This document shows, piece after piece, positions 1 to 64,000 of a DNA stretch of 64,000 nucleotides. The stretch comes from Gammaproteobacteria bacterium (GTDB lineage Bacteria > Pseudomonadota > Gammaproteobacteria > Ga0077536): positions 384,001-448,000 of the forward strand of contig CAXXLL010000003.1 in the NCBI GenBank assembly GCA_963662545.2. The letters run 5' to 3'. A program made the position numbers and the translations under genes. Within the stretch, counting starts at the first letter, position 1. Each line of letters starts with the position of its first letter. The notes under the pieces are model-generated. The model had not been told where the DNA came from and did no database searches. It saw nothing but the letters and a program-made list of their open reading frames with translations.

Positions 1-1151
1 AGCAGTTCGATGACGGGCAGATAGGGTGAGGCCTTGCTGTGGGAGACCGAATAAGTTTCGAGGACCAGGCAGCCGGCTTGCGAGGTGAGTTTGAACTCGT
101 AGAACAGCCGCGATTTGCCCAAGCCCGGCTCACCCATCACACCTACGATCTGTCCATGACCCGCTTTCACCTGCTCCAGGGCTTGTTGCATCTGGTCGAG
201 TTCACTGTGCCGACCCACGAACCGCGAGAGTCCCCGTCGCGCAGCGCGCTCGAGCTTGGTCCGTAAGGGCCCGCCGCCAAGGACCTCGAAGACCTTGAGC
301 GGCGCTTCCATCCCTTTGACCTGCGTCTCCCCCAGCGCCTTGAGATCGAAATATCCTTCGGTCAATTTCTGTGTCTGCTCCGTCACCAGGATCGAGCCCG
401 GCGTCGCCATCTCCTGCATCCGCGCCGCGATGTTGGTCGAATGCCCTACCGGCACGTAGTCAGTATGCAGATCGTCTTTGCGAATTGAGCGCACCACGAC
501 TTCACCCGTGTTGATGCCGATCCGCATGAGCAAGGGCGTGCCGCCACTCAGGCGCAGCTTGTCCGAGTAGCGCCGCATCTCGTCTTGCATTCCGAGTGCC
601 GCATACAACGCTCGCTGCGGATGATCTTCACGCGCGATCGGCGCACCGAACAAAGCGAAGATCCCATCACCCAGCGCCTGGGCCACATAGCCGTCATAGC
701 GGTGGACCGCATCAATCATCAGTTGCAGCGCGGGGTCGATGATGGCGCGGGCGTCTTCGGGGTCGAGTCCTTCGATCAGGGCCGTCGAGCCTTTCAGATC
801 TGCGAACAGCGCGGTGATGGTCTTGCGCTCGCCATCGGTTGCGCCCCTTTTTTCCATGGCCGCCTGTTCGGCCAGGATGCGCTCGGCGAGATGGTGGGGC
901 GTGTAGCTGGCGGGGGATTGAGACGCGGGTGAAACTGATTCAGTTGCGCAGCTGCGTTCTGTCTGGCCATTCCAGACTAGACCACGGCCGTCACTTTCCT
1001 CAATCTCCGGATGGGAGAACAGGAGTTCTTCTTTAAGTACGTCGAGCTGATCATCGTCCAGATCGAACTCCATTTTGAGCGCACGATACGACATTCGCCC
1101 TTTGCGTTGTAGTAAGGCGCCGGCTTGATCGATAACTTCCGAAAACTTCAC
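1..1151 (-). CDS. Class III adenylate/guanylate cyclase with AAA-ATPase-type extension (3' end runs off window)
   Basis: Absent from ORF track. Manual translation from GTG 1151: MKFSEVIDQAGALLQRKGRMSYRALKMEFDLDD...GERKTITALFADLKGST...GYVAQALGDG...EDHPQRA; open to window edge. Confidence 0.88.
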   Translation of the reverse strand, partial: MKFSEVIDQAGALLQRKGRMSYRALKMEFDLDDDQLDVLKEELLFSHPEIEESDGRGLVWNGQTERSCATESVSPASQSPASYTPHHLAERILAEQAAMEKRGATDGERKTITALFADLKGSTALIEGLDPEDARAIIDPALQLMIDAVHRYDGYVAQALGDGIFALFGAPIAREDHPQRALYAALGMQDEMRRYSDKLRLSGGTPLLMRIGINTGEVVVRSIRKDDLHTDYVPVGHSTNIAARMQEMATPGSILVTEQTQKLTEGYFDLKALGETQVKGMEAPLKVFEVLGGGPLRTKLERAARRGLSRFVGRHSELDQMQQALEQVKAGHGQIVGVMGEPGLGKSRLFYEFKLTSQAGCLVLETYSVSHSKASPYLPVIEL

Positions 1152-1298
1152 GGTTGAAGGTCCCTCTCACGCGCTCAGGAGATAAGAGCAGGAAGCGCGC
1201 TTCAGGGGAACCATACAGCGCGCTGAGCCGGGCCACCACTTTTGGACCTCGGCCGAATCATTTCGCGGTAACCGACGGGCCGTATTGCGAGAGCTGGA

Positions 1299-1432
1299 TG
1301 TCCGGAGTTGGCCGAAAGCCGTCACGGTGAAGCGTGGGATTCGCGTCGCCGATGATGGCTGCTTTCGGGGTAAGCGGACGTGGGGTTAATCGACGGCTTC
1401 TCATTCCTCTTCCCCACCCTCCGGTCGAAGCG
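1299..1432. repeat. Dispersed ~130-bp imperfect hairpin repeat, copy 1
   Basis: Aligns with 4626-4754; arms GTCCG..TTGGCCGAAAGCCGTCA / TGATGGCTGCTTTCGGGGTAAGCGGAC. Confidence 0.75.
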
Positions 1433-1453
1433 ATTCGTGCCGAACGGTAAGTT

Positions 1454-2077
1454 TCAAGGGTTATAGAGCCTACGCAGATGTTTCTTTTGTGCCTGGCGTA
1501 GCAATGTCGCTTTCCTTGTGTGGGTGCGGTCGGATTTACAGAACTCGAGGACGCGGAACTCAAAGCTATCGGCACCGTATTTCTGCAAATCGAGCAACAA
1601 TCGCTTCGGCAGTGAGCTTTTTGTTTGGGCTTTGAGATTAGATGACCAGCTACCCTTTGCGCTCAGCAGGTTTGTGCTGCTCCCGATGTAGTATCGCCTG
1701 GTTGGTTTACATCGGATGGCATAGACGCCCGCTCGACTCTCGGGCGGTTGGTCGTGTTTGTCGGCACGAGGCAGTGCCGTAATGCGCGGCGGACTGGTGA
1801 TTGCATCCTGTTCGGAATAGCCGCGGGCGATACGGTAATAGAACGTCGCGTGGTCGCGGTTGTAGTGTCGCAGCCATTCTGCTAACGAACGGGTATCACC
1901 ATCGATGGTGATGAGCCGGGTAGTGTTCTTGGTCGGTCGGGCAACCGCTTCGGCAAGCTTTGCGCCTTTTCTCAGACGATTATGGTTGGTGTTGGGGTGT
2001 AGCCCGTTATCAGCCGCCCATTGCTGTAGAGGTTTGGTAACACCGTGTACTGTGATGAGGGTTGGAGGTCGGCCCAT
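1454..2077 (-). CDS. GIY-YIG endonuclease with two N-terminal repeated domains
   Basis: GVYAIRCKPTRRYYIGSS motif and later FEFRVLE; N-terminal repeats LITVHGVTKPLQQW / LITIDGDTRSLAEW. Confidence 0.75.
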   Translation of the reverse strand: MGRPPTLITVHGVTKPLQQWAADNGLHPNTNHNRLRKGAKLAEAVARPTKNTTRLITIDGDTRSLAEWLRHYNRDHATFYYRIARGYSEQDAITSPPRITALPRADKHDQPPESRAGVYAIRCKPTRRYYIGSSTNLLSAKGSWSSNLKAQTKSSLPKRLLLDLQKYGADSFEFRVLEFCKSDRTHTRKATLLRQAQKKHLRRLYNP

Positions 2078-2235
2078 AGTGGGTGTTCCAAATTTTGCGT
2101 TGTCTTTTTTCGGTACGATACACGTAGCGGTTCCGACGAAGTCCCAGCCGAAACCTAATTAGCGGATTTTAGCGATATCCTGATTCATTGAAGTCGCGTT
2201 TGCCAAGCAACAAACCAGCCGGAGCACGAAAATTC

Positions 2236-2925
2236 ATGTCTAGCATCAAGTTCGACGGCGTCCGGGCCTGCGTATTCGATGCCTACGGCACGCTATTCGA
2301 CGTACACTCGGCAGTGGCGCGGTATCGCGCGCGCCTGGGCGACGCGGCGGATCGGGTCTCCGCTACCTGGCGAACCAAACAGCTGGAATACACCTGGCTT
2401 CGTAGCCTGATGGATCGCTACGTCGACTTCTGGCAAGTGACGTCTGACGGTCTTGCGTTTGCCCTCGAGGCTAACGGCATCGACGACGAGGCGTTACACG
2501 AGGATTTGATGAATGCTTGCTTGTCGCTCGACTGTTATCCTGAGGTACCGGAGGTTCTCAAGACCTTGAAGACCGCCGGAATGCAGACGGCGATACTCTC
2601 CAATGGATCGCCCAAAATGTTGGATGCCGCCATAGAGAGCTCGAAACTCGGAGAGTTTCTGGACGCCTGCTATTCGGTCGACGAACTCAGGATCTACAAG
2701 CCGCATGCTTCGGTGTACCAGCTCGCGGTCGACCGCCTCGGGGTGGCGCCGCGCGAGATCAGTTTCCAGTCGTCCAATGCTTGGGATGCAGCGGCGGCCG
2801 CGACCTTTGGCTTCCGCGTTGCCTGGTGTAACCGATTCGGGCAGGCCCCGGAACGATTGCCGGATGGCCCGGACGTCGAGATCAAAACGCTCAGCGAGCT
2901 TCCCGCCATCGTCTTACCTGGGTGA
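2236..2925 (+). CDS. Haloacid dehalogenase type II (HAD superfamily)
   Basis: FDAYGTLFD, WRTKQLEYTW, ILSNG, YKP, SSNAWD motifs. Confidence 0.93.
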   Translation: MSSIKFDGVRACVFDAYGTLFDVHSAVARYRARLGDAADRVSATWRTKQLEYTWLRSLMDRYVDFWQVTSDGLAFALEANGIDDEALHEDLMNACLSLDCYPEVPEVLKTLKTAGMQTAILSNGSPKMLDAAIESSKLGEFLDACYSVDELRIYKPHASVYQLAVDRLGVAPREISFQSSNAWDAAAAATFGFRVAWCNRFGQAPERLPDGPDVEIKTLSELPAIVLPG

Positions 2926-2974
2926 TTCCGGACGCTTGGTTGTGACTGTGAAATAACAGTGAAACAGACCCTCG

Positions 2975-3140
2975 ATCGTCCACCGCTGCAACCATTCACG
3001 GCGAGCGCCGATTCGAGCGTCCTGACGAGTTCGATATTGGACGCGATCCGCACCTGCATCTGACCTGCGACTACGGTATCCATTTCTGTGTCGGTGCGCC
3101 GCTTGCGCGGCTCGAAGGCGATGTCGCGATCGGCGCCTCT
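2975..3140 (+). pseudogene. Cytochrome P450 C-terminal remnant
   Basis: + frame reads [42 protein letters not shown] (heme-Cys region); no start or N-terminus. Confidence 0.8.
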
Positions 3141-3180
3141 CGCGCAAATCCAGTAGCCGAGAACTATTCCGTACAAGTTG

Positions 3181-3227
3181 CCTATTCCTACGCAGGCGCG
3201 TAGATAGTCTCTGTAGCATGCATTCAT
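3181..3227. repeat. ~47-bp dispersed repeat, copy 1 (copy 2 at 11454-11501)
   Basis: Shared core CCTACGCAGGCGCGTAGATAG..T.TGTAGC...CATTCAT. Confidence 0.7.
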
Positions 3228-3285
3228 GGCCGGCCTCCTTTCGGGGCAAAGCTGCTCTGCGCTGGCTGGCGGAAGATACGGCGCC

Positions 3286-3318
3286 CTACATAGCACCCTT
3301 CGGGGCGCTTTCTTTTGT
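3286..3318 (+). terminator. Repeated intrinsic-terminator-like hairpin, copy 1
   Basis: GCACCCTTCGGGGCGC + TTTCTTTT; near-identical at 6016 and 7254. Confidence 0.7.
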
Positions 3319-3346
3319 CTGCAGATTCAATTACAACGATCAATCC

Positions 3347-3733
3347 ATGGCCGACAATCCCCTCTCCCCCTACCTGATATACCGCCCGCAGCTGACCTCG
3401 GTCCTATCGTTCACGCATCGCGCGACTGGTGTATTCCTGAGCCTCGGCACGGTGATCCTGCTGTACTGGCTGGTTGCAGCGGCGCTCGGTGCCAATGCCT
3501 ACACCGAGGCGCAGCGCTACATAGCATCCGTACCGTCGCAAATCGTGCTAGCCGCCTGGACGTTCTCCTTCTATTTCCACCTATTGAATGGCGTGCGGCA
3601 TCTGTTTTGGGACCTGGGCTTGGGATTCGAACTCGACACCGCCTACAAGACGGGTTACGCGGTGCTCGTGCTGACGGTCGTCATGACCGGGCTGACCTGG
3701 GCCTGCGTACTGGCCCAGGCTGGGGTGTTATGA
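3347..3733 (+). CDS. sdhC: Succinate dehydrogenase cytochrome b556 subunit, second (orphan) copy
   Basis: Close paralog of 57861-58250; YRPQLTSVLSFTHRATG, FHLLNGVRHLFWD. Confidence 0.9.
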   Translation: MADNPLSPYLIYRPQLTSVLSFTHRATGVFLSLGTVILLYWLVAAALGANAYTEAQRYIASVPSQIVLAAWTFSFYFHLLNGVRHLFWDLGLGFELDTAYKTGYAVLVLTVVMTGLTWACVLAQAGVL

Positions 3734-3757
3734 ATCTGCGCTGCGACTTGAGCCGCG
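3730..3757 (+). pseudogene. sdhD: sdhD 5' stub (9 codons)
   Basis: MNLRCDLSR matches MNMRSDLSR at 58247, then similarity ends abruptly. Confidence 0.8.
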
Positions 3758-4125
3758 CGATTTCCGAAACGCTTTCAAAGTTGCTGAACTATCCATCCGC
3801 TTCCAACGCAAAGGTGGAGAGTTACTAAAAGCTAATGGGTTTGGTGAGTGGGGCGGTGATCGAAAATCAAAGGTCAACGTGACCCTTGATCAATTAGGGA
3901 TTCCCCCTAACGACTCAAAACGTTACCAACAACTGAACCGGGTACCTGAGCCCGTAGGCAGAATTTCAAGTCTGCAGACAGCAATCGACGGTTATCAATA
4001 ATTGAATTACCTGAATCGGCGGGTTAACTTCTTGAGATGGCGGACAATATACCAAGCAACCTGGAATATCGTTATACGGATCCATGGGCCCGTTTAATAT
4101 TCTGTTAGGTGTAAGGAGAAACCAA

Positions 4126-4464
4126 TTGAACTGGGGTGCAATTAGCGGTATTGCCGTTGCGGTAAGCGCTATCGGCGTCATCGCGTCGCTAATTTACATC
4201 GCCATCTAAATCAAGAAAAACACCGTAGAAATCAGAAGGTCGAACGCTAGGTCAACCGCGCACGATCATGCTTTAGCAATACACGCCATATTTCAGGATC
4301 CCGATGTTTCGGAAATCATCTTACGCGGACTAGACAATCTGGGGGATTTAAACCCTACAGAACGATATCGATTTGATCTCGCGACACTAGTATGGCTCCA
4401 AGCGATAGAACAGGCATTCGCAGATATTCGTCAACGCAATTATCCCGACGATCTGGAGGATACC
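4126..4464 (+). pseudogene. Membrane-anchored hypothetical protein, internal stop, truncated by MITE
   Basis: AAGGAG RBS, TTG start; MNWGAISGIAVAVSAIGVIASLIYIAI*IKKNT...; TAA at 4207-4209 where Gln is expected; frame continues to the MITE. Confidence 0.7.
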
Positions 4465-4625
4465 TGTTGATTTGTACTCGAAATTGATCCATTTAAGTTA
4501 GGGTTTTGCGTTTCGCCGTGACCCGCCATGTCGGCGTTAACACGATGATTGGGTTCTCGAATCGACCTACTACCTTGGTCATTGCTCAGTGCAAAAGGTG
4601 GGTCAATCTGGTGTGCAAATCAACA
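4465..4625. mobile_element. IS21-family-type MITE / internally deleted IS (161 bp)
   Basis: Terminal IRs TGTTGATTTGTACTCGAAATTGATCCA / TGTTGATTTGCACACCAGATTGACCCA; TG...CA ends; no ORF; no TSD. Confidence 0.8.
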
Positions 4626-4754
4626 CGCTATTGGCCGAAAGCCGCCATGGTCAGGTGAGGGATTCGCATTGCCGGTGATGGCTGCTTTCGGGTTAAGCGG
4701 ACGTGGGCTTGATCGGCGCTTCTTATTCCTCTTTCTCACCCTCCGGCCAAAGCG
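4626..4754. repeat. Dispersed ~130-bp imperfect hairpin repeat, copy 2 (left end clipped by MITE)
   Basis: Aligns with 1299-1432. Confidence 0.75.
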
Positions 4755-4926
4755 CCTTACCCAAAATGGCCATCGTCACAGCGTTTCCAATGAGAACAGA
4801 CATGAACATCGTTGTCGATTCTATCGGTGCTGCTTCAGCCCCTCTCGCGCATATCCAATAACCGAGGACAAGGCCGTATAGATTGCCGATACCAACACAG
4901 GCACTTAGATAGGATTTATAGCGTTT

Positions 4927-5556
4927 TCAATCGTCTTTCTTGAGATATGTACTGAATAACTGCTCGAACTCGTCCTCACCGATTTCATGATCTTCAACCG
5001 TGAGAGTGAGATGGCGTTCTACAGAACTACGCACCAAGTCATTTACCTTCGAGACGATGTCGATAGAGACTGATGCGAATCTGAAGTCAGTTACGGCAAG
5101 CCCTGTAACTCCCTCATCAGTATCAATCGGTAGCGGCACGACGAGGGGCAGCAGGTTTGCATCAAGCAACAATTGGAAGCCCCGGTAAACACTGCCTTTA
5201 AAAACGATGGCACTTTCGTCATTTCTGTCGGCGATTCCACGTAGTAAATCACGCCGCGTGCTGCTTAGATCGACCAGGATATGGCAATGATCTGCGCCGA
5301 GAAAGGTCAAGCTATCCCAATCGTTGCCTTGTAGGTCGCAAACGACCCCGACAATTCCTATGTCCCAGCACGGCGCGACACGCGCCGGCAGGATATCCTT
5401 CAGTACCCCCCGATCCTTGAATACTAGTTTCCCTTTTTCCATTACGAGGTTACCCAGCAGCAATGCGTCATCCTTGCTCCGCATGACGAGTAATTCCCCC
5501 AAGCCGCGGAGAAACAGATTGCGGTAGAGATTTTTCGGCGGGGACTTATTCATCAT
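4927..5556 (-). CDS. Hypothetical protein
   Basis: 209-aa ORF, globular composition, GGAG upstream. Confidence 0.75.
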   Translation of the reverse strand: MMNKSPPKNLYRNLFLRGLGELLVMRSKDDALLLGNLVMEKGKLVFKDRGVLKDILPARVAPCWDIGIVGVVCDLQGNDWDSLTFLGADHCHILVDLSSTRRDLLRGIADRNDESAIVFKGSVYRGFQLLLDANLLPLVVPLPIDTDEGVTGLAVTDFRFASVSIDIVSKVNDLVRSSVERHLTLTVEDHEIGEDEFEQLFSTYLKKDD

Positions 5557-6015
5557 CGGGACTCCGTCGAACCTTAATCTGACCTGTCCTCGGTCGCGTC
5601 GTTACGAGTATTTTCGATGTCGTTGGCCTCGGGCGGGATCTCGGATGAAAAGTCATGCTGGATCATCCGATGATCTCTACCAGAAACGAGCAGTGGAGCG
5701 TAACCCGGCGCATAAAAATGTACCGCGTTCAGATTAGTTTTTGGGTGGCTGGCTACCGTGAAACACAGACCGAAACGCCTTGTTGAGCCGTCGCCAGCGA
5801 GACATTCCCCGCGGCCCGAGAGGAATCCCTACCCTGTCTTAATTAGGCCGATACGCACCCCGAAAATGGGGCTTTCTGGCGATGCACAAGACGTTTACGA
5901 AATGCCGGAACTCCATGGCAATGCTAAGGGGAACTAGGTTGATTAACGACGAGAGCTAGAGCGGTGAAGCGAATGGACAGGCCGTGGCGTCAGGAAGAGC
6001 GCCACATTTCATACG

Positions 6016-6062
6016 GCGCCCTTCGGGGCGCTTTCTTTTGCGGCCTTTGAGGGTGGGCGAAT
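6016..6062 (+). terminator. Repeated terminator-like hairpin, copy 2
   Basis: GGCGCCCTTCGGGGCGCTTTCTTTTGCGGCCTTTGAGGGTGGGC. Confidence 0.7.
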
Positions 6063-6110
6063 GCTGCCAGTCCAGGCTAACCCGTCGATATGCATTGTCG
6101 CGTTCAGTAG

Positions 6111-6126
6111 TGCGAATTAGTTCACA
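6111..6126. promoter_or_regulatory. CRP-family box
   Basis: TGCGA-attagt-TCACA (9/10 to TGTGA-N6-TCACA), upstream of ATG 6207. Confidence 0.55.
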
Positions 6127-6206
6127 GTTTTTAACAATTCAGGTACCCCTGCATAGTGCTCTTGGCGAAACTCTAATCGATGAATGCCGTTCATTGGAGG
6201 TCGCAG

Positions 6207-6583
6207 ATGAGCGAAGATAAAACGACTCCCCGCACCCTCTGGACTCAGACGCTTTTAGACATATTGGAATCGGCGATAAAGCAAAAGAAGGATAAAGAAA
6301 CTCTGGGTGTCTTAAAGGAATTCAGAGCCAAAGGATATGGCAAAGCGCAGATACTCAACTACGCCAATAAGCAAAACGACTCCCCGCACCCTCTGGACTC
6401 AGATGGCAAAAGAAGGATAAAGAAACTCCAGCCAATAAGCATATGGCCCCAGAATTCAGAGCCAAAGGATATGGCAAAGCGCAGATACTCAACTACGCCA
6501 ATAAGCATATGGCCCCAGAAGATGCTAAGCATTTGAAGCGAATGATTGACTCGTTGGGCAACTCAGGGCGGAAAGTGAGTTAA
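6207..6583 (+). pseudogene. 80-aa hypothetical protein frameshifted by a 134-bp self-templated insertion
   Basis: GGAGG RBS; deleting 6374-6507 gives MSEDKTTPRTLW...LNYANKHMAPEDAKHLKRMIDSLGNSGRKVS*. Confidence 0.75.
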
Positions 6584-6701
6584 TTCGCACCTGATATAGA
6601 AATAGATCTGAACATCTCCGAGCGTCGTAAACGGCGACCATTCAACGCCCTGCAGGCGCCTTCTTTTTGCTTTACCAGCGGCGGACTGAAATAGGCGGAT
6701 T

Positions 6702-6857
6702 CTAGGGAATGTAGGCGAAGTACAACATTGGAAACAGCAAAACGGCAACGATATAGACCATCCCCTCGAATCCGCGTCCCTCGAGCCTTCCGATGTAATG
6801 CGCGACGATTACGATGATTGCAACTGCGTAGTAAAGAGCTATGAGAATGTTTTCCAT
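6702..6857 (-). CDS. Small two-TM membrane protein (51 aa)
   Basis: Below ORF-track cutoff; MENILIALYYAVAIIVIVAHYIGRLEGRGFEGMVYIVAVLLFPMLYFAYIP. Confidence 0.6.
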   Translation of the reverse strand: MENILIALYYAVAIIVIVAHYIGRLEGRGFEGMVYIVAVLLFPMLYFAYIP

Positions 6858-6875
6858 GAGGAGATAACGGGCCAA

Positions 6876-7046
6876 TCACGCTGGGACGAGCTCGGTCGTT
6901 TCAGCGAAACGCTTGTCGTATTCAACGACGTGTATGTCGTATTCGGTTCTGGGTAGCTTTTCGACACCGGGGCAAACGACTTTGTGGGTGTTGTTGTACG
7001 CTAAACGAACTGGAGGGGGAGCCCAGTTGAATTCTCTGTGTTTCAT
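6876..7046 (-). CDS. Small hypothetical protein (56 aa)
   Basis: GGGAG RBS; MKHREFNWAPPPVRLAYNNTHKVVCPGVEKLPRTEYDIHVVEYDKRFAETTELVPA. Confidence 0.5.
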   Translation of the reverse strand: MKHREFNWAPPPVRLAYNNTHKVVCPGVEKLPRTEYDIHVVEYDKRFAETTELVPA

Positions 7047-7246
7047 GTTTCATCTCCCGCTAAAAGGGACGAATTAGCATCGGTAACGGCAATGAGGGGT
7101 TCGCCCTTTAATTAGGTGGCAGTGCGGGAAGGTGGGACATGCCGAATATCAAAGGCCATCTTATTTTGCCCCGCCTGAATCGCCCATAAGGCCATGAAAC
7201 GGCCTTCGTAGCCGACCATACGAGCTATGGCGCCAAGGACAGCACT

Positions 7247-7300
7247 CTACATAGCGCCCTTCGGGGCGCTTTCTTTTGCGGCCTTTGAGGGTGGGCCAAT
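7247..7300 (+). terminator. Repeated terminator-like hairpin, copy 3
   Basis: CTACATAGCGCCCTTCGGGGCGCTTTCTTTTGCGGCCTTTGAGGGTGGGC. Confidence 0.7.
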
Positions 7301-7310
7301 TGACCTATGC

Positions 7311-7778
7311 TTATGCGACTTCTGCGTCAGTTCCCTCATGCATGAGTTGGTCGGCGAAGAACGCATTAAGAACGCGCTCGGATTGCACGCTGAGCTGGAC
7401 AAAGCGCATACCCGCAACGCACCGGGGTTCTGTATCAACCGTCCTTAAGTAGAGCATCTGGCATCGTACCGTCAATGTTTTACTGCCGTTTCCCACGGGC
7501 AATGAGATGGTCGCCGTTACGCCGGGTGTATTGAGCGGATCGATCTTGTGTCCCTGGGGGCAAAATAGTCGTGCACTTTCTACCGCGCATCGCATCTGCA
7601 GCCCATCCGGCGAAATATTGATAACCGCGGCCGTAAATTTACTGCCCGTGTCGGTTACAAAACCCGCTTTGATATTCAGCGGAACCCTGGGGTAATGTCG
7701 TTGTTCGTCAAGGTTGTCTACCACCTGCCATAGCAGGCTCCGTTTGCTGGTCGCCACATCGACATTTGGACTGTTCAT
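7311..7778 (-). CDS. PilZ-domain (c-di-GMP-binding) protein
   Basis: QRHYPR (RxxxR) and NISPDG (D/NxSxxG); GMRF strand. Confidence 0.88.
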   Translation of the reverse strand: MNSPNVDVATSKRSLLWQVVDNLDEQRHYPRVPLNIKAGFVTDTGSKFTAAVINISPDGLQMRCAVESARLFCPQGHKIDPLNTPGVTATISLPVGNGSKTLTVRCQMLYLRTVDTEPRCVAGMRFVQLSVQSERVLNAFFADQLMHEGTDAEVA

Positions 7779-7808
7779 TGGCTTCTCTTCGCGGACAAAT
7801 AATCTGTG

Positions 7809-8057
7809 TCAGCGTGAATCATACAAATCAGTTTCCAAGATATTTCGCTCGTGGAGCAGCTCTAGTAATTCATCGTGTGCGCGGGACCAATCAACGAACG
7901 ATGTTCCGTCGGTGACTGTACATGCGGTGAGAATTTTCTCTGCCTCGCTTTCCATCCCCGCTTTCCGCGCAAATATGAGCAATGAGGTGACGTGGGCTCT
8001 TTCGAGATAACCATGCTGTGGTTGTTCCATTGCGGTGTCCTCCGATCTTGTCGACAA
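7809..8057 (-). CDS. Hypothetical protein
   Basis: Co-oriented with PilZ gene; likely start MEQPQHG after GGAGG. Confidence 0.6.
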   Translation of the reverse strand: MSTRSEDTAMEQPQHGYLERAHVTSLLIFARKAGMESEAEKILTACTVTDGTSFVDWSRAHDELLELLHERNILETDLYDSR

Positions 8058-8126
8058 GTTCCGACATTTAATCTGGAGGGTCTATCGCCCGGGCGACGAT
8101 TTCACTTAACAACCTGCAACACTGAT

Positions 8127-8174
8127 TGTGGAATGGCGCACACTGACGGTGGCCGGTTTGTGACGGCCGTCACA
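8127..8174. promoter_or_regulatory. Two CRP-family boxes
   Basis: TGTGA-cggccg-TCACA (perfect, 8159-8174) and TGTGG-aatggc-GCACA (8127-8142), intergenic. Confidence 0.65.
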
Positions 8175-8230
8175 GCCCGCATCCAAGCTCCATTGGCGCG
8201 CCGCTTTCTGATGACCCTTCCCAGCGCCTT

Positions 8231-8542
8231 TCAGGAAAGCGTTATATATCCCCGATGAAGAGCATGTTCGAGGGCTTCGAAACCGGCCACGGCTTCTTCA
8301 TACGTCTGGCGTAATTGCTTAATTTCCATGGCGTGATCACTATCTATTCCATCTGTTTCGGTACACGCGCCCAGCTTCAGGACACCTTTTAGATATCGTG
8401 CGCGCAAATCGGACACGGACTCCGCGACCTTGAAGACGTCGGCCTTGCTGACAGCGCCGGTAATTTCACCAATACGCTCCCGATTCAGCACCGTGATGGC
8501 GTGATCGAGTTCATTGGATAAACGACGTGATTCGTTTGACAT
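8231..8542 (-). CDS. Hypothetical helical protein
   Basis: GGAGG RBS; 103 aa ending ALEHALHRGYI. Confidence 0.7.
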   Translation of the reverse strand: MSNESRRLSNELDHAITVLNRERIGEITGAVSKADVFKVAESVSDLRARYLKGVLKLGACTETDGIDSDHAMEIKQLRQTYEEAVAGFEALEHALHRGYITLS

Positions 8543-8947
8543 ACCGCTGCGTCCTCCCCCACCCAGCGGTGTTGATGACAGCCGGACTCAATATCGTCTA
8601 AATCACGAGCCTTAAGCAGTGCGGCAGCTCCGCTCCATCAGTCACCGGGGTGGCATTTCCATATGTCAGGGTATCGGGTCCTATGCCGTTTACTTGAGTC
8701 GTGCCGAGGCAATAAGGCCGAAGACAGCCTTTACAGATCAGCTCGCCAAATGCTCGCGATTTCCCAAAATGTGAACTTCGTCATTAAGGCTGATGATTTC
8801 TTGCCGAATACGCTTACGACGGACGACTTTTAAGTTTCGGCCCAAGCGAGGCCGGAGGAAATGCCATGCTGACAAATCTCGCGTTCAAGCAAGCCCTGGT
8901 CGATACCGGGCCCGCACCCGTTTCGGATCAAGTGCCCTCGTTTCTCA

Positions 8948-9991
8948 CTAAATAGGTGATCCAAATCTTGCGACACTCGGGCAGTTTCCCGGGAATGGAC
9001 TTGCCGCACGCATGAAGGCACGTACTGCGTCCATCAGACGGTCGATGGTCGAGTAACGATGATTCCGGGTGACATTGTCGTGCAACTGTTTCCAGAGTTT
9101 CTCAATGTCATTGACCCAGGGCTGATAGGCCGGCTGGAACAGCAATCGGAATTTCGGATTGTGCTTTAGCCAGACGTGTGCCAAGCGACATTTGTGGATG
9201 ATGTAGTTATCCACGATCAAGATAATTCGACGCGCGGCGCGGTAAGTTTGCCGCAGGTGGTCGAGCAGGCAAAGGAATAGGTCGCTGTTTTTCCGTGTGC
9301 CCTCGACATACGCAACGCGACCGGTTCGTGCGTGCAGCGCGCCCGCCAGATAGCGTTTCCGGTTTTGCCCAGGCGTGGGGATGGCACGTTGACAACCTTG
9401 AGTAGACCAAAGGAAACCGATTTTGGGATTGAGGTCGATATCGACCTCATCGGCGTAAAACACTTCATGCCCCGATGGGGCTCGAGACAACGCACGATGA
9501 ATGGCTTTCAGGCGCGTGGCTGCCCGTGGGTCGCGCAGATGTAAGGTCGGACGAGCACGACGCCAGCCGAATCCCAAATTAACTAGCCAGCGACGTACCG
9601 TAGAGGCGTGAATGGGCCGTGACAGCAACGAATTCAGCGTCTCGGCCAGCATCTCGCTCGTCCACGTACTGCGCAGGTAGCCATAATCACTGGGCGGCTG
9701 CTCAACTAACTCGGCGAGCGTCTCCAACAGGGTGTCATCCACCGTATACGCCCGCCGGCCCGAGCCGCACGCCTCGAGAAAGGCTTCACCCGCGGTCTGG
9801 AATTGCGTGACCCATCGATAAACCGTTGAACGCGCGACCGACAAACTGCGTGACACGGCCGTCGGTGAGACGCCTGAAGCTAACTGCAACAGGACTTGAG
9901 CGCGGCGAACCACCCGCCCGTTATCGCTGCGTTGAATCAACCGCTTAAAGCGACGTTTCTGTGAGCGCGTCAATGACACTAAACTATCCAT
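8948..9991 (-). CDS. IS630 transposase
   Basis: HTH; FYADE, IVDNYIIHK, PWVNDIEKLW DDE motifs; likely start MDSLVSL. Confidence 0.92.
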   Translation of the reverse strand: MDSLVSLTRSQKRRFKRLIQRSDNGRVVRRAQVLLQLASGVSPTAVSRSLSVARSTVYRWVTQFQTAGEAFLEACGSGRRAYTVDDTLLETLAELVEQPPSDYGYLRSTWTSEMLAETLNSLLSRPIHASTVRRWLVNLGFGWRRARPTLHLRDPRAATRLKAIHRALSRAPSGHEVFYADEVDIDLNPKIGFLWSTQGCQRAIPTPGQNRKRYLAGALHARTGRVAYVEGTRKNSDLFLCLLDHLRQTYRAARRIILIVDNYIIHKCRLAHVWLKHNPKFRLLFQPAYQPWVNDIEKLWKQLHDNVTRNHRYSTIDRLMDAVRAFMRAASPFPGNCPSVARFGSPI

Positions 9992-10095
9992 ACTCAGGTG
10001 ACCTCTTTCGGGAACGTAGATTGCTCGATACAACCTCTGATCTCTGAATGTCACCTGAGTTCTTTTTATTTGATCGAGTTTTTGGAACACCTATT
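8951..10095 (-). mobile_element. IS630-family insertion sequence
   Basis: IRs AATAGGTGATCCAAA / AATAGGTGTTCCAAA; TA duplication in a CTAG target. Confidence 0.92.
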
Positions 10096-11453
10096 TAGTC
10101 TTTCAAAAGCCGTTTCTCGGGCTGCGGCGTCGCGCCCTTTTCAATACGCGACGACGATTCATCCTTGCATCATCAAGGGCGTACGTACCCTGGTTCACCG
10201 ACGAGACTTGGGGAACGATCAACCCGGGGCATTTCGACGGCTCAAAGCCTATGCCCTGAAAAATGGATTCAAGCTGCTCGAAGAGCGCCGCCGGCGTCAA
10301 CTTGGGTGCCGTGACGAACGCCGTCGTCTCGCACCGGTACTGATGTTCGCAGCGGGGCTGGTGGCGAGCTCCGCCATGGCTGAAGAAGGCGTGTTGATTC
10401 AGGACGGCGCCGCCGTCGTACCGACCATCGAGGTTATCGGGCACAGGCAGGTCGAAGAGCGTCCGTATTTGATCGAAGCCGGTAAACGATTTGTTTCCGC
10501 ACCGCATGGGGAGATCGAATTGATCATGAGCGTCGCTTCCGAGGTACGCGCCCACGGCAAGATGCAACGCGTTCGAACACGGGGCGTGCAGATGCCGTCC
10601 GAGTACAGCGGCAGCTTCATCGACCGATACGATTACCAGATGCCGCAAGTCTGCGGCGGGAAAACCTTCAGCTACTACGAGGGCGATGGGTTTGCCGCGC
10701 TTGGATTTCACGCCGACAAAGGCAAGGTCGTGCTCGACGTTCTGGCGGGTGGCGGGCCGTTTACCACCCCACGCTTATGGGGTGCATACGATCAGGTCCT
10801 GAATTCCAACATCCGCATGGACTTGATGTTCGGCGACGGCGAAATGGACGGCATGGGCCTGCTCAAGGCGTCTTACAAGATCGGGTTGATGCCCGTCATG
10901 CGCACCGGGACAAAGAACTACTACGGTGAACTCTACTCGCGTGCGGTCGCGATGGCGGCCGATTGCTCTCGGCCTTTGCCCGAGATCCGACACGCCGGTA
11001 CTCCCGGACCCGAAGATACCGCGGAAGATGCCAGTTAGCCGGCTCGCAAAGTCCTAAATTTATGATGGAGGCACTTGCGGTCCCGTCCCAGGGATCCACT
11101 CCAATTAAAACCGGATACCGGGCGTCAAATTCGCTAAAGGCGAGGCGCCAAAATCCGATAGAGGGGCTATGAACAACCCCGCAAAAGGGGCGGTGTTCAC
11201 CACAGTCGCCTCGCTCGTCAATGGTCTGAACGATCCGCGTTTATCCCTTAGCGACAAGTAGCAGATATTTGCCCAGTAATTTCTCTTGGCGATTTTAGAT
11301 TTTCGTTCTGCTGCCGAAAGATAGGGGAAGAGGAAAGAGACCGGATTTGCGCCAATGTAACAGGCGCGTGTTACGGCGGTGCATATCTCCCCCAATCCGG
11401 TCAAAGTTCTCGGCGGGGACTTCGGTCCCCGTTCTTATAGACACATTCAGATA

Positions 11454-11501
11454 CCCGATCCCTACGCAGGCGCGTAGATAGGCTTTGTAGCGCACATTCA
11501 T
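11454..11501. repeat. ~47-bp dispersed repeat, copy 2
   Basis: Matches 3181-3227. Confidence 0.7.
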
Positions 11502-11625
11502 TCAGGTAGCCCTCAAAGCCGAGTGATGGGGCTACTATGCCGGATCATGGTAGCGGGATGGTCTTACCCGCTTTGAAAGCCTTGGTGTGCCCGCTCTTTC
11601 CGTCGCTATCGGCGACGCGGTAGCA

Positions 11626-12261
11626 TCACGATACGACTTTGCCTCGTGTCAGAAAGGGTAGCGCCGAGGCTAACAACCATACTGGTGCTGGTATCGGTAT
11701 GGGTGCAACAACTGTTTCCCGCAAATTGTCGAACAGGAACCAGCTTGATGAAATGCGTGGCAAATTTTCACCGTTACTATCTGCTATCGCGTGCAATCTA
11801 AAGACTAGCTGCGCAGACCCAGCGATCCCGCTCGTGTCGATAACCTGGTTGAGAAATGTACCTCCGGAGTTGGTCGACCATACAGGGGTTCCGTCGATCA
11901 GGACTCTCGCCTCGAGAAACGACATCAAGGTGCTGCTCTGGCCCGATGGCGCCTGCAATAGCGTAACGATACCTACATCGAACGTGATAGCTGCGACGGT
12001 CGTTAGGTCGACCGTTTGGCTCCATTGACCGAAGTTTCCACTGTTAATGGTACTACCACTACCCGAGAAAACACGCCCGGCCGATGCGCCATCTGTAGGA
12101 AGGCCCGCGAAACTCGATGAAATCGTATCCACACCGAACTGCCCTGAATTACTGGCACTCCAGCCCGATGTCGACTCGAAGCTGGGACTCACGATTGCTG
12201 CCACAGAGTTTCCAGTCACGAGCAGCGTCACGACGACTAGAATTAATCTCGCATCCATCAT
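11626..12261 (-). CDS. Exported protein with VPLPA/PEP-CTERM-like sorting tail
   Basis: Signal peptide, Ser/Gly-rich body, C-terminal PIPIPAPVWLLASALPFLTRGK. Confidence 0.8.
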   Translation of the reverse strand: MMDARLILVVVTLLVTGNSVAAIVSPSFESTSGWSASNSGQFGVDTISSSFAGLPTDGASAGRVFSGSGSTINSGNFGQWSQTVDLTTVAAITFDVGIVTLLQAPSGQSSTLMSFLEARVLIDGTPVWSTNSGGTFLNQVIDTSGIAGSAQLVFRLHAIADSNGENLPRISSSWFLFDNLRETVVAPIPIPAPVWLLASALPFLTRGKVVS

Positions 12262-12394
12262 TAAACCCCCCGCTTGGTTGATAGGCAAAGTATAGCCGTT
12301 GGGCCTAGCGCCTTTGGCCTGTGCTAAGGGATGCCGTGCGAGGCCCTGTGCCGAAGACAGTTGCCCGCCTGAGCGCTAAGGTACTCGCCCATCT

Positions 12395-12664
12395 ATGAAG
12401 GCAAGAGACTCGTTACTGACGTTCGTCGACGCCATCCGGGATGCGTCGGCGCCGCCCTGCGATGGTTGCGCGAACGCTGCACGGTGCGCGGCTGAGTCGC
12501 TGGCATGCGGTCCCTTCCTGGAAACGATAGCCGAGCTGCGACGGCGGAAATCTTTCAGCGCACTGTCGGCCGCCAACGATAGCCGAGCTGCGTCAGGTCA
12601 CCAACACAAACCCGCGGCGGGGTATCGTCAGTATCCGCCGACCGTCGGGTCTGTGAGTTCGTAG
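12395..12664 (+). CDS. Small Cys-rich hypothetical protein
   Basis: PCDGCANAARCAAESLAC; possible metal binding. Confidence 0.4.
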   Translation: MKARDSLLTFVDAIRDASAPPCDGCANAARCAAESLACGPFLETIAELRRRKSFSALSAANDSRAASGHQHKPAAGYRQYPPTVGSVSS

Positions 12665-12972
12665 CCATGAGCTCCAGGGCAGACCATTGAACTGTTCCTG
12701 TTCATAGTGTCCCGGTAGACGAAGCAGTTCGTGTCGAGCCGGGGGTTACCATTCCAGTGAGTGATCAGGACCGCGATCCGGACGAGTTCCTCCTCGGGTG
12801 ACAGGTCACTGCGCCGAACGACGTAGGGGCCGCGGGCGATACATTCCTCATAATCGGCCCGGCGCTTCTCCACGTCGTCCCTCTTGAGGGTCCGCCACTT
12901 GTCCCGCTCCCAACCCTGTATGTTGACGATGGCCAGGCCGCCGAGGATGACGGCGAAGAAGGCGCTGTGAAT

Positions 12973-14259
12973 TTAGGAGCTCCTTCCTCTTCGTTTGCGC
13001 CGTGAGGCTTTGCGACGCTTGTTCAAGCTGACTACGCCCGCGCCTGCGGCAAGTTGGTCCAGGTAGTCGGCCCATGCCTGCATCATCTTCTTGCGTTCGG
13101 GCAGGTGCTCGGCACGATTGTATGCATCTCTGACTGCGTTTCGTTCAACATGTGCAAGTTGCCGTTCAATGACGTCCCGATTCCACCCTTGCTCGTTCAA
13201 CAGCGTCGATGCCGTGGTGCGGAAGCCGTGGGCGGTCATCTGGTCCTTCGTGTAGCCCAAGCGACGCAGCGCGGCGTTGAGCGTGTTCTCGCTCATCGGT
13301 CGGCTTCGGCTACGGATACTCGGGAAGATGTACTCGCCCTTCTCGGTGAACGGGTGCAGCTCACGAAGGATCTTCACAGCCTGCTTCGAAAGCGGCACAA
13401 GATGCTCCGCGTCCATCTTCATCCGGCGCTCAGGGATGCGCCACATCGCTTCGTCGAGATCGAATTCCGCCCACTCCGCGGCGCGTAGCTCTCCAGGCCG
13501 AACGAACAGAAGCGGGGCTAGGCACAGGGCCGCTTGAGTCACCGGCTCGCCTTGGTAACCGCGAATGGCACGCATGAGTTCGCCCACGGCTTTGGGCTCC
13601 GTAATCGCGGGGTGATGTCTAGTTTTCGCCGTCTCGATGGCACCGCGCAAATCCGCAGCCGGATCGCGCTCCGCCCGGCCAGTCACGATCGCGTACCGAA
13701 AGACCTGGCTGAGGCTCTGCCGGACGCGTTGCGTGACCTCCAGGGCTCCGCGGCCTTCTATCTTGCGCAGGAGTTTGAGCAGCTCCGGAGCGGTGATCTC
13801 GTGGATGGGTCGGGTGCCGAGGGTCGGGAACACTTCGTTTTCGAGCCGTGATAGCCGGGAGGCTGCCGTGGAAGACGCCCATACCTTTGATTTCTTGTTG
13901 TGCCACTCGCGGGCGATGACTTCGAGGGAATTCTCTTTCGCGGCAGCTTTCGACGCTTTCGCAGCCTTGCGATGCTGAGTAGGGTCGATACCTTGGCCGA
14001 TGAGTCGCCGCGCGTGGTCCCGCATCTCGCGGGCCCCCTCAATCCATTCACCGGTCGCTTTGTCCTTTCTGCCAGTGAGCGGAACGTCAGGGTAGCTACC
14101 GAGAGCAAGCGTCGAGTCTTTGCCCTCGAACCGATAGCGGAAGCGCCAGAGTTTCGTGCCGGACGGCGTGACGAGAAGGTAGAGGCCCCCTGCGTCAGCG
14201 AGCTTCTTCGGCTTGTCACCGGGCTTGGCATTACGGATCGCGGTGTCGTTCATCGCCAA
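12973..14259 (-). CDS. P4-like tyrosine integrase
   Basis: Arm-binding N-terminus (DAGGLYLLVTPSGTKLWRFRY), VRPGEL, HGFR, QLAH, AYNR. Confidence 0.96.
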   Translation of the reverse strand: MAMNDTAIRNAKPGDKPKKLADAGGLYLLVTPSGTKLWRFRYRFEGKDSTLALGSYPDVPLTGRKDKATGEWIEGAREMRDHARRLIGQGIDPTQHRKAAKASKAAAKENSLEVIAREWHNKKSKVWASSTAASRLSRLENEVFPTLGTRPIHEITAPELLKLLRKIEGRGALEVTQRVRQSLSQVFRYAIVTGRAERDPAADLRGAIETAKTRHHPAITEPKAVGELMRAIRGYQGEPVTQAALCLAPLLFVRPGELRAAEWAEFDLDEAMWRIPERRMKMDAEHLVPLSKQAVKILRELHPFTEKGEYIFPSIRSRSRPMSENTLNAALRRLGYTKDQMTAHGFRTTASTLLNEQGWNRDVIERQLAHVERNAVRDAYNRAEHLPERKKMMQAWADYLDQLAAGAGVVSLNKRRKASRRKRRGRSS

Positions 14260-14438
14260 TTTTGGGGTACGGTTCTCGAAGGGTTCTAGAATACCCCGGA
14301 TCGTACCCCGCTATCACCCCCCGGCTGTCAACGTTCCTCAGCGGAGAGTAACGGACCCAAAATGCTATGATTTTAGGCAATTATGCGGGTGCGCATGCAG
14401 GTGTGGCGGACTTCTACGGACGTGGGCGGAACAATGTT

Positions 14439-14486
14439 TGGTGCCGGAGAGTGGACTCGAACCACCGACCTACTGATTACGAATCA
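14439..14486 (-). other. att core: 3' 48 nt of tRNA-Thr(CGT)
   Basis: TGATTCGTAATCAG...GGTTCGAGTCC...GGCACCA; acceptor 5' strand and D arm absent. Confidence 0.85.
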
Positions 14487-14601
14487 AATATTGCGAGTAC
14501 CCGCTCGTTCGCGAGGAGTAGCCTTTCTTACAATATTTTCCCTAATACTTACCCAAATGGACTGTTGTAATCGAAGAGCCGGTATAACCTACTGAAAGAT
14601 A

Positions 14602-14677
14602 TGGCGTCCCCTGGGGGAGTCGAACCCCCGTTGCCGCCGTGAAAGGGCGGTGTCCTAGGCCACTAGACGAAGGGGAC
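14602..14677 (-). tRNA. tRNA-Glu(TTC)
   Basis: GTCCCCTTCGTCTAG...CTTTCAC...GGGGACGCCA cloverleaf. Confidence 0.97.
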
Positions 14678-14682
14678 GGGAT

Positions 14683-14758
<76 letters not shown>

Positions 14759-14924
14759 ATCTGCAGGTCGAATGTGCTGAAGCAGAAAGCGGATCGCCTT
14801 GCTTCTTAGCGTCCCATTATAGAGGATGCTTGAACCGGTAAAAAGCTGGGCTTCTCGCCTAGATTCAAGTCCTTACACTGCCCTTCCGAAGCGGGCGCAG
14901 GTTACGTGAGGGGGGGATCGGCTG

Positions 14925-16340
14925 TCAAGCTGCCGCAGCGCGGGCGTCGATGTATGCAAGGGCTTTGTCGAGGCGTTTCAGGCATTGTTCGCGGCCGACC
15001 AAGTGCAAGGTTACGTCGATGGACGGTGAGGCGGCGGATCCGGTGACGGCGACTCTCAATGGCTGGGCTATCTTGCCGAGTTTGAGTTCATGTGCCGCGG
15101 CGATTTCCTCGACCAGCGCGTGGAGCGCGTTGGGAGTCCACGGATTCTGGATTTCTAGCCGCTCACGAATATTGCGCAATGGCGGTCCCGCGATCGGGCG
15201 CAGGTGTTTTTTCGCGGCGCCCTCATCAAATGCGTCGAGTTCACCGAAGAACGGGCGGCTCTTCTCAGCTATCTCGACCAGGGTTTTCGCGCGGGTGCGT
15301 TGAGCCTCGATCACGGTCTCGAGCCTCGCGCTGTCGCTGGTATCGATTCCCGCCGCGACGAAATGCGGCGCCGCCTGTTCACGGAGTTCCGCCATTGGCA
15401 TTGTCTGGATGTACTGCTGGTTGACCCATAAGAGCTTCTCCCGGTCGAAGGTCGCGGCCGATTGATGAATACCTTCGATATCGAAATACTCGGTCATCTC
15501 GGCCGGCGTGAAGATCTCCTGGTCACCGTGGGACCAGCCGAGCCGCACGAGGTAATTCAGCAGCGCCTGGGGGAGAAAACCGTCGTCGCGATACTGCAGC
15601 ACGCTCACCGCGCCGTGCCGCTTGGAAAGCTTCTTCCCGTCGGCACCGTTGATCATTGGAATGTGCGCATAGACAGGGCGCGCGGCGCCCAGGGCTTCGA
15701 GGATATGGATCTGGCGCGGGGTGTTGTTCAGGTGATCGTCGCCGCGGATCACATGGGTGACACCCATGTCGACGTCGTCGACGACCACGGTCAGGTTATA
15801 GGTCGGACTGCCGTCCGATCTTGCAATGATCAGATCATCGAGTTCACTGTTCTGAATCGTCACCGTGCCGCGGACACCATCCTCGAGCTCGATCGCGCCA
15901 TCCTGCGGTGTACGGAAACGGACGACCGGCGGATTGCCGCTTGCTGCGGCGTCGGGATTGTCACGGCAATAGCCGTCGTAGCGTGGTTTTTCCTTCGCTG
16001 CCATCTGCGCCTCACGCAAGGCCTTGAGCCGTTCACGGCTGCAGTAGCAGCGGTAGGCCTTGCCCTCCTCGACCAGCTTGGCGGTCACCTCGGCGTAGCG
16101 GTCGAAACGCTGGGTCTGGTAATAAGGCCCTTCGTCATAATCGAGCCCGAGCCAGGCCATTCCTTCCAGAATGACGTCGACGGCTTCCTGCGTCGAGCGT
16201 TCGCGATCGGTGTCCTCCAACCGTAATACGAAACGCCCGCCGTACCGGCGCGCGAATAGCCAGTTATAGAGCGCGGTGCGCGCGCTACCGATGTGCAGGT
16301 AGCCCGTGGGGCTAGGCGGGAAACGGGTGACGACGGTCAT
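14925..16340 (-). CDS. gltX: Glutamate--tRNA ligase
   Basis: RFPPSPTGYLHIG, KLSKR. Confidence 0.98.
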   Translation of the reverse strand: MTVVTRFPPSPTGYLHIGSARTALYNWLFARRYGGRFVLRLEDTDRERSTQEAVDVILEGMAWLGLDYDEGPYYQTQRFDRYAEVTAKLVEEGKAYRCYCSRERLKALREAQMAAKEKPRYDGYCRDNPDAAASGNPPVVRFRTPQDGAIELEDGVRGTVTIQNSELDDLIIARSDGSPTYNLTVVVDDVDMGVTHVIRGDDHLNNTPRQIHILEALGAARPVYAHIPMINGADGKKLSKRHGAVSVLQYRDDGFLPQALLNYLVRLGWSHGDQEIFTPAEMTEYFDIEGIHQSAATFDREKLLWVNQQYIQTMPMAELREQAAPHFVAAGIDTSDSARLETVIEAQRTRAKTLVEIAEKSRPFFGELDAFDEGAAKKHLRPIAGPPLRNIRERLEIQNPWTPNALHALVEEIAAAHELKLGKIAQPLRVAVTGSAASPSIDVTLHLVGREQCLKRLDKALAYIDARAAAA

Positions 16341-16447
16341 CGAGATGATTCAAGCATGGCTTAAGCGTGGGCGCATTATAGGAAATCCCACGCGCCGACG
16401 GACGCGAACGAGCGCGACAGCGACCAATTTCCGCCCATAAAGGTCGA

Positions 16448-16476
16448 TTGACCCTCTAAACGGCACATCCTAGAAT
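16448..16476 (+). promoter_or_regulatory. Sigma70 promoter of tRNA-Val
   Basis: TTGACC-17 bp-TAGAAT. Confidence 0.75.
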
Positions 16477-16492
16477 CGCCTTCCTTCGATCG

Positions 16493-16567
16493 GGGCGATT
16501 AGCTCAGCGGGAGAGCACTGCCTTCACACGGCAGGGGTCGCTGGTTCGAACCCAGCATCGCCCACCA
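16493..16567 (+). tRNA. tRNA-Val(CAC)
   Basis: GGGCGATTAGCTCAG...TTCACAC...CGCCCACCA. Confidence 0.97.
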
Positions 16568-16664
16568 ATTAGTCTAACCACGTCTCCGCCAAGGTTCTCG
16601 TACCCGTTTCAAAGTGGTCACTAAACCGGGGCAGGCGTTCGATGATCGTCGCCAAGCTCGGGCC

Positions 16665-17483
16665 TCACTCGCAAATTTCACCGAATTTTTCGCAACGCCG
16701 ACGGCACTTGCGCGCGCCCCGCGGATCGACGTTGCAGTCCTCGCCCCAATTCAGGCACCCGTGAATGCATTTGGCGCCTTCGGCGTTCGATTCGCCCGAC
16801 TTCTGCGATTTCCCGTTGGGCGAGATGGCGAGCGTGGTGCCGCTTTTCGCAGCGATTTCTCGAGCGAGTCCCGCCGCCGACTCTTTTTCTTCAGTGGTCA
16901 GATCTTCCTCTAAACTTGCAAACACCTTACGTACGGTGCGCCTGTCTGCCAATGGAAAGGCGTTCTCTAAATCACCCAGTTCTACTTCATCGTTGGTGAA
17001 ATAGTCCGTTGCCGTTAACAGCCAGGCGTAAGCTTTGACCTTGTCCTGCTTGAATCCTTCGCCTCTGGCGTATTTCAATCCCATCATCGATCGAGACGGA
17101 AAATAGCCATGATCGACCGCTTTCTGATACCACCTGATCGCTTTCCTGTGATTTTTCCTGACCCCATATCCGTAGTCGTACATCATGCCGAGTCGATGCT
17201 CGGCATCGGGACGGCCGAATTTCGCCGCCTCCTTGAACCACATGAATGCCTTCTCTGGATTCTGCGAGATCCCCTGACCGCGCGCATACATCGCCCCGAA
17301 TATTGACATTGCCCGGTAATCGCCCTTTTCAGCGAGTTTCTCGAAGATCCTCGCCGCGGTCTCGTAACGGGCTTCTTTGTAAGCGGCCGCGCCCATGTCG
17401 AATTCGTCCGCATTCGCTGGCGCCACCGCGAAATACACGGCTGCGTAGATAATGCAGATAATTGATCGTTGAACTGACATCAT
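16665..17483 (-). CDS. Exported Sel1-repeat protein with Cys-rich tail
   Basis: Signal peptide, Sel1 repeats (GxMYxxGxG, A..WYxKA), six C-terminal Cys. Confidence 0.9.
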   Translation of the reverse strand: MMSVQRSIICIIYAAVYFAVAPANADEFDMGAAAYKEARYETAARIFEKLAEKGDYRAMSIFGAMYARGQGISQNPEKAFMWFKEAAKFGRPDAEHRLGMMYDYGYGVRKNHRKAIRWYQKAVDHGYFPSRSMMGLKYARGEGFKQDKVKAYAWLLTATDYFTNDEVELGDLENAFPLADRRTVRKVFASLEEDLTTEEKESAAGLAREIAAKSGTTLAISPNGKSQKSGESNAEGAKCIHGCLNWGEDCNVDPRGARKCRRRCEKFGEICE

Positions 17484-17614
17484 CTGATTGTACCGTTATG
17501 ACGACGGGGCGGCATGCGCGATTCGATACATGTCATCAGCGGTGATCCCGGTTTTACCATCATGCTGTTATAAGATGTGATCGCGACGCGTATAACGCCG
17601 TACAAGGGGGGCAG

Positions 17615-18691
17615 ATGAAATTCAGCCTATTGTATTTACCGGCATACGATCCGGTTACCCATGGTAGCGTGCAGGATCTGTACAAACAGATCTTCGATGA
17701 GGTCGATTTTGCCGAGCGCGAAGACTTTCATCGAGTATGGGTAGCCGAACATCACGTCGGTGGCTACGGCGGGCAGCTCCCCTGCGTGCCGGTTATCTTG
17801 TCGGCCTTGGCGCAACGAACCCGGCGCATAGGACTTGCGAGCGGCGGCGTTTGCGTGCCGCTGCATCGGCCCCTCGAACTCGCCGAGCAATTGGCGATGG
17901 TTGACGTCCTGTCGAACGGTCGCCTCGAAGTCGGATGCGCCAACGCGTTTTTGCCTTACGAGTTCGCGGCCTACAACGTGGACTTGGACGAGAGCCGTGA
18001 GCTTTTCAGGGAAAACATCGAAATTTTGCTGGGCCTATGGTCGAACAAACGCTTTAGCTATCACGGCAAACATTCGCGGCTGGAGGACGTCGAATTGACG
18101 CCTAAGCCGCTGCAAAAGCCGCATCCGCGCTTATCGATTGCGGCGATATTGACCCGCGAGTCATTCGAATATGCCGGACACAAGGGCTTCAATTTGATGG
18201 TTGTGCCGTACATCAAATCACTGGAGGACATCGCGGAGCCTATCGCTTGGTATCACGCGGCCCTGCGCGAATCCGGATATGACCCGGATGACTTCAACGT
18301 AATGGGCACGTTTCATTGCTACTGCCACGAAGACGATGCGACCGCCTACGAGACGATGCGGAAACCCATGTACGAATATTTGAAAAACGTCCGCGACTCT
18401 GCGAGTAAGGGACAGTTCGGCAAGGGTTACGAAGGCTATGAAAAACTGAGCCAGGGCGTTCAGAAGCTCATGGATAACTACGATCTGATGTACCAGGAAC
18501 GAACGCTCTTCGGCACGCCTGAAAAGCTGATCTCCCGCATCACTGCCGCTAGGGAGGCGGGCCTGACTGAAGTGTCGCTTATCAGCTTGATGCCGTCCTT
18601 GTCCGCCGAGCAATCCATGCGGTCGCTGCGTTTGGTGAGCGAGCAGGTCATACCGGCGTTCAACGGCACGACGGAAGCTGCCGTAGCGTAA
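17615..18691 (+). CDS. LLM-class flavin-dependent oxidoreductase
   Basis: VWVAEHH, LAEQLAMVDVLSNGRLEVG, PKPLQKPHP. Confidence 0.93.
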   Translation: MKFSLLYLPAYDPVTHGSVQDLYKQIFDEVDFAEREDFHRVWVAEHHVGGYGGQLPCVPVILSALAQRTRRIGLASGGVCVPLHRPLELAEQLAMVDVLSNGRLEVGCANAFLPYEFAAYNVDLDESRELFRENIEILLGLWSNKRFSYHGKHSRLEDVELTPKPLQKPHPRLSIAAILTRESFEYAGHKGFNLMVVPYIKSLEDIAEPIAWYHAALRESGYDPDDFNVMGTFHCYCHEDDATAYETMRKPMYEYLKNVRDSASKGQFGKGYEGYEKLSQGVQKLMDNYDLMYQERTLFGTPEKLISRITAAREAGLTEVSLISLMPSLSAEQSMRSLRLVSEQVIPAFNGTTEAAVA

Positions 18692-18860
18692 GTTAGTATT
18701 CGAGCGAGGGCGATAGGATCCAGCACGATATCGCGGCGCTCAGCGCAAAAACAGGCGAACCGCCGTTTAGTAAGCGTGGATTATCCCCTCCCGCGACTTG
18801 CGCCGCTGTCGGCACCGCTCGAAAATGGCGCCTTTGATACCACGACCCTGGAGCCGCTCC

Positions 18861-19664
18861 ATGTCCGACGCTGCGCAATCGCTTGAAACCCAGTCGGATG
18901 TCCTATGCGAGACCGAAGACGGGATCGCGACCATCACGCTCAACCGCCCCCGGGCTTACAACACCCTGACGAGCGGCGTCATCGCCGCCCTATCCGCCCA
19001 CCTGGAAGCCCTGGCATCCAAGCCGGAGGCGCGGGTGATCATCATCGCCTCGACCGGCAAAGCATTTTCCACGGGGCACGATCTCAAGGAAATGAACGCC
19101 AACCGGAACGAGGCGTTTTATCGTCAACTACTCGGCGATTGCTCAAATATGATGCAGGCTGTCGTCGGCCAGCCCCAGCCCGTCATCGCACAGGTCCAGG
19201 GGATCGCGACCGCGGCCGGCTGCCAGTTAGTGGCGAGCTGCGATCTCGCCATTGCCGCGCGCGCCGCACGCTTTGCGACCAACGGTATTCAAAACGGCCT
19301 TTATTGCGCGACACCCCAAGTTGCCCTGAGCCGCGTGGTCGCGCGCAAGCATGCGCTCGAGATGCTCTTGACCGGGGATTTCATCGACGCCGAACGCGCT
19401 GCTGAGATCGGACTCGTCAACCGCGTGGTCGACGACGCCGTACTGGAACATGCCGCGCGCGAATTCGCCGGAAAGATCGCTGATCAATCGCAAATGGCCG
19501 TGCACCTCGGCAAAGCCTCGTTCTACCGTCAGATCAACCAGCCGCTCGACGGCGCCTACCGCAGTGGCTCGGAAGACCTCGTCTGCAACCTGCTGGCCGA
19601 GGACGGCATCGAGGGCCTCACCGCCTTTATTGAAAAGCGCAAACCGCAGTGGAAAGACCGCTGA
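18861..19664 (+). CDS. Enoyl-CoA hydratase family protein
   Basis: AFSTGHDLKE, ATAAGCQLVASCDLA. Confidence 0.93.
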   Translation: MSDAAQSLETQSDVLCETEDGIATITLNRPRAYNTLTSGVIAALSAHLEALASKPEARVIIIASTGKAFSTGHDLKEMNANRNEAFYRQLLGDCSNMMQAVVGQPQPVIAQVQGIATAAGCQLVASCDLAIAARAARFATNGIQNGLYCATPQVALSRVVARKHALEMLLTGDFIDAERAAEIGLVNRVVDDAVLEHAAREFAGKIADQSQMAVHLGKASFYRQINQPLDGAYRSGSEDLVCNLLAEDGIEGLTAFIEKRKPQWKDR

Positions 19665-19691
19665 CATAAACAACGAGAGGACGAAGCCCGC

Positions 19692-21341
19692 ATGAATGAC
19701 GCAGCGTCAAATCCCTACGTTCAGGATCTCGCCCAGGTCACCGCCAACCACACCCCGCTCTCACCGCTGAGCTTTCTGGAGCGCGCCGCGGCGGTCTACC
19801 CGAACCGCACGGCAGTGATCCACGGCGAGCGCCGCTCGACCTGGTCGGAAACCTTCACGCGCTGTCGTCAACTCGCATCGAGCCTGAACAAGCGCAACAT
19901 CGGCAAGGGCGACACGGTAGCCGTGATCGCGACCAATATTCCGGCGTTCTACGAAGCGCTGTTCGGGATCGCGGCCGCGGGCGCGGTCATCAACCCGATC
20001 AATATACGGCTCGACGCCGGGGCCACCGCCTTCATTCTCGATCACGGCGGCGCCAAGGTCGTACTGACCGACACCGAATTCGCGCCCGTCGTGAAAGAGG
20101 CGCTGGCACAGTGCGAAGGCAACCCCCTGGTAGTCGACATCGCGGATCCGGCCGCTGGCTGTCACGATCGACTCGGCGAGATCGAATACGAGGACTTCAT
20201 CGCCAAGGGCGATCCGGATCACCCGTGGCGCCTGCCGGAAGACGAATGGGACGCGATGGCGCTCTGCTATACCTCAGGCACGACCGGCAATCCCAAAGGC
20301 GTGGTCTACCATCACCGCGGCGCCTATCTGAACGCCATCGGTTGCACGCTCGCCTGGAACATGACGCACCACCCCGTCTATCTGTGGACGCTGCCGATGT
20401 TCCACTGCTGCGGCTGGACCTTCCCGTGGACCATCGCCGCCATGGGAGGTACAAACGTGTGCTTGCGCCGCGTCGCGGCGAAGGACATCTATGAAGCGAT
20501 CGACCGGGACAAGGTCACGCATTTCTGCGGCGCGCCGATCGTTTTGAACTTCATCGTGAACGCGAACGACGACGACAAGAAGCCGCTGCCTCATACGGTC
20601 GAAGTCATGACCGCGGGCGCCGCACCGCCGGCCGCGATCCTCAACGCGATGAAGACGGCGGGCTTTCACATCACCCACGGCTACGGCCTGACCGAAACCT
20701 ACGGGCCGGCGGTATTCAATGCGCCGCAGGACGATTGGGATGCGCTCGACGACGACGCGCTGGCAGAAAAGATGATCCGGCAGGGCGTGCGTTTTCATGT
20801 GCTCGAAGACCTCGAGGTCATGGATCCCGAGACGATGAAGCCCGTGCCGCGCGACGGCGAGACCATCGGCGAGATTATGTTCCAGGGCAACAACGTCATG
20901 AGCGGCTATCTCAAGAACAAGAAGGCGACCGACGAATCGCTCGCCGACGGGTATTTCCGCTCCGGGGATCTGGCGGTCATGCACCCGGACGGTTACCTGC
21001 AGATCAAGGATCGCTCGAAGGACATCATCATCACCGGCGGCGAGAATGTCTCCTCCATTGAGGTCGAGGACATGCTTTACAAGCACCCCGACATCCTCGA
21101 GGCGGCGGTGGTCGCGCGGCCGGACGATAAATGGGGCGAAACGCCCTGCGCCTTCGTGACTCTGAAGGACGCCGCGGACGGCGTGACCGCGGATCAGATC
21201 ATCGACTACTGCCGTGAGAACATCGCCCACTTCAAGGCGCCGAAAACGATCATATTCTGCGATCTGCCGAAGACCTCCACCGGCAAGATCCAGAAATTCA
21301 AGCTGCGTAAGCAGACTGAAGAGATGGGGTCGCTGAGTTAG
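19692..21341 (+). CDS. Acyl-CoA synthetase (AMP-binding)
   Basis: YTSGTTGNPKG, YGLTE, LPKTSTGKIQK. Confidence 0.95.
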   Translation: MNDAASNPYVQDLAQVTANHTPLSPLSFLERAAAVYPNRTAVIHGERRSTWSETFTRCRQLASSLNKRNIGKGDTVAVIATNIPAFYEALFGIAAAGAVINPINIRLDAGATAFILDHGGAKVVLTDTEFAPVVKEALAQCEGNPLVVDIADPAAGCHDRLGEIEYEDFIAKGDPDHPWRLPEDEWDAMALCYTSGTTGNPKGVVYHHRGAYLNAIGCTLAWNMTHHPVYLWTLPMFHCCGWTFPWTIAAMGGTNVCLRRVAAKDIYEAIDRDKVTHFCGAPIVLNFIVNANDDDKKPLPHTVEVMTAGAAPPAAILNAMKTAGFHITHGYGLTETYGPAVFNAPQDDWDALDDDALAEKMIRQGVRFHVLEDLEVMDPETMKPVPRDGETIGEIMFQGNNVMSGYLKNKKATDESLADGYFRSGDLAVMHPDGYLQIKDRSKDIIITGGENVSSIEVEDMLYKHPDILEAAVVARPDDKWGETPCAFVTLKDAADGVTADQIIDYCRENIAHFKAPKTIIFCDLPKTSTGKIQKFKLRKQTEEMGSLS

Positions 21342-21417
21342 GCGGTGCGGGCTTTCTAGGAGGCGCTACCGTAGTCGAAAGCTGAGTCCGCATTCGCCGG
21401 CAAGCGGGCTCCTACGT

Positions 21418-22056
21418 TCAATTGAACAACCAGGGCGCTTCCTGCTGACGGCGTGCTTCGTAGGCCTTGATCTCGTTCGCGTGGCTAAGGGTGACGCTGA
21501 CGTCGTCCATCCCTTGCAGCAGGCGCTTCTTCACGCTGTCCTCGAATTCGAAAGACAAAATTTCACCGCCCGGCGTGGTCACTGTCTGCAGCTGCAAATC
21601 GATCGCGAGCCGGTAGCCCGCGGTGGCTGCGACCTCGTTGAACAGTTGATCGATGGTCTGCGCCGGCAAGGTGATGGGTAAGAGTCCGTTCTTGCAGCAG
21701 TTGTTGAAGAAGATGTCGGCGAAGCTCGGTGCCACGACCGCGTGGATCCCGAAATCAAACAGCGCCCAGGGCGCGTGTTCGCGCGAGGAGCCGCAGCCAA
21801 AATTGTCGCGCGCGAGGAGAACCTGGGCGCCCTGGTAGCGTGCCTGGTTGAGTACGAAGTCCTCGTTCAGCGGTCGTCCGCTGCAATCCTGATCGGCCTC
21901 GCCCTTGTCGAGGTAGCGCCATTCGTCGAAGAGATACGGGCCGAAGCCGCTGCGCTTGATCGATTTCAAAAACTGCTTAGGGATAATGGCATCGGTATCG
22001 ACATTCGGCCGGTCGATGGGCACGACCAGCCCGTTCAATCGGGTGAATGCTTGCAT
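21418..22056 (-). CDS. leuD: 3-isopropylmalate dehydratase small subunit
   Basis: [24 protein letters not shown]. Confidence 0.98.
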
Positions 22057-22062
22057 GGCTAT

Positions 22063-22224
22063 GGGACCTCTGAATAAGTCATGGTGCGTCTGAATTGTTC
22101 ATGAAATTGTGCAGATCAAGGCACGAAGCGCAGGTAATAGCGGGGACTAGGGCTAAGGTTCGTAACGTAAGGCTCCGCGATTTCATGGGCAAGGCAGATG
22201 TGCCATGACTTATTCAGAGGTTCC
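22063..22224. mobile_element. 162-bp MITE between leuC and leuD
   Basis: Long terminal IR GG(G/A)ACCTCTGAATAAGTCATGG; palindromic interior; no ORF. Confidence 0.8.
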
Positions 22225-23625
22225 TTAAAGATCCCGCACGTCGACGAAGTGACCGGCGACGCCGGCCGCTGCTGCCATGGCCGGGCTGACCAAATGGGTG
22301 CGCCCGCCGCGGCCTTGCCGGCCCTCGAAATTGCGGTTGGAGGTACTCGCGCAGCGCTCGCCTTCGCCGAGTTGATCCGGGTTCATGCCGAGGCACATCG
22401 AACAGCCGGGCTCGCGCCATTCGAAGCCGGCGTCGAGGAATACCTTGTCCAGGCCTTCGGCCTCGGCCTGCTGTTTGACGAGACCGGAGCCGGGCACGAC
22501 CAGGGCAGCGTTGACGTTGGCCGCACGCTGCCGCCCTTTGACGACTTCCGCCGCGGCCCGCAGATCTTCGATACGCGAATTCGTGCACGAGCCGATGAAT
22601 ACCTTGTCGATGGAAATCTCGGTGATCAGCGTACCCGGCGCGAGGTCCATGTAGCGCAGTGCGTTCTGCATCCCGATTTTCTGAACTTCGCTGCCGGCCG
22701 CATCCGGATCCGGCACGACGCCGTTGACGGCGACCACCATCTCAGGCGAGGTCCCCCATGATACCTGCGGCTCGATGGCGGCGGCGTCAAAGGCGATCTC
22801 GCGATCGAACACCGCGTCCGGATCGGAGTGCAGATCCTGCCACGAGGCCAGCGCCCGATCCCACAGCGCGCCGTCCGGTGCATAAGGCCGCCCTTTAACA
22901 AAGTCGCGCGTGGTGTCGTCAAAGGCCATCATGCCGGCGCGGCCGCCGGCCTCGATCGACATGTTGCAGACCGTCATGCGCCCCTCCATGCTCATCGAGG
23001 CGATCGTCTCGCCCGCATACTCGAGGGTGTGGCCGGTCGCGCCTGCCGTGCCGATCACGCCGATGATGTGTAACACCAAATCCTTGGGCGTGACGCCGCG
23101 CCCAAGCGCGCCGTGGATGGTGATGCGCATATTCTTCGCCTTGCGCAAGATCAGACACTGGGTTGCCATGACATGCTCAACCTCGGAGCTGCCGATGCCG
23201 AACGCAAGCGCCGCCAATGCGCCATTGGTCGCGGTGTGCGAATCGCCGCAGACGATGGTCATGCCGGGCAGACTCCAGCCCTGCTCGGGCCCGGTAACGT
23301 GCACGATACCCTGGCGCACATCGCCGATGTCATGGTGCGTGATGCCGTGTTCGGCGCAGTTCTTTGACAGCATGTCGAGCTGCTTGCGCGCGATCGGATC
23401 GGTGATGTTGGTGACGTCGCGCGTCGGCACATTGTGATCGGAGACCGCTTTGGTCGCTCGTGCGCGCCACAGGCCGCGACCGGCGAGTTTCAGCGCCTCG
23501 AACGCCTGCGGCGTCGTCACTTCGTGCGCGATGTGCCGATCGATATAGACCAGTGCCGTACCGTCGTCGAATGGGCACACGACATGCGCTTCCCAGAGCT
23601 TGTCGTATAAGGTCTTACCATGCAT
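22225..23625 (-). CDS. leuC: 3-isopropylmalate dehydratase large subunit
   Basis: [36 protein letters not shown]. Confidence 0.98.
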
Positions 23626-23774
23626 GTTCAGCAAGTTTCGAGCAGGTGAAGGGGAGGCGATTCTATCATCCCGGCCAGTTTGACGGTCAGCGGAACTCGG
23701 TTACACTGCGCGCGTCCAAATCATCACGGCGCAGTCGTGATGGCAACTCTCAAGATTTTCACCCAACGAACCCG

Positions 23775-24284
23775 ATGAAACTGTCGAGCACACTTCCGAT
23801 CCTGGCATTCGTGCTGATCGTGACGGCCGGGCCGGCGCGGGCCGACTTCAACGACGGGGTGGTGGCGCTCATGAGCGGCAATTACGACACGGCGCTCGCC
23901 ACCTTTGTACCCCTCGCGGAGGCGTCCGATCATGCCTACGCCCAATATTTCCTCGGCCGCATGTACGCCGTCGGCCAGGGCGTGGAGCAAGATCTCGAGA
24001 CGGCCGCCGGGTGGTATCGCAAAGCGGCGGAGAAAGGCGTGGGCGATGCCCAATATCGACTCGGCGCACTTTACGAGCGCGGTAAGGGCGTGCCCGGTGA
24101 CCTGGAATACGCCTATGGCTGGTACAGCGTAGCGGCTCACGTCGGCAACGCGAAGGGCGCCGATGCGCTTAAAAAGGTGGCCGCTAAGCTGTCGGATACG
24201 GAGCGGACCGAAGCGAAAAAACTCTCGCGGAACTTGATCGAGAAATACGGGGTGGTGCCGAAGAGCACCTCGCGCAAGCAGTAA
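23775..24284 (+). CDS. Exported Sel1-repeat protein
   Basis: Signal peptide; AQYFLGRMY, AQYRLGALY repeats. Confidence 0.9.
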   Translation: MKLSSTLPILAFVLIVTAGPARADFNDGVVALMSGNYDTALATFVPLAEASDHAYAQYFLGRMYAVGQGVEQDLETAAGWYRKAAEKGVGDAQYRLGALYERGKGVPGDLEYAYGWYSVAAHVGNAKGADALKKVAAKLSDTERTEAKKLSRNLIEKYGVVPKSTSRKQ

Positions 24285-24299
24285 TCGGCGGCGCGAAAT

Positions 24300-24584
24300 T
24301 CAGATTTTCAGATCGATGTAGGCGCCCATGGCGGTCGATCCGTCGGCGCCGCCCATCCGCCGGATCATAGAAGACAGTAACTCCGCCGACGGCGACAGCG
24401 CCGGGTGCGCAATGATTGGTCGCATAGCTTCGCGGAATTGCAATCGATCACGGGATCGGCCGCGGCTGGGAGAATCCGGTGCCGTATCGATCGACGTGGG
24501 GCGCGTGTCCACGCCGGTACGCGGCCGGGCAGCTACTGTATCGTAGGTCCAGCGGCGGTCGTCGATTCCGATATTTTCAATCAT
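24300..24584 (-). CDS. Hypothetical protein
   Basis: Follows sapC; ends MGAYIDLKI. Confidence 0.55.
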   Translation of the reverse strand: MIENIGIDDRRWTYDTVAARPRTGVDTRPTSIDTAPDSPSRGRSRDRLQFREAMRPIIAHPALSPSAELLSSMIRRMGGADGSTAMGAYIDLKI

Positions 24585-24604
24585 GGTAGCTTGCGTGCCC
24601 AGCT

Positions 24605-25372
24605 CTACTGCCTGGTCTGACCGGCTGCCTCGTCACTTGCCGCCGTCCCGGCCAGCCCCATCAGGCGGTCGATATTAGACAGCGAATGCATGTGCCGATA
24701 GATCAGATCCAGATAATCCTTGTCGAGCAACTCCTTCAATTTTTCCGCGGAAAGGGTCTTTAGCTTCTCGCGCGTTACCGCGAAAAAACCCGACAGGGAA
24801 AAGCTCTCTCCCGAGTTCAGCGAAATGTTGGCCTGCATCGAATCCAACAATCCAGCCTCATCGATCATGCCACAGAAGTGGCTGGTGATGAGCGTGTGAT
24901 TATGGAAGTCCTGTAGGAATTTAACAGAGTTTGACAATAGATCTCCGTGTTCACCGTCGTCGGTAATCAACTGCTGGCCTTCCTGCGCGGTGTTGAAACC
25001 TGAATAGGCTTCATCGATACAAACCGTGAATTCTTCGCTTTCCTCCGATGCCCGGGCCAGTATGAATGGATACCGGCGCACATAAGCCGGCACGTAATTC
25101 GCGCGCCAACTGCCGCGCTCGTCAATCATAAGATTTTGATCGCGTTTCAATCCCAGTACGACTGCGGGAATCGCCTTGCCGTCGCCGGCGCGCGCGAACA
25201 CGATTGCGTATTCGCGCGCCGCGATCGCGAACTCACTGGCGGCGATGAATACCGAGTTGCTGTTGGCCGCGAACGAGTAGCCCTGGTCGGCGTCGACGAA
25301 CCAACCCTTGTGACGCTCGCGGCTCAGTGCCACGACGTTCCGATAAAACATCGGGAGCTGCGGATCGGGCAT
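24605..25372 (-). CDS. SapC family protein
   Basis: YVPAYVRRYPF motif; starts 2 bp after the tpsA stop. Confidence 0.9.
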   Translation of the reverse strand: MPDPQLPMFYRNVVALSRERHKGWFVDADQGYSFAANSNSVFIAASEFAIAAREYAIVFARAGDGKAIPAVVLGLKRDQNLMIDERGSWRANYVPAYVRRYPFILARASEESEEFTVCIDEAYSGFNTAQEGQQLITDDGEHGDLLSNSVKFLQDFHNHTLITSHFCGMIDEAGLLDSMQANISLNSGESFSLSGFFAVTREKLKTLSAEKLKELLDKDYLDLIYRHMHSLSNIDRLMGLAGTAASDEAAGQTRQ

Positions 25373-28300
25373 TGTCAGAAGCGCCGGTGCAGGGTCGGCA
25401 ATACGACAGCTCCCTGCCACTCGACGTTGCCGAAGCGATCGAGGCGCACGGCGCCCGCGAACTCATTGACGCGGTCGCGCTTCATGAGATCGTTCGTCAG
25501 CGAATCGTCCAGCTCCTCTTCGAATTCCTCAAAATCGGAATCGTCGAACACGGGCTCCTCATCGAGGTCGATTGTCTCGGGCTCGGGCGTCACCTCCGGC
25601 GTCGTTTCGACGGCGGCCGGCTCTTCGAGGGTCTCGAGAGCTTCGTCGATATCCTCGAATTCGTCCGCGGGTATTTCCGCTTCGATGTCGGCCGGCTGTT
25701 CGATCGGCTCGAACTCCGGAATTTCCTCGACCGGCTCCACTTCGACGGGCTCCAGGACTTCTTCGGCCTCGAAAACGTCGTCGAAATCGAAGCCGGCGTC
25801 ATCGCCGAATTCCAAGGCCTCTTGGCGCGCGTTGTACTCGGCAAGCTGTACCCGGTATTGCTCGAAGTTCGCGAGCTCAATCTGCAGGCGCTCCTTCAAG
25901 TTCTGGGCTTCGGCCAGATCGATCGCGTCTGCCGCCACTTCCTGATCGAGAAATTCGATACGCCGCTTGATCTCGACGATAAACGCTTCGAGCTCTTCCT
26001 CGGTGACCGTAGGCGCGCACCCCTCGGCCTCTTCGCATTGCTCGAGCGACTGGGCGATGCCCTCGCCGATGATGCCAAAGAGGGTGAGTTCCTCCTCAAA
26101 GGCCGAGGAGTCGAGGAAGAAGAGGCGCAGGATCGTCAGCACGGCGGCCGGGTTGAAGATCGACACCGTGGTCTGGGCGGTACCCGTGACACTGCTGAAT
26201 GAGCCGCCGGCTTGTATCAAATCCGCTATACCCTGCAGGATACTCAAGGAATCCGTGTTGATGCCGGAGTTCGTATTAGCGTTCGACTGCACGTTGAAAC
26301 TGACGTTACTGTCTGCGGTTGAACTCTGGGTCAACAGGATCGGGCCGTTAGCGAGATCGAGGATGATGTTGTCAGAGTTTTCGACGGCGTCCGTTGCTGC
26401 GAACAAGGCGGCGCCGCCCCTGATCGTTATCGTGTCGTTGTCGGGCGCACGGATAAATCCGGTCGCTGCGTCAGCGCCGAGTCCGTCGTTCGCAGCCACG
26501 AGTTGATCGCCGAGCGCGATCAAGGCCACATCGCCCTGCCCTGCCGCGCCCGCCGCCACGACGATATCGGTCAGGACAGTGGTTGGGGCGAAATCGATAT
26601 TGCTGCCGATTATGAGGATATTGCCGCCTGTCTCAAAAGGCTCCGCGATGGTAATCTGATCAGCGTTCGGCGCCACGCCTGCTGGGGTCGAAGTGAGCGA
26701 AAGCACCTGGCCGTCGAATACGGGTGTGGCCGTAGTCCCGGGCACGAATTCGGCGCCAATAGACAGGAAGCCGAGGAAGCCGCCGAACTTGTTTGCCGAT
26801 ATGTGTCCGGCACCGTCGGTGAGGTCGATGAAAATGTCCCGGGGTACCGTCGTCGGTACGATGTTCAATACGTCCGCCGTCCCGGACGTGACCTGATTAT
26901 TGAAATCCCAGATGTCCGTCGATGACGACAACAGCACGTTGCCGCTGAAGTTGGTCACGCCGTTGAAAACAAGGTTGGCACCAGATAGATCGCCGCCGAG
27001 TTGTGTCGCGCCGCCGTAGGTTTGATTGCCTGTCGACGTGGCGTCACCGGTGATGCTGACCGCGTTATTGAACGTCAAGGCGCCAACGGTTGCGGTTACG
27101 TCACCATTGATGAAGGTCGTACCGGCGTAGTTTTGACTGCCGCCGGAGGTCACGCTGAGATAGTTCGCCGTTCCCCCGCCCCCTGAGCCTGAGCTGAACG
27201 TTCCGTCGACCGTCAGCGGCCCGGTGAGATTGATACCGCCGCCCGTCGCGGCGATTGCCAGGTTGCCGGTAGCGTCTGGTGGAGATGCGGGGCCGATAAC
27301 ACCGTTGACTGCGTTGATGCGCAAACCGAGCGCTCCGACGATGAACCCGGTCGACGTGGCGCCGATATTAGTGTTGGCAGTCAGTGTGACCTGAGGCGCA
27401 GTAAAGGTACCGCCGATGCTGAATCCCGTATTAGGCATATCCAGCACGCTATTGGCTGTCGCGGTCAGATTCTCGACGCCGGTAAACCGAACCCGGGCAA
27501 GCGTGTTGCCCGGATCGCGCACGAACCCGGCGTTGTTCCCATCGATCAACCAGTCGGCGGCCACCTGCGAAATGATGGTATCGCTGCCGGCGCCCAGGTT
27601 GAGTTGGTTTGCATCGGTCGTATCGGTGGGTGCCACCGTCAGCGTTATGACGTCGGCGCCCGCGCCGGTATTCAAAATTTCTATTTCAAAGAAGCCCGTA
27701 CCCGTAAAACTGTTGGTGGCACTGGTCAGGCTGGCCGGCGCAATCGACGTGATCTCCGCGGTTACCGCGGTCGCCGTGTTGATCGTATCCGAGCCCGGAC
27801 CGCCCATAATCGACCCGCCCCAGGCCGCCGCGAAATTGAACGTATCGGCGCCGGCATCGGTGAAGGTTCCACCGCCGATATTGGAGTCGATATCAGTAAT
27901 GTTCAACAGTTGTGTGACGCGCGCGCCGGTCGGCGTCGTGGCGTCGACTTGCATCGCGCCTTCGATATCGAAAATGTCATTACCGATGGAGCCCATAAGG
28001 AAGTTGCCGGTCACGAACCCACCGCCGTTGAAGCCCGTGATCGTGCCTACCGGGGCCAATGGGTCTCCCCTGAGCTGCCCGGTCACGTCGAAGATTACGT
28101 AATCGTCGCCACCTTGAGCCTGAATGTTGAAAGCGGTGAAGTTGTTGGTCGCGATCGCGGCCAGTGTCGGGCCGTAAGTCCCGGTATCCTGACTGGTGAT
28201 ATGCCAGTACGTATCGCCTGGTCCGGGCGGTCCGATGAGCGTTCCCAGACTATTGCCGATGAAGTTGTTTACACCGGCAAATCCGTTTGCCGGAGAGGGT

Positions 28301-28979
28301 CCGATCAAATCCGGGGGCGCGGAAAAGCCGCCAATGGTGCCACTTTGTTCACCGAGCACGACAGTGTTGATCTCCAACAACTGCACGAGGGACGAACCGC
28401 TGTAATCGATGGTGTCGCTGCCGGCGCCGAGATCGACCGAGCCGACGAGGGTCGATGTGTCGGCTCCCGGGGGGGAGCCTGTCGGCGTGCCGAACTGGAC
28501 TTCATCATTATCCGCACCACCGTCGATCACGACCGTGGTCCCGGAGGGTGTCGACAAGACCGAGTTGCCGGTGATCTTGAAGGTGTCATTGCCGGCATTG
28601 CCGATCAGTTGATTAACGCTGAAACTGACGTTGACGTTGAAGGTGTCGTCATTGCCGGCGCCATCGGCATTTCCGCTTAACGAACCGCCGTTGAAATTAA
28701 ACGTGTCCATTCCCGCCGAACCGGTCAGGTTTTCTATATTTTGCCAGGTTGTGACGGACGCTGAGCCGCCGCTATTCGGGCCCGTGACCGTATAAACCGT
28801 GTCCCCGGTCAGCAGATCGCCCGCCCCATGGCCCAGACCGTCCATCGTGCCCGAGAGACTCCCCGCGCCCGCGTTCACCGTAAACACGTCGTCGCCGCCC
28901 GTCCCCGACAGGTTCTCAATCTCAGCGAAGCCGCCCGAGACCTCGCCCGAGGTGCCCAAATCACCGCCCGTTAACGTGT

Positions 28980-31900
28980 AGTCGTTACTGCCTATCAGCG
29001 TGTCATTGTCCGTGCTGCTGCCCGCACCCGAGCCACCGTTGATCGCACCGGTCAGCGTGAACGTCGCGAGATTGAAGGTATCCGCCGCGTCACCGCCTAA
29101 GAGGTTCGCCGCACTCGCGCTCCCCGCCAGGGTGAAGCTGTCATCCCCATTCAAGCCACTCGCGTCGCCCGTCAGCACCGAGCCCGCGTTGAATGTGAAA
29201 CTGTCCGCTGCCGCCGTCCCCGTCAGGTTCTCAACCTCCGCAAAGCCACCCGAGACGTTCGTCGAGGTGCCCGTGTCCGTGCCCGTGCCCGTGACGATGT
29301 AGTTGTTGCTGCCTGTCAGCGTGTCGTTGTCCGTACTGCTGCCCGCACCCGAGCCACCGTTGATCGCACCCGTCAGCGTGAACGTCGCGAGATTGAAGGT
29401 ATCCGCCGCGTCACCGCCCAACAGGTTCGCCGCGCTCGCACTCCCCGCCAGGGTGAAACTGTCGTCGCCGTTCAAACCGCTCGCATCGCCTGTCAACACC
29501 GAGCCCGCGTTGAACGTGAAACTGTCCGCTGCCGCCGTCCCCGTCAGGTTCTCAACCTCCGCAAAGCCGCCCGAGACGTTCGTCGTCGTACCCGTGTCCA
29601 TGCCCGTGACGATGTAGTTGTTGCTGCCTGTCAGCGTGTCGTTGTCCGTACTGCTGCCCGCACCCGAGCCGCCGTTGATCGCACCCGTCAGCGTGAACGT
29701 CGCGAGATTGAAGGTATCCGCCGCGTCACCGCCTAAGAGGTTCGCCGCACTCGCGCTCCCCGCCAGGGTGAAGCTGTCATCCCCATTCAAGCCACTCGCG
29801 TCGCCCGTCAGCACCGAGCCCGCGTTGAATGTGAAACTGTCCGCTGCCGCCGTCCCCGTCAGGTTCTCAACCTCCGCAAAGCCACCCGAGACGTTCGTCG
29901 AGGTGCCCGTGTCCGTGCCCGTGACGATGTAGTTGTTGCTGCCTGTCAGCGTGTCGTTGTCCGTACTGCTGCCCGCACCCGAGCCACCGTTGATCGCACC
30001 CGTCAGCGTGAACGTCGCGAGATTGAAGGTATCCGCCGCGTCACCGCCCAACAGGTTCGCCGCGCTCGCACTCCCCGCCAGGGTGAAACTGTCGTCGCCG
30101 TCCAGGCCGCTCGCGTCGCCCGTCAGCACCGAGCCTCCGTTGAACGTGAAACTGTCCGCACCCGAGGTCCCCGTCAGGTTCTCGATGCCCTGCCAGCCGG
30201 CTGCCATGCCGCCGTTTATATCGGGTGAAGTGCCCACACCCGAACCGGTAATAACGTAAGTACCGCTGCCCTGCAGGGTATCCGTATCAACGCCTCCCCC
30301 GATCGTGCCGGTCCAATTGCTGGCCGCGACGTTGAAGATGTTTACGTCGCTTCCGGCGCCGTCAAAGGTACCGCCTACGGTCAGATCGCCGGCAAGCGCA
30401 TCAATATTGTTGATCGTGGTGAACGACGCGGTGCCACCGTTACCGCCGACATCGACGGTGATATTAAGTGCCGTCAATCCAGTAATCGTAAACGTGTCCG
30501 GATTAATGCTCCCCATGAGCGTGTTGACGCCCGTACTGCCGCCGCCGTCGGCGGCGTTGGTGAGCGCGCCGTCCGGTTCGAATATGAAGAGGTCCAAGGC
30601 GTCGCCGCCTTGGATGGCAATAATGCTCGAGAATTGCATCTGATCCGTTGTCGGCGAGTTACCGTTCAGGACGAAGTCCTCAAGTTCCTGCAGGCTCCGG
30701 GCGGCAACGACAGCATCCGTTCCGTTAATGAGCCAGTAGGTATCGACGGCGTTGCCGAAGGGCGAGATGGTGCCGCCCGACGCGTTGGGAATGAGGTCGG
30801 CGTCGTTCCAACCGCCGGAGATCAACGGCGGATCGCCAGCGATACCGACGAACGTTCCCGGTCCCGTATTCCAGGTGTTTTGAATCACCGAGCCGGAAAA
30901 GTCGATGACGTCGTCGTCGCCCGCCCCGCCTTCCCTGCCGCCTTCCAGCATACCCACGATGTGCGGCTTACCGTTGGTGAAATTGAAGGTATTGTCGTCG
31001 GTGGAGTCCATGGGGTTCGTGATGTCGAAACCGTAGACATCACCGGTGAAGGTCATCAGACCGCCGCCGCCGTTGAAATTGAAGGTATCGTTGTCGTCGC
31101 CGCCGAACAGGTTGGCGGCCGCTGTGGACGAAGTGGCTCCCGACCCGGTGATATTGAATATATCGTTACCGCCCAGCGCGCTGGCCGTACCGGCGAGTTC
31201 ACCGCCGGCGGTAAAGGTGAAGGTATCGACGCCCGCGGTGCCGGTGAGGTTCTCGATAGCCGTCCAGGCGTTCACGCCGCCGGATGATCCGGAAAACATC
31301 CCGCTGACGGCGTAGGACGTGTCGCCGGTCAAGAGATCGGCGACGCTCTCGCCGAGCCCATCGATGGTTCCGGACAGCGTACCGCCCACGGTGAAAACGT
31401 CATCGCCCGTCGTTCCGGTCAGATTTTCGATCTCGCTCCAGCCGCCGCTGACCTCACTCGAAGTGCCTGTGTCCGCGCCGGTGATCTGGTAGTCGTTACT
31501 GCCTACCAACGTGTCATTGTCCGTGCTGCTGCCCGCACCCGAGCCACCGTCGATCGCACCCGTCAACGTAAAGCCCGCCAGGGTGAAGGTATCCGCCGCG
31601 TCACCGCCCAACAGGTTCGCCGCACTCGCGCTGCCCGCCAGGGTGAAGCTGTCATCACCGTTCAAGCCACTCGCGTCGCCCGTCAGCACCGAGCCCGCGT
31701 TGAATGTGAAACTGTCCGCTGCCGCCGTCCCCGTCAGGTTCTCAACCTCCGCAAAGCCACCCGAGACGTTCGTCGACGTGCCGGTGTCCGTGCCCGTGAC
31801 GATGTAGTTGTTGCTGCCTGTCAGCGTGTCATTGTCCGTACTGCTGCCCGCACCCGAGCCGCCGTCGATCGCACCCGTCAACGTGAAGCCCGCCAGCGTG

Positions 31901-32380
31901 AATGTATCCGCCGCATCACCGCCCAACAGGTTCGCCGCACTCGCGCTCCCCGCCAGGGTGAAGCTGTCATCCCCATTCAAGCCACTCGCGTCACCCGTCA
32001 GCACCGAGCCTCCGTTGAACGTGAAACTGTCCGCTGCCGCCGTCCCCGTCAGGTTCTCAACCTCCGCAAAGCCACCCGAGACGTTCGTCGAGGTGCCGGT
32101 GTCCGTGCCCGTGACGATGTAGTTGTTGCTGCCTGTCAGCGTGTCATTGTCCGTACTGCTGCCCGCACCCGAGCCGCCGTCGATCGCACCCGTCAACGTG
32201 AACGTCGCGAGGTCGAAGGTATCCGCCGCGTCACCGCCCAGCAGGTTCACCACACTCGCGCTCCCCGCAAGCGTGAAAGTGTCGTCGCCGTCCATGCCGC
32301 TCGCGTCGCCCGTCAGCACGCTCCCTGCGTTGAACGTGAAACTGTCGGCAGCCGACGTGCCGGTCAGGTTCTCGATACCC
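28980..32380 (-). repeat. Two blocks of ~315-bp (105-aa) near-identical tandem repeats in tpsA
   Basis: Unit ...ENLTGTAAADSFTFNAGSVLTGDASGLNGDDSFTLAGSASAANLLGGDAADTF...; blocks ~28980-30190 and ~31490-32380. Confidence 0.9.
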
Positions 32381-35300
32381 TGCCACCCCGCCGCACCGCC
32401 GCCGTTGATATTGGTCGCGGTCCCCAGATCCGATCCGGTCACGGTGAAGTTGGTGTTGATCAGCGTATCCGTGCCGCCGCCGCCGTGGATGGTGCCGGTC
32501 CAAGAATTGCCATTGAGGTTGATGACGTCCGCACCGGTGTCAGTGAACGTTCCCCCGCCTGCGGTCGAATCGATATTTGCAATGCTCGTCAGTGCCGTCG
32601 TATTGGCGCCGACCATCACGTCGACCGAACTTGTGCCCATAATCGTGAAAAGGTCTGCCCCGATACTGCCCATGAGGATGTTGGTGTCCCCACCGCCGTC
32701 GATACCGCTGGTGATTTCCCCCGCGGCCTGAAAGATGAAAGTGTCCGCCGCGCTACCCGCCGAAATGCTGACGCCAATAAAGGGATTCGCAGCGATGGTA
32801 GCGAGGGAAGTACCCCAGGTGCCGGTATTCGTGCCGGTAATGTTCCAGAAAGTGATCGCGTTCGGGCCGCCGAAACCGGAAAGCCCGTTGTCGACGATCG
32901 TTTGGATGCTGGTAAATCCGGCCATGATTAGATCGGGGGTGCCGGTAATCGTGCCGTTACCGCCCGACGCGCTGACCGTCTGGGACAGGTCCGATCCGCT
33001 GAAATCGATCGTGTCGTTGGCCGCGGCGCCCGAAATCGAGCCAATCAAATGAGACCCTTCGCTTACGCCACCCGGGGGCGTTCCCGTTGGGATACCGAAA
33101 TTAAACGTGTCGGCGTTGCCTTCGCCCTCGAGGTTGGCCGTCAACGATGTATCGTTACCGCCGGATCGGGTGAGATTGAATACATCGTCTCCGCTGCCGC
33201 CTTTTATCGTTCCGAGGGTGATCGTCACGCCGGGAAAATTGAACGTGTCGACCTGCGCGTTACCCGTCAGGTTTTCGAACGCCGAAAAGCGCGTTCCTCC
33301 TGGAACCGTGACGTCATCTACCTGTTCAATGCCACCGTCGATGATCCAGGTGGACGCTTCGTTACGGCCGGCTAGCGTATCGTTCCCGCCGAGGCTGCCG
33401 ACGAATTCCTCGATACCGCTGACGGTGCCGGTCACGCCCGTGACCGTCGCGGTGGTCGCGCCGGTGGTCAAGGTCACGGTCACGTCCGCGTCGTTCTTCG
33501 TCGAATAGCTGAGCGTGTCGTCGGTACCGCCGCCGCCGTCGGTGATGGAACCGGCAATCGACCCGGAGTTGGCGAAATTGAACGTATCGTTACCGCCAGT
33601 GCCAATCAGGTTCTCGATGCCCGCCCAGGTGCCCGTTAGATTGTTCGCGGTACCCCCGTTCGCGGCGTTGACCGTATAACTGGTGTTGCCCGAGAAGGAG
33701 TCGCCGGTGTTGGAGCCGGAGATGATGGTCTCGATTTGATTGTAGGTAGCGGTCAACCCGGTCGCGATGGTGCCTGTGCCGGTGCCGGTCGCCGCGAAAT
33801 CGAGCTGCACGCTCAGGCCGGCGGCGTCGATGGTGTCGGTACTACCGGCACTGCCGCTGATGGTGACGCCGTCCGAATCGGAAATGATGACGTCGAGGTC
33901 GAGTTTATTGCTGGAGCTGGCGCCTTGCGTACCGAAAGTCACCGACAGTTGACCGGTCGTGACCGGCAGGGGATTGGTCTGGAAGGTGAGGTCCCCCGCG
34001 GACGACAAGGTGACGGTGTCCGACGCGACATTCGTGTAAGGCCCGGCCAGCGTGAGACTGGCGGTGCCGGTGGTGAGGATATTGATGATATCCGACTGCG
34101 CGTTCGCCGTGGTCAGGTCCTCGACCAGGAGATCGGTCGCCGATTCCATGAAGATGTCGCTGCCGGTCGCGCTGGCTTTGACCGCCGCGCCGTTGATAGC
34201 CGAAACCCCGAGGCGGTTACTGGTATCGACACCGATATCGCCGCCGGCGACGAGGATCAAGTCGTTAGCCGCAGCGTCTTTGGTGAGCACCGCGCCACCG
34301 TCGGTTATGTTGCCGCCGGCGTTGACGGTCTGATCCGCCGCGCCGCCGTCGAACGTGCCAACGCCCGCGCCGAACGTAATGTCGGTGCTCGCGGTGAGAT
34401 CGCCGGTCACGAAAAACTTGTCCGTGATCGTCAAGCTGCCCATCTGAATGTCGATGCTGCCGCCAATGTCGACGCCGTCGGTCCCGCCCGCGCCGCCGCC
34501 GCCGAGCGTGACGTTGCCGGCTACCGTCTTGGTAAAGCCGCCGATGATCAACTCGCCGCCTTCGGCGTCGAGCAGCTGGTTGGTACCGGACAAGGTCACC
34601 GCTACGATGCCGAGGTCGATATCGCCGCTGGCTGTCAAGTCGTTGGTGGCGGTGAAGGCATCCTGGATGGTCAGATTGCCGGCGTTGACGTCGATAGTGC
34701 CGTTCAGGACGATGGCGATATTGCCGCCGAGCGAAAGGCTGCCGGTATCGTTTTTGGTGATCGCATCGGTCGTCAGGGTGCCGGCGGTCGAATCGATGGT
34801 GTTGTCGCCGTTGCCCGCTATCAACAAGGTGATGCTGGTCAAGGTGATGTCGCCGCCCGCGCTGATGTCGCCGCCCGCGCCGAGATCGAGCGTGCCGACG
34901 CCGCCGGTCAGCGACCCGACCGTGACTGTCTGGTCGTTGACGTCGAGGATCGCGGTGTCGAACAGGGTCACTGCGCTGCTTGAGCTGAATCCAGTTCCCG
35001 AGCCGGCCTACAGGGTCCCCGTGTTGCGCACACTAGTGGTTCCGGTATAAGTGTTGGTGCCGGATAAAGTCAGCGTTCCGGAGCCCGTTTTGTTCAGCGC
35101 GACTGCGCCTGTAATATCGCCGGCAAAGGTGCTGGCGCCGTCACCAGAGAGAGTAGCGCCGCCGGTCGAGGTGATCACGCCGCCCGTGCCGCTGATAGTG
35201 GCGACGGTCTGGTCGCGGCCGACGAGATCGAAGATGCCGCCGTCGACCACCAGCGCGCTTCCCGCGTTGATTCGATCATTACCCGTTCCCAGGCTCAAGG

Positions 35301-35659
35301 TACCGGCCGACACCGTAGTCGTCCCGGTGTAGGTATTGACGGCATTCAGCACGACCGTCCCGGCGTCTTGCTTGTCGATGCCGAAGTTCGGACCGCTGAT
35401 GACGCCATTCAAGGTTAGCGTAGCAGCCGCGTCCGGATTCAGGATGCTATTTGCAGTTAGCGTGATACCGCCGTCGGCCACGGCTCCGGCGCCCTCCGCG
35501 CCAAGGGCACCGCCATTGAGCGTCAGGGCTTCATTATTAATGTCGACGTTGACGATCTCGAGTTCGGCGCCGAGCGCGACGATTGTGTCGTCCACCCCGA
35601 CACCTCCGGCCGATGTTCCAAGGGCCGCACCATTTAATACGCCCAATATGCCAGCATTG

Positions 35660-36400
35660 ATGAAAGTCTGACCGCTGTAGGTGTTCACGCCGGACAAGTC
35701 GAGCGCGTCGGCGCCAATCTTGGTCAGATCGAACGCGCCGCTGACGACACCGCTAATGAGCGGAAAGATTGTGGTGCCGCCGTTACCATCATCGGCGCTG
35801 ATGGTCGCGTTGGCCGTCAGCGTGATGTCGCCGCTCAGTTCTGCTGTTGTTGCTACCGTGGAGAAAAAAATCGCGCCCGCACCGCCAACACCAGCGCCGG
35901 CGATCGAGATGTCCTCCGCGCTGTTCAAGGCGGTGGCGGCGATGACCTCGAGCGTCGCGCCGCTTGCCACCACCGTGTCGTCGACGCCGACGCCGCCTAC
36001 ATTCGTGCCCAACGCATCGTTGTGCCGGAGGCCGAGCGTGCCGGCATTGATGAAGGTCTGACCGCTATAAGTGTTCATGCCCGTCAAGTCGAGCGTGTCG
36101 GCGCCAATCTTGGTCAGATCGAACGCGCCGCTCACGACACCGCTGATATTCGGAAGAATTGTGGTGCCGCCGTTACCATCATCGGCGCTGATGGTCGCAT
36201 TGGCCGTCAGCGTGATATCGCCGCTCAGTTCTGCTGTTGTTGCTACCGTGGAGAAAAAAATCGCGCCCGCACCGCCAACACCAGCGCCGGCGATCGAGAT
36301 GTCCTCCGCGCTGTTCAAGGCGGTGGCGGCGATGACCTCGAGCGTCGCGCCGCTTGCCACCACCGTGTCGTCGACGCCAGGCCCGCCTACATTCGTGCCG
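35660..36400 (-). repeat. 390-bp (130-aa) tandem duplication in tpsA
   Basis: VDDTVVASGATLEVIAATALNSAEDISIAG...FDLTKIGAD repeated. Confidence 0.88.
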
Positions 36401-38656
36401 AGCGCGTTGTCGTGCGTGATAGCAAGCGTGCCAACGGCAATCGTCGTCACGCCGCTGTAGGTGTTGGCCTGTGATAACGTCAAAGTACCGTTTTTCGTCA
36501 CCCGCGTCGTTTTTCGTCAGCGCGCCGCCGGTGCCCGCGAAGACGCCCATCTGCACGGCGGTACCGCCGGCAGCAACACCGATCGTCAAGGTACCGGCGC
36601 CGACATCGGCTGCTCCGATTGACGAAGCGCCGCTGCCGAGATTGAGCGTGAGGTCGCCGCCACCGGTGTTGATGGTGCCTCCCGTTATCAACGCTCCGGT
36701 CGGAGCCGTAGTTAGCGTGAAATCGCCGCCGGCAAGGTTGATGACGTCGGTCGAATCCTGGAACTCGATGTTCCCATTGGTGACTCCGACCCCGCCCCCG
36801 GTCGTCGTGAAGGTCAGGCTGCCCGAGCTGTTGAAAGGCAGGTTCACTACACCACCGGCCGTAGTTACTGTAGTAGCGGTGTCGACGTCGAGAAACCGGA
36901 TCCTGCCCGTCGCCGCGATGACCATATTGGCCGTTGCGCCTTCGGCAGCGATCGCCTCCCGGGTGATCGTGCTCGCGGTGTCGCCGTTGACCGTAGCCAG
37001 AAGACCGGTCGCGGTGACGCTCCCGTCAACGCTGCCGGTGCCATCGGTGTTGTCGTCGACATCGAGATCGCCGGGATCGAGCAGCAGCGTGCCGAGATGA
37101 CCGTTATCGGCGCTGAGATCGGAATGTCCCCGATAGACAAGGTTGTTCTTGCCGGATACCTCGGCAAAACCCCCGTCGCCGCCGGCTTCGCCACCACGTG
37201 CGGAGATCTGGCCATGAAAATGGGTCGTGTCGTCCGACCAAACGATGACTTTGCCGCCGTCCCCTTCATCAAGCGCATCCGCATTGATCGTCGCGTTAGC
37301 GCTGACGAAGGTAAGCGAAGCGTTGCGCACATCAGGATTTTTACCCTGGTAATCACCACCGACGAGCGCCTCGCCGCCGCCTGCCGTGCCGGAGACATTG
37401 ATCGCGGCGTCGTAATTGAGCTGCACGAAGTCACCGAGGATTGCCGCATCGCCACCCTTACCGCCGTCGCTACTGACGGCTGAGACGCGGCTGCCCTTAT
37501 CGAGCTGGGTCAGACCTTCGCTCTCGAGACGGATAGATCCGCCGTCGCCCTGTGTCGCGTCGGCGCGGATTACGCCCGAACTCGCGATATTCTCGCCGCG
37601 AATACCGATGCTGCCGCCGTCATCGCTCGACGTTCCCGCGGAAACGTTGATCACCCCGGTATTCAACACCGACGCGCGTGGCCCTAAGCCGACAAGCCGG
37701 ATAGTGCCGCCCGACTTGTCGATCCGCGCCGCATGAATGGTGCCGCCGTTGTTGATCGCGTTCTTGAACACGCCGTCCGCGGCGCTCGCCGTGATCAGTA
37801 CGTCGCCGCCCGCGGCGATGATGTCGCCAGTGTTGCTGATTTGATCGTCGAGCGACACCGCATTGTCGATGACTGCCTTGTCGACCGTGAACTTGAGCAG
37901 GCCATCGCCGTCGAAGTCGACCGTTACCTGTTCGCCCGCAACCAGATTGACGCGGCCTGCAGTCGCAATGATGACGCCTTGGTTCGCGATCGATTTACCC
38001 ACCAGGGTGACGTCGCCGCCGGGGTCGGCTTCGATGCGGCCTTCGTTAACGACCCGGCCCTGCGAGTTCTCGAGTGCTTCGAGTTTAAAATTGCCCGACA
38101 TGAAGTCGCCGACGCCGATCTGCATCGCGCCCGCGATCAAGCTCCCGACGTTCACCTGCGCGCCCGGCTTGAAGAAGACCCCGTTCGGGTTCATCAGAAC
38201 GACTTTTCCGTTGGCTTTAATCTGCCCGAAGATCTCGCTTGGTCTCTGATCGAAGATGCGATTGAGCGCCGAGGCCCTCGCGCTCGGCTGCTTGAACTGC
38301 ACGAGTTCGTTCTGGTAGACGTTGAAGGTTTGCCAGTCGATGGCTACGCGATGGCTGGTTTGATTGATCGTCGTGACCGACTTCGAGGCATTCTGCGTGA
38401 TGGTCGCGCTGCCGGCGGGCACGCCATTATGCATCGCCAACGCGCCGCCGGTCGGCGCGGCGAATGCGCTGCCGGCGTTCAGACCGATTAACAGCCCCGG
38501 CAGCAGGGCGAGCTGCACCGAGCGGGCCATCGGTGTGAGGCGGAACAAAGGTTCCGCCGGGCGATCGGATTGTCTGCTTCTACGCATCGTCATGCGTGTG
38601 CTCCCTTGACCGGCATCCGGGGTGAAATGCTCGCGGCCGTTGGTTGATTACGAGCC

Positions 38657-38699
38657 ATCTTATTTTCAGTTAGTTACGCGATCCGTGAACCATTTCACA
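38657..38699 (-). promoter_or_regulatory. Class II CRP-family-activated promoter of tpsA
   Basis: TGTGA-aatggt-TCACG (38699-38684) and -10 TAAGAT (38662-38657); spacing centres the box at -41.5. Confidence 0.65.
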
Positions 38700-38712
38700 C
38701 CGGCCCCTCGCG

Positions 38713-40495
38713 TCAGAAGAAGAAATTCAGATCGACCCAGTATTGTGGATTTTTACCGTTTTCGGACGGCGGGTGCCCGATCGGTGTTGCAATGGAGACT
38801 TTTGACGAAAATTCGTTCGGATTGTTGTATGAGAAGGCGAATCCGACAGATTTGAAGTTTTCGGACTGTTTATCGATCGGCAGCGCGCTGTTCAGCTTGC
38901 CGGCGCCTAAATCGAAAAACATTGAAAACTGGTAGAGCTCGCCCCAGGTGCGGTTGCCGAAGGCCGGTGCATCCGCGATGAAGGGCGCGTTGATGATCCA
39001 CTCGACGGATCCGAACACCGCGCGATCGAACAGCGCTTCGGTCGGCCGGTAACCGCGGACATTGGTCGGTCCGCCGATGGTGTACTGCTCGAGCGGTACG
39101 AGGAGATCCGCCGAGTACATGATCTCGAACGTGAAGAGCATGTTGTGGTTGACGAGCTTATCCCACAGCGGCGACAAGGCCTGGAAGCGTGACACGCTCA
39201 AAAACGCCTTGCTGAACTTGCCCTGCGCGAATTCGCCGGTGCCGCCCTGGCGGGTTGGGGGAACGCTGCCAACGTCTTCGTTCATCGCGCCGAACAGATT
39301 GTTGAACCCTTGCGAGATCTCGAGGTAGACGGCATTGAGCCCGCCAAAACGCGTATCGACGTTATCGAAGTTGAGTTCCAGGGTGGAGACCGCGAGGCTG
39401 TCAAGGTTCACGCGGCGCCCCTGCGCTTTCGTCCCGGTGCGCTTTTTCGTCATGCGCACCGTGCCGCTCAAGTTCATCAGGCGGCTGCGAATGAACTGCT
39501 TGCTGAGCGACATGTTGTAGTTGCGGATGTCGCTCGTGATGTTCGAATCGCGGAACGCTCCGCCCACTTCGAACTGGTTGCGGTTCAATCCGATGCCGAA
39601 GCGGGTGTCGTATAAACCCCAAACCGGAATGTCGTAATCCATCGCGTAAAAGAACGTGTTGCCCGGCACGGCAGTATGTTGTGCCGTGCCTTGGAACCTG
39701 TCGCCCTTCCCGAGCGGATTGTTGACGGTGAACTGCGCCAGGTAGCGGTTCTGGCCGGTTTCAGTGATGCCGTGATTGTCGGCGCGGAACACCGCCTCGA
39801 TGCGTTTTTCTTCCTGGACCTTGATTACCATGTCCGCCGTGCCGACCTGTATGCCTGGTTGAAAGACGCCGAACGACGACTGGCCGGGATTATCGGATGC
39901 CGTCAACAAGGCCGATTCGATCGCCTCTTTGGTCACCGGTTTCCCGATCAGCGAATCGAAGGGGTGTTCCAGGATCTTGGCGTCGTACATCTCGTTGCCT
40001 TCGGTCACGACGCGACCCAACAGGCCTTCCATAACCTGGATCTTGACGACGCCGTCTTCGACTGCCTGCACCGGCACGAATGCCTGGGCGAGAATCAAAC
40101 TGTGTTCGCGGTAGTAGGCCGTGACCTGGTCGGCAACTTCCTGCAGGCGGCCGACCGTGAAGCCGTCGGGGCGTTCGCCGATCTTGGCGTCGACGATGCT
40201 CTGCACGTCCGCCGCAGCGATGTCGAATTCGGGCCGATCGCTGGCGCCTTCGACGACGAACCGGTTGACCACGATCTTCTCGCCGTCGTCGATGTCGAGC
40301 GGGCGATCGACCATCGGCGGTACCTCGAAGAGATCTTCGGGCGGCGGCTCGGGAACGAGCTTGCGGTCTTCGCCCGGTCGAATGGCGCCGGGACGCGCCG
40401 CATCCGGCAGGTTGCCGACCTGGGCTATCAGGAGGCGGTCGCCAGCGAAGTCGTCTTCCCCGCCGGGTCGCACCCGGGCGATCGGCGCTTTTGAG
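38713..40495 (-). pseudogene. TpsB (ShlB/FhaC/HecB-family) outer-membrane transporter lacking its 5' end
   Basis: POTRA motifs, IGGPTNVRGY loop, terminal Phe; no signal peptide; interrupted by IS1595. Confidence 0.9.
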
Positions 40496-40588
40496 GGGGA
40501 CTTATGCATTAAAATCAGCAGGGAAATAAAGTAGTTGATTATTCGAGGAAACTCCTATACCATAATAAGCAGGATATAGGAGACCTCC

Positions 40589-41533
40589 GTGAAGAAAAAA
40601 CGCATCGCCAAGACTATCAGCGTCCCCCAGCTTTACCGGCGCTTCCCCGATGACGCAGCCTGCCGCGAATGGTTTGAGCAGGTTCTTTGGAACAGCCAGC
40701 CAGTTTGCCCACATTGCGGTAGCGTTGATGAGATCAGGCCGCCATCAGACAGCAAGCCGAATCACTACTGGTGCAAGTCTTGTCGCAAGCATTTCACGGT
40801 AACCACAGGGACCTGCCTGCATTCAAGCCCCCTACCGCTTCAGCATTGGATTTACGCTATCTACTCGATCCTGACGGGCCGCAAAGGGATCAGCGCCATG
40901 CAGCTTAGCAAGGAACTCGGTGTGCAATACCGCACGGCTTGGCATATGCTTCACCGCGTTCGCGAAGCGAGCAAGAGCGGGGACTTCAAGTTGGCGAATG
41001 TCGTAGAGGTGGACGAGACCTACGTAGGCGGCAAAGAGCGCAACAAGCACGAAACGAAGAAACGCAAAGCTGGGCGCGGCACCGCAGGCAAAACACCCAT
41101 CATCGGGGCGCGGGAACGCGGGGGTAAGGTTGCAGCCGAGCCCGTGAGCGCCACTGACGCGCGCACCTTCATCAATTTCGTCGAAGCCCATACCGAGCAA
41201 GGGGCCACCGTCTACACGGACGATGCCGGCGCTTATACGGCCCTGCCGACCATCCTAAACCAATACCAGCACGAATCAGTCAAGCACAGCGCTGGTGAGT
41301 ATGTCCGTGGCGAAATTCACACGAACGGCATCGAGAGTGTATGGAGCGTCTTCAAGCGCTCGGTGATCGGCACGTGGCATCACGTATCGAACAAGCATCT
41401 AGGCCGCTACGTCAATGAAGCGGCTTTCCGACTGAACGAGGGGAACTGTGAAGTGGATACGATTGATCGGATGGCCGCATTAGCAAAGGGAATCAGAGGA
41501 AGGAAGCTTAGTTATAAAGCCTTGATTGCATGA
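40589..41533 (+). CDS. IS1595-family transposase
   Basis: CPHCG..CKSC zinc ribbon, VEVDETYVGG, YTD, HTNGIES. Confidence 0.95.
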   Translation: MKKKRIAKTISVPQLYRRFPDDAACREWFEQVLWNSQPVCPHCGSVDEIRPPSDSKPNHYWCKSCRKHFTVTTGTCLHSSPLPLQHWIYAIYSILTGRKGISAMQLSKELGVQYRTAWHMLHRVREASKSGDFKLANVVEVDETYVGGKERNKHETKKRKAGRGTAGKTPIIGARERGGKVAAEPVSATDARTFINFVEAHTEQGATVYTDDAGAYTALPTILNQYQHESVKHSAGEYVRGEIHTNGIESVWSVFKRSVIGTWHHVSNKHLGRYVNEAAFRLNEGNCEVDTIDRMAALAKGIRGRKLSYKALIA

Positions 41534-41650
41534 CGCTTTTAATCGATAGGAGTTAATACCTTGTAAAACTTGAAGTAGATGACGTCAATTCGTTGTCATA
41601 CACTTGCTAAAAACAAAAAGTTAGACTCGGCGCGGCAAAAGGAGAGGGAT

Positions 41651-41893
41651 ATGGACGCATTAGATAAAGATATTTCAGCGTTTGAAAAGATGCGCGAAAA
41701 CTTTGAAACCAATTACATGGGTAAATGGGTGCTGCTCCATGATGAGAAGATGATTGGGGCGTTCGATACGTTCAACGATGCAGCACACGAAGCAACTCAG
41801 AAATTTGGTAAGGGGCCTTATCTCATACGAGAGGTTGGCGTCAAAAATCAATCCTTGCCAGCTTCAGTACTGTACCAACAGATACATGCCTAG
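41651..41893 (+). CDS. Small DUF5678-like protein
   Basis: YMGKWVLLHDEKMIG...PYLIREVG; RBS; overlaps next gene. Confidence 0.65.
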   Translation: MDALDKDISAFEKMRENFETNYMGKWVLLHDEKMIGAFDTFNDAAHEATQKFGKGPYLIREVGVKNQSLPASVLYQQIHA

Positions 41894-42162
41894 TGTTAGC
41901 TGTGGCTTCGTCAGCACAAACGGGCACCAAGCACAAGATTCTCTTGTTGGTTACGGCCCTACTATATTGGTGGACGTTGGGTTTGACCCAAATTACGATC
42001 CAAATAAACCTGCTGCACTTCCAACAACGTTAATTCAGCAAGTTCATGCCGTTATAGATACTGGCGCGACAATTAGTTGTATCGATGCGAGCCTTGCCAC
42101 GCGGTTGGGGCTTCCTGTCGTCGATCGCTCAAATTTCGGTGGGATCAGTGGGAATTATCTAG
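41886..42162 (+). pseudogene. Retropepsin-like aspartic protease, truncated by IS
   Basis: AVIDTGATISCID; the C-terminal I/LLGxD motif is missing. Confidence 0.8.
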
Positions 42163-42166
42163 CTAG

Positions 42167-43861
42167 TGTCCGTCCATAAACAGGCATTTTCTTCGATGGG
42201 CACGGAGAAATCGAGGTGTTGAAAGTAGGTTGTTGGAGCGGTAGCGGCGGTTCGGTGGGGGTCGAAGGGCTCTTCGAGCGTAATTGTGAGTACGTTCGCC
42301 GGCCGCAGAGCGCTGCAACCCAAAGTCGCCCGTTCGACGATATCGAGGAGGTCAGTTAGTGCGAGTGAACGTCGCTATTCGAGTTGATAGCGCGCGAGCA
42401 GGCTGAGGTTGTAGGCGACCACAGAAGACCACACGTAGGCTTCGAAGTGCGGCAGGCTCTTCCAGGTGCAACGTGCCAATCCGTATGCACGCTTCAGGCA
42501 GGAGATACCGGCCTCGATGCCGGCGCGGAAGTTGCGCAAGCGTCGATAGACCCACTGACTCTTGACCATGTCGGCGATCGCGAGCCCGCGCTTCTTGTGG
42601 AAGGCAACGTCTTCGATGCCTTCTGCTTTCGCCGCCCGGAGATTGTCGAGGCTCGCATAGCCGCCATCGGCGGCGACCTGTCGTGGCATCGTCCCGTAGT
42701 GTGTTCGATGCCGTTCGAGCATCGGCATGAAGCGCTGACTATCGACCGGATTGCCTCGCTCGATGACCACGTCGAGGATGAGGCCACTGCGCCCCGAAGC
42801 CAGATTGATTTTGTGTCCGTACTGAACGTCGCGCGCACCCTTTATGATGATGTCGGTATGCGGCTCGAACAAGCTCACGCACTTCTCGCTCGCGGGGACC
42901 TTCTCACCGCCGAACACCCGCCGCTCAGTTTGCGAAATCACCTGCAGAACAAGTGTTTCGTAGTGCGCTACCTGCGCTAGCCAGTCCGGCAGTTCAACGC
43001 CGGTGACGCCCGGGCTCAGCAGCTGCTCACGTACCCTCGCTACCGCTTCCAAGGTTGAACGCGTCGCCCCAATCAAATCGCGATACAGACGTTGGCGTTG
43101 CTTCGCACCACGCGCATACCACAGCGCCCGCGCACGCTTCTTCGCCAATCGAGTGTGGTTCACGAAGCACAACTCCGGCGCGCCAGGCAACTCGCGCGCC
43201 TGTGCGAGCAGACGAACCACAACACGCACGCCATCCCACAGCAGATGACTGTCGCTCGGCGCGTGGATGGCACTGTCCGTTACCGTGCTATCAATCCGTA
43301 CACGCTGTGCCGGCTCAATGCGCGTCTCTTTCGCCGTCGCCAGCAGGGCGCGATGAATAGACTCCCACGTCGATACCTGGATCGCCGAGACCACCCGCTG
43401 TAAGGCAGACTTCTTCGGACGTTCATTACCCGGCAACCGGGCGAAGGCCTGAAAGCTCGCCGAGTCCTGCAGGTGAAAGGCCAGCTCCTCGTAACTCAAT
43501 TGCCGGTGCTGCTTGAGCACCGCGCAGCGCAGCACCGACTCCGCCGACAGTCCGCGTCGACCGGTGGGCTTCAAACCCCGCCGACACAGATCGTTCATGA
43601 CCGGCGTGAGGACCTTGGGGTGAGCATCGAGCCACTCGGACATGCCCTGCAGCTCTCGCCCCAGGTCATGGTCAGCAAACAGCTCGTATATACTCGCTTG
43701 GGCCGTGCGTTTCTGACGCATTCCCCCTCCTGTGGTGTCGATGATTGTGTGGAAAATCAGAGGTTTGAAGTTCCATTAGATCACGACCCACCGGAGGTTT
43801 CGATCCCTTAAGCGACAAATTTTCCTTTTTATTTCAACCGCATCGCGTTTAGGGATGCACA
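42167..43861 (-). mobile_element. ISNCY/IS5-like IS, copy 1 (transposase 42375-43721)
   Basis: IRs TGTCCGTCCATAAAC / TGTGCATCCCTAAAC; RIDST, ADGGY, RAGIEAGIS; flanked by CTAGCTAG. Confidence 0.9.
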
Positions 43862-43869
43862 CTAGCTAG

Positions 43870-45564
43870 TGTCCGTCCATAAACAGGCATTTTCTTCGAT
43901 GGGCACGGAGAAATCGAGGTGTTGAAAGTAGGTTGTTGGAGCGGTAGCGGCGGTTCGGTGGGGGTCGAAGGGCTCTTCGAGCGTAATTGTGAGTACGTTC
44001 GCCGGCCGCAGAGCGCTGCAACCCAAAGTCGCCCGTTCGACGATATCGAGGAGGTCAGTTAGTGCGAGTGAACGTCGCTATTCGAGTTGATAGCGCGCGA
44101 GCAGGCTGAGGTTGTAGGCGACCACAGAAGACCACACGTAGGCTTCGAAGTGCGGCAGGCTCTTCCAGGTGCAACGTGCCAATCCGTATGCACGCTTCAG
44201 GCAGGAGATACCGGCCTCGATGCCGGCGCGGAAGTTGCGCAAGCGTCGATAGACCCACTGACTCTTGACCATGTCGGCGATCGCGAGCCCGCGCTTCTTG
44301 TGGAAGGCAACGTCTTCGATGCCTTCTGCTTTCGCCGCCCGGAGATTGTCGAGGCTCGCATAGCCGCCATCGGCGGCGACCTGTCGTGGCATCGTCCCGT
44401 AGTGTGTTCGATGCCGTTCGAGCATCGGCATGAAGCGCTGACTATCGACCGGATTGCCTCGCTCGATGACCACGTCGAGGATGAGGCCACTGCGCCCCGA
44501 AGCCAGATTGATTTTGTGTCCGTACTGAACGTCGCGCGCACCCTTTATGATGATGTCGGTATGCGGCTCGAACAAGCTCACGCACTTCTCGCTCGCGGGG
44601 ACCTTCTCACCGCCGAACACCCGCCGCTCAGTTTGCGAAATCACCTGCAGAACAAGTGTTTCGTAGTGCGCTACCTGCGCTAGCCAGTCCGGCAGTTCAA
44701 CGCCGGTGACGCCCGGGCTCAGCAGCTGCTCACGTACCCTCGCTACCGCTTCCAAGGTTGAACGCGTCGCCCCAATCAAATCGCGATACAGACGTTGGCG
44801 TTGCTTCGCACCACGCGCATACCACAGCGCCCGCGCACGCTTCTTCGCCAATCGAGTGTGGTTCACGAAGCACAACTCCGGCGCGCCAGGCAACTCGCGC
44901 GCCTGTGCGAGCAGACGAACCACAACACGCACGCCATCCCACAGCAGATGACTGTCGCTCGGCGCGTGGATGGCACTGTCCGTTACCGTGCTATCAATCC
45001 GTACACGCTGTGCCGGCTCAATGCGCGTCTCTTTCGCCGTCGCCAGCAGGGCGCGATGAATAGACTCCCACGTCGATACCTGGATCGCCGAGACCACCCG
45101 CTGTAAGGCAGACTTCTTCGGACGTTCATTACCCGGCAACCGGGCGAAGGCCTGAAAGCTCGCCGAGTCCTGCAGGTGAAAGGCCAGCTCCTCGTAACTC
45201 AATTGCCGGTGCTGCTTGAGCACCGCGCAGCGCAGCACCGACTCCGCCGACAGTCCGCGTCGACCGGTGGGCTTCAAACCCCGCCGACACAGATCGTTCA
45301 TGACCGGCGTGAGGACCTTGGGGTGAGCATCGAGCCACTCGGACATGCCCTGCAGCTCTCGCCCCAGGTCATGGTCAGCAAACAGCTCGTATATACTCGC
45401 TTGGGCCGTGCGTTTCTGACGCATTCCCCCTCCTGTGGTGTCGATGATTGTGTGGAAAATCAGAGGTTTGAAGTTCCATTAGATCACGACCTACCGGAGG
45501 TTTCGATCCCTTAAGCGACAAATTTTCCTTTTTATTTCAACCGCATCGCGTTTAGGGATGCACA
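43870..45564 (-). mobile_element. Same IS, copy 2 in direct tandem (transposase 44078-45424)
   Basis: 1703-bp period; identical protein; C/T difference at 43789/45492. Confidence 0.9.
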
Positions 45565-45568
45565 CTAG

Positions 45569-45595
45569 CTAGAATTCTCAAGCTCGCGGCTCCTC
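45569..45595 (-). pseudogene. Probable orphaned start of tpsB
   Basis: GAGGAG-8 nt-TTG AGA ATT CTA G running into the IS, same strand as tpsB. Confidence 0.5.
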
Positions 45596-46033
45596 TTCCG
45601 TTACTGTATCAGGGCGGTAACAAAGGTCTCGCCGGCCTTTATCTACATCCCGGTGATGAAATGCGCCAAAAAATCGAAATGACGCCGTGGTTTATGCATC
45701 GAGTACCCAAATCCTCGGTGGGCCGTTGACAGTTCATGTGCCGGCGGCGAGCCGGTGAAAAACCGGGTTTTGTGCCAACCTGAGCACAATACCCCGGATA
45801 TTAGCCGGCAACGGTGGTCGAAAGTAAGCCTCGTGAAGGGTACCGGGCCGCGACTTGCGGCTATGGGCACGTTCCAGAAAACGACATTGTCCGAAGCGCT
45901 TATTGATGAAAAGTGACTTGTTACATAAACTTCAAGGTCCGCTGAACCATGGGCGAATAAGCGTGGGCGCGAAACGAGAAGCTCTGCCGATCCTCACGAG
46001 AAGCTCTGCCGAGGCAATCCCTGACGATCCCGT

Positions 46034-46933
46034 ATGGCCGCGAAAACCACCAATCTGACCATTTTATTCGCGGATATCAGCGGCAGCACCCGTCTGTACG
46101 AACTACTGGGCGACGCCCCGGCGCGCGCCAAGGTGGCCGGCTGCCTGGAAATGCTGACCGATGTCACCGAACGCTTTGGCGGCACCGTTATCAAAACCAT
46201 TGGCGACGAAATCATGTGTACCTTTCCAGACGCTGAAACAGCGGTCAACGCGTCATGTGAAATGCACGAAATGCTGGAAGATGACGTCACCGAACAGACC
46301 GCGGCCGGGCCGATATCACTGGCGATCCGGGTCGGGCTGCACCATGGGCCTGCCATCCTCGAAGCGGGTGACGTGTTCGGCGATGCGGTAAATGTCGCGG
46401 CGCGCATGGCCTCGATGTCTAAAGCCGGGCAAATCATCACCACACAATTGACCGTTGAAGAACTGTCTCCGATTCTCAAGGCCAGTACGCGTTTCATTGA
46501 TCGCGCACCGGTCAAAAGGAAGAAGGAGACAATAGACATCTTCGAGGTCTTGTGGCAGCAGGAAGACGTGACGCGCATGTCGACTGGCGTCATTCCGGAG
46601 CCGGTACAACAGGCCAAGCTCAAGCTGACCTACCACGACATCAAGCTCACTCTGGACCAAGAGCGAACGCAGGTCGTCATGGGCCGCAGTAAGTCCGCCG
46701 ACATCACGGTGGCCGAAGCCCTCGCCTCACGTCAGCACGTGCGTCTCGAAGCGCGCCGCGGAAAGTTTTACATCATCGACCAGAGTACCAACGGCACCTA
46801 CATCATGAACGGTGACCAGGAGAATTTCCTGCGGCGCGAAGAAATGCTGATCACCGGCAGCGGCCAAATCAGCCTGGGACGGGCGTTTTCCGAGAACCCG
46901 CAGGAAGTAGTCCACTTCAATAGTGACGTTTGA
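46034..46933 (+). CDS. Class III adenylate cyclase-FHA domain protein
   Basis: FADISGST, VIKTIGDE, GDVFGDAVNVAAR; FHA GRS..SRQH..STNGT. Confidence 0.95.
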   Translation: MAAKTTNLTILFADISGSTRLYELLGDAPARAKVAGCLEMLTDVTERFGGTVIKTIGDEIMCTFPDAETAVNASCEMHEMLEDDVTEQTAAGPISLAIRVGLHHGPAILEAGDVFGDAVNVAARMASMSKAGQIITTQLTVEELSPILKASTRFIDRAPVKRKKETIDIFEVLWQQEDVTRMSTGVIPEPVQQAKLKLTYHDIKLTLDQERTQVVMGRSKSADITVAEALASRQHVRLEARRGKFYIIDQSTNGTYIMNGDQENFLRREEMLITGSGQISLGRAFSENPQEVVHFNSDV

Positions 46934-47038
46934 CGGCGTCTGACCCAGGCGCAGACCGGAGCTCGATGCGATCGCGTAAAGAATGCCTGAAGTGATTTGC
47001 ACCCAAATGCACCGTCCACCCACAACGACTTAGACTTG

Positions 47039-47767
47039 ATGAGCGATCAGCCCTTCACATGGCAGTCGTCGGGGATCACCGATGTCGGCAAAGTCAGAAA
47101 ACTGAACGAAGACTCGTTACTCGACCGCGGCAAGGATGGCCTGTGGGTCGTCGCCGACGGCATGGGCGGTCATTCGGCCGGCGATCTCGCGAGTCAACTC
47201 ATCGTCAATTCGCTTGAGAAGCTCGATCCGAGCGACGACCTGGCCGAATTCGTCGAACGCGTCGAGGACGCGGTGCTGGACGTCAATAATCGCCTTTACG
47301 AAGTCGCCAACGCACACAACCAAACCAGCGGCAGTACCGTGGTGGTGTTGCTGGCGCGAAGCCGGTACGCGGTCGTAATGTGGGCGGGCGACAGTCGGCT
47401 CTACCGCCTGCGCGACGGCCAAATCGCGAAGATGATGACCGATCATACTCAGATCGAACTCTATATCGAGAAAGGCCTGATGAACCGGGCAGAAGCCGAG
47501 GGGCATCCGTCGAACAATATGGTGACCCGTGCGGTCGGCGTTACCGAACACCTGTTGCTGGAAATGGACATGTTCGAAATTGAAGACGGCGATCGCTTCC
47601 TGCTCTGTTCGGATGGCCTCGATAAACACGTTAAGGATCCCGAAATCGGAGAAATTATGAGCTCGGGCGCGCCCGAGGAGATCACGCGCGCGCTCGTGGA
47701 CCTGACACTCGAACGCGGCGCCATGGATAATGTGACCGTTTGCTTGGTGGAAATGTCGGAGACGTGA
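47039..47767 (+). CDS. PP2C-family Ser/Thr phosphatase (PppA/Stp1-like)
   Basis: VRKLNED, VADGMGGH, GDSR, CSDGL, DN. Confidence 0.96.
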   Translation: MSDQPFTWQSSGITDVGKVRKLNEDSLLDRGKDGLWVVADGMGGHSAGDLASQLIVNSLEKLDPSDDLAEFVERVEDAVLDVNNRLYEVANAHNQTSGSTVVVLLARSRYAVVMWAGDSRLYRLRDGQIAKMMTDHTQIELYIEKGLMNRAEAEGHPSNNMVTRAVGVTEHLLLEMDMFEIEDGDRFLLCSDGLDKHVKDPEIGEIMSSGAPEEITRALVDLTLERGAMDNVTVCLVEMSET

Positions 47768-48033
47768 CGATGCAATACCCTAACAGGTTGTTGAAAAACG
47801 ATGTCCCTATCGTTTTTCAACTCGCAAGACGAAAACGCGGTTTCCGTCTTGCTCCATCAATCAAGCACATAGCGTGCTCGATGGATGCCGGTACATCCCT
47901 GTACCGGACACAGGCCAGCCAATGCCCGGATGAACGAAGTTTGCGAATGTCCGGGAAGTCTGTATGTTTGAACCGGTGACCGACGATAGCCGTTCCGCGA
48001 CGCTAGCTGCGCCTATTCAGGGAGGCGTCCGTC

Positions 48034-51000
48034 ATGGCTGATTTCAAAACGACCCTGCAAAAACTCGCGCGCGGCGACATCGAGTTTGAAACCGTCGCCA
48101 AGAATATCGACAAGCTCTTGTCGAAAAAGCCACAGGCGGCCGTGGCCATCATGGATCAGCTCAAGCAGGCCGTGGTCGAGGAACTGATCGACGCCGAAAC
48201 CTATGCGCGGATCAAGACCCGCATCGCCGGTCATGTCGAAGCGGCGCCCTTGGGCGCTGCTGAGGATGATGCACGCACCGAGTTTGCAGGCGCCGACGAG
48301 ACTCAGGTCCTCGAGAGCCCCGACGACGCCACTGAAATCATCGATATCACCGGCGCCAGCACCCAGGCGCCGCCATCCGGCCAGACCACCGGCATCGATT
48401 TCGACCTGACCTCGGATGCCGGTTCCACTTCTGCATCCTGGCCGACGGACGGATCGCAAACGGGCGCAACCGGCACGGATTGGGCGCAGCCCGGTGAAGC
48501 GGCCGGAGCAACCCAGATCGCGCCCGGCGCGGTCCTGCGCGGACGCTTTCAGCTCGACTCGATCTTGGGCGTCGGCGGCATGGGCTCGGTCTTTCTCGCC
48601 AGCGACCTGATCAAGGTACGCGCTAAGGACAAGCACCCGCGTGTTGCGCTCAAGGTGCTGAACGAGGACTTCAAGGAACACCCCGATTCCTTCATCGCGC
48701 TGCAGCGTGAAGCGAGCCGCCAGCAAAAACTCGCGCACCCGAACATCGCGACCGTCTACGATTTCGACCAGACCGAGGACGGCCTCGCCTTCCTCGTCAT
48801 GGAGCTGCTCGAAGGCGAGGCGCTGAACGACTTTATCAAGAAGGTCGTCCGGAAAAAGGGCGGTCTGCCGTTCGAGGAGGCGCTGCCGATGGTCCACGGC
48901 CTGGGCGCCGCGCTCGTCTACGCGCACGAACACAACATCGTGCATTCCGATTTCAAACCCGGCAACTGCTTCATCACCAAGGCCGGGCAAATGAAGGTGC
49001 TCGATTTCGGCATCGCGCGCGCAGTGAAAAACCCGGGCGCGGCCGAGGGCGAAACGACAATATTCGATCCCGGCAAGCTCGGCGCATTAACGCCGGCCTA
49101 CGCCAGCGTCGAGATGCTCGAAGGCGAAGAGCCGGATACGCGCGACGACATTTACGCGCTGGCCTGTGTCGCCTACGAACTTTTAACCGGCAAGCATCCG
49201 TTCAACAAGATCCCGGCCAACAAGGCGCTAGCTAGCGGCCTCGCGCCCGAACCTATCAAGGGCATGACGCGCAAACAGTGGCGCGGGCTCGAACGCGGCC
49301 TCGCATTCAAGCGTGAAGATCGTAGTCAAAACACTGCCCAGTTCCTGGAAGAGTTTGAAGGCGCCACCTCGCCGTTCAAAAACCCGTTCATCATGGTGCC
49401 GGCGGTGGCCGTACTGCTGCTCGCCGTCGGGCTCTTTCCAATCTTGGGTTATCTCGACGAACAGGACACCCAAGCACGCATCGCTCTCGCACAGTCCAGC
49501 GACCCGGCGAATATCCAGGCGGTGCTGGATCAAATAGATGCCGAGGGCGATGACCTGGACCCCGAAAAACGTGACCGCATTCTGACTGGAGCAAAGAATT
49601 CCATTCTTGCCTACTTCGACAAGAGTGCCCGCGATCGGATTGACGTCGCGAACGGGCAGTACGACTTCATCGGCGCGGAACTCATCCTCTCCACCGTCAA
49701 AGAAAATTACACGATCCTCGCCGACTCGAGCGTGCTGCTCAAACTCGGAGAAGACATCAGTGACGGGAAGAACCGGCTGTTCGCCGAGCAGTTCGACAAG
49801 TTCAACACGGCGCTAGAAGAAGGCAGCCTGCTCGACGTCGAAGGCGAAAACGACATCCACGATGCGATGGCGATCGTAGGCCGGGTCGATCCCGAGCATC
49901 CCATGCTCAAAGACCGGCGCATCCCGGGCGCGTTCGCCGTGGCAATCAACCAGGCCCTGGAGAACCAAGACTTCGATTACGCCGACGACTTGAGCAGCGT
50001 GGGCCTCGGACTCGTCGAATCCGTCAATCTTACCAACCTGACTGACAAGATTGGTGGTGCACGCGAGCGGGCCGAAGCGACTGCCTCAATCCTCGCGGCG
50101 ATCGCCGCCATCCAGGAAGCGGTCGACTCGGGTGAAGGCCTCGCGGGGTATCTCAAAGTGCAGGATTCGATCGCCGATCTGGCGGCGCTCGATCCAGGCA
50201 ACGAATTGCTCGGCATTCTGGTCAAGGACATTCAACCACGAGCGACGAAGGATCTCGCGGCGCTCGAGAACTCGAAGGACTGGTCGAAGAGCGAACTCAT
50301 GCTCGGCGACTACAGCCGCATGCTGCGCTCGCTCGGCCTGCACGATCAGAATGCCCGCACCAGCACTTTACGCGAGGAATTTACCGGCGAAGTTTCCGAC
50401 CGCACCGTGGATATCACCACGGCCGTCGCAGCCGGCGAACTCACACCGCAGGCCGATCAACTTCTCGCGCAGCTTGCGACGATAGCACCTCGCAATGAGC
50501 GCACCCTGGACGCGAGCGACCAGGGTGCGCTGGCGCATTTACGAGCTGCTCAGAATGCGCGGGACCAAGGTAATTTGGGCGCCGGAACTATCGCCATTGA
50601 GTCGGCGCGCAAAGCCGCGCCTGGTGAGCACGTACTCGCGCTAATCGAGGACGAAGCGGCGATCCTTGGCGCCGAGGCGGCGCTTGATGACGCGGGGCGC
50701 AGCGCTGCCATGGCGGAACGCCGCGGCGAATTCGACGCTGCTTATCAATTTGTAAGCGAGGACGTAAACGCGCTCGAATCGGATCCGGAAGCCTTTGCCC
50801 TGGCCTTCGATGGCATCAATCACTTGCGTGGGCTCAATCCCACAGACGGAAGGGTCGAGCAACTCGCGAGCACAATGGCGACCCAGGTCGAGCAAGGCGC
50901 CGGTCAACTCAGTGAAGCGAAAGCATGGGACAACGCCGTCGCACTGATGCGCGAGGGACTGGTCAATCTTCCGCAATCAACCCAGCTCAGCGACCAGCTG

Positions 51001-52938
51001 CTGACACTGCAGGCACAAAGGCGACAGGCACTCATCGAGGAACAGAGACAACGCGTTGCCGTTTCAAAACGCGATATCAAGGCGTTGCTGCAAGACCCGG
51101 TCGGGGACCGGTCCTGGCGGTTCGCCATCAATCAGAAAATGGCGATCATCACCGCCGAGGGTGAGCCCAACGACCCCTGGCTCGCAGAGATCGGGCCGCA
51201 GATCGCCAAGACCTTCATCGAACAAGCCACCGCGATGCGTAGTCAACAGCGTTTTGCCGAAGGTGCAAACCTGCTGGGCGCGGCGGAGCGTTACGCACCC
51301 GATTCGCCCGGACTGGCTGCCGAGCGCGAAGCGTTGGCGGCCGCCAGCGAAGCCTTCGAGCGCGAACAGGCCGAGCAGCAACGCCTGGCACGCATCGACG
51401 GCCTCAAGCAGACTTTCAAGTCCCAGGCCCTGGCCAACGACGTCGCGAACGCCTCGAAGACGCTCGATGCGCTCAAGCAGGAACTCGGCGAAACGGAAGA
51501 CGCCTTCCTCACCAGTGAGGCGCCACGCCTACTGGCCAACGCTTATTACAAGCTCGCGACTATTCGCGCGACGCGGCAGGATTACTCCGCCGCCCTGCGC
51601 TTCGCCGAAGCGTGCGCAAAGCTGCAGCCGCAGAGTCAGGAATGCCGGCTCGCCGTGCGTGAATATAGGGTGGGCGGTCACAGCGAAGACCTCGCGAAGA
51701 TCTTCAAATCAGGCAGCAACTTCGACATCAGCGAGGTCTACCGCAAGATCTCCGAGGTCCAGATCCTCGACCCCGGCGTGTTCAGCAATTTTGAAAATCC
51801 GTGGGCTCAGGGCGTCGCTGCGCGGCTCAAAAGTTTAAAGGACGAAGCCGGAGCAGGCGCCAACGAATTTATCCAACGCGCCAAGGAAATCTTCGTAGGC
51901 AATCCGATGATCGCGGCGATTGCACCGGTGCAACTTACGGTCGCCGCCTCACAATATGCCGGCGCCATCACCGCAGCCATCGCCGCGGCAAAACTCAGCG
52001 AAGCACGCAAGCTCATCAAGGAGGCTAATAAGAACGAAGCGCAGCATCCGGACATCGTGCGCTTAAAGGGTGCCTATAACGCCCGCGTGCGTGAGGCCAA
52101 GACGCTCTACGAAACCTACCAGGCGCAGTATGGAGACAAGGATTACGACACGGCGCTGACCACGATTCAAGACTCGCTTAAGGTATGGTCCGACAGTTCG
52201 ACGTTCAAGAAGGAATACGCCCGCGTGGTCGCTAAAATAAGCGCGGCCGCGCCCGCGGGCGGTGCGGTCGCCGCGGATTGGAAGCCGCCGCCCCCACTGC
52301 CGCCGACTGATCCTTGCGTAAGTAAGCTCGCGGGGCATGGAAAACGTAAGAAGGGACAGTGCTTCTACTATCTGGCCGGCAATCAGCGTGGTCCGACCAT
52401 GGTCGTAATACCCGCCGGCGAGAGCTTCGATAAGCCCTTTGCGATCGGCAAGTACGAGATCATGGTGGGCGACTACAACCGCTACTGTAATTTGAGCCGC
52501 CAGTGCGAAGCGGTGAAAGCGCAGAGCGCACGCCTGCCGATCACGGGGATTACGCTCGAGCAGGCACAGGCCTATATCGCATGGCTGTCGGAGCGCACAG
52601 AAAAGACCTACCGGCTGCCGACGGCCTCTGAGTGGACTTACGCTGCGCAAGCAGGCGGCGATCAGCCGAAGAAAGATTACAACTGCCGGGTGGAACAGGG
52701 TGGCCAGGTGCTCAAGGGCCAGGGCACGATGGGGGTGAATACCGGCAAGGCCAACGGCTGGGGCTTGTACAATTACGTTGGCAACGTGCAGGAGTGGGTG
52801 CAGACGGAAAACGGCGTGATCGTTCGCGGCGGCGCCTTCGAGGACTCCTTCAGCAAGTGTGCCATTACCCTGGAGAAGCCGCACGAAGGCGGGGCTGACG
52901 GGTCGACCGGTTTCCGCGTGCTGCAGGAGTTGGGCTGA
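48034..52938 (+). CDS. Membrane Hanks-type Ser/Thr kinase with large helical periplasmic region and C-terminal FGE/SUMF1 domain
   Basis: GVGGMG, VALK, HSDFKPGN, DFG, TM segment, YRLPTASEW, GNVQEW, GFRV. Confidence 0.95.
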   Translation: MADFKTTLQKLARGDIEFETVAKNIDKLLSKKPQAAVAIMDQLKQAVVEELIDAETYARIKTRIAGHVEAAPLGAAEDDARTEFAGADETQVLESPDDATEIIDITGASTQAPPSGQTTGIDFDLTSDAGSTSASWPTDGSQTGATGTDWAQPGEAAGATQIAPGAVLRGRFQLDSILGVGGMGSVFLASDLIKVRAKDKHPRVALKVLNEDFKEHPDSFIALQREASRQQKLAHPNIATVYDFDQTEDGLAFLVMELLEGEALNDFIKKVVRKKGGLPFEEALPMVHGLGAALVYAHEHNIVHSDFKPGNCFITKAGQMKVLDFGIARAVKNPGAAEGETTIFDPGKLGALTPAYASVEMLEGEEPDTRDDIYALACVAYELLTGKHPFNKIPANKALASGLAPEPIKGMTRKQWRGLERGLAFKREDRSQNTAQFLEEFEGATSPFKNPFIMVPAVAVLLLAVGLFPILGYLDEQDTQARIALAQSSDPANIQAVLDQIDAEGDDLDPEKRDRILTGAKNSILAYFDKSARDRIDVANGQYDFIGAELILSTVKENYTILADSSVLLKLGEDISDGKNRLFAEQFDKFNTALEEGSLLDVEGENDIHDAMAIVGRVDPEHPMLKDRRIPGAFAVAINQALENQDFDYADDLSSVGLGLVESVNLTNLTDKIGGARERAEATASILAAIAAIQEAVDSGEGLAGYLKVQDSIADLAALDPGNELLGILVKDIQPRATKDLAALENSKDWSKSELMLGDYSRMLRSLGLHDQNARTSTLREEFTGEVSDRTVDITTAVAAGELTPQADQLLAQLATIAPRNERTLDASDQGALAHLRAAQNARDQGNLGAGTIAIESARKAAPGEHVLALIEDEAAILGAEAALDDAGRSAAMAERRGEFDAAYQFVSEDVNALESDPEAFALAFDGINHLRGLNPTDGRVEQLASTMATQVEQGAGQLSEAKAWDNAVALMREGLVNLPQSTQLSDQLLTLQAQRRQALIEEQRQRVAVSKRDIKALLQDPVGDRSWRFAINQKMAIITAEGEPNDPWLAEIGPQIAKTFIEQATAMRSQQRFAEGANLLGAAERYAPDSPGLAAEREALAAASEAFEREQAEQQRLARIDGLKQTFKSQALANDVANASKTLDALKQELGETEDAFLTSEAPRLLANAYYKLATIRATRQDYSAALRFAEACAKLQPQSQECRLAVREYRVGGHSEDLAKIFKSGSNFDISEVYRKISEVQILDPGVFSNFENPWAQGVAARLKSLKDEAGAGANEFIQRAKEIFVGNPMIAAIAPVQLTVAASQYAGAITAAIAAAKLSEARKLIKEANKNEAQHPDIVRLKGAYNARVREAKTLYETYQAQYGDKDYDTALTTIQDSLKVWSDSSTFKKEYARVVAKISAAAPAGGAVAADWKPPPPLPPTDPCVSKLAGHGKRKKGQCFYYLAGNQRGPTMVVIPAGESFDKPFAIGKYEIMVGDYNRYCNLSRQCEAVKAQSARLPITGITLEQAQAYIAWLSERTEKTYRLPTASEWTYAAQAGGDQPKKDYNCRVEQGGQVLKGQGTMGVNTGKANGWGLYNYVGNVQEWVQTENGVIVRGGAFEDSFSKCAITLEKPHEGGADGSTGFRVLQELG

Positions 52939-52958
52939 CGCGCGCGCGGCCGGCTCGC

Positions 52959-54644
52959 ATGAGCGTCGAGACACTTCGAGCACTGTCACGCGCCTACGCT
53001 GCGGGTGATATCGATCGCGAGTCCTATCGCCTGGAGCGGCGGACTTTGCTGGGCCGGATCGTCGCGGGCGAATTCCCCGTCATTCCTTTTTTAGCACCCG
53101 AGCCCGAATCGCCGACGGTCTTTCCCGACGATGATGACGAGGGTGACACCACCCAGGAAGTCATCCCCGGCATCGCGCAACTGCAGACGACGACGACGTC
53201 GCGCCAAAGTGGCGCGCCGATCATCCCGATCGCGATCGTCATCGCCGTTCTCGCCGCCGGCGTTATCGGCTGGCTCGCGACAGACAGCACCGGTGGCCCC
53301 GAGCCACAACCCGGGTCCGAACCTGAGCTCGCGCCGCGGGTCGACATACTGCTGGAATTTCTCGAGGAAAACTCCTGGGCGCCCGAGCGCATCGTGGGTT
53401 TAACGCGGGAATGGAGTCATCTCGCCCCAGCCGACCGCGACGAGTATGTAAAATCCAAATCGATGCGGCGGTTCACCGACGCCGTGTTCGAACAAATCAC
53501 CGCGGAAAGCGCCTTGATAGAACTCGGCGACGCCGAAGAGGCGCTCGACGCGCAGGAGCAGTTGCTCGATCTCTTCGATCATTTGGGTGTCTCCAACGAG
53601 CGCGTGATGCGCGCGCGTCAACGGTGGACCGAAACGCGCGAAGAAAAACTTGCCGTCGTAAGTCTCGAGCCGCCCGCACTCGCCGCAGCGGAAGCACCGG
53701 CGGAGGTCGCGGTCCCTGATGCACCGGCGGCGGCGGAGGTGCTGGAGGCGCCGCCGTCGAAGATCGAAACAGCGCCCGCATCCGAAGCTGTGACGGCACC
53801 GCCTGCCAAAGAAGAGACACCGCTCGCCACTGCGCCGGCTGCAACGAGGTCAGCGGAAACGGCGCCGCCCGCGGCCAAGTCACGGACCGTACGGAGCAAC
53901 TGCAAGGCGGAACTCGCAAAGCAGCGGCGTCCGTACTGCATGGATGTGCTCGCCTCGGGCGTCAAAGGCCCCGTAATGGTCGTACTGCCGAGCGGTAGTT
54001 TCGAAATGGGCGGCACGCGCGACGAGGAGATTCCCCGACATACCGTGATCTTCGAGGATCCCTTCGCAATGGGCATGTTCGAAATCAGCGTCGCCGAGCT
54101 CAACCAATACTGCGAAAATGCCGGCGCGAAATGCCCGGAACAGCCCTGGGACAACTCCGCTCTGCCTGCCGTCAACGTGTCCTGGGACCTGGCCCGTGCC
54201 TTCACGGATTGGCTGTCGGAGATCACCGGTGCTGAGTACCGCCTGCCCACGGAGCCCGAATGGGAATACGCCACGAGGGCCGGTACGACGACGACGTATC
54301 CGTTTGGTGAGGAGATCGTCCCGACGGATGCGCGCTATAGCTTCAAAAGCACCGAAACCGAGCCGCTGGCGACGAATGATCGCTCGGTCAACCGCAACGA
54401 TTTCCGCCTTTATCACATGCTCGGTAATGTGCGCGAATGGATGCTCGATACCTGGGCGCCGAATTACAAAGGTGCGCCATCCGACGGCAGCGCGCGCAGC
54501 ACGCCCGGCGTCGACGAACACGTCGTACGCGGTGGATCGTACGCCGATCGCGCCAATGCCTTGCGCTCGGCGGCGCGCCTGCCGCAGACGGCGTCACGAG
54601 GCGATCGCTATACGGGATTTCGCGTCGTACGCGTCATCAATTAG
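52959..54644 (+). CDS. Membrane-anchored FGE/SUMF1-domain protein (TagR-like)
   Basis: SHOCT-like N-terminus, TM, Ala/Pro linker, RLPTEPEWEYA, GNVREW, GFRVV. Confidence 0.92.
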   Translation: MSVETLRALSRAYAAGDIDRESYRLERRTLLGRIVAGEFPVIPFLAPEPESPTVFPDDDDEGDTTQEVIPGIAQLQTTTTSRQSGAPIIPIAIVIAVLAAGVIGWLATDSTGGPEPQPGSEPELAPRVDILLEFLEENSWAPERIVGLTREWSHLAPADRDEYVKSKSMRRFTDAVFEQITAESALIELGDAEEALDAQEQLLDLFDHLGVSNERVMRARQRWTETREEKLAVVSLEPPALAAAEAPAEVAVPDAPAAAEVLEAPPSKIETAPASEAVTAPPAKEETPLATAPAATRSAETAPPAAKSRTVRSNCKAELAKQRRPYCMDVLASGVKGPVMVVLPSGSFEMGGTRDEEIPRHTVIFEDPFAMGMFEISVAELNQYCENAGAKCPEQPWDNSALPAVNVSWDLARAFTDWLSEITGAEYRLPTEPEWEYATRAGTTTTYPFGEEIVPTDARYSFKSTETEPLATNDRSVNRNDFRLYHMLGNVREWMLDTWAPNYKGAPSDGSARSTPGVDEHVVRGGSYADRANALRSAARLPQTASRGDRYTGFRVVRVIN

Positions 54645-54689
54645 CCGCATTCACCCTCCGATCGCATGCGGTATTCGGCATGGTGAGAT

Positions 54690-55394
54690 ATGCAGGCTAA
54701 CCTGAATCCGGAAGAACTCGACAAGTTCGCCGACCTGGCGGCCACCTGGTGGGATGAACGCGGACCCTGCCGCCCGCTCCACGACCTCAACCCGTGCCGG
54801 CTCGACTACGTCGCGGCGCGCATGGAATTATCCGGTGCGGCGATCGCCGATGTCGGATGCGGCGGCGGCATCTTTAGCGAAGCTCTCGCGCGCAATGGCG
54901 CCCGGGTGACGGGGATCGACGCGACCAGGGAGTTGATCGACGTCGCCTGCGAACACGCGCTCCAGAGCGCAATCGAGATCGACTATCGCTTAGGCACATC
55001 GAGCGAACTAGCGGCAAGCAATGCCGCCGGATTCGACGCGGTAGTGTGTATGGAACTCATTGAACACGTCCCCGATCCCGATGCGCTGCTCAGAGACTGT
55101 GCGCGGCTCCTCAAACCCAATGGTCTTCTCATAGTCTCCACGCTCAATCGAACGCCCGAGGCCTATGCTTTAGGCATCGTCGCGGCCGAATATGCATTTT
55201 CATTGCTTCCCCGCGGCACCCACGACTACGCGAATTTCATCAAGCCGTCCGAACTCGCGCGTAGCGCGCGTCGATATGGGCTCGCGCTCGAAGACGTGAG
55301 CGGCATGGCTTACAACCCGCTTACCCGGCACGCCCGCCTGCGCCGTTCACCGGCCGTCAACTATTTTGCGAGCTTCAGGCGCACCGGCGCATGA
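54690..55394 (+). CDS. ubiG: Ubiquinone biosynthesis O-methyltransferase
   Basis: WWD..PLHDLNP, DVGCGGG, GTHDY..FIKPSEL. Confidence 0.96.
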   Translation: MQANLNPEELDKFADLAATWWDERGPCRPLHDLNPCRLDYVAARMELSGAAIADVGCGGGIFSEALARNGARVTGIDATRELIDVACEHALQSAIEIDYRLGTSSELAASNAAGFDAVVCMELIEHVPDPDALLRDCARLLKPNGLLIVSTLNRTPEAYALGIVAAEYAFSLLPRGTHDYANFIKPSELARSARRYGLALEDVSGMAYNPLTRHARLRRSPAVNYFASFRRTGA

Positions 55395-55578
55395 CTAGCC
55401 CGCATTTCTCACCAGCGTTCGTCGCGAGGTGGTTCAAGGGTGCGGCATGGCTGGCGTTCGCGATCGAGGAACGCGCAGGCGTAGTTGACACTACGTCGAG
55501 CATTCCGACCGAGCGAACGCCAGTCAGGGCGTGCCATTGGGCCGCCGCAGCAGAAGGCTGGTGAGATATGCGGGCTAG
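55395..55578. mobile_element. 184-bp palindromic MITE bounded by CTAG
   Basis: CTAGCCCGCAT(T/A)TCTCACCAGC IRs plus nested stems; intergenic. Confidence 0.8.
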
Positions 55579-55584
55579 AACCTG

Positions 55585-56247
55585 ATGCCGGCGAGATCCG
55601 AACCGCGGGCGATCCTTTTTGACCTCGACGGCACGCTGCTCGACACGGCGCCGGATCTTGCGTTCGCGTTGAACAGCGTCCGCGCTGAAGACGGCCTCGA
55701 ACCTCTGCCCTATGACGGCATCCGTCCTTATGTTTCGCAGGGCAGCCTCGCGCTCACCCGGCTGGGTTTCGAGTTTGCGCAGGATTCAAAAGAATTCGCC
55801 GAACGGCGGCAACGGTTGCTCGACGTTTACAGCGAACACCTCGCCGAAGACACGCGGCTGTTTGCCGGGATGTCCGAGGTGCTGGGGCGGATCGAGAGTA
55901 CCGGGCGGTGCTGGGGGATCGTTACCAACAAGCCCGGCTGGCTGACGACCCCGCTGCTTAAAGCGCTGGGACTCGATGAACGTGCAGGCTGCGTCGTTTC
56001 CGGCGACTCGACCCAGCACGTCAAACCGCACCCGGATCCGCTGTTCCAAGCCGCCGAACAATTGAACACGCCCCCGGCGAACTGCTTATACGTCGGCGAT
56101 GACCAACGCGACGTCGAAGCGGCGATTGCGGCGCGCATGCCGGTGATCATCGCGCTGTACGGCTATATCGCGCCCGGCGAAGATCCGCATGCCTGGGGTG
56201 GCGACGGCCAGGTCGCGGCACCCCTCGATATCCTTTCGTGGCTGTAG
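55585..56247 (+). CDS. gph: HAD phosphatase, Gph/MupP-like
   Basis: FDLDGTLLD, VTNK, KPHP, GDD; follows ubiG. Confidence 0.85.
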   Translation: MPARSEPRAILFDLDGTLLDTAPDLAFALNSVRAEDGLEPLPYDGIRPYVSQGSLALTRLGFEFAQDSKEFAERRQRLLDVYSEHLAEDTRLFAGMSEVLGRIESTGRCWGIVTNKPGWLTTPLLKALGLDERAGCVVSGDSTQHVKPHPDPLFQAAEQLNTPPANCLYVGDDQRDVEAAIAARMPVIIALYGYIAPGEDPHAWGGDGQVAAPLDILSWL

Positions 56248-57095
56248 CGCCGGACGCGTCTGGCGGAATGCCCCCATCCGTTACCGCGATCGCGTCCGCG
56301 CCCGGTAGCGATTTTTACTATGCCAGCCTATACCTGCCGCCGCGCGCGCGTAGTGCGGTCAATATACTCGAAGCCTGCCGGCGGGCGATCACCCGCATTC
56401 CGCAAACCTGTTCAGATCGCGGCGTCGCTCACACCAAGCTGGCCTGGTGGCGAGACGAATTCGAACGTCTCGGGCAGGCCTCGCCACGTCATGAGCTCAC
56501 GCGCGGCCTGTCTCCGCTGAACGCGGCCGACGACGGCCTCGCCGAAGTCTTCATGGAACTGGTTGAAAAGACCGACGCTTCCCTACAGGAACCCGTATTC
56601 GAGACCCGTGAGGACGTGTTCGAGGCGATCCGCGACCTGCACGGCCCAGTCTTTCGCCGCATGATCCTCGCGGTCGGCGACTGCGACGCGGCAGCGATGG
56701 CAGCTCTGGTCGACCTCGCCTGCGCGACCGAACTCGCCTACGAATTACGTGACCTGCGGCAGCATCGTCGCGGCGGCCTCCTCTACCTCGCCGGCGACGC
56801 CCTCGGCCGCCACGGCCTGCACGTAGAACAGCTACGGCAGGTGACGAATTCAGCGGCACTCGGCGATTTAATGAACCAGGAGATCGAGGATGCGGTCGCG
56901 CACCTCGATAACGCCCATGCGCAACTGGGCAGACCGGCGCGCCTGCGCGGGCGTTTGTTCTGCACGCTCGCCCGCATCATTCGACGCGCCCTGGTACTCA
57001 CACTGGAAGGCGGGTGCCAGGTCCTCGAGCGGCGCATCGAGTTGCTGCCGGTCCACAAGTTGTGGATCGCGTGGCGCACGCGCATCACGGGTTAA
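56238..57095 (+). CDS. Squalene/phytoene synthase-like protein (HpnD-like, degenerate motifs)
   Basis: GSDFYYASLYLP, KLAWWRDE, KLWIAWR; DDxxD motifs absent. Confidence 0.8.
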   Translation: MAVAPDASGGMPPSVTAIASAPGSDFYYASLYLPPRARSAVNILEACRRAITRIPQTCSDRGVAHTKLAWWRDEFERLGQASPRHELTRGLSPLNAADDGLAEVFMELVEKTDASLQEPVFETREDVFEAIRDLHGPVFRRMILAVGDCDAAAMAALVDLACATELAYELRDLRQHRRGGLLYLAGDALGRHGLHVEQLRQVTNSAALGDLMNQEIEDAVAHLDNAHAQLGRPARLRGRLFCTLARIIRRALVLTLEGGCQVLERRIELLPVHKLWIAWRTRITG

Positions 57096-57513
57096 ACCGC
57101 AAGCGTACCCTCAGACGCCGGAACGCGTCGGGATCCGTGCCGTCGGGTAACAGGACCACGCGCCTGACCATTCCATCGTCGAGCTTGAGTGGCAACACGG
57201 TGAGTTTGCGTGTGACATAAGGCGTCGCGGCCAGGCTCGCACTGATCTGGCGGCCATCGCGCAAACTGACCTGCCAACCATCATGGCTGGTCAGTAGCAG
57301 CGCCGTGACGTCATTGGACCGGCGGCGCCTCAAGAGCCACAAACTTACGGCGCCGTTGGATCCGATCGCCGCGATCAAGGCGAGCTGAGGCAAGGTCACG
57401 GGATACAGGAAGGCGATCGCAGCAACGGCTGCCGCGTGCGCGGCGAGAAGCACGTGCGCGAGCTTCGCCGACGGGCGCAGCGCGACGTAAATCGGTCCCT
57501 CGAATCCCGACAT
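57085..57513 (-). CDS. YgfX-family membrane protein
   Basis: LRPS start, two TMs, C-terminal LLPDG..FRRLRVRLR. Confidence 0.75.
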   Translation of the reverse strand: MSGFEGPIYVALRPSAKLAHVLLAAHAAAVAAIAFLYPVTLPQLALIAAIGSNGAVSLWLLRRRRSNDVTALLLTSHDGWQVSLRDGRQISASLAATPYVTRKLTVLPLKLDDGMVRRVVLLPDGTDPDAFRRLRVRLRFNP

Positions 57514-57633
57514 CCTGCAACCAAGGATACGGGCTAGACCGCCAACTTGATATTACCGGCCTGTGAAAAGATACTACCCCCGCGTCCGGGGACGAACGGG
57601 ATCCGGAATTCCACCCAATACCGCCGTATTACC

Positions 57634-57795
57634 ATGCACGAAAAGAAGCCGGATTCCAGCGCGACTGAAGATCACAAAGACCTGATTGACGGGCGGTCGA
57701 AGACCGACAAACCCCAGGAAATCGGTGGTCCGAAAGGGCTGGAGCCGACGCGTTACGGTGATTGGGAACGCAAGGGCAGATGTATCGATTTTTGA
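57634..57795 (+). CDS. DUF1674 / SDH assembly factor 4-like protein
   Basis: EIGGPKGLEPTRYGDWERKGRCIDF. Confidence 0.92.
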   Translation: MHEKKPDSSATEDHKDLIDGRSKTDKPQEIGGPKGLEPTRYGDWERKGRCIDF

Positions 57796-57860
57796 GCCGG
57801 CCGCCGCCCATGCGACACGCCTCAAAATATCGATCACTCGCCTGATAAAACGAAAAATCC

Positions 57861-58250
57861 ATGGCCGATAATCCCCTATCCCCTCACCTGCAAGTCTACC
57901 GCCCGCAGCTAACCTCGGTCCTGTCGATCGTGCATCGCGCGACCGGCGTATTCCTGAGCCTCGGCACGGTGATTCTGCTGTACTGGCTGGTTGCAGCGGC
58001 GCTCGGTGCCAATGCCTACGCCGACGCGCAACGTTGCATCGGATCCATGCCGTCGCAATTAGTGCTCGCCGCCTGGACGTTTTCCTTCTATTTCCACCTG
58101 TTGAACGGCGTGCGGCATCTGTTTTGGGACCTGGGCTTGGGATTCGAGCTCGGCACCGCCTACAGGACGGGTTACGCAGTGCTCGTGCTGACGTTCGTCA
58201 TGACCGGGCTGACCTGGGCCTGCATACTGGCCCAGGGCGGGGTGTTATGA
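57861..58250 (+). CDS. sdhC: Succinate dehydrogenase cytochrome b556 subunit
   Basis: PLSPHLQVYRPQ, HRATG, GVRHL. Confidence 0.96.
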   Translation: MADNPLSPHLQVYRPQLTSVLSIVHRATGVFLSLGTVILLYWLVAAALGANAYADAQRCIGSMPSQLVLAAWTFSFYFHLLNGVRHLFWDLGLGFELGTAYRTGYAVLVLTFVMTGLTWACILAQGGVL

Positions 58251-58630
58251 ATATGCGCAGCGACTTGAGCCGCGTGCGCGGACTGGGTTCGGCGAAAGCC
58301 GGCGCGCACCACTGGTGGCATCAGCGCCTGAGCGCCATCGCGCTGGTGCCGCTGGGCTTGTGGTTCGTCGTCGCCCTGCTTGGACAACTGGGCGCGAGTT
58401 ACAGCGATACCGTCCAGTGGATCAGCTCGCCGCTCGTGACCGTGCTCCTGATCGCGCTCATCATCGGTACGTTTTATCACGCCCTGCTCGGCCTGCAGGT
58501 CGTCATCGAAGATTACGTGCATGGCGAACTGCTTAAGATCGGGCTCTTGATCCTGATGAAATTCGCCCTGGTCTTCGGCGCGCTGCTCGGCATCGTCGCG
58601 GTCCTTAAAATATCTTTCACCATGGCCTGA
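58247..58630 (+). CDS. sdhD: Succinate dehydrogenase membrane anchor
   Basis: [23 protein letters not shown]. Confidence 0.96.
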
Positions 58631-58641
58631 CGGAACCACGC

Positions 58642-60435
58642 ATGCCTGAAGCATACGAACTCATAGAACATAATTACGATGTGGTTGTAGTCGGGGCCGG
58701 CGGCGCTGGTTTGCGCGCCACCTTCGGCATGGCCGCCGAGGGCCTCTCCACGGCTTGCATCACCAAGGTCTTTCCGACCCGCAGCCATACCGTTGCCGCG
58801 CAGGGCGGAATGAGCGCAGCGCTCGGTAACATGGGGCCCGACGACTGGCGCTGGCACATGTACGATACCGTCAAGGGCTCGGACTGGCTGGGCGATCAGG
58901 ATGCGATCGAATACATGTGCCGCGAAGCGATCCCGGCGGTGATCGAACTTGAACATTACGGCGTGCCGTTCTCACGTACCGAGTCCGGCGAGATCTATCA
59001 GCGCCCGTTCGGCGGCATGACGACCGAGTTCGGCGAAGGCGGCATCGCGCACCGCACCTGTGCCGCGGCAGATCGCACGGGGCACGCCATCTTACACACG
59101 CTCTATCAGCAGTCGCTCAAACACGACGCCGAATTCATGATCGAATATTTCGCAATCGATCTCGTGATGGATGCCGATGGCGCCTGCCGCGGCGTCGTCG
59201 CCTGGAACCTCGAGGACGGCTCCCTGCACCTCTTTCGCGCGCATGCGGTGGTGCTCGCGACCGGCGGTTACGGCCGCACTTATTTATCATGCACCTCCGC
59301 GCATACCTGTACGGGCGACGGTAACGGCATGGCGCTGCGCGCCGGACTGCCCTTGCAGGACATGGAATTCACCCAGTTTCACCCGACCGGGATCTACGGC
59401 GCGGGCTGCCTTATCACTGAAGGGGTACGCGGCGAAGGCGGCTACTTAACGAACTCCGAAGGCGAGCGCTTCATGGAGCGCTATGCCCCGAATGCCAAGG
59501 ATCTCGCCTCGCGCGATGTGGTGTCGCGATCGATGACGATCGAGATCCGCGAGGGGCGCGGCGTTGGCGAGGAGCGCGATCACATCCACCTGCACCTCGA
59601 ACACCTCGGCCCCGAAGTCATCAACGAGCGCCTGCCGGGCATCGCCGAATCCGCCGAAATCTTCGCCGGCGTCGACGTCACGCGCGAACCGATTCCGGTG
59701 CTGCCGACCGTGCATTACAACATGGGCGGTGTGCCGACCAATTACCACGGTGAAACCGTGACGCTCGCCGACGGCGATCCCGATTCGATCGTGCCGGGCC
59801 TGCTATCGATCGGCGAGGCAGCCTGCGTTTCCGTGCACGGCGCCAACCGGCTCGGTTCGAATTCGCTGCTGGACCTCATCGTCTTCGGGCGGGCCGCGGC
59901 CAAGCGCTGCGCGACCTTGATCACGCGCGGTACTACGCACGCCCCGCTGAGCAGTGAGGCGACCGAACGCATCGTGTCCCACTTCGACGCCCTGCGCTTT
60001 GCGGACGGCAGCGAATCTACCGCGAAGCTTCGCGTCGACATGCAACGCACCATGCAGGAATACGCCGCGGTATTCCGCACCGGCGAAGTAATGGAAGAAG
60101 GTAAGGCGAAACTCCGCGAAGTCTGGGAGGCATTCCGGCACGTCAAGGTCAGTGACCGCTCGATGATATGGAATACCGATCTCGTCGAGACCCTCGAACT
60201 CGAAAATCTGCTACAGAGCGCGATCGTCAGCCTGCATGCAGCGAACAACCGGACCGAAAGCCGTGGCGCGCATGCGCGCGAGGACTATCCGGATCGGGAC
60301 GACCAAAACTGGATGAAGCACACCCTGACCTGGCTCAACGACGACGGCGAGGTCCGTTTCGACTACCGTCCGGTACACATGCACACCCTGACCGACGATG
60401 TTAAGGTCGTACCACCGAAAAAGCGCGTTTATTGA
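58642..60435 (+). CDS. sdhA: Succinate dehydrogenase flavoprotein
   Basis: [21 protein letters not shown]. Confidence 0.98.
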
Positions 60436-60436
60436 T

Positions 60437-61219
60437 ATGGCTAAATTCACGCTACCGAAGAATTCGAAGATCGGCGAGGGCAAGACGTTCAAGCACGCCA
60501 ACGGCGCCAAGCAGGCCAGGACGTTCAGGATCTACCGCTGGGATCCGGACCTGGATCGGAACCCGCGCATGGACACCTACGAGATTGATCTCGAGCAATG
60601 CGGGCCGATGGTGCTCGACGCCATCATCTATATTAAGAATGAGATCGATCCGACCCTCACGTTTCGCCGCTCTTGCCGCGAAGGGATTTGCGGTTCGTGC
60701 GCCATGAACATCGGCGGCACCAACACCCTCGCCTGTACCCTGGCGACGCAGTCGGTCAAGGGCACGGTCAAGATCTATCCCCTGCCGCACCTGAAGGTCT
60801 GCAAGGACCTCGTTGCGGACCTGCGCAATTTCTACGCGCAATACACATCCATCAAACCGTGGATGCAGGTGCAGACGCCGGCGCAGCCCGACAAGGAACG
60901 GCTGCAATCCAAGGAGGACCGTGAGCAACTCGACGGTCTCTACGAATGCATTCTGTGCGCGTGCTGCTCGACCGCCTGCCCGAGTTACTGGTGGAACGAA
61001 GACCGGTTTCTGGGCCCGGCGGTGCTGCTGCAGGCCTACCGCTGGATCGCCGACAGCCGCGATGAAGCGACGGGTGAACGTCTGGACGAACTGGAAGACC
61101 CGTTCCGCCTGTACCGATGTCACACCATCATGAATTGCGCCAATGCCTGTCCCAAGGGACTCAACCCCGCGAAAGCCATCGCCGAAATCAAGAAGTTGAT
61201 GGTGTCGCGCAGTCTTTAG
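60437..61219 (+). CDS. sdhB: Succinate dehydrogenase Fe-S subunit
   Basis: [24 protein letters not shown]. Confidence 0.98.
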
Positions 61220-61506
61220 TGAGGCACAGCGCACCAACAGGGGCCGATCCCGTCAAGCGCCTGCGGTGGCGGTGCCGGCGCGGCATGCGCGAACTCGACG
61301 TCCTGCTGGAGCCTTATTTCACACAGCGCAATGCGACGATGACGCCCGCAGACTTGCAGTTGTTCGAACGCTTTCTGGACTCCAGCGATATGGATCTCCA
61401 CGCCTGGCTGACCCGGCGCAGCACACCGGCTGAAGCGAAGTTCGCCGCGCTGGTCAATGCGATTCTCGACGCCAGCCGGTCAAACGAGGGCGCCGCATTG
61501 CCATGA
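61219..61506 (+). CDS. sdhE: SDH flavinylation factor
   Basis: RLRWRCRRGMRELD. Confidence 0.93.
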   Translation: MRHSAPTGADPVKRLRWRCRRGMRELDVLLEPYFTQRNATMTPADLQLFERFLDSSDMDLHAWLTRRSTPAEAKFAALVNAILDASRSNEGAALP

Positions 61507-62495
61507 GCGATCCAGGACAATGGCTCACCCGTCTTGCGCCGGACGCGGTCACCCTTGCAGGCGACCGGGCCGCGCATTTCGGCGATGTCCTTGGCGAAGC
61601 GGCGATCGTCGGCCTGCAGACCACGAAAACGCCGCTCGGTGAATGTGGCGTGGTCGGTATCGAAGGTCCTGAAGCCGCGGAATTCCTGCACGCCCAGTTG
61701 AGCGCTGAGTGCCTCACCCTGGCCGATGGCGGCACCTGCCTTACGGCCTGGTGTACGCCCAAGGGCCGCGTGCTTTATCTCTTGCGCCTGGTGCGCCGCG
61801 GGGCGTCGTATTTCGCATTATTGCCGCGCGATCAGGCGGTTGATTTCGCTGATCGCCTATCGAAGTTCGTGCTGCGCGCGGAGGTCGAAATTTCGGATCT
61901 GAGCGCCAGCCAAGGCGTCATCGTCGTGAATCAGAATTCGGATCAGATGCCTATTGAGGTGCCGACCGAGGCAGGCGATGCCGCCTGCGCAGCCAGCGAA
62001 GATTACCGGCAGTGTTGGATCGTGGGCGGGTTCGAAACGCTGATCGAGGTCTGGCCCGGGATCGCGGGAACGCCGGTCGGCGAAAACGCGGCGGCACTTG
62101 CGGACGTCCGCCTCGGCCTGCCGCGCCTGGTGCGAACCCTCGCCGAAACATTTCTGCCGCAGGAACTGAACCTCGATGCCCTGGGCGGGGTGAGTTTCGA
62201 GAAGGGTTGTTACCCAGGCCAGGAAATCGTCGCGCGGGTCAAGTTTCGCGGCGCGGTCAAACGGCGCTTGAGCCGGTTGATCGGCGCGGGGAAAGCGGCC
62301 CCAGACCCTGGAGCACGCATCGCATCGTCACCCTCGGGTAAGTCGGTCGGTACCGTACTGGTCTCCGCCCGGTCCGCGGCGAATGCTTTTGAAGTGCTGG
62401 GGGTGCTGGATCTCGCGGCAGGAGCGATCGCGCTCGAGGGGGACACCGAGGCGGACCTCGATCGAGAGACGCTGCCGTACTCCGTTGCCTCCTGA
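61503..62495 (+). CDS. ygfZ: Folate-binding Fe-S maturation protein
   Basis: KGCYPGQE. Confidence 0.93.
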   Translation: MSDPGQWLTRLAPDAVTLAGDRAAHFGDVLGEAAIVGLQTTKTPLGECGVVGIEGPEAAEFLHAQLSAECLTLADGGTCLTAWCTPKGRVLYLLRLVRRGASYFALLPRDQAVDFADRLSKFVLRAEVEISDLSASQGVIVVNQNSDQMPIEVPTEAGDAACAASEDYRQCWIVGGFETLIEVWPGIAGTPVGENAAALADVRLGLPRLVRTLAETFLPQELNLDALGGVSFEKGCYPGQEIVARVKFRGAVKRRLSRLIGAGKAAPDPGARIASSPSGKSVGTVLVSARSAANAFEVLGVLDLAAGAIALEGDTEADLDRETLPYSVAS

Positions 62496-63513
62496 AGCGG
62501 ATTTAGGCGCCCCGCATGGACGCGTCGTCGCTTCGACCGATTTCAGACCCGCGCCCTGCTTGCCGGGGCCACACCTGCCGACGATCTGGGTCACGGTGTG
62601 CCGACCCACACCCGCGGTCGACCTCACGTTCGAACGCCTCGAACTCCCTGACGGGGACTTCGTCGACCTCGCCTGGACGCAGGACAACGGCGGTCCCGTG
62701 GTCCTGGTGCTGCACGGCCTGGAAGGCTGCCACGAATCGATCTATGCGCGCGCGATCCTGGCTCGGCTACGCGCCGCGGGCTACCGCGGGGTACTGCTCC
62801 AGTTCCGCGGCTGCAGTGGCGGCCCCAATCGGCTCGATCGCACCTACCACTCGGGTGATACGGGGGACACCGCCCACGTCGCGGGCGTCATCGAGAAGCG
62901 CTACGGCCGGCCCCCGTTCGCTGCGATCGGCTACTCGCTGGGCGGTAACGTACTGCTCAAGTGGTTGGGCGAACTCGCCGGCGACGCCCGCCTCACCACG
63001 GCCGTCGCAGTCTCCGTGCCATTCGATCTAGGCGCCTGCGCCACGCGCCTCAATCAGGGCTTTTCCCGCTTCTACCAATGGCGGTTGATCCGCAGCATGC
63101 GACGCAAATACCAGGAAAAGTTTGCCCGACGCCCCTCGCCTCTCGCGATCGAGGACGTTCGCCGGTTGAACACTTTCTGGTCCTACGACGACGCCGTGAC
63201 GGCGCCGCTACACGGCTTTCGCGACGTTTATGATTATTACACTTCGAGCAGCAGCCGCTCATACTTGAAACGTATCGCGGTGCCGACCTTAATCCTACAA
63301 GCCGATAATGACCCCTTCGTGCCCACAGCCGCAGTACCGAGCGCGGCGGAACTCAGTCCCAAGCTGACACTCGAAATGACCAGCGGCGGCGGTCACGTTG
63401 GATTCGTTTCGGGTTGCTGGCCCTGGCGGTTGCGATACTGGCTAGACGATCGCATCGTTTCTCATTTGAATGAACACCGAGCGCAGCATACGGCGGCAGC
63501 CAATGTTCAATAA
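62485..63513 (+). CDS. YheT-family alpha/beta hydrolase (start uncertain)
   Basis: LPDGDFVDL, HGLEG, GYSLGG, GGHVGF. Confidence 0.9.
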   Translation: MPPEADLGAPHGRVVASTDFRPAPCLPGPHLPTIWVTVCRPTPAVDLTFERLELPDGDFVDLAWTQDNGGPVVLVLHGLEGCHESIYARAILARLRAAGYRGVLLQFRGCSGGPNRLDRTYHSGDTGDTAHVAGVIEKRYGRPPFAAIGYSLGGNVLLKWLGELAGDARLTTAVAVSVPFDLGACATRLNQGFSRFYQWRLIRSMRRKYQEKFARRPSPLAIEDVRRLNTFWSYDDAVTAPLHGFRDVYDYYTSSSSRSYLKRIAVPTLILQADNDPFVPTAAVPSAAELSPKLTLEMTSGGGHVGFVSGCWPWRLRYWLDDRIVSHLNEHRAQHTAAANVQ

Positions 63514-63526
63514 AATACACTCTACG

Positions 63527-64000
63527 ATGCCGATGAACATTTCGCCGCGTGTCGTCTTCCTCTTGACGGCCTTCGTGTGTGCGAGCCTGCTCGGCTACGG
63601 GTATTACCTGCAGTTCGTGGAAGGACTCGAACCGTGTCCCATGTGCATCGCGCAGCGGATCTGCTACATCGCCATCGTGGTCGTGAGCCTGGCCGGCGCG
63701 GTGCATGGTCCGGAATTTCGCGCTGTATACGTTTACGCGTCGCTGACCGTATTCTCGGCCATGGTCGGGGCCGCCATCGCCGGGCGCCAGGTCTGGCTGC
63801 AGCACCTGCCGCCCGATCTCGTGCCCGAATGCGGGCCCGGACTCGCCTTCATGCTCGAAGTCTACCCGCTCGCCGAAGTGATTCAGAAGGCCTTCATCGG
63901 CACCGGGGAATGCGCGCAGGTCGCGTGGACCTTCCTGGGATTTTCCATCGCCGCATGGTCGCTCGTTTGCTTTTGTTCAATTTTCGTGGCTTATATCACG
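63527..64000 (+). CDS. dsbB: Disulfide bond formation protein B (runs off window)
   Basis: LQFVEGLEPCPMCIAQR, RQVWLQ, ECGPG, GECA. Confidence 0.92.
   Translation, partial: MPMNISPRVVFLLTAFVCASLLGYGYYLQFVEGLEPCPMCIAQRICYIAIVVVSLAGAVHGPEFRAVYVYASLTVFSAMVGAAIAGRQVWLQHLPPDLVPECGPGLAFMLEVYPLAEVIQKAFIGTGECAQVAWTFLGFSIAAWSLVCFCSIFVAYIT

Follow-up and report, generated by a model that had tools for sequence, protein, structure and literature searches.

Uncultured Gammaproteobacteria share a conserved locus for signalling and secretion, of which the stretch of DNA analysed here (64,000 nucleotides, hereafter the window) carries a copy that has partly decayed. In relatives that have kept the locus intact, it probably encodes, as judged from comparative sequence analysis, a circuit leading from phosphothreonine through cAMP and a CRP-type regulator to tpsA, the gene of a giant two-partner secretion (TPS) exoprotein. 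All seven families named in the preliminary description of this DNA (sapC, tpsA, tpsB, an adenylate cyclase fused to an FHA domain, a PP2C phosphatase, a kinase with an FGE-like domain and a second FGE-like protein) were recovered in the window, and each lay where it had been placed, with tpsB-tpsA-sapC opposite in direction to the cyclase, PP2C, kinase and FGE arm (Table 1). The divergent orientation of the two arms thus stands, but they are not neighbours in this genome: ~5.4 kb of mobile DNA lies between them, made up of an element of the IS1595 family, a low-GC fragment and a tandem pair of identical IS5-like copies. The domains expected of a two-partner system were found by Pfam in TpsB (POTRA and ShlB barrel) and TpsA (N-terminal TPS domain), and SapC had no solved relative at E values up to 1.

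Table 1. Features of the locus, numbered from the first letter of the window.
Feature	Position	Strand	Evidence or remark
sapC-family gene	24605..25420	-	Pfam SapC 4.7e-67; 3' of tpsA
tpsA C-terminal open frame, 3198 aa	25375..34971	-	frame shared with middle piece
tpsA middle piece, PATR / autotransporter-type beta-strand repeats	35008..36501	-	Pfam PATR 2.8e-30, TIGR02601 2.3e-35
tpsA N-terminal piece with TPS secretion domain	36179..38593	-	Pfam TPS 4.8e-33, TIGR01901 5.9e-22
-10-like hexamer TAAGAT	38657..38662	-	21 nt 3' of CRP box
CRP-type box TGTGAAATGGTTCACG	38684..38699	-	predicted centre -41.5; between tpsB stop and tpsA start
tpsB, 5'-truncated, POTRA_2 and ShlB domains kept	38713..40509	-	Pfam
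IS1595-family transposase gene	40589..41533	+	Pfam DDE_Tnp_IS1595 1.2e-42; at relatives' PPIase position
Two identical tandem IS5-like copies (42159-43869 and 43862-45572)	42159..45572	-	DDE_Tnp_1, DUF772
Sigma-70-like promoter TTGATG-17-TAAACT, 5' of cyclase gene	45903..45931	+	conserved with its spacer in 10/20 loci
Class III adenylate cyclase (N-terminal) with FHA (C-terminal), 299 aa	46034..46933	+	Pfam, PDB alignments, invariant residues
PP2C Ser/Thr phosphatase	46997..47767	+	Pfam PP2C_2
Membrane Hanks-type Ser/Thr kinase, 1634 aa	48034..52938	+	Pkinase and FGE-sulfatase domains
Second membrane-anchored FGE-like (FGE-sulfatase) protein	52959..54644	+	Pfam FGE-sulfatase 4e-42

The order conserved in relatives, across at least five families, is sapC, tpsA, tpsB and a PPIase gene, followed divergently by cyclase-FHA, PP2C, the kinase with its periplasmic FGE-like domain and the second FGE-like protein. 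Among the cyclase orthologs of 20 relatives, tpsB lay divergently upstream in 9 and a long kinase gene downstream in 12, and among public loci with ≥73% cyclase identity the tpsB-PPIase / cyclase-PP2C-kinase arrangement followed the window's order in 16 of 21, the remaining five being one 2.2-kb contig, three contigs that extend no more than 2.1 kb upstream and a partial second copy. Loci with the window's gene order also occur in other families (G034, G311, G517, G668, G417, G544, G687 and G634), and tpsA forms a single open reading frame in G019 (4579 aa) and in G013 (4083 aa), followed by sapC in both. The two arms are therefore syntenic elsewhere, in many genomes of several families.

The residues that the cyclase and FHA domains require for function are, on the alignments, intact and conserved. 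Class III cyclases use two metal-binding Asp residues, an adenine-specifying Lys/Asp pair and transition-state Asn and Arg residues. The domain in the window scored well above threshold (PF00211, 66.8 bits; cut-off 21.9) with this catalytic set complete: all 14 orthologs share K54, D58, D117, N120 and R124, 13 of them have D14, and the six residues align with solved cyclases (PDB alignments including 3mr7 and Ma1120). The best matches of the catalytic domain were 3mr7, Ma1120 (4wp9), Rv1264 and LipJ (2.3e-16 to 4.6e-09), in which the metal, substrate and transition-state residues are aligned; these proteins have no FHA domain and are regulated in other ways, whereas the window's cyclase carries one. 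Its FHA domain (PF00498, 44 bits; cut-off 20.7) displays the phosphothreonine-binding pattern GR ... SxxH ... NG, with G217-R218, S232-R233-x-H235 and S251-T252-N253-G254-T255 invariant in the 14 orthologs. The phosphatase matched the Stp1-type model NF033484 at 3.3e-59, but under that model's cut-off, and a PP2C gene adjoined cyclase-FHA in all six loci retrieved from further families of the phylum. The pair of PP2C and cyclase-FHA is old and also widespread without this kinase, T6SS or TPS, so its cyclase reader did not simply arise from a T6SS pathway.

Around an older PPIase / cyclase-PP2C-ubiG core, tpsBA-sapC and the kinase with FGE2 form two separate insertions, a history that would also suit a reading we regard as unlikely, in which the arms adjoin but share no circuit of their own, tpsA belongs to a global cAMP-CRP regulon fed by other cyclases, and cyclase-FHA/PP2C answers other kinases and acts on other targets. 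The genome has 18 cyclase-domain matches and three cyclase-FHA paralogs, two of them without a kinase or phosphatase nearby, and of 301 genomes sampled from the phylum, 63 encode cyclase-FHA proteins, in most cases with this kinase absent. With 18 such matches, the CRP need not listen to this particular cyclase. The two insertions are, however, jointly present or absent in 26 of 28 loci (kinase and TPS both in 17, neither in 9, kinase alone in 2), a co-occurrence that amounts to only three well-supported independent contrasts (sign test p at least 0.25); where the kinase is missing from the locus, the genome has no ortholog of the kinase or of TpsB at any other place; and the CRP-type box described below was seen only where the cyclase is divergently adjacent. 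These observations count against that reading.

Along the kinase lie a Pkinase domain (residues 173-398), a hydrophobic stretch (452-474) and, near the C-terminus, an FGE-sulfatase domain (1465-1629). K207, H304-S305-D306 and D324-F325-G326 do not vary among 13 orthologs, and the Thr-rich N-terminal cytoplasmic linker contains 2-4 copies of an [RK]-T-x-hydrophobic motif. PF03781 matched both the kinase C-terminus and the product of the following gene, so that FGE-fold partners on the periplasmic side are present; the FGE-like domain of the kinase itself is C-terminal, periplasmic and non-catalytic. The second FGE-like protein has a hydrophobic span at residues 88-107 and its best solved match was PvdO (5hha, 4.1e-27). 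Complex prediction of the kinase FGE-like domain (1420-1634) with the FGE2 domain (310-561) gave no answer (0.00 and 0.00) and counts neither way. It is conceivable, but in our estimate very unlikely, that kinase and phosphatase govern TPS secretion or the envelope directly via other proteins, the FHA domain of the cyclase being an autoinhibitory or scaffold element uncoupled from the kinase. Loci in which this kinase type occurs with PP2C alone and no FHA protein nearby (G105, G686, G542, G036) would accord with such direct control; the invariance of the canonical phosphothreonine-pocket residues, the co-directional cyclase, PP2C and kinase genes with gaps of 63 and 266 nt, and the placement of all 24 cyclase-adjacent kinases in one starred group of the kinase tree argue instead for coupling of the kinase to the FHA domain.

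The combination of membrane Hanks kinase, PP2C, FHA reader and periplasmic FGE-fold helper is shared with the H1-T6SS of P. aeruginosa (TagQRST, PpkA, PppA, Fha1). In the window the FGE-like domain is part of the kinase, Pfam detected no vWA domain, and the likeness to PpkA/TagR is one of domain content rather than of direct sequence comparison. In the available part of a study of TagR, residues 127-359 of that protein are FGE-like and are modelled as bringing the periplasmic domains of PpkA together (PMC13713981). As in the T6SS pathway, kinase and PP2C are encoded together in the window, whereas the reader in H1-T6SS is a TagH/Fha scaffold and that in the window is an adenylate cyclase, the cyclase fusion being the only FHA protein of the locus and no TagH/Fha-type reader with T6SS_FHA_C being found there. 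The output differs likewise, with machine assembly in H1-T6SS and, presumably, a second messenger and transcription in the window. The preliminary description had reported no T6SS core gene in the window, and for TssC and Hcp (PF05943, PF05638) this absence extends to the whole genome (96.85% complete); TssK, TssL and TssM had no match in any window-type locus of the class sample. Whether orthologs sit in T6SS clusters has a two-sided answer: T6SS genes accompany none of the window-type loci, but distant members of the kinase type (33-38% identity) are encoded with PP2C beside TagH-TssK-TssL-TssM in T6SS clusters. These members would fit the idea, put forward earlier, of a T6SS-type module rewired toward cAMP.

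Two of these clusters (G173 and G501) read TagH-TssK-TssL-TssM-PP2C-kinase-TpsB-TpsA on one strand, with no cyclase, and the G173 cluster includes a TagH with T6SS_FHA_C. Because the kinase type is linked to TPS without a cyclase in these two genomes and in G406 and G524, the link between kinase and TPS does not, from gene content, need cAMP. TPS genes accompany the kinase type in three separate starred groups of the kinase tree, the T6SS-linked clade included, and therefore the adhesin may belong to the input as well as to the output. Taken further, the TPS exoprotein could be mainly input, with TpsA/TpsB, the kinase FGE-like domain and PP2C making up a contact or envelope sensor that is served by interchangeable FHA readers (cyclase or TagH/Fha), and with the box providing feedback only; we hold this to be rather unlikely. 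Besides the cyclase-free clusters, it could draw on the presence of tpsB-tpsA beside the kinase type in 12 of 23 class-sample loci, on the three arrangements in which the genes occur (diverging from the cyclase, diverging from PP2C, or following the kinase in the same direction) and on the proposal, in the part of the TagR study available, that the FGE-like domain of TagR binds the periplasmic part of PpkA (PMC13713981). On the other hand, the contact of TpsA or TpsB with the kinase is purely hypothetical, 11 of the 23 kinase loci have no TPS nearby, and across the different arrangements the identity of the TPS proteins to those of the window is only 27-48%, so that the associations may be separate events. 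A conserved CRP promoter ahead of tpsA favours TPS as the regulated output in the window's clade.

The CRP-type box that the preliminary description had noted ahead of tpsA is present and matches 9 of the 10 positions of the CRP consensus (TGTGA-N6-TCACA). Sites of this quality number 67 in the 5.58-Mb genome, and ~0.0014 would be expected per 120-nt spacer. Its conservation upstream of tpsA orthologs had been proposed as a check: a box with at least 8 of 10 matches, at the same aligned place across loci, was found in 13 of the 20 window-type loci and in four of five additional loci (17 of the 25 loci with a divergent cyclase, the box being absent from the other 8), and in none of five tpsB-tpsA spacers without a divergent cyclase (four with no cyclase and one with a cyclase on the other side). 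The presence of the box thus tracks that of the divergent cyclase in the spacers compared. A TAnnnT hexamer lies 20-22 nt 3' of the box in 11 of 19 loci and in 3 more loci of the further sample, and relative to the transcription start, predicted near position 38650 of the window, the box is placed as in a class II promoter, with its centre near -41.5. Two proteins of the genome exceed the CRP equivalog cut-off (NF008732; 333 and 313 bits versus 266); both have Vfr as best solved match and recognition helices (RE..R) near-identical to that of Vfr, and a CRP equivalog is encoded in all TPS-bearing relatives searched.

What the comparison of loci provides is gene content, gene order, conserved residues, the box with its predicted geometry and the occurrence of the box where the cyclase is, and from these we infer the coupling of kinase to FHA domain, the activation of the cyclase and the use of its cAMP by CRP. 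In the circuit that we favour, the single-pass membrane Hanks kinase would sense a periplasmic signal via its large periplasmic part ending in the FGE-like domain, probably assisted by the second membrane-anchored FGE-like protein, and would phosphorylate Thr, the likeliest targets being in the Thr-rich cytoplasmic linker or the activation loop (GETTIFD) of the kinase itself. The small, soluble class III cyclase would bind this phosphothreonine through its FHA domain, an event that would recruit or dimerise the enzyme and raise cAMP, while PP2C would reset the switch. Through a Vfr-like CRP at the class II promoter between tpsB and tpsA, cAMP would then increase transcription of the giant tpsA and of sapC. 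The rewired circuit of the preliminary description, in which an FHA-fused cyclase converts a periplasmic signal into cAMP that drives adhesin transcription, is supported in part, by the synteny, the conserved FHA and cyclase residues, the class II box tracking the cyclase and the two Vfr-like CRPs; it needs revision in that the cyclase reader is not simply T6SS-derived, the TPS may also be input and the TPS arm is decayed here.

Our literature search found no description of a kinase-controlled FHA-fused cyclase; most subscription journals were outside its reach, so the absence of such a description is unproven. The cyclase Cya1 of Synechocystis carries an FHA domain. In the Cya1-cAMP-Sycrp1 system, as in the window, a cyclase and a CRP are combined with a canonical CRP box upstream of a surface adhesin operon, there of the chaperone-usher type, and the available part of the report describes no adjoining kinase/phosphatase set (bioRxiv 10.1101/130278). 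That system differs from the window's in secretion system, phylum and domain order. A precedent for the promoter is found in P. aeruginosa, in which cAMP-Vfr directly activates the exlBA two-partner system, according to the accessible portion of a paper that cites Berry 2018 (PMC7049718). The promoter of that TPS system has a TGTGA-type site to which an activator of the CRP family binds together with cAMP (PMC7049718, in the same portion). The window has a like box and Vfr-like CRPs. As far as that portion goes, the exlBA site lies upstream of the operon, whereas the window's box lies between tpsB and tpsA; and, unlike in the exlBA case, the cAMP is proposed to come from a dedicated cyclase that is encoded alongside and gated by the kinase.

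If the proposed circuit is correct, the FHA-fused cyclase that lies beside PP2C in many Pseudomonadota, and in one clade also beside a dedicated receptor kinase, would link Hanks-kinase signalling directly with cAMP signalling. In bacteria these two kinds of signalling are usually treated as separate systems. The comparative data yield a concrete, testable circuit with a predicted promoter target, and since the same receptor-kinase type serves T6SS clusters elsewhere, the way in which such modules exchange readers becomes an approachable question. A broader picture, which we put forward as speculative and rather doubtful, is that giant TPS exoprotein, transporter and membrane Hanks kinase with periplasmic FGE-like domain form a modular sensor of surface contact or envelope state, whose phosphothreonine output would pass to TagH in some families and to the FHA-fused cyclase in the window's clade, with the resulting cAMP feeding back on tpsA via a Vfr-like CRP.

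For the genome from which the window comes, the locus chiefly illustrates how the genes of one half of a system decay. The four signalling genes (cyclase-FHA, PP2C, kinase and second FGE-like protein) are intact. The PPIase ortholog that relatives carry between the arms is absent from the whole genome, and the two IS5-like copies at this place have a repeat spacing of 1703 and terminal inverted repeats. By N-terminal comparison with relatives, tpsB lacks 55-60 residues including the signal peptide; its homology to the tpsB of G001 ends at 40480, and the unique contig stops beyond tpsB at 40526 in all four sequencing runs. The tpsA gene is split into three open reading frames, its N-terminal part being closed by an in-frame TAG at 35008..35010 (-), a position with no alternative letter in the covering contigs of four runs from four studies. 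The frame is also broken by 13 extra letters at 36487..36499 (-) that occur in the window only, are missing from the contigs of all four runs compared (X1, X4, X5, X7) and may be either an assembly error or a minor variant; an initial reading of this frameshift as a 19-nt insertion was dropped on the same contigs. With insertion sequences in place of the PPIase gene and of the 5' end of tpsB, and with a nonsense codon in tpsA, the output (TPS) arm is dead in this genome, which has neither an exportable TpsB nor a single intact TpsA frame, and the circuit cannot drive a working adhesin here. Recoding of TAG as the cause of the in-frame TAGs in tpsA and in the kinase gene of G001 was rejected on genome-wide stop counts, as single in-frame stops between long open stretches (TGA 167, TAG 79, TAA 68) follow the pattern of ordinary stop use (TGA 2084, TAG 1008, TAA 905).

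The C-terminal frame of tpsA had no Pfam or NCBIfam match, and a search of the protein Atlas with the C-terminal part of TpsA returned weak leads only (best score 0.84, under the 0.9 mark); the frame contains 315-nt tandem repeats in 4.1 and 2.9 copies. Among the sequencing data, runs labelled as sponge metagenome contained 0.20-0.40 of the sampled words, and one RNA run contained a 0.08 share of them.

The gene content of the window was read by ORF listing and Pfam, and all of the gene families named in the preliminary description were recovered, but important corrections to that description were needed. The gene of the second, membrane-anchored FGE-like protein (FGE2) is followed by ubiG and a gene for a MupP/Gph-type phosphatase; these are housekeeping genes, and the system ends there. 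Beyond sapC the window carries Sel1, leuC and leuD. At 57085-57513, a gene of the CptA-type membrane toxin family (PF07254) lies upstream of one for a succinate dehydrogenase flavoprotein (58642-60435).

Genes of the candidate system in the window, with strand and source of the assignment
Feature	Position	Strand	Source
sapC	24605-25420	-	ORF listing, Pfam
tpsA piece	25375-34971	-	ORF listing
tpsA piece with PATR repeats	35008-36501	-	Pfam
tpsA piece with two-partner secretion (TPS) domain	36179-38593	-	Pfam
tpsB, POTRA_2 and ShlB domains	38713-40509	-	Pfam
Class III cyclase, 299 aa, FHA domain C-terminal	46034-46933	+	Pfam
PP2C phosphatase	46997-47767	+	Pfam
Hanks kinase, 1634 aa	48034-52938	+	Pfam
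FGE-sulfatase-domain protein (FGE2), 561 aa	52959-54644	+	Pfam

The gene-neighbourhood check proposed in the preliminary description came out in favor of a shared arrangement. A public scan with one genome per species yielded 43 loci, 21 of which had a cyclase identity of at least 73% (6 of these 21 being the same places as loci in our set of relatives), and the order of the window was present in 16 of the 21; four of the other five were too short and one was a partial second copy. At a further 21 loci, some titled Steroidobacteraceae, cyclase identity was 40-47%, and at one locus it was 22%; none of the locus neighbors was found at any of these. Within the family, 19 of the 24 genomes searched contained a cyclase ortholog, and around 20 cyclase loci tpsB was divergently upstream in 9 and a long kinase gene downstream in 12. 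TpsB orthologs were not found in three relatives (G012, G007 and G004), and five genomes lacking the kinase at the locus had elsewhere only kinase-domain matches of 31-39% identity. Intact tpsA genes encode 4579 aa in one relative (G019) and 4083 aa in another (G013), with sapC next in both. Since loci without TPS genes keep the PPIase gene, the Sel1-repeat gene and leuC beside the cyclase, tpsB-tpsA-sapC and kinase-FGE2 are two insertions that flank, one on each side, an older PPIase and cyclase-PP2C-ubiG core. Flanks of at least 4 kb on either side were available for 28 loci, of which 17 carry both insertions, 9 carry neither, 2 have the kinase insertion alone and 0 the TPS insertion alone; only three of the contrasts are independent and well supported, so a sign test gives p of at least 0.25.

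The copy in this genome is half decayed. In relatives the tpsB-cyclase interval holds only a gene for a membrane-anchored parvulin PPIase of ~330 aa on the tpsB strand, and no PPIase ortholog was found anywhere in this genome. The interval in the window consists of an IS1595-family element, a low-GC fragment, two IS5-like copies and ~330 bp of unmatched DNA. The IS5-like copies are identical and arranged head to tail (42159-45572), with terminal inverted repeats of 23-24 nt each and ends that overlap by 8 bp around CTAGCTAG; the first of them cuts a retropepsin-like aspartyl protease ORF, which shares the low-GC fragment (41579-42158) with a small ORF. Homology of tpsB to that of the same-genus genome G001 ends at 40480, and the TpsB of the window begins with residues absent from relatives and lacks their first 55-60 residues, signal peptide included. 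An in-frame TAG interrupts tpsA at 35008-35010, and the frame changes near 36490. When 34900-41000 was compared with contigs assembled from four sequencing runs, each of a different study, the TAG was seen in all four, and in all four the unique contig stopped at 40526, where an IS contig of higher depth started; the tpsB/IS junction is therefore real. The 13 letters at 36487-36499 were missing from the contigs of all four runs, including a contig otherwise identical over 4165 bases; the tpsA frameshift therefore reflects either a private variant or, more likely, an assembly error in this repeat-rich gene. The tpsA nonsense codon and the tpsB truncation are the lesions common to the four runs, and a genome-wide count gave no indication of TAG being used as a sense codon. 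Elsewhere in the genus, codon 267 of the kinase ortholog in G001 (locus L009), inside the kinase domain, is an in-frame TAG, and G002 retains nothing but the cyclase and 26 residues of PP2C. Together with the broken TPS arm of this genome, this suggests stepwise loss of the system within the genus.

In the cyclase and the kinase, the residues expected of active forms are conserved. The catalytic domain of the cyclase aligns with solved short class III cyclases; K54, D58, D117, N120, R124 and the FHA pocket residues are invariant in 14 orthologs and D14 is kept in 13 of the 14, and the Lys/Asp pair is of the adenylate type. Cyclase-FHA proteins of ~300 aa are common: of 301 genomes sampled across the phylum, 63 gave full-length matches (30 of 168 genera), and a PP2C gene lay directly upstream in 6/6 loci from other families of the phylum, which makes the phosphatase-cyclase pair the old unit. 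A cyclase promoter, TTGATG-17-TAAACT (45900-45931), is conserved, entire spacer included, in 10 of 20 loci, and its region is 97% identical to that of G001 although the flanks do not align; this conservation of promoter and spacer suggests an overlapping operator. Just upstream of the cyclase start codon, two copies of an exact 17-nt direct repeat (ACGAGAAGCTCTGCCGA) stand 22 nt apart (45974-46012); the repeat is only partly kept in G002, of the same genus, and was not seen in other relatives.

The kinase begins with a conserved segment of ~65 residues and a Thr-rich linker (14 Thr within residues 66-170), followed by the kinase domain, a single hydrophobic span (452-474), ~950 residues lacking any Pfam match and a C-terminal FGE-like domain. 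Across 13 orthologs K207, HSD 304-306, DFG 324-326, T82 and T342 are invariant and T90 is nearly so, and an [RK]-T-x-hydrophobic motif recurs 2-4 times in the linker. Judged from the sequence, with the kinase span and that of FGE2 (88-107), both FGE-like domains should be periplasmic. In true FGE the catalytic cysteines follow an RGGS/RGGA motif; this motif is conserved in both domains, but no Cys pair comes after it, and the best solved match of the FGE2 domain is PvdO. Kinases with FGE/DUF323 domains have been on record since 2005 (PMC1262709), and the FGE-like domain of TagR has been modelled on PpkA (PMC13713981).

The CRP-type box reported before tpsA was confirmed: TGTGAAATGGTTCACG occupies minus-strand positions 38684-38699, 13 nt past the tpsB stop. 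The hexamer TAAGAT follows 21 nt downstream (38657-38662), and the tpsA start at 38593 is preceded by an AAGGGAG ribosome site. With TAAGAT as the -10 element, the center of the box would fall at -41.5, the geometry of a class II CRP promoter. Sites matching at least 9 of the 10 consensus positions number 67 in the 5.58-Mb genome, 9 of them perfect; two further boxes in the window, at 8159-8174 and 6111-6126, comprise one perfect site (TGTGACGGCCGTCACA) and one of 9/10. Conservation upstream of tpsA orthologs held in part: of 20 window-type loci, 13 had a box scoring 8/10 or better in the tpsB-tpsA spacer, and 4 of 5 further such loci from other families had one of 9 or 10 out of 10, but the remainder had no such box. 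The boxes of the first set share the same aligned position and vary in their central bases, and a TAnnnT hexamer occurs 20-22 nt after the box in 11 of 19 loci of one set and in 3 loci of the other-family set. In five spacers where the cyclase is absent or elsewhere (two T6SS-type loci, two that lack the cyclase and one that has it on the opposite side), the top score was 6 or 7. This distribution is what a cAMP link would predict, though related genomes are not independent. Two CRP proteins of the genome exceed the curated cut-off of the CRP equivalog, both with Vfr as best solved match, above E. coli CRP and far above Xanthomonas Clp, and 28 of 41 relatives encode a CRP equivalog, among them all that bear TPS genes.

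In the most economical mechanism, the receptor kinase with PP2C would set a phosphothreonine mark, the FHA-cyclase would read it, and the resulting cAMP would act on a class II tpsA promoter through a Vfr-like CRP; both the coupling of kinase to FHA domain and the private use of this cyclase's cAMP are inferences. Two known kinds of system stand behind it. Threonine phosphorylation pathways share the kinase, PP2C and FHA reader, but the reader here is a cyclase; cAMP-CRP control of TPS, predicted for this tpsA, is described for exlBA under cAMP-Vfr (PMC7049718), and Cya1-Sycrp1 is described as controlling an adhesin operon (bioRxiv 10.1101/130278). A literature search of partial coverage found no description of a kinase-controlled FHA-cyclase. 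The proposed path from kinase through cAMP to adhesin is partly supported, by synteny, conserved residues and the box, but in the window itself its TPS arm is decayed.

The preliminary description had further proposed a module rewired from a T6SS type. Among 23 loci of the class that encode this type of kinase, with its membrane span and FGE-like end, 7 combined it with cyclase-FHA and divergent TPS genes, 4 had the cyclase with TPS absent or rearranged, 2 had TPS without the cyclase, and several (G105, G686, G542, G036) had PP2C alone. In three genomes of two families it directly follows TagH-TssK-TssL-TssM-PP2C, and tpsB-tpsA come next in both T6SS-linked loci that run far enough, where the string is on one strand (L092 of G173, 4666-19878, where TpsA has 1866 aa or more, and L103 of G501) and recurs in two families. 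These relatives argue for a shared module with exchanged readers, but they also raise the alternative that TPS is on the sensing side and not just an output. In a quick tree of kinase domains all 24 cyclase-adjacent kinases form one starred group, the T6SS-linked kinases fall in another and a third holds two TPS-linked kinases, so that TPS accompanies the kinase in three groups. One locus of G036 (L026, 10008-16192) encodes on one strand a 1309-aa DUF5649-repeat protein, sapC, a 125-aa ORF and cyclase-FHA; here sapC with a giant repeat protein is linked to the cyclase in a second way.
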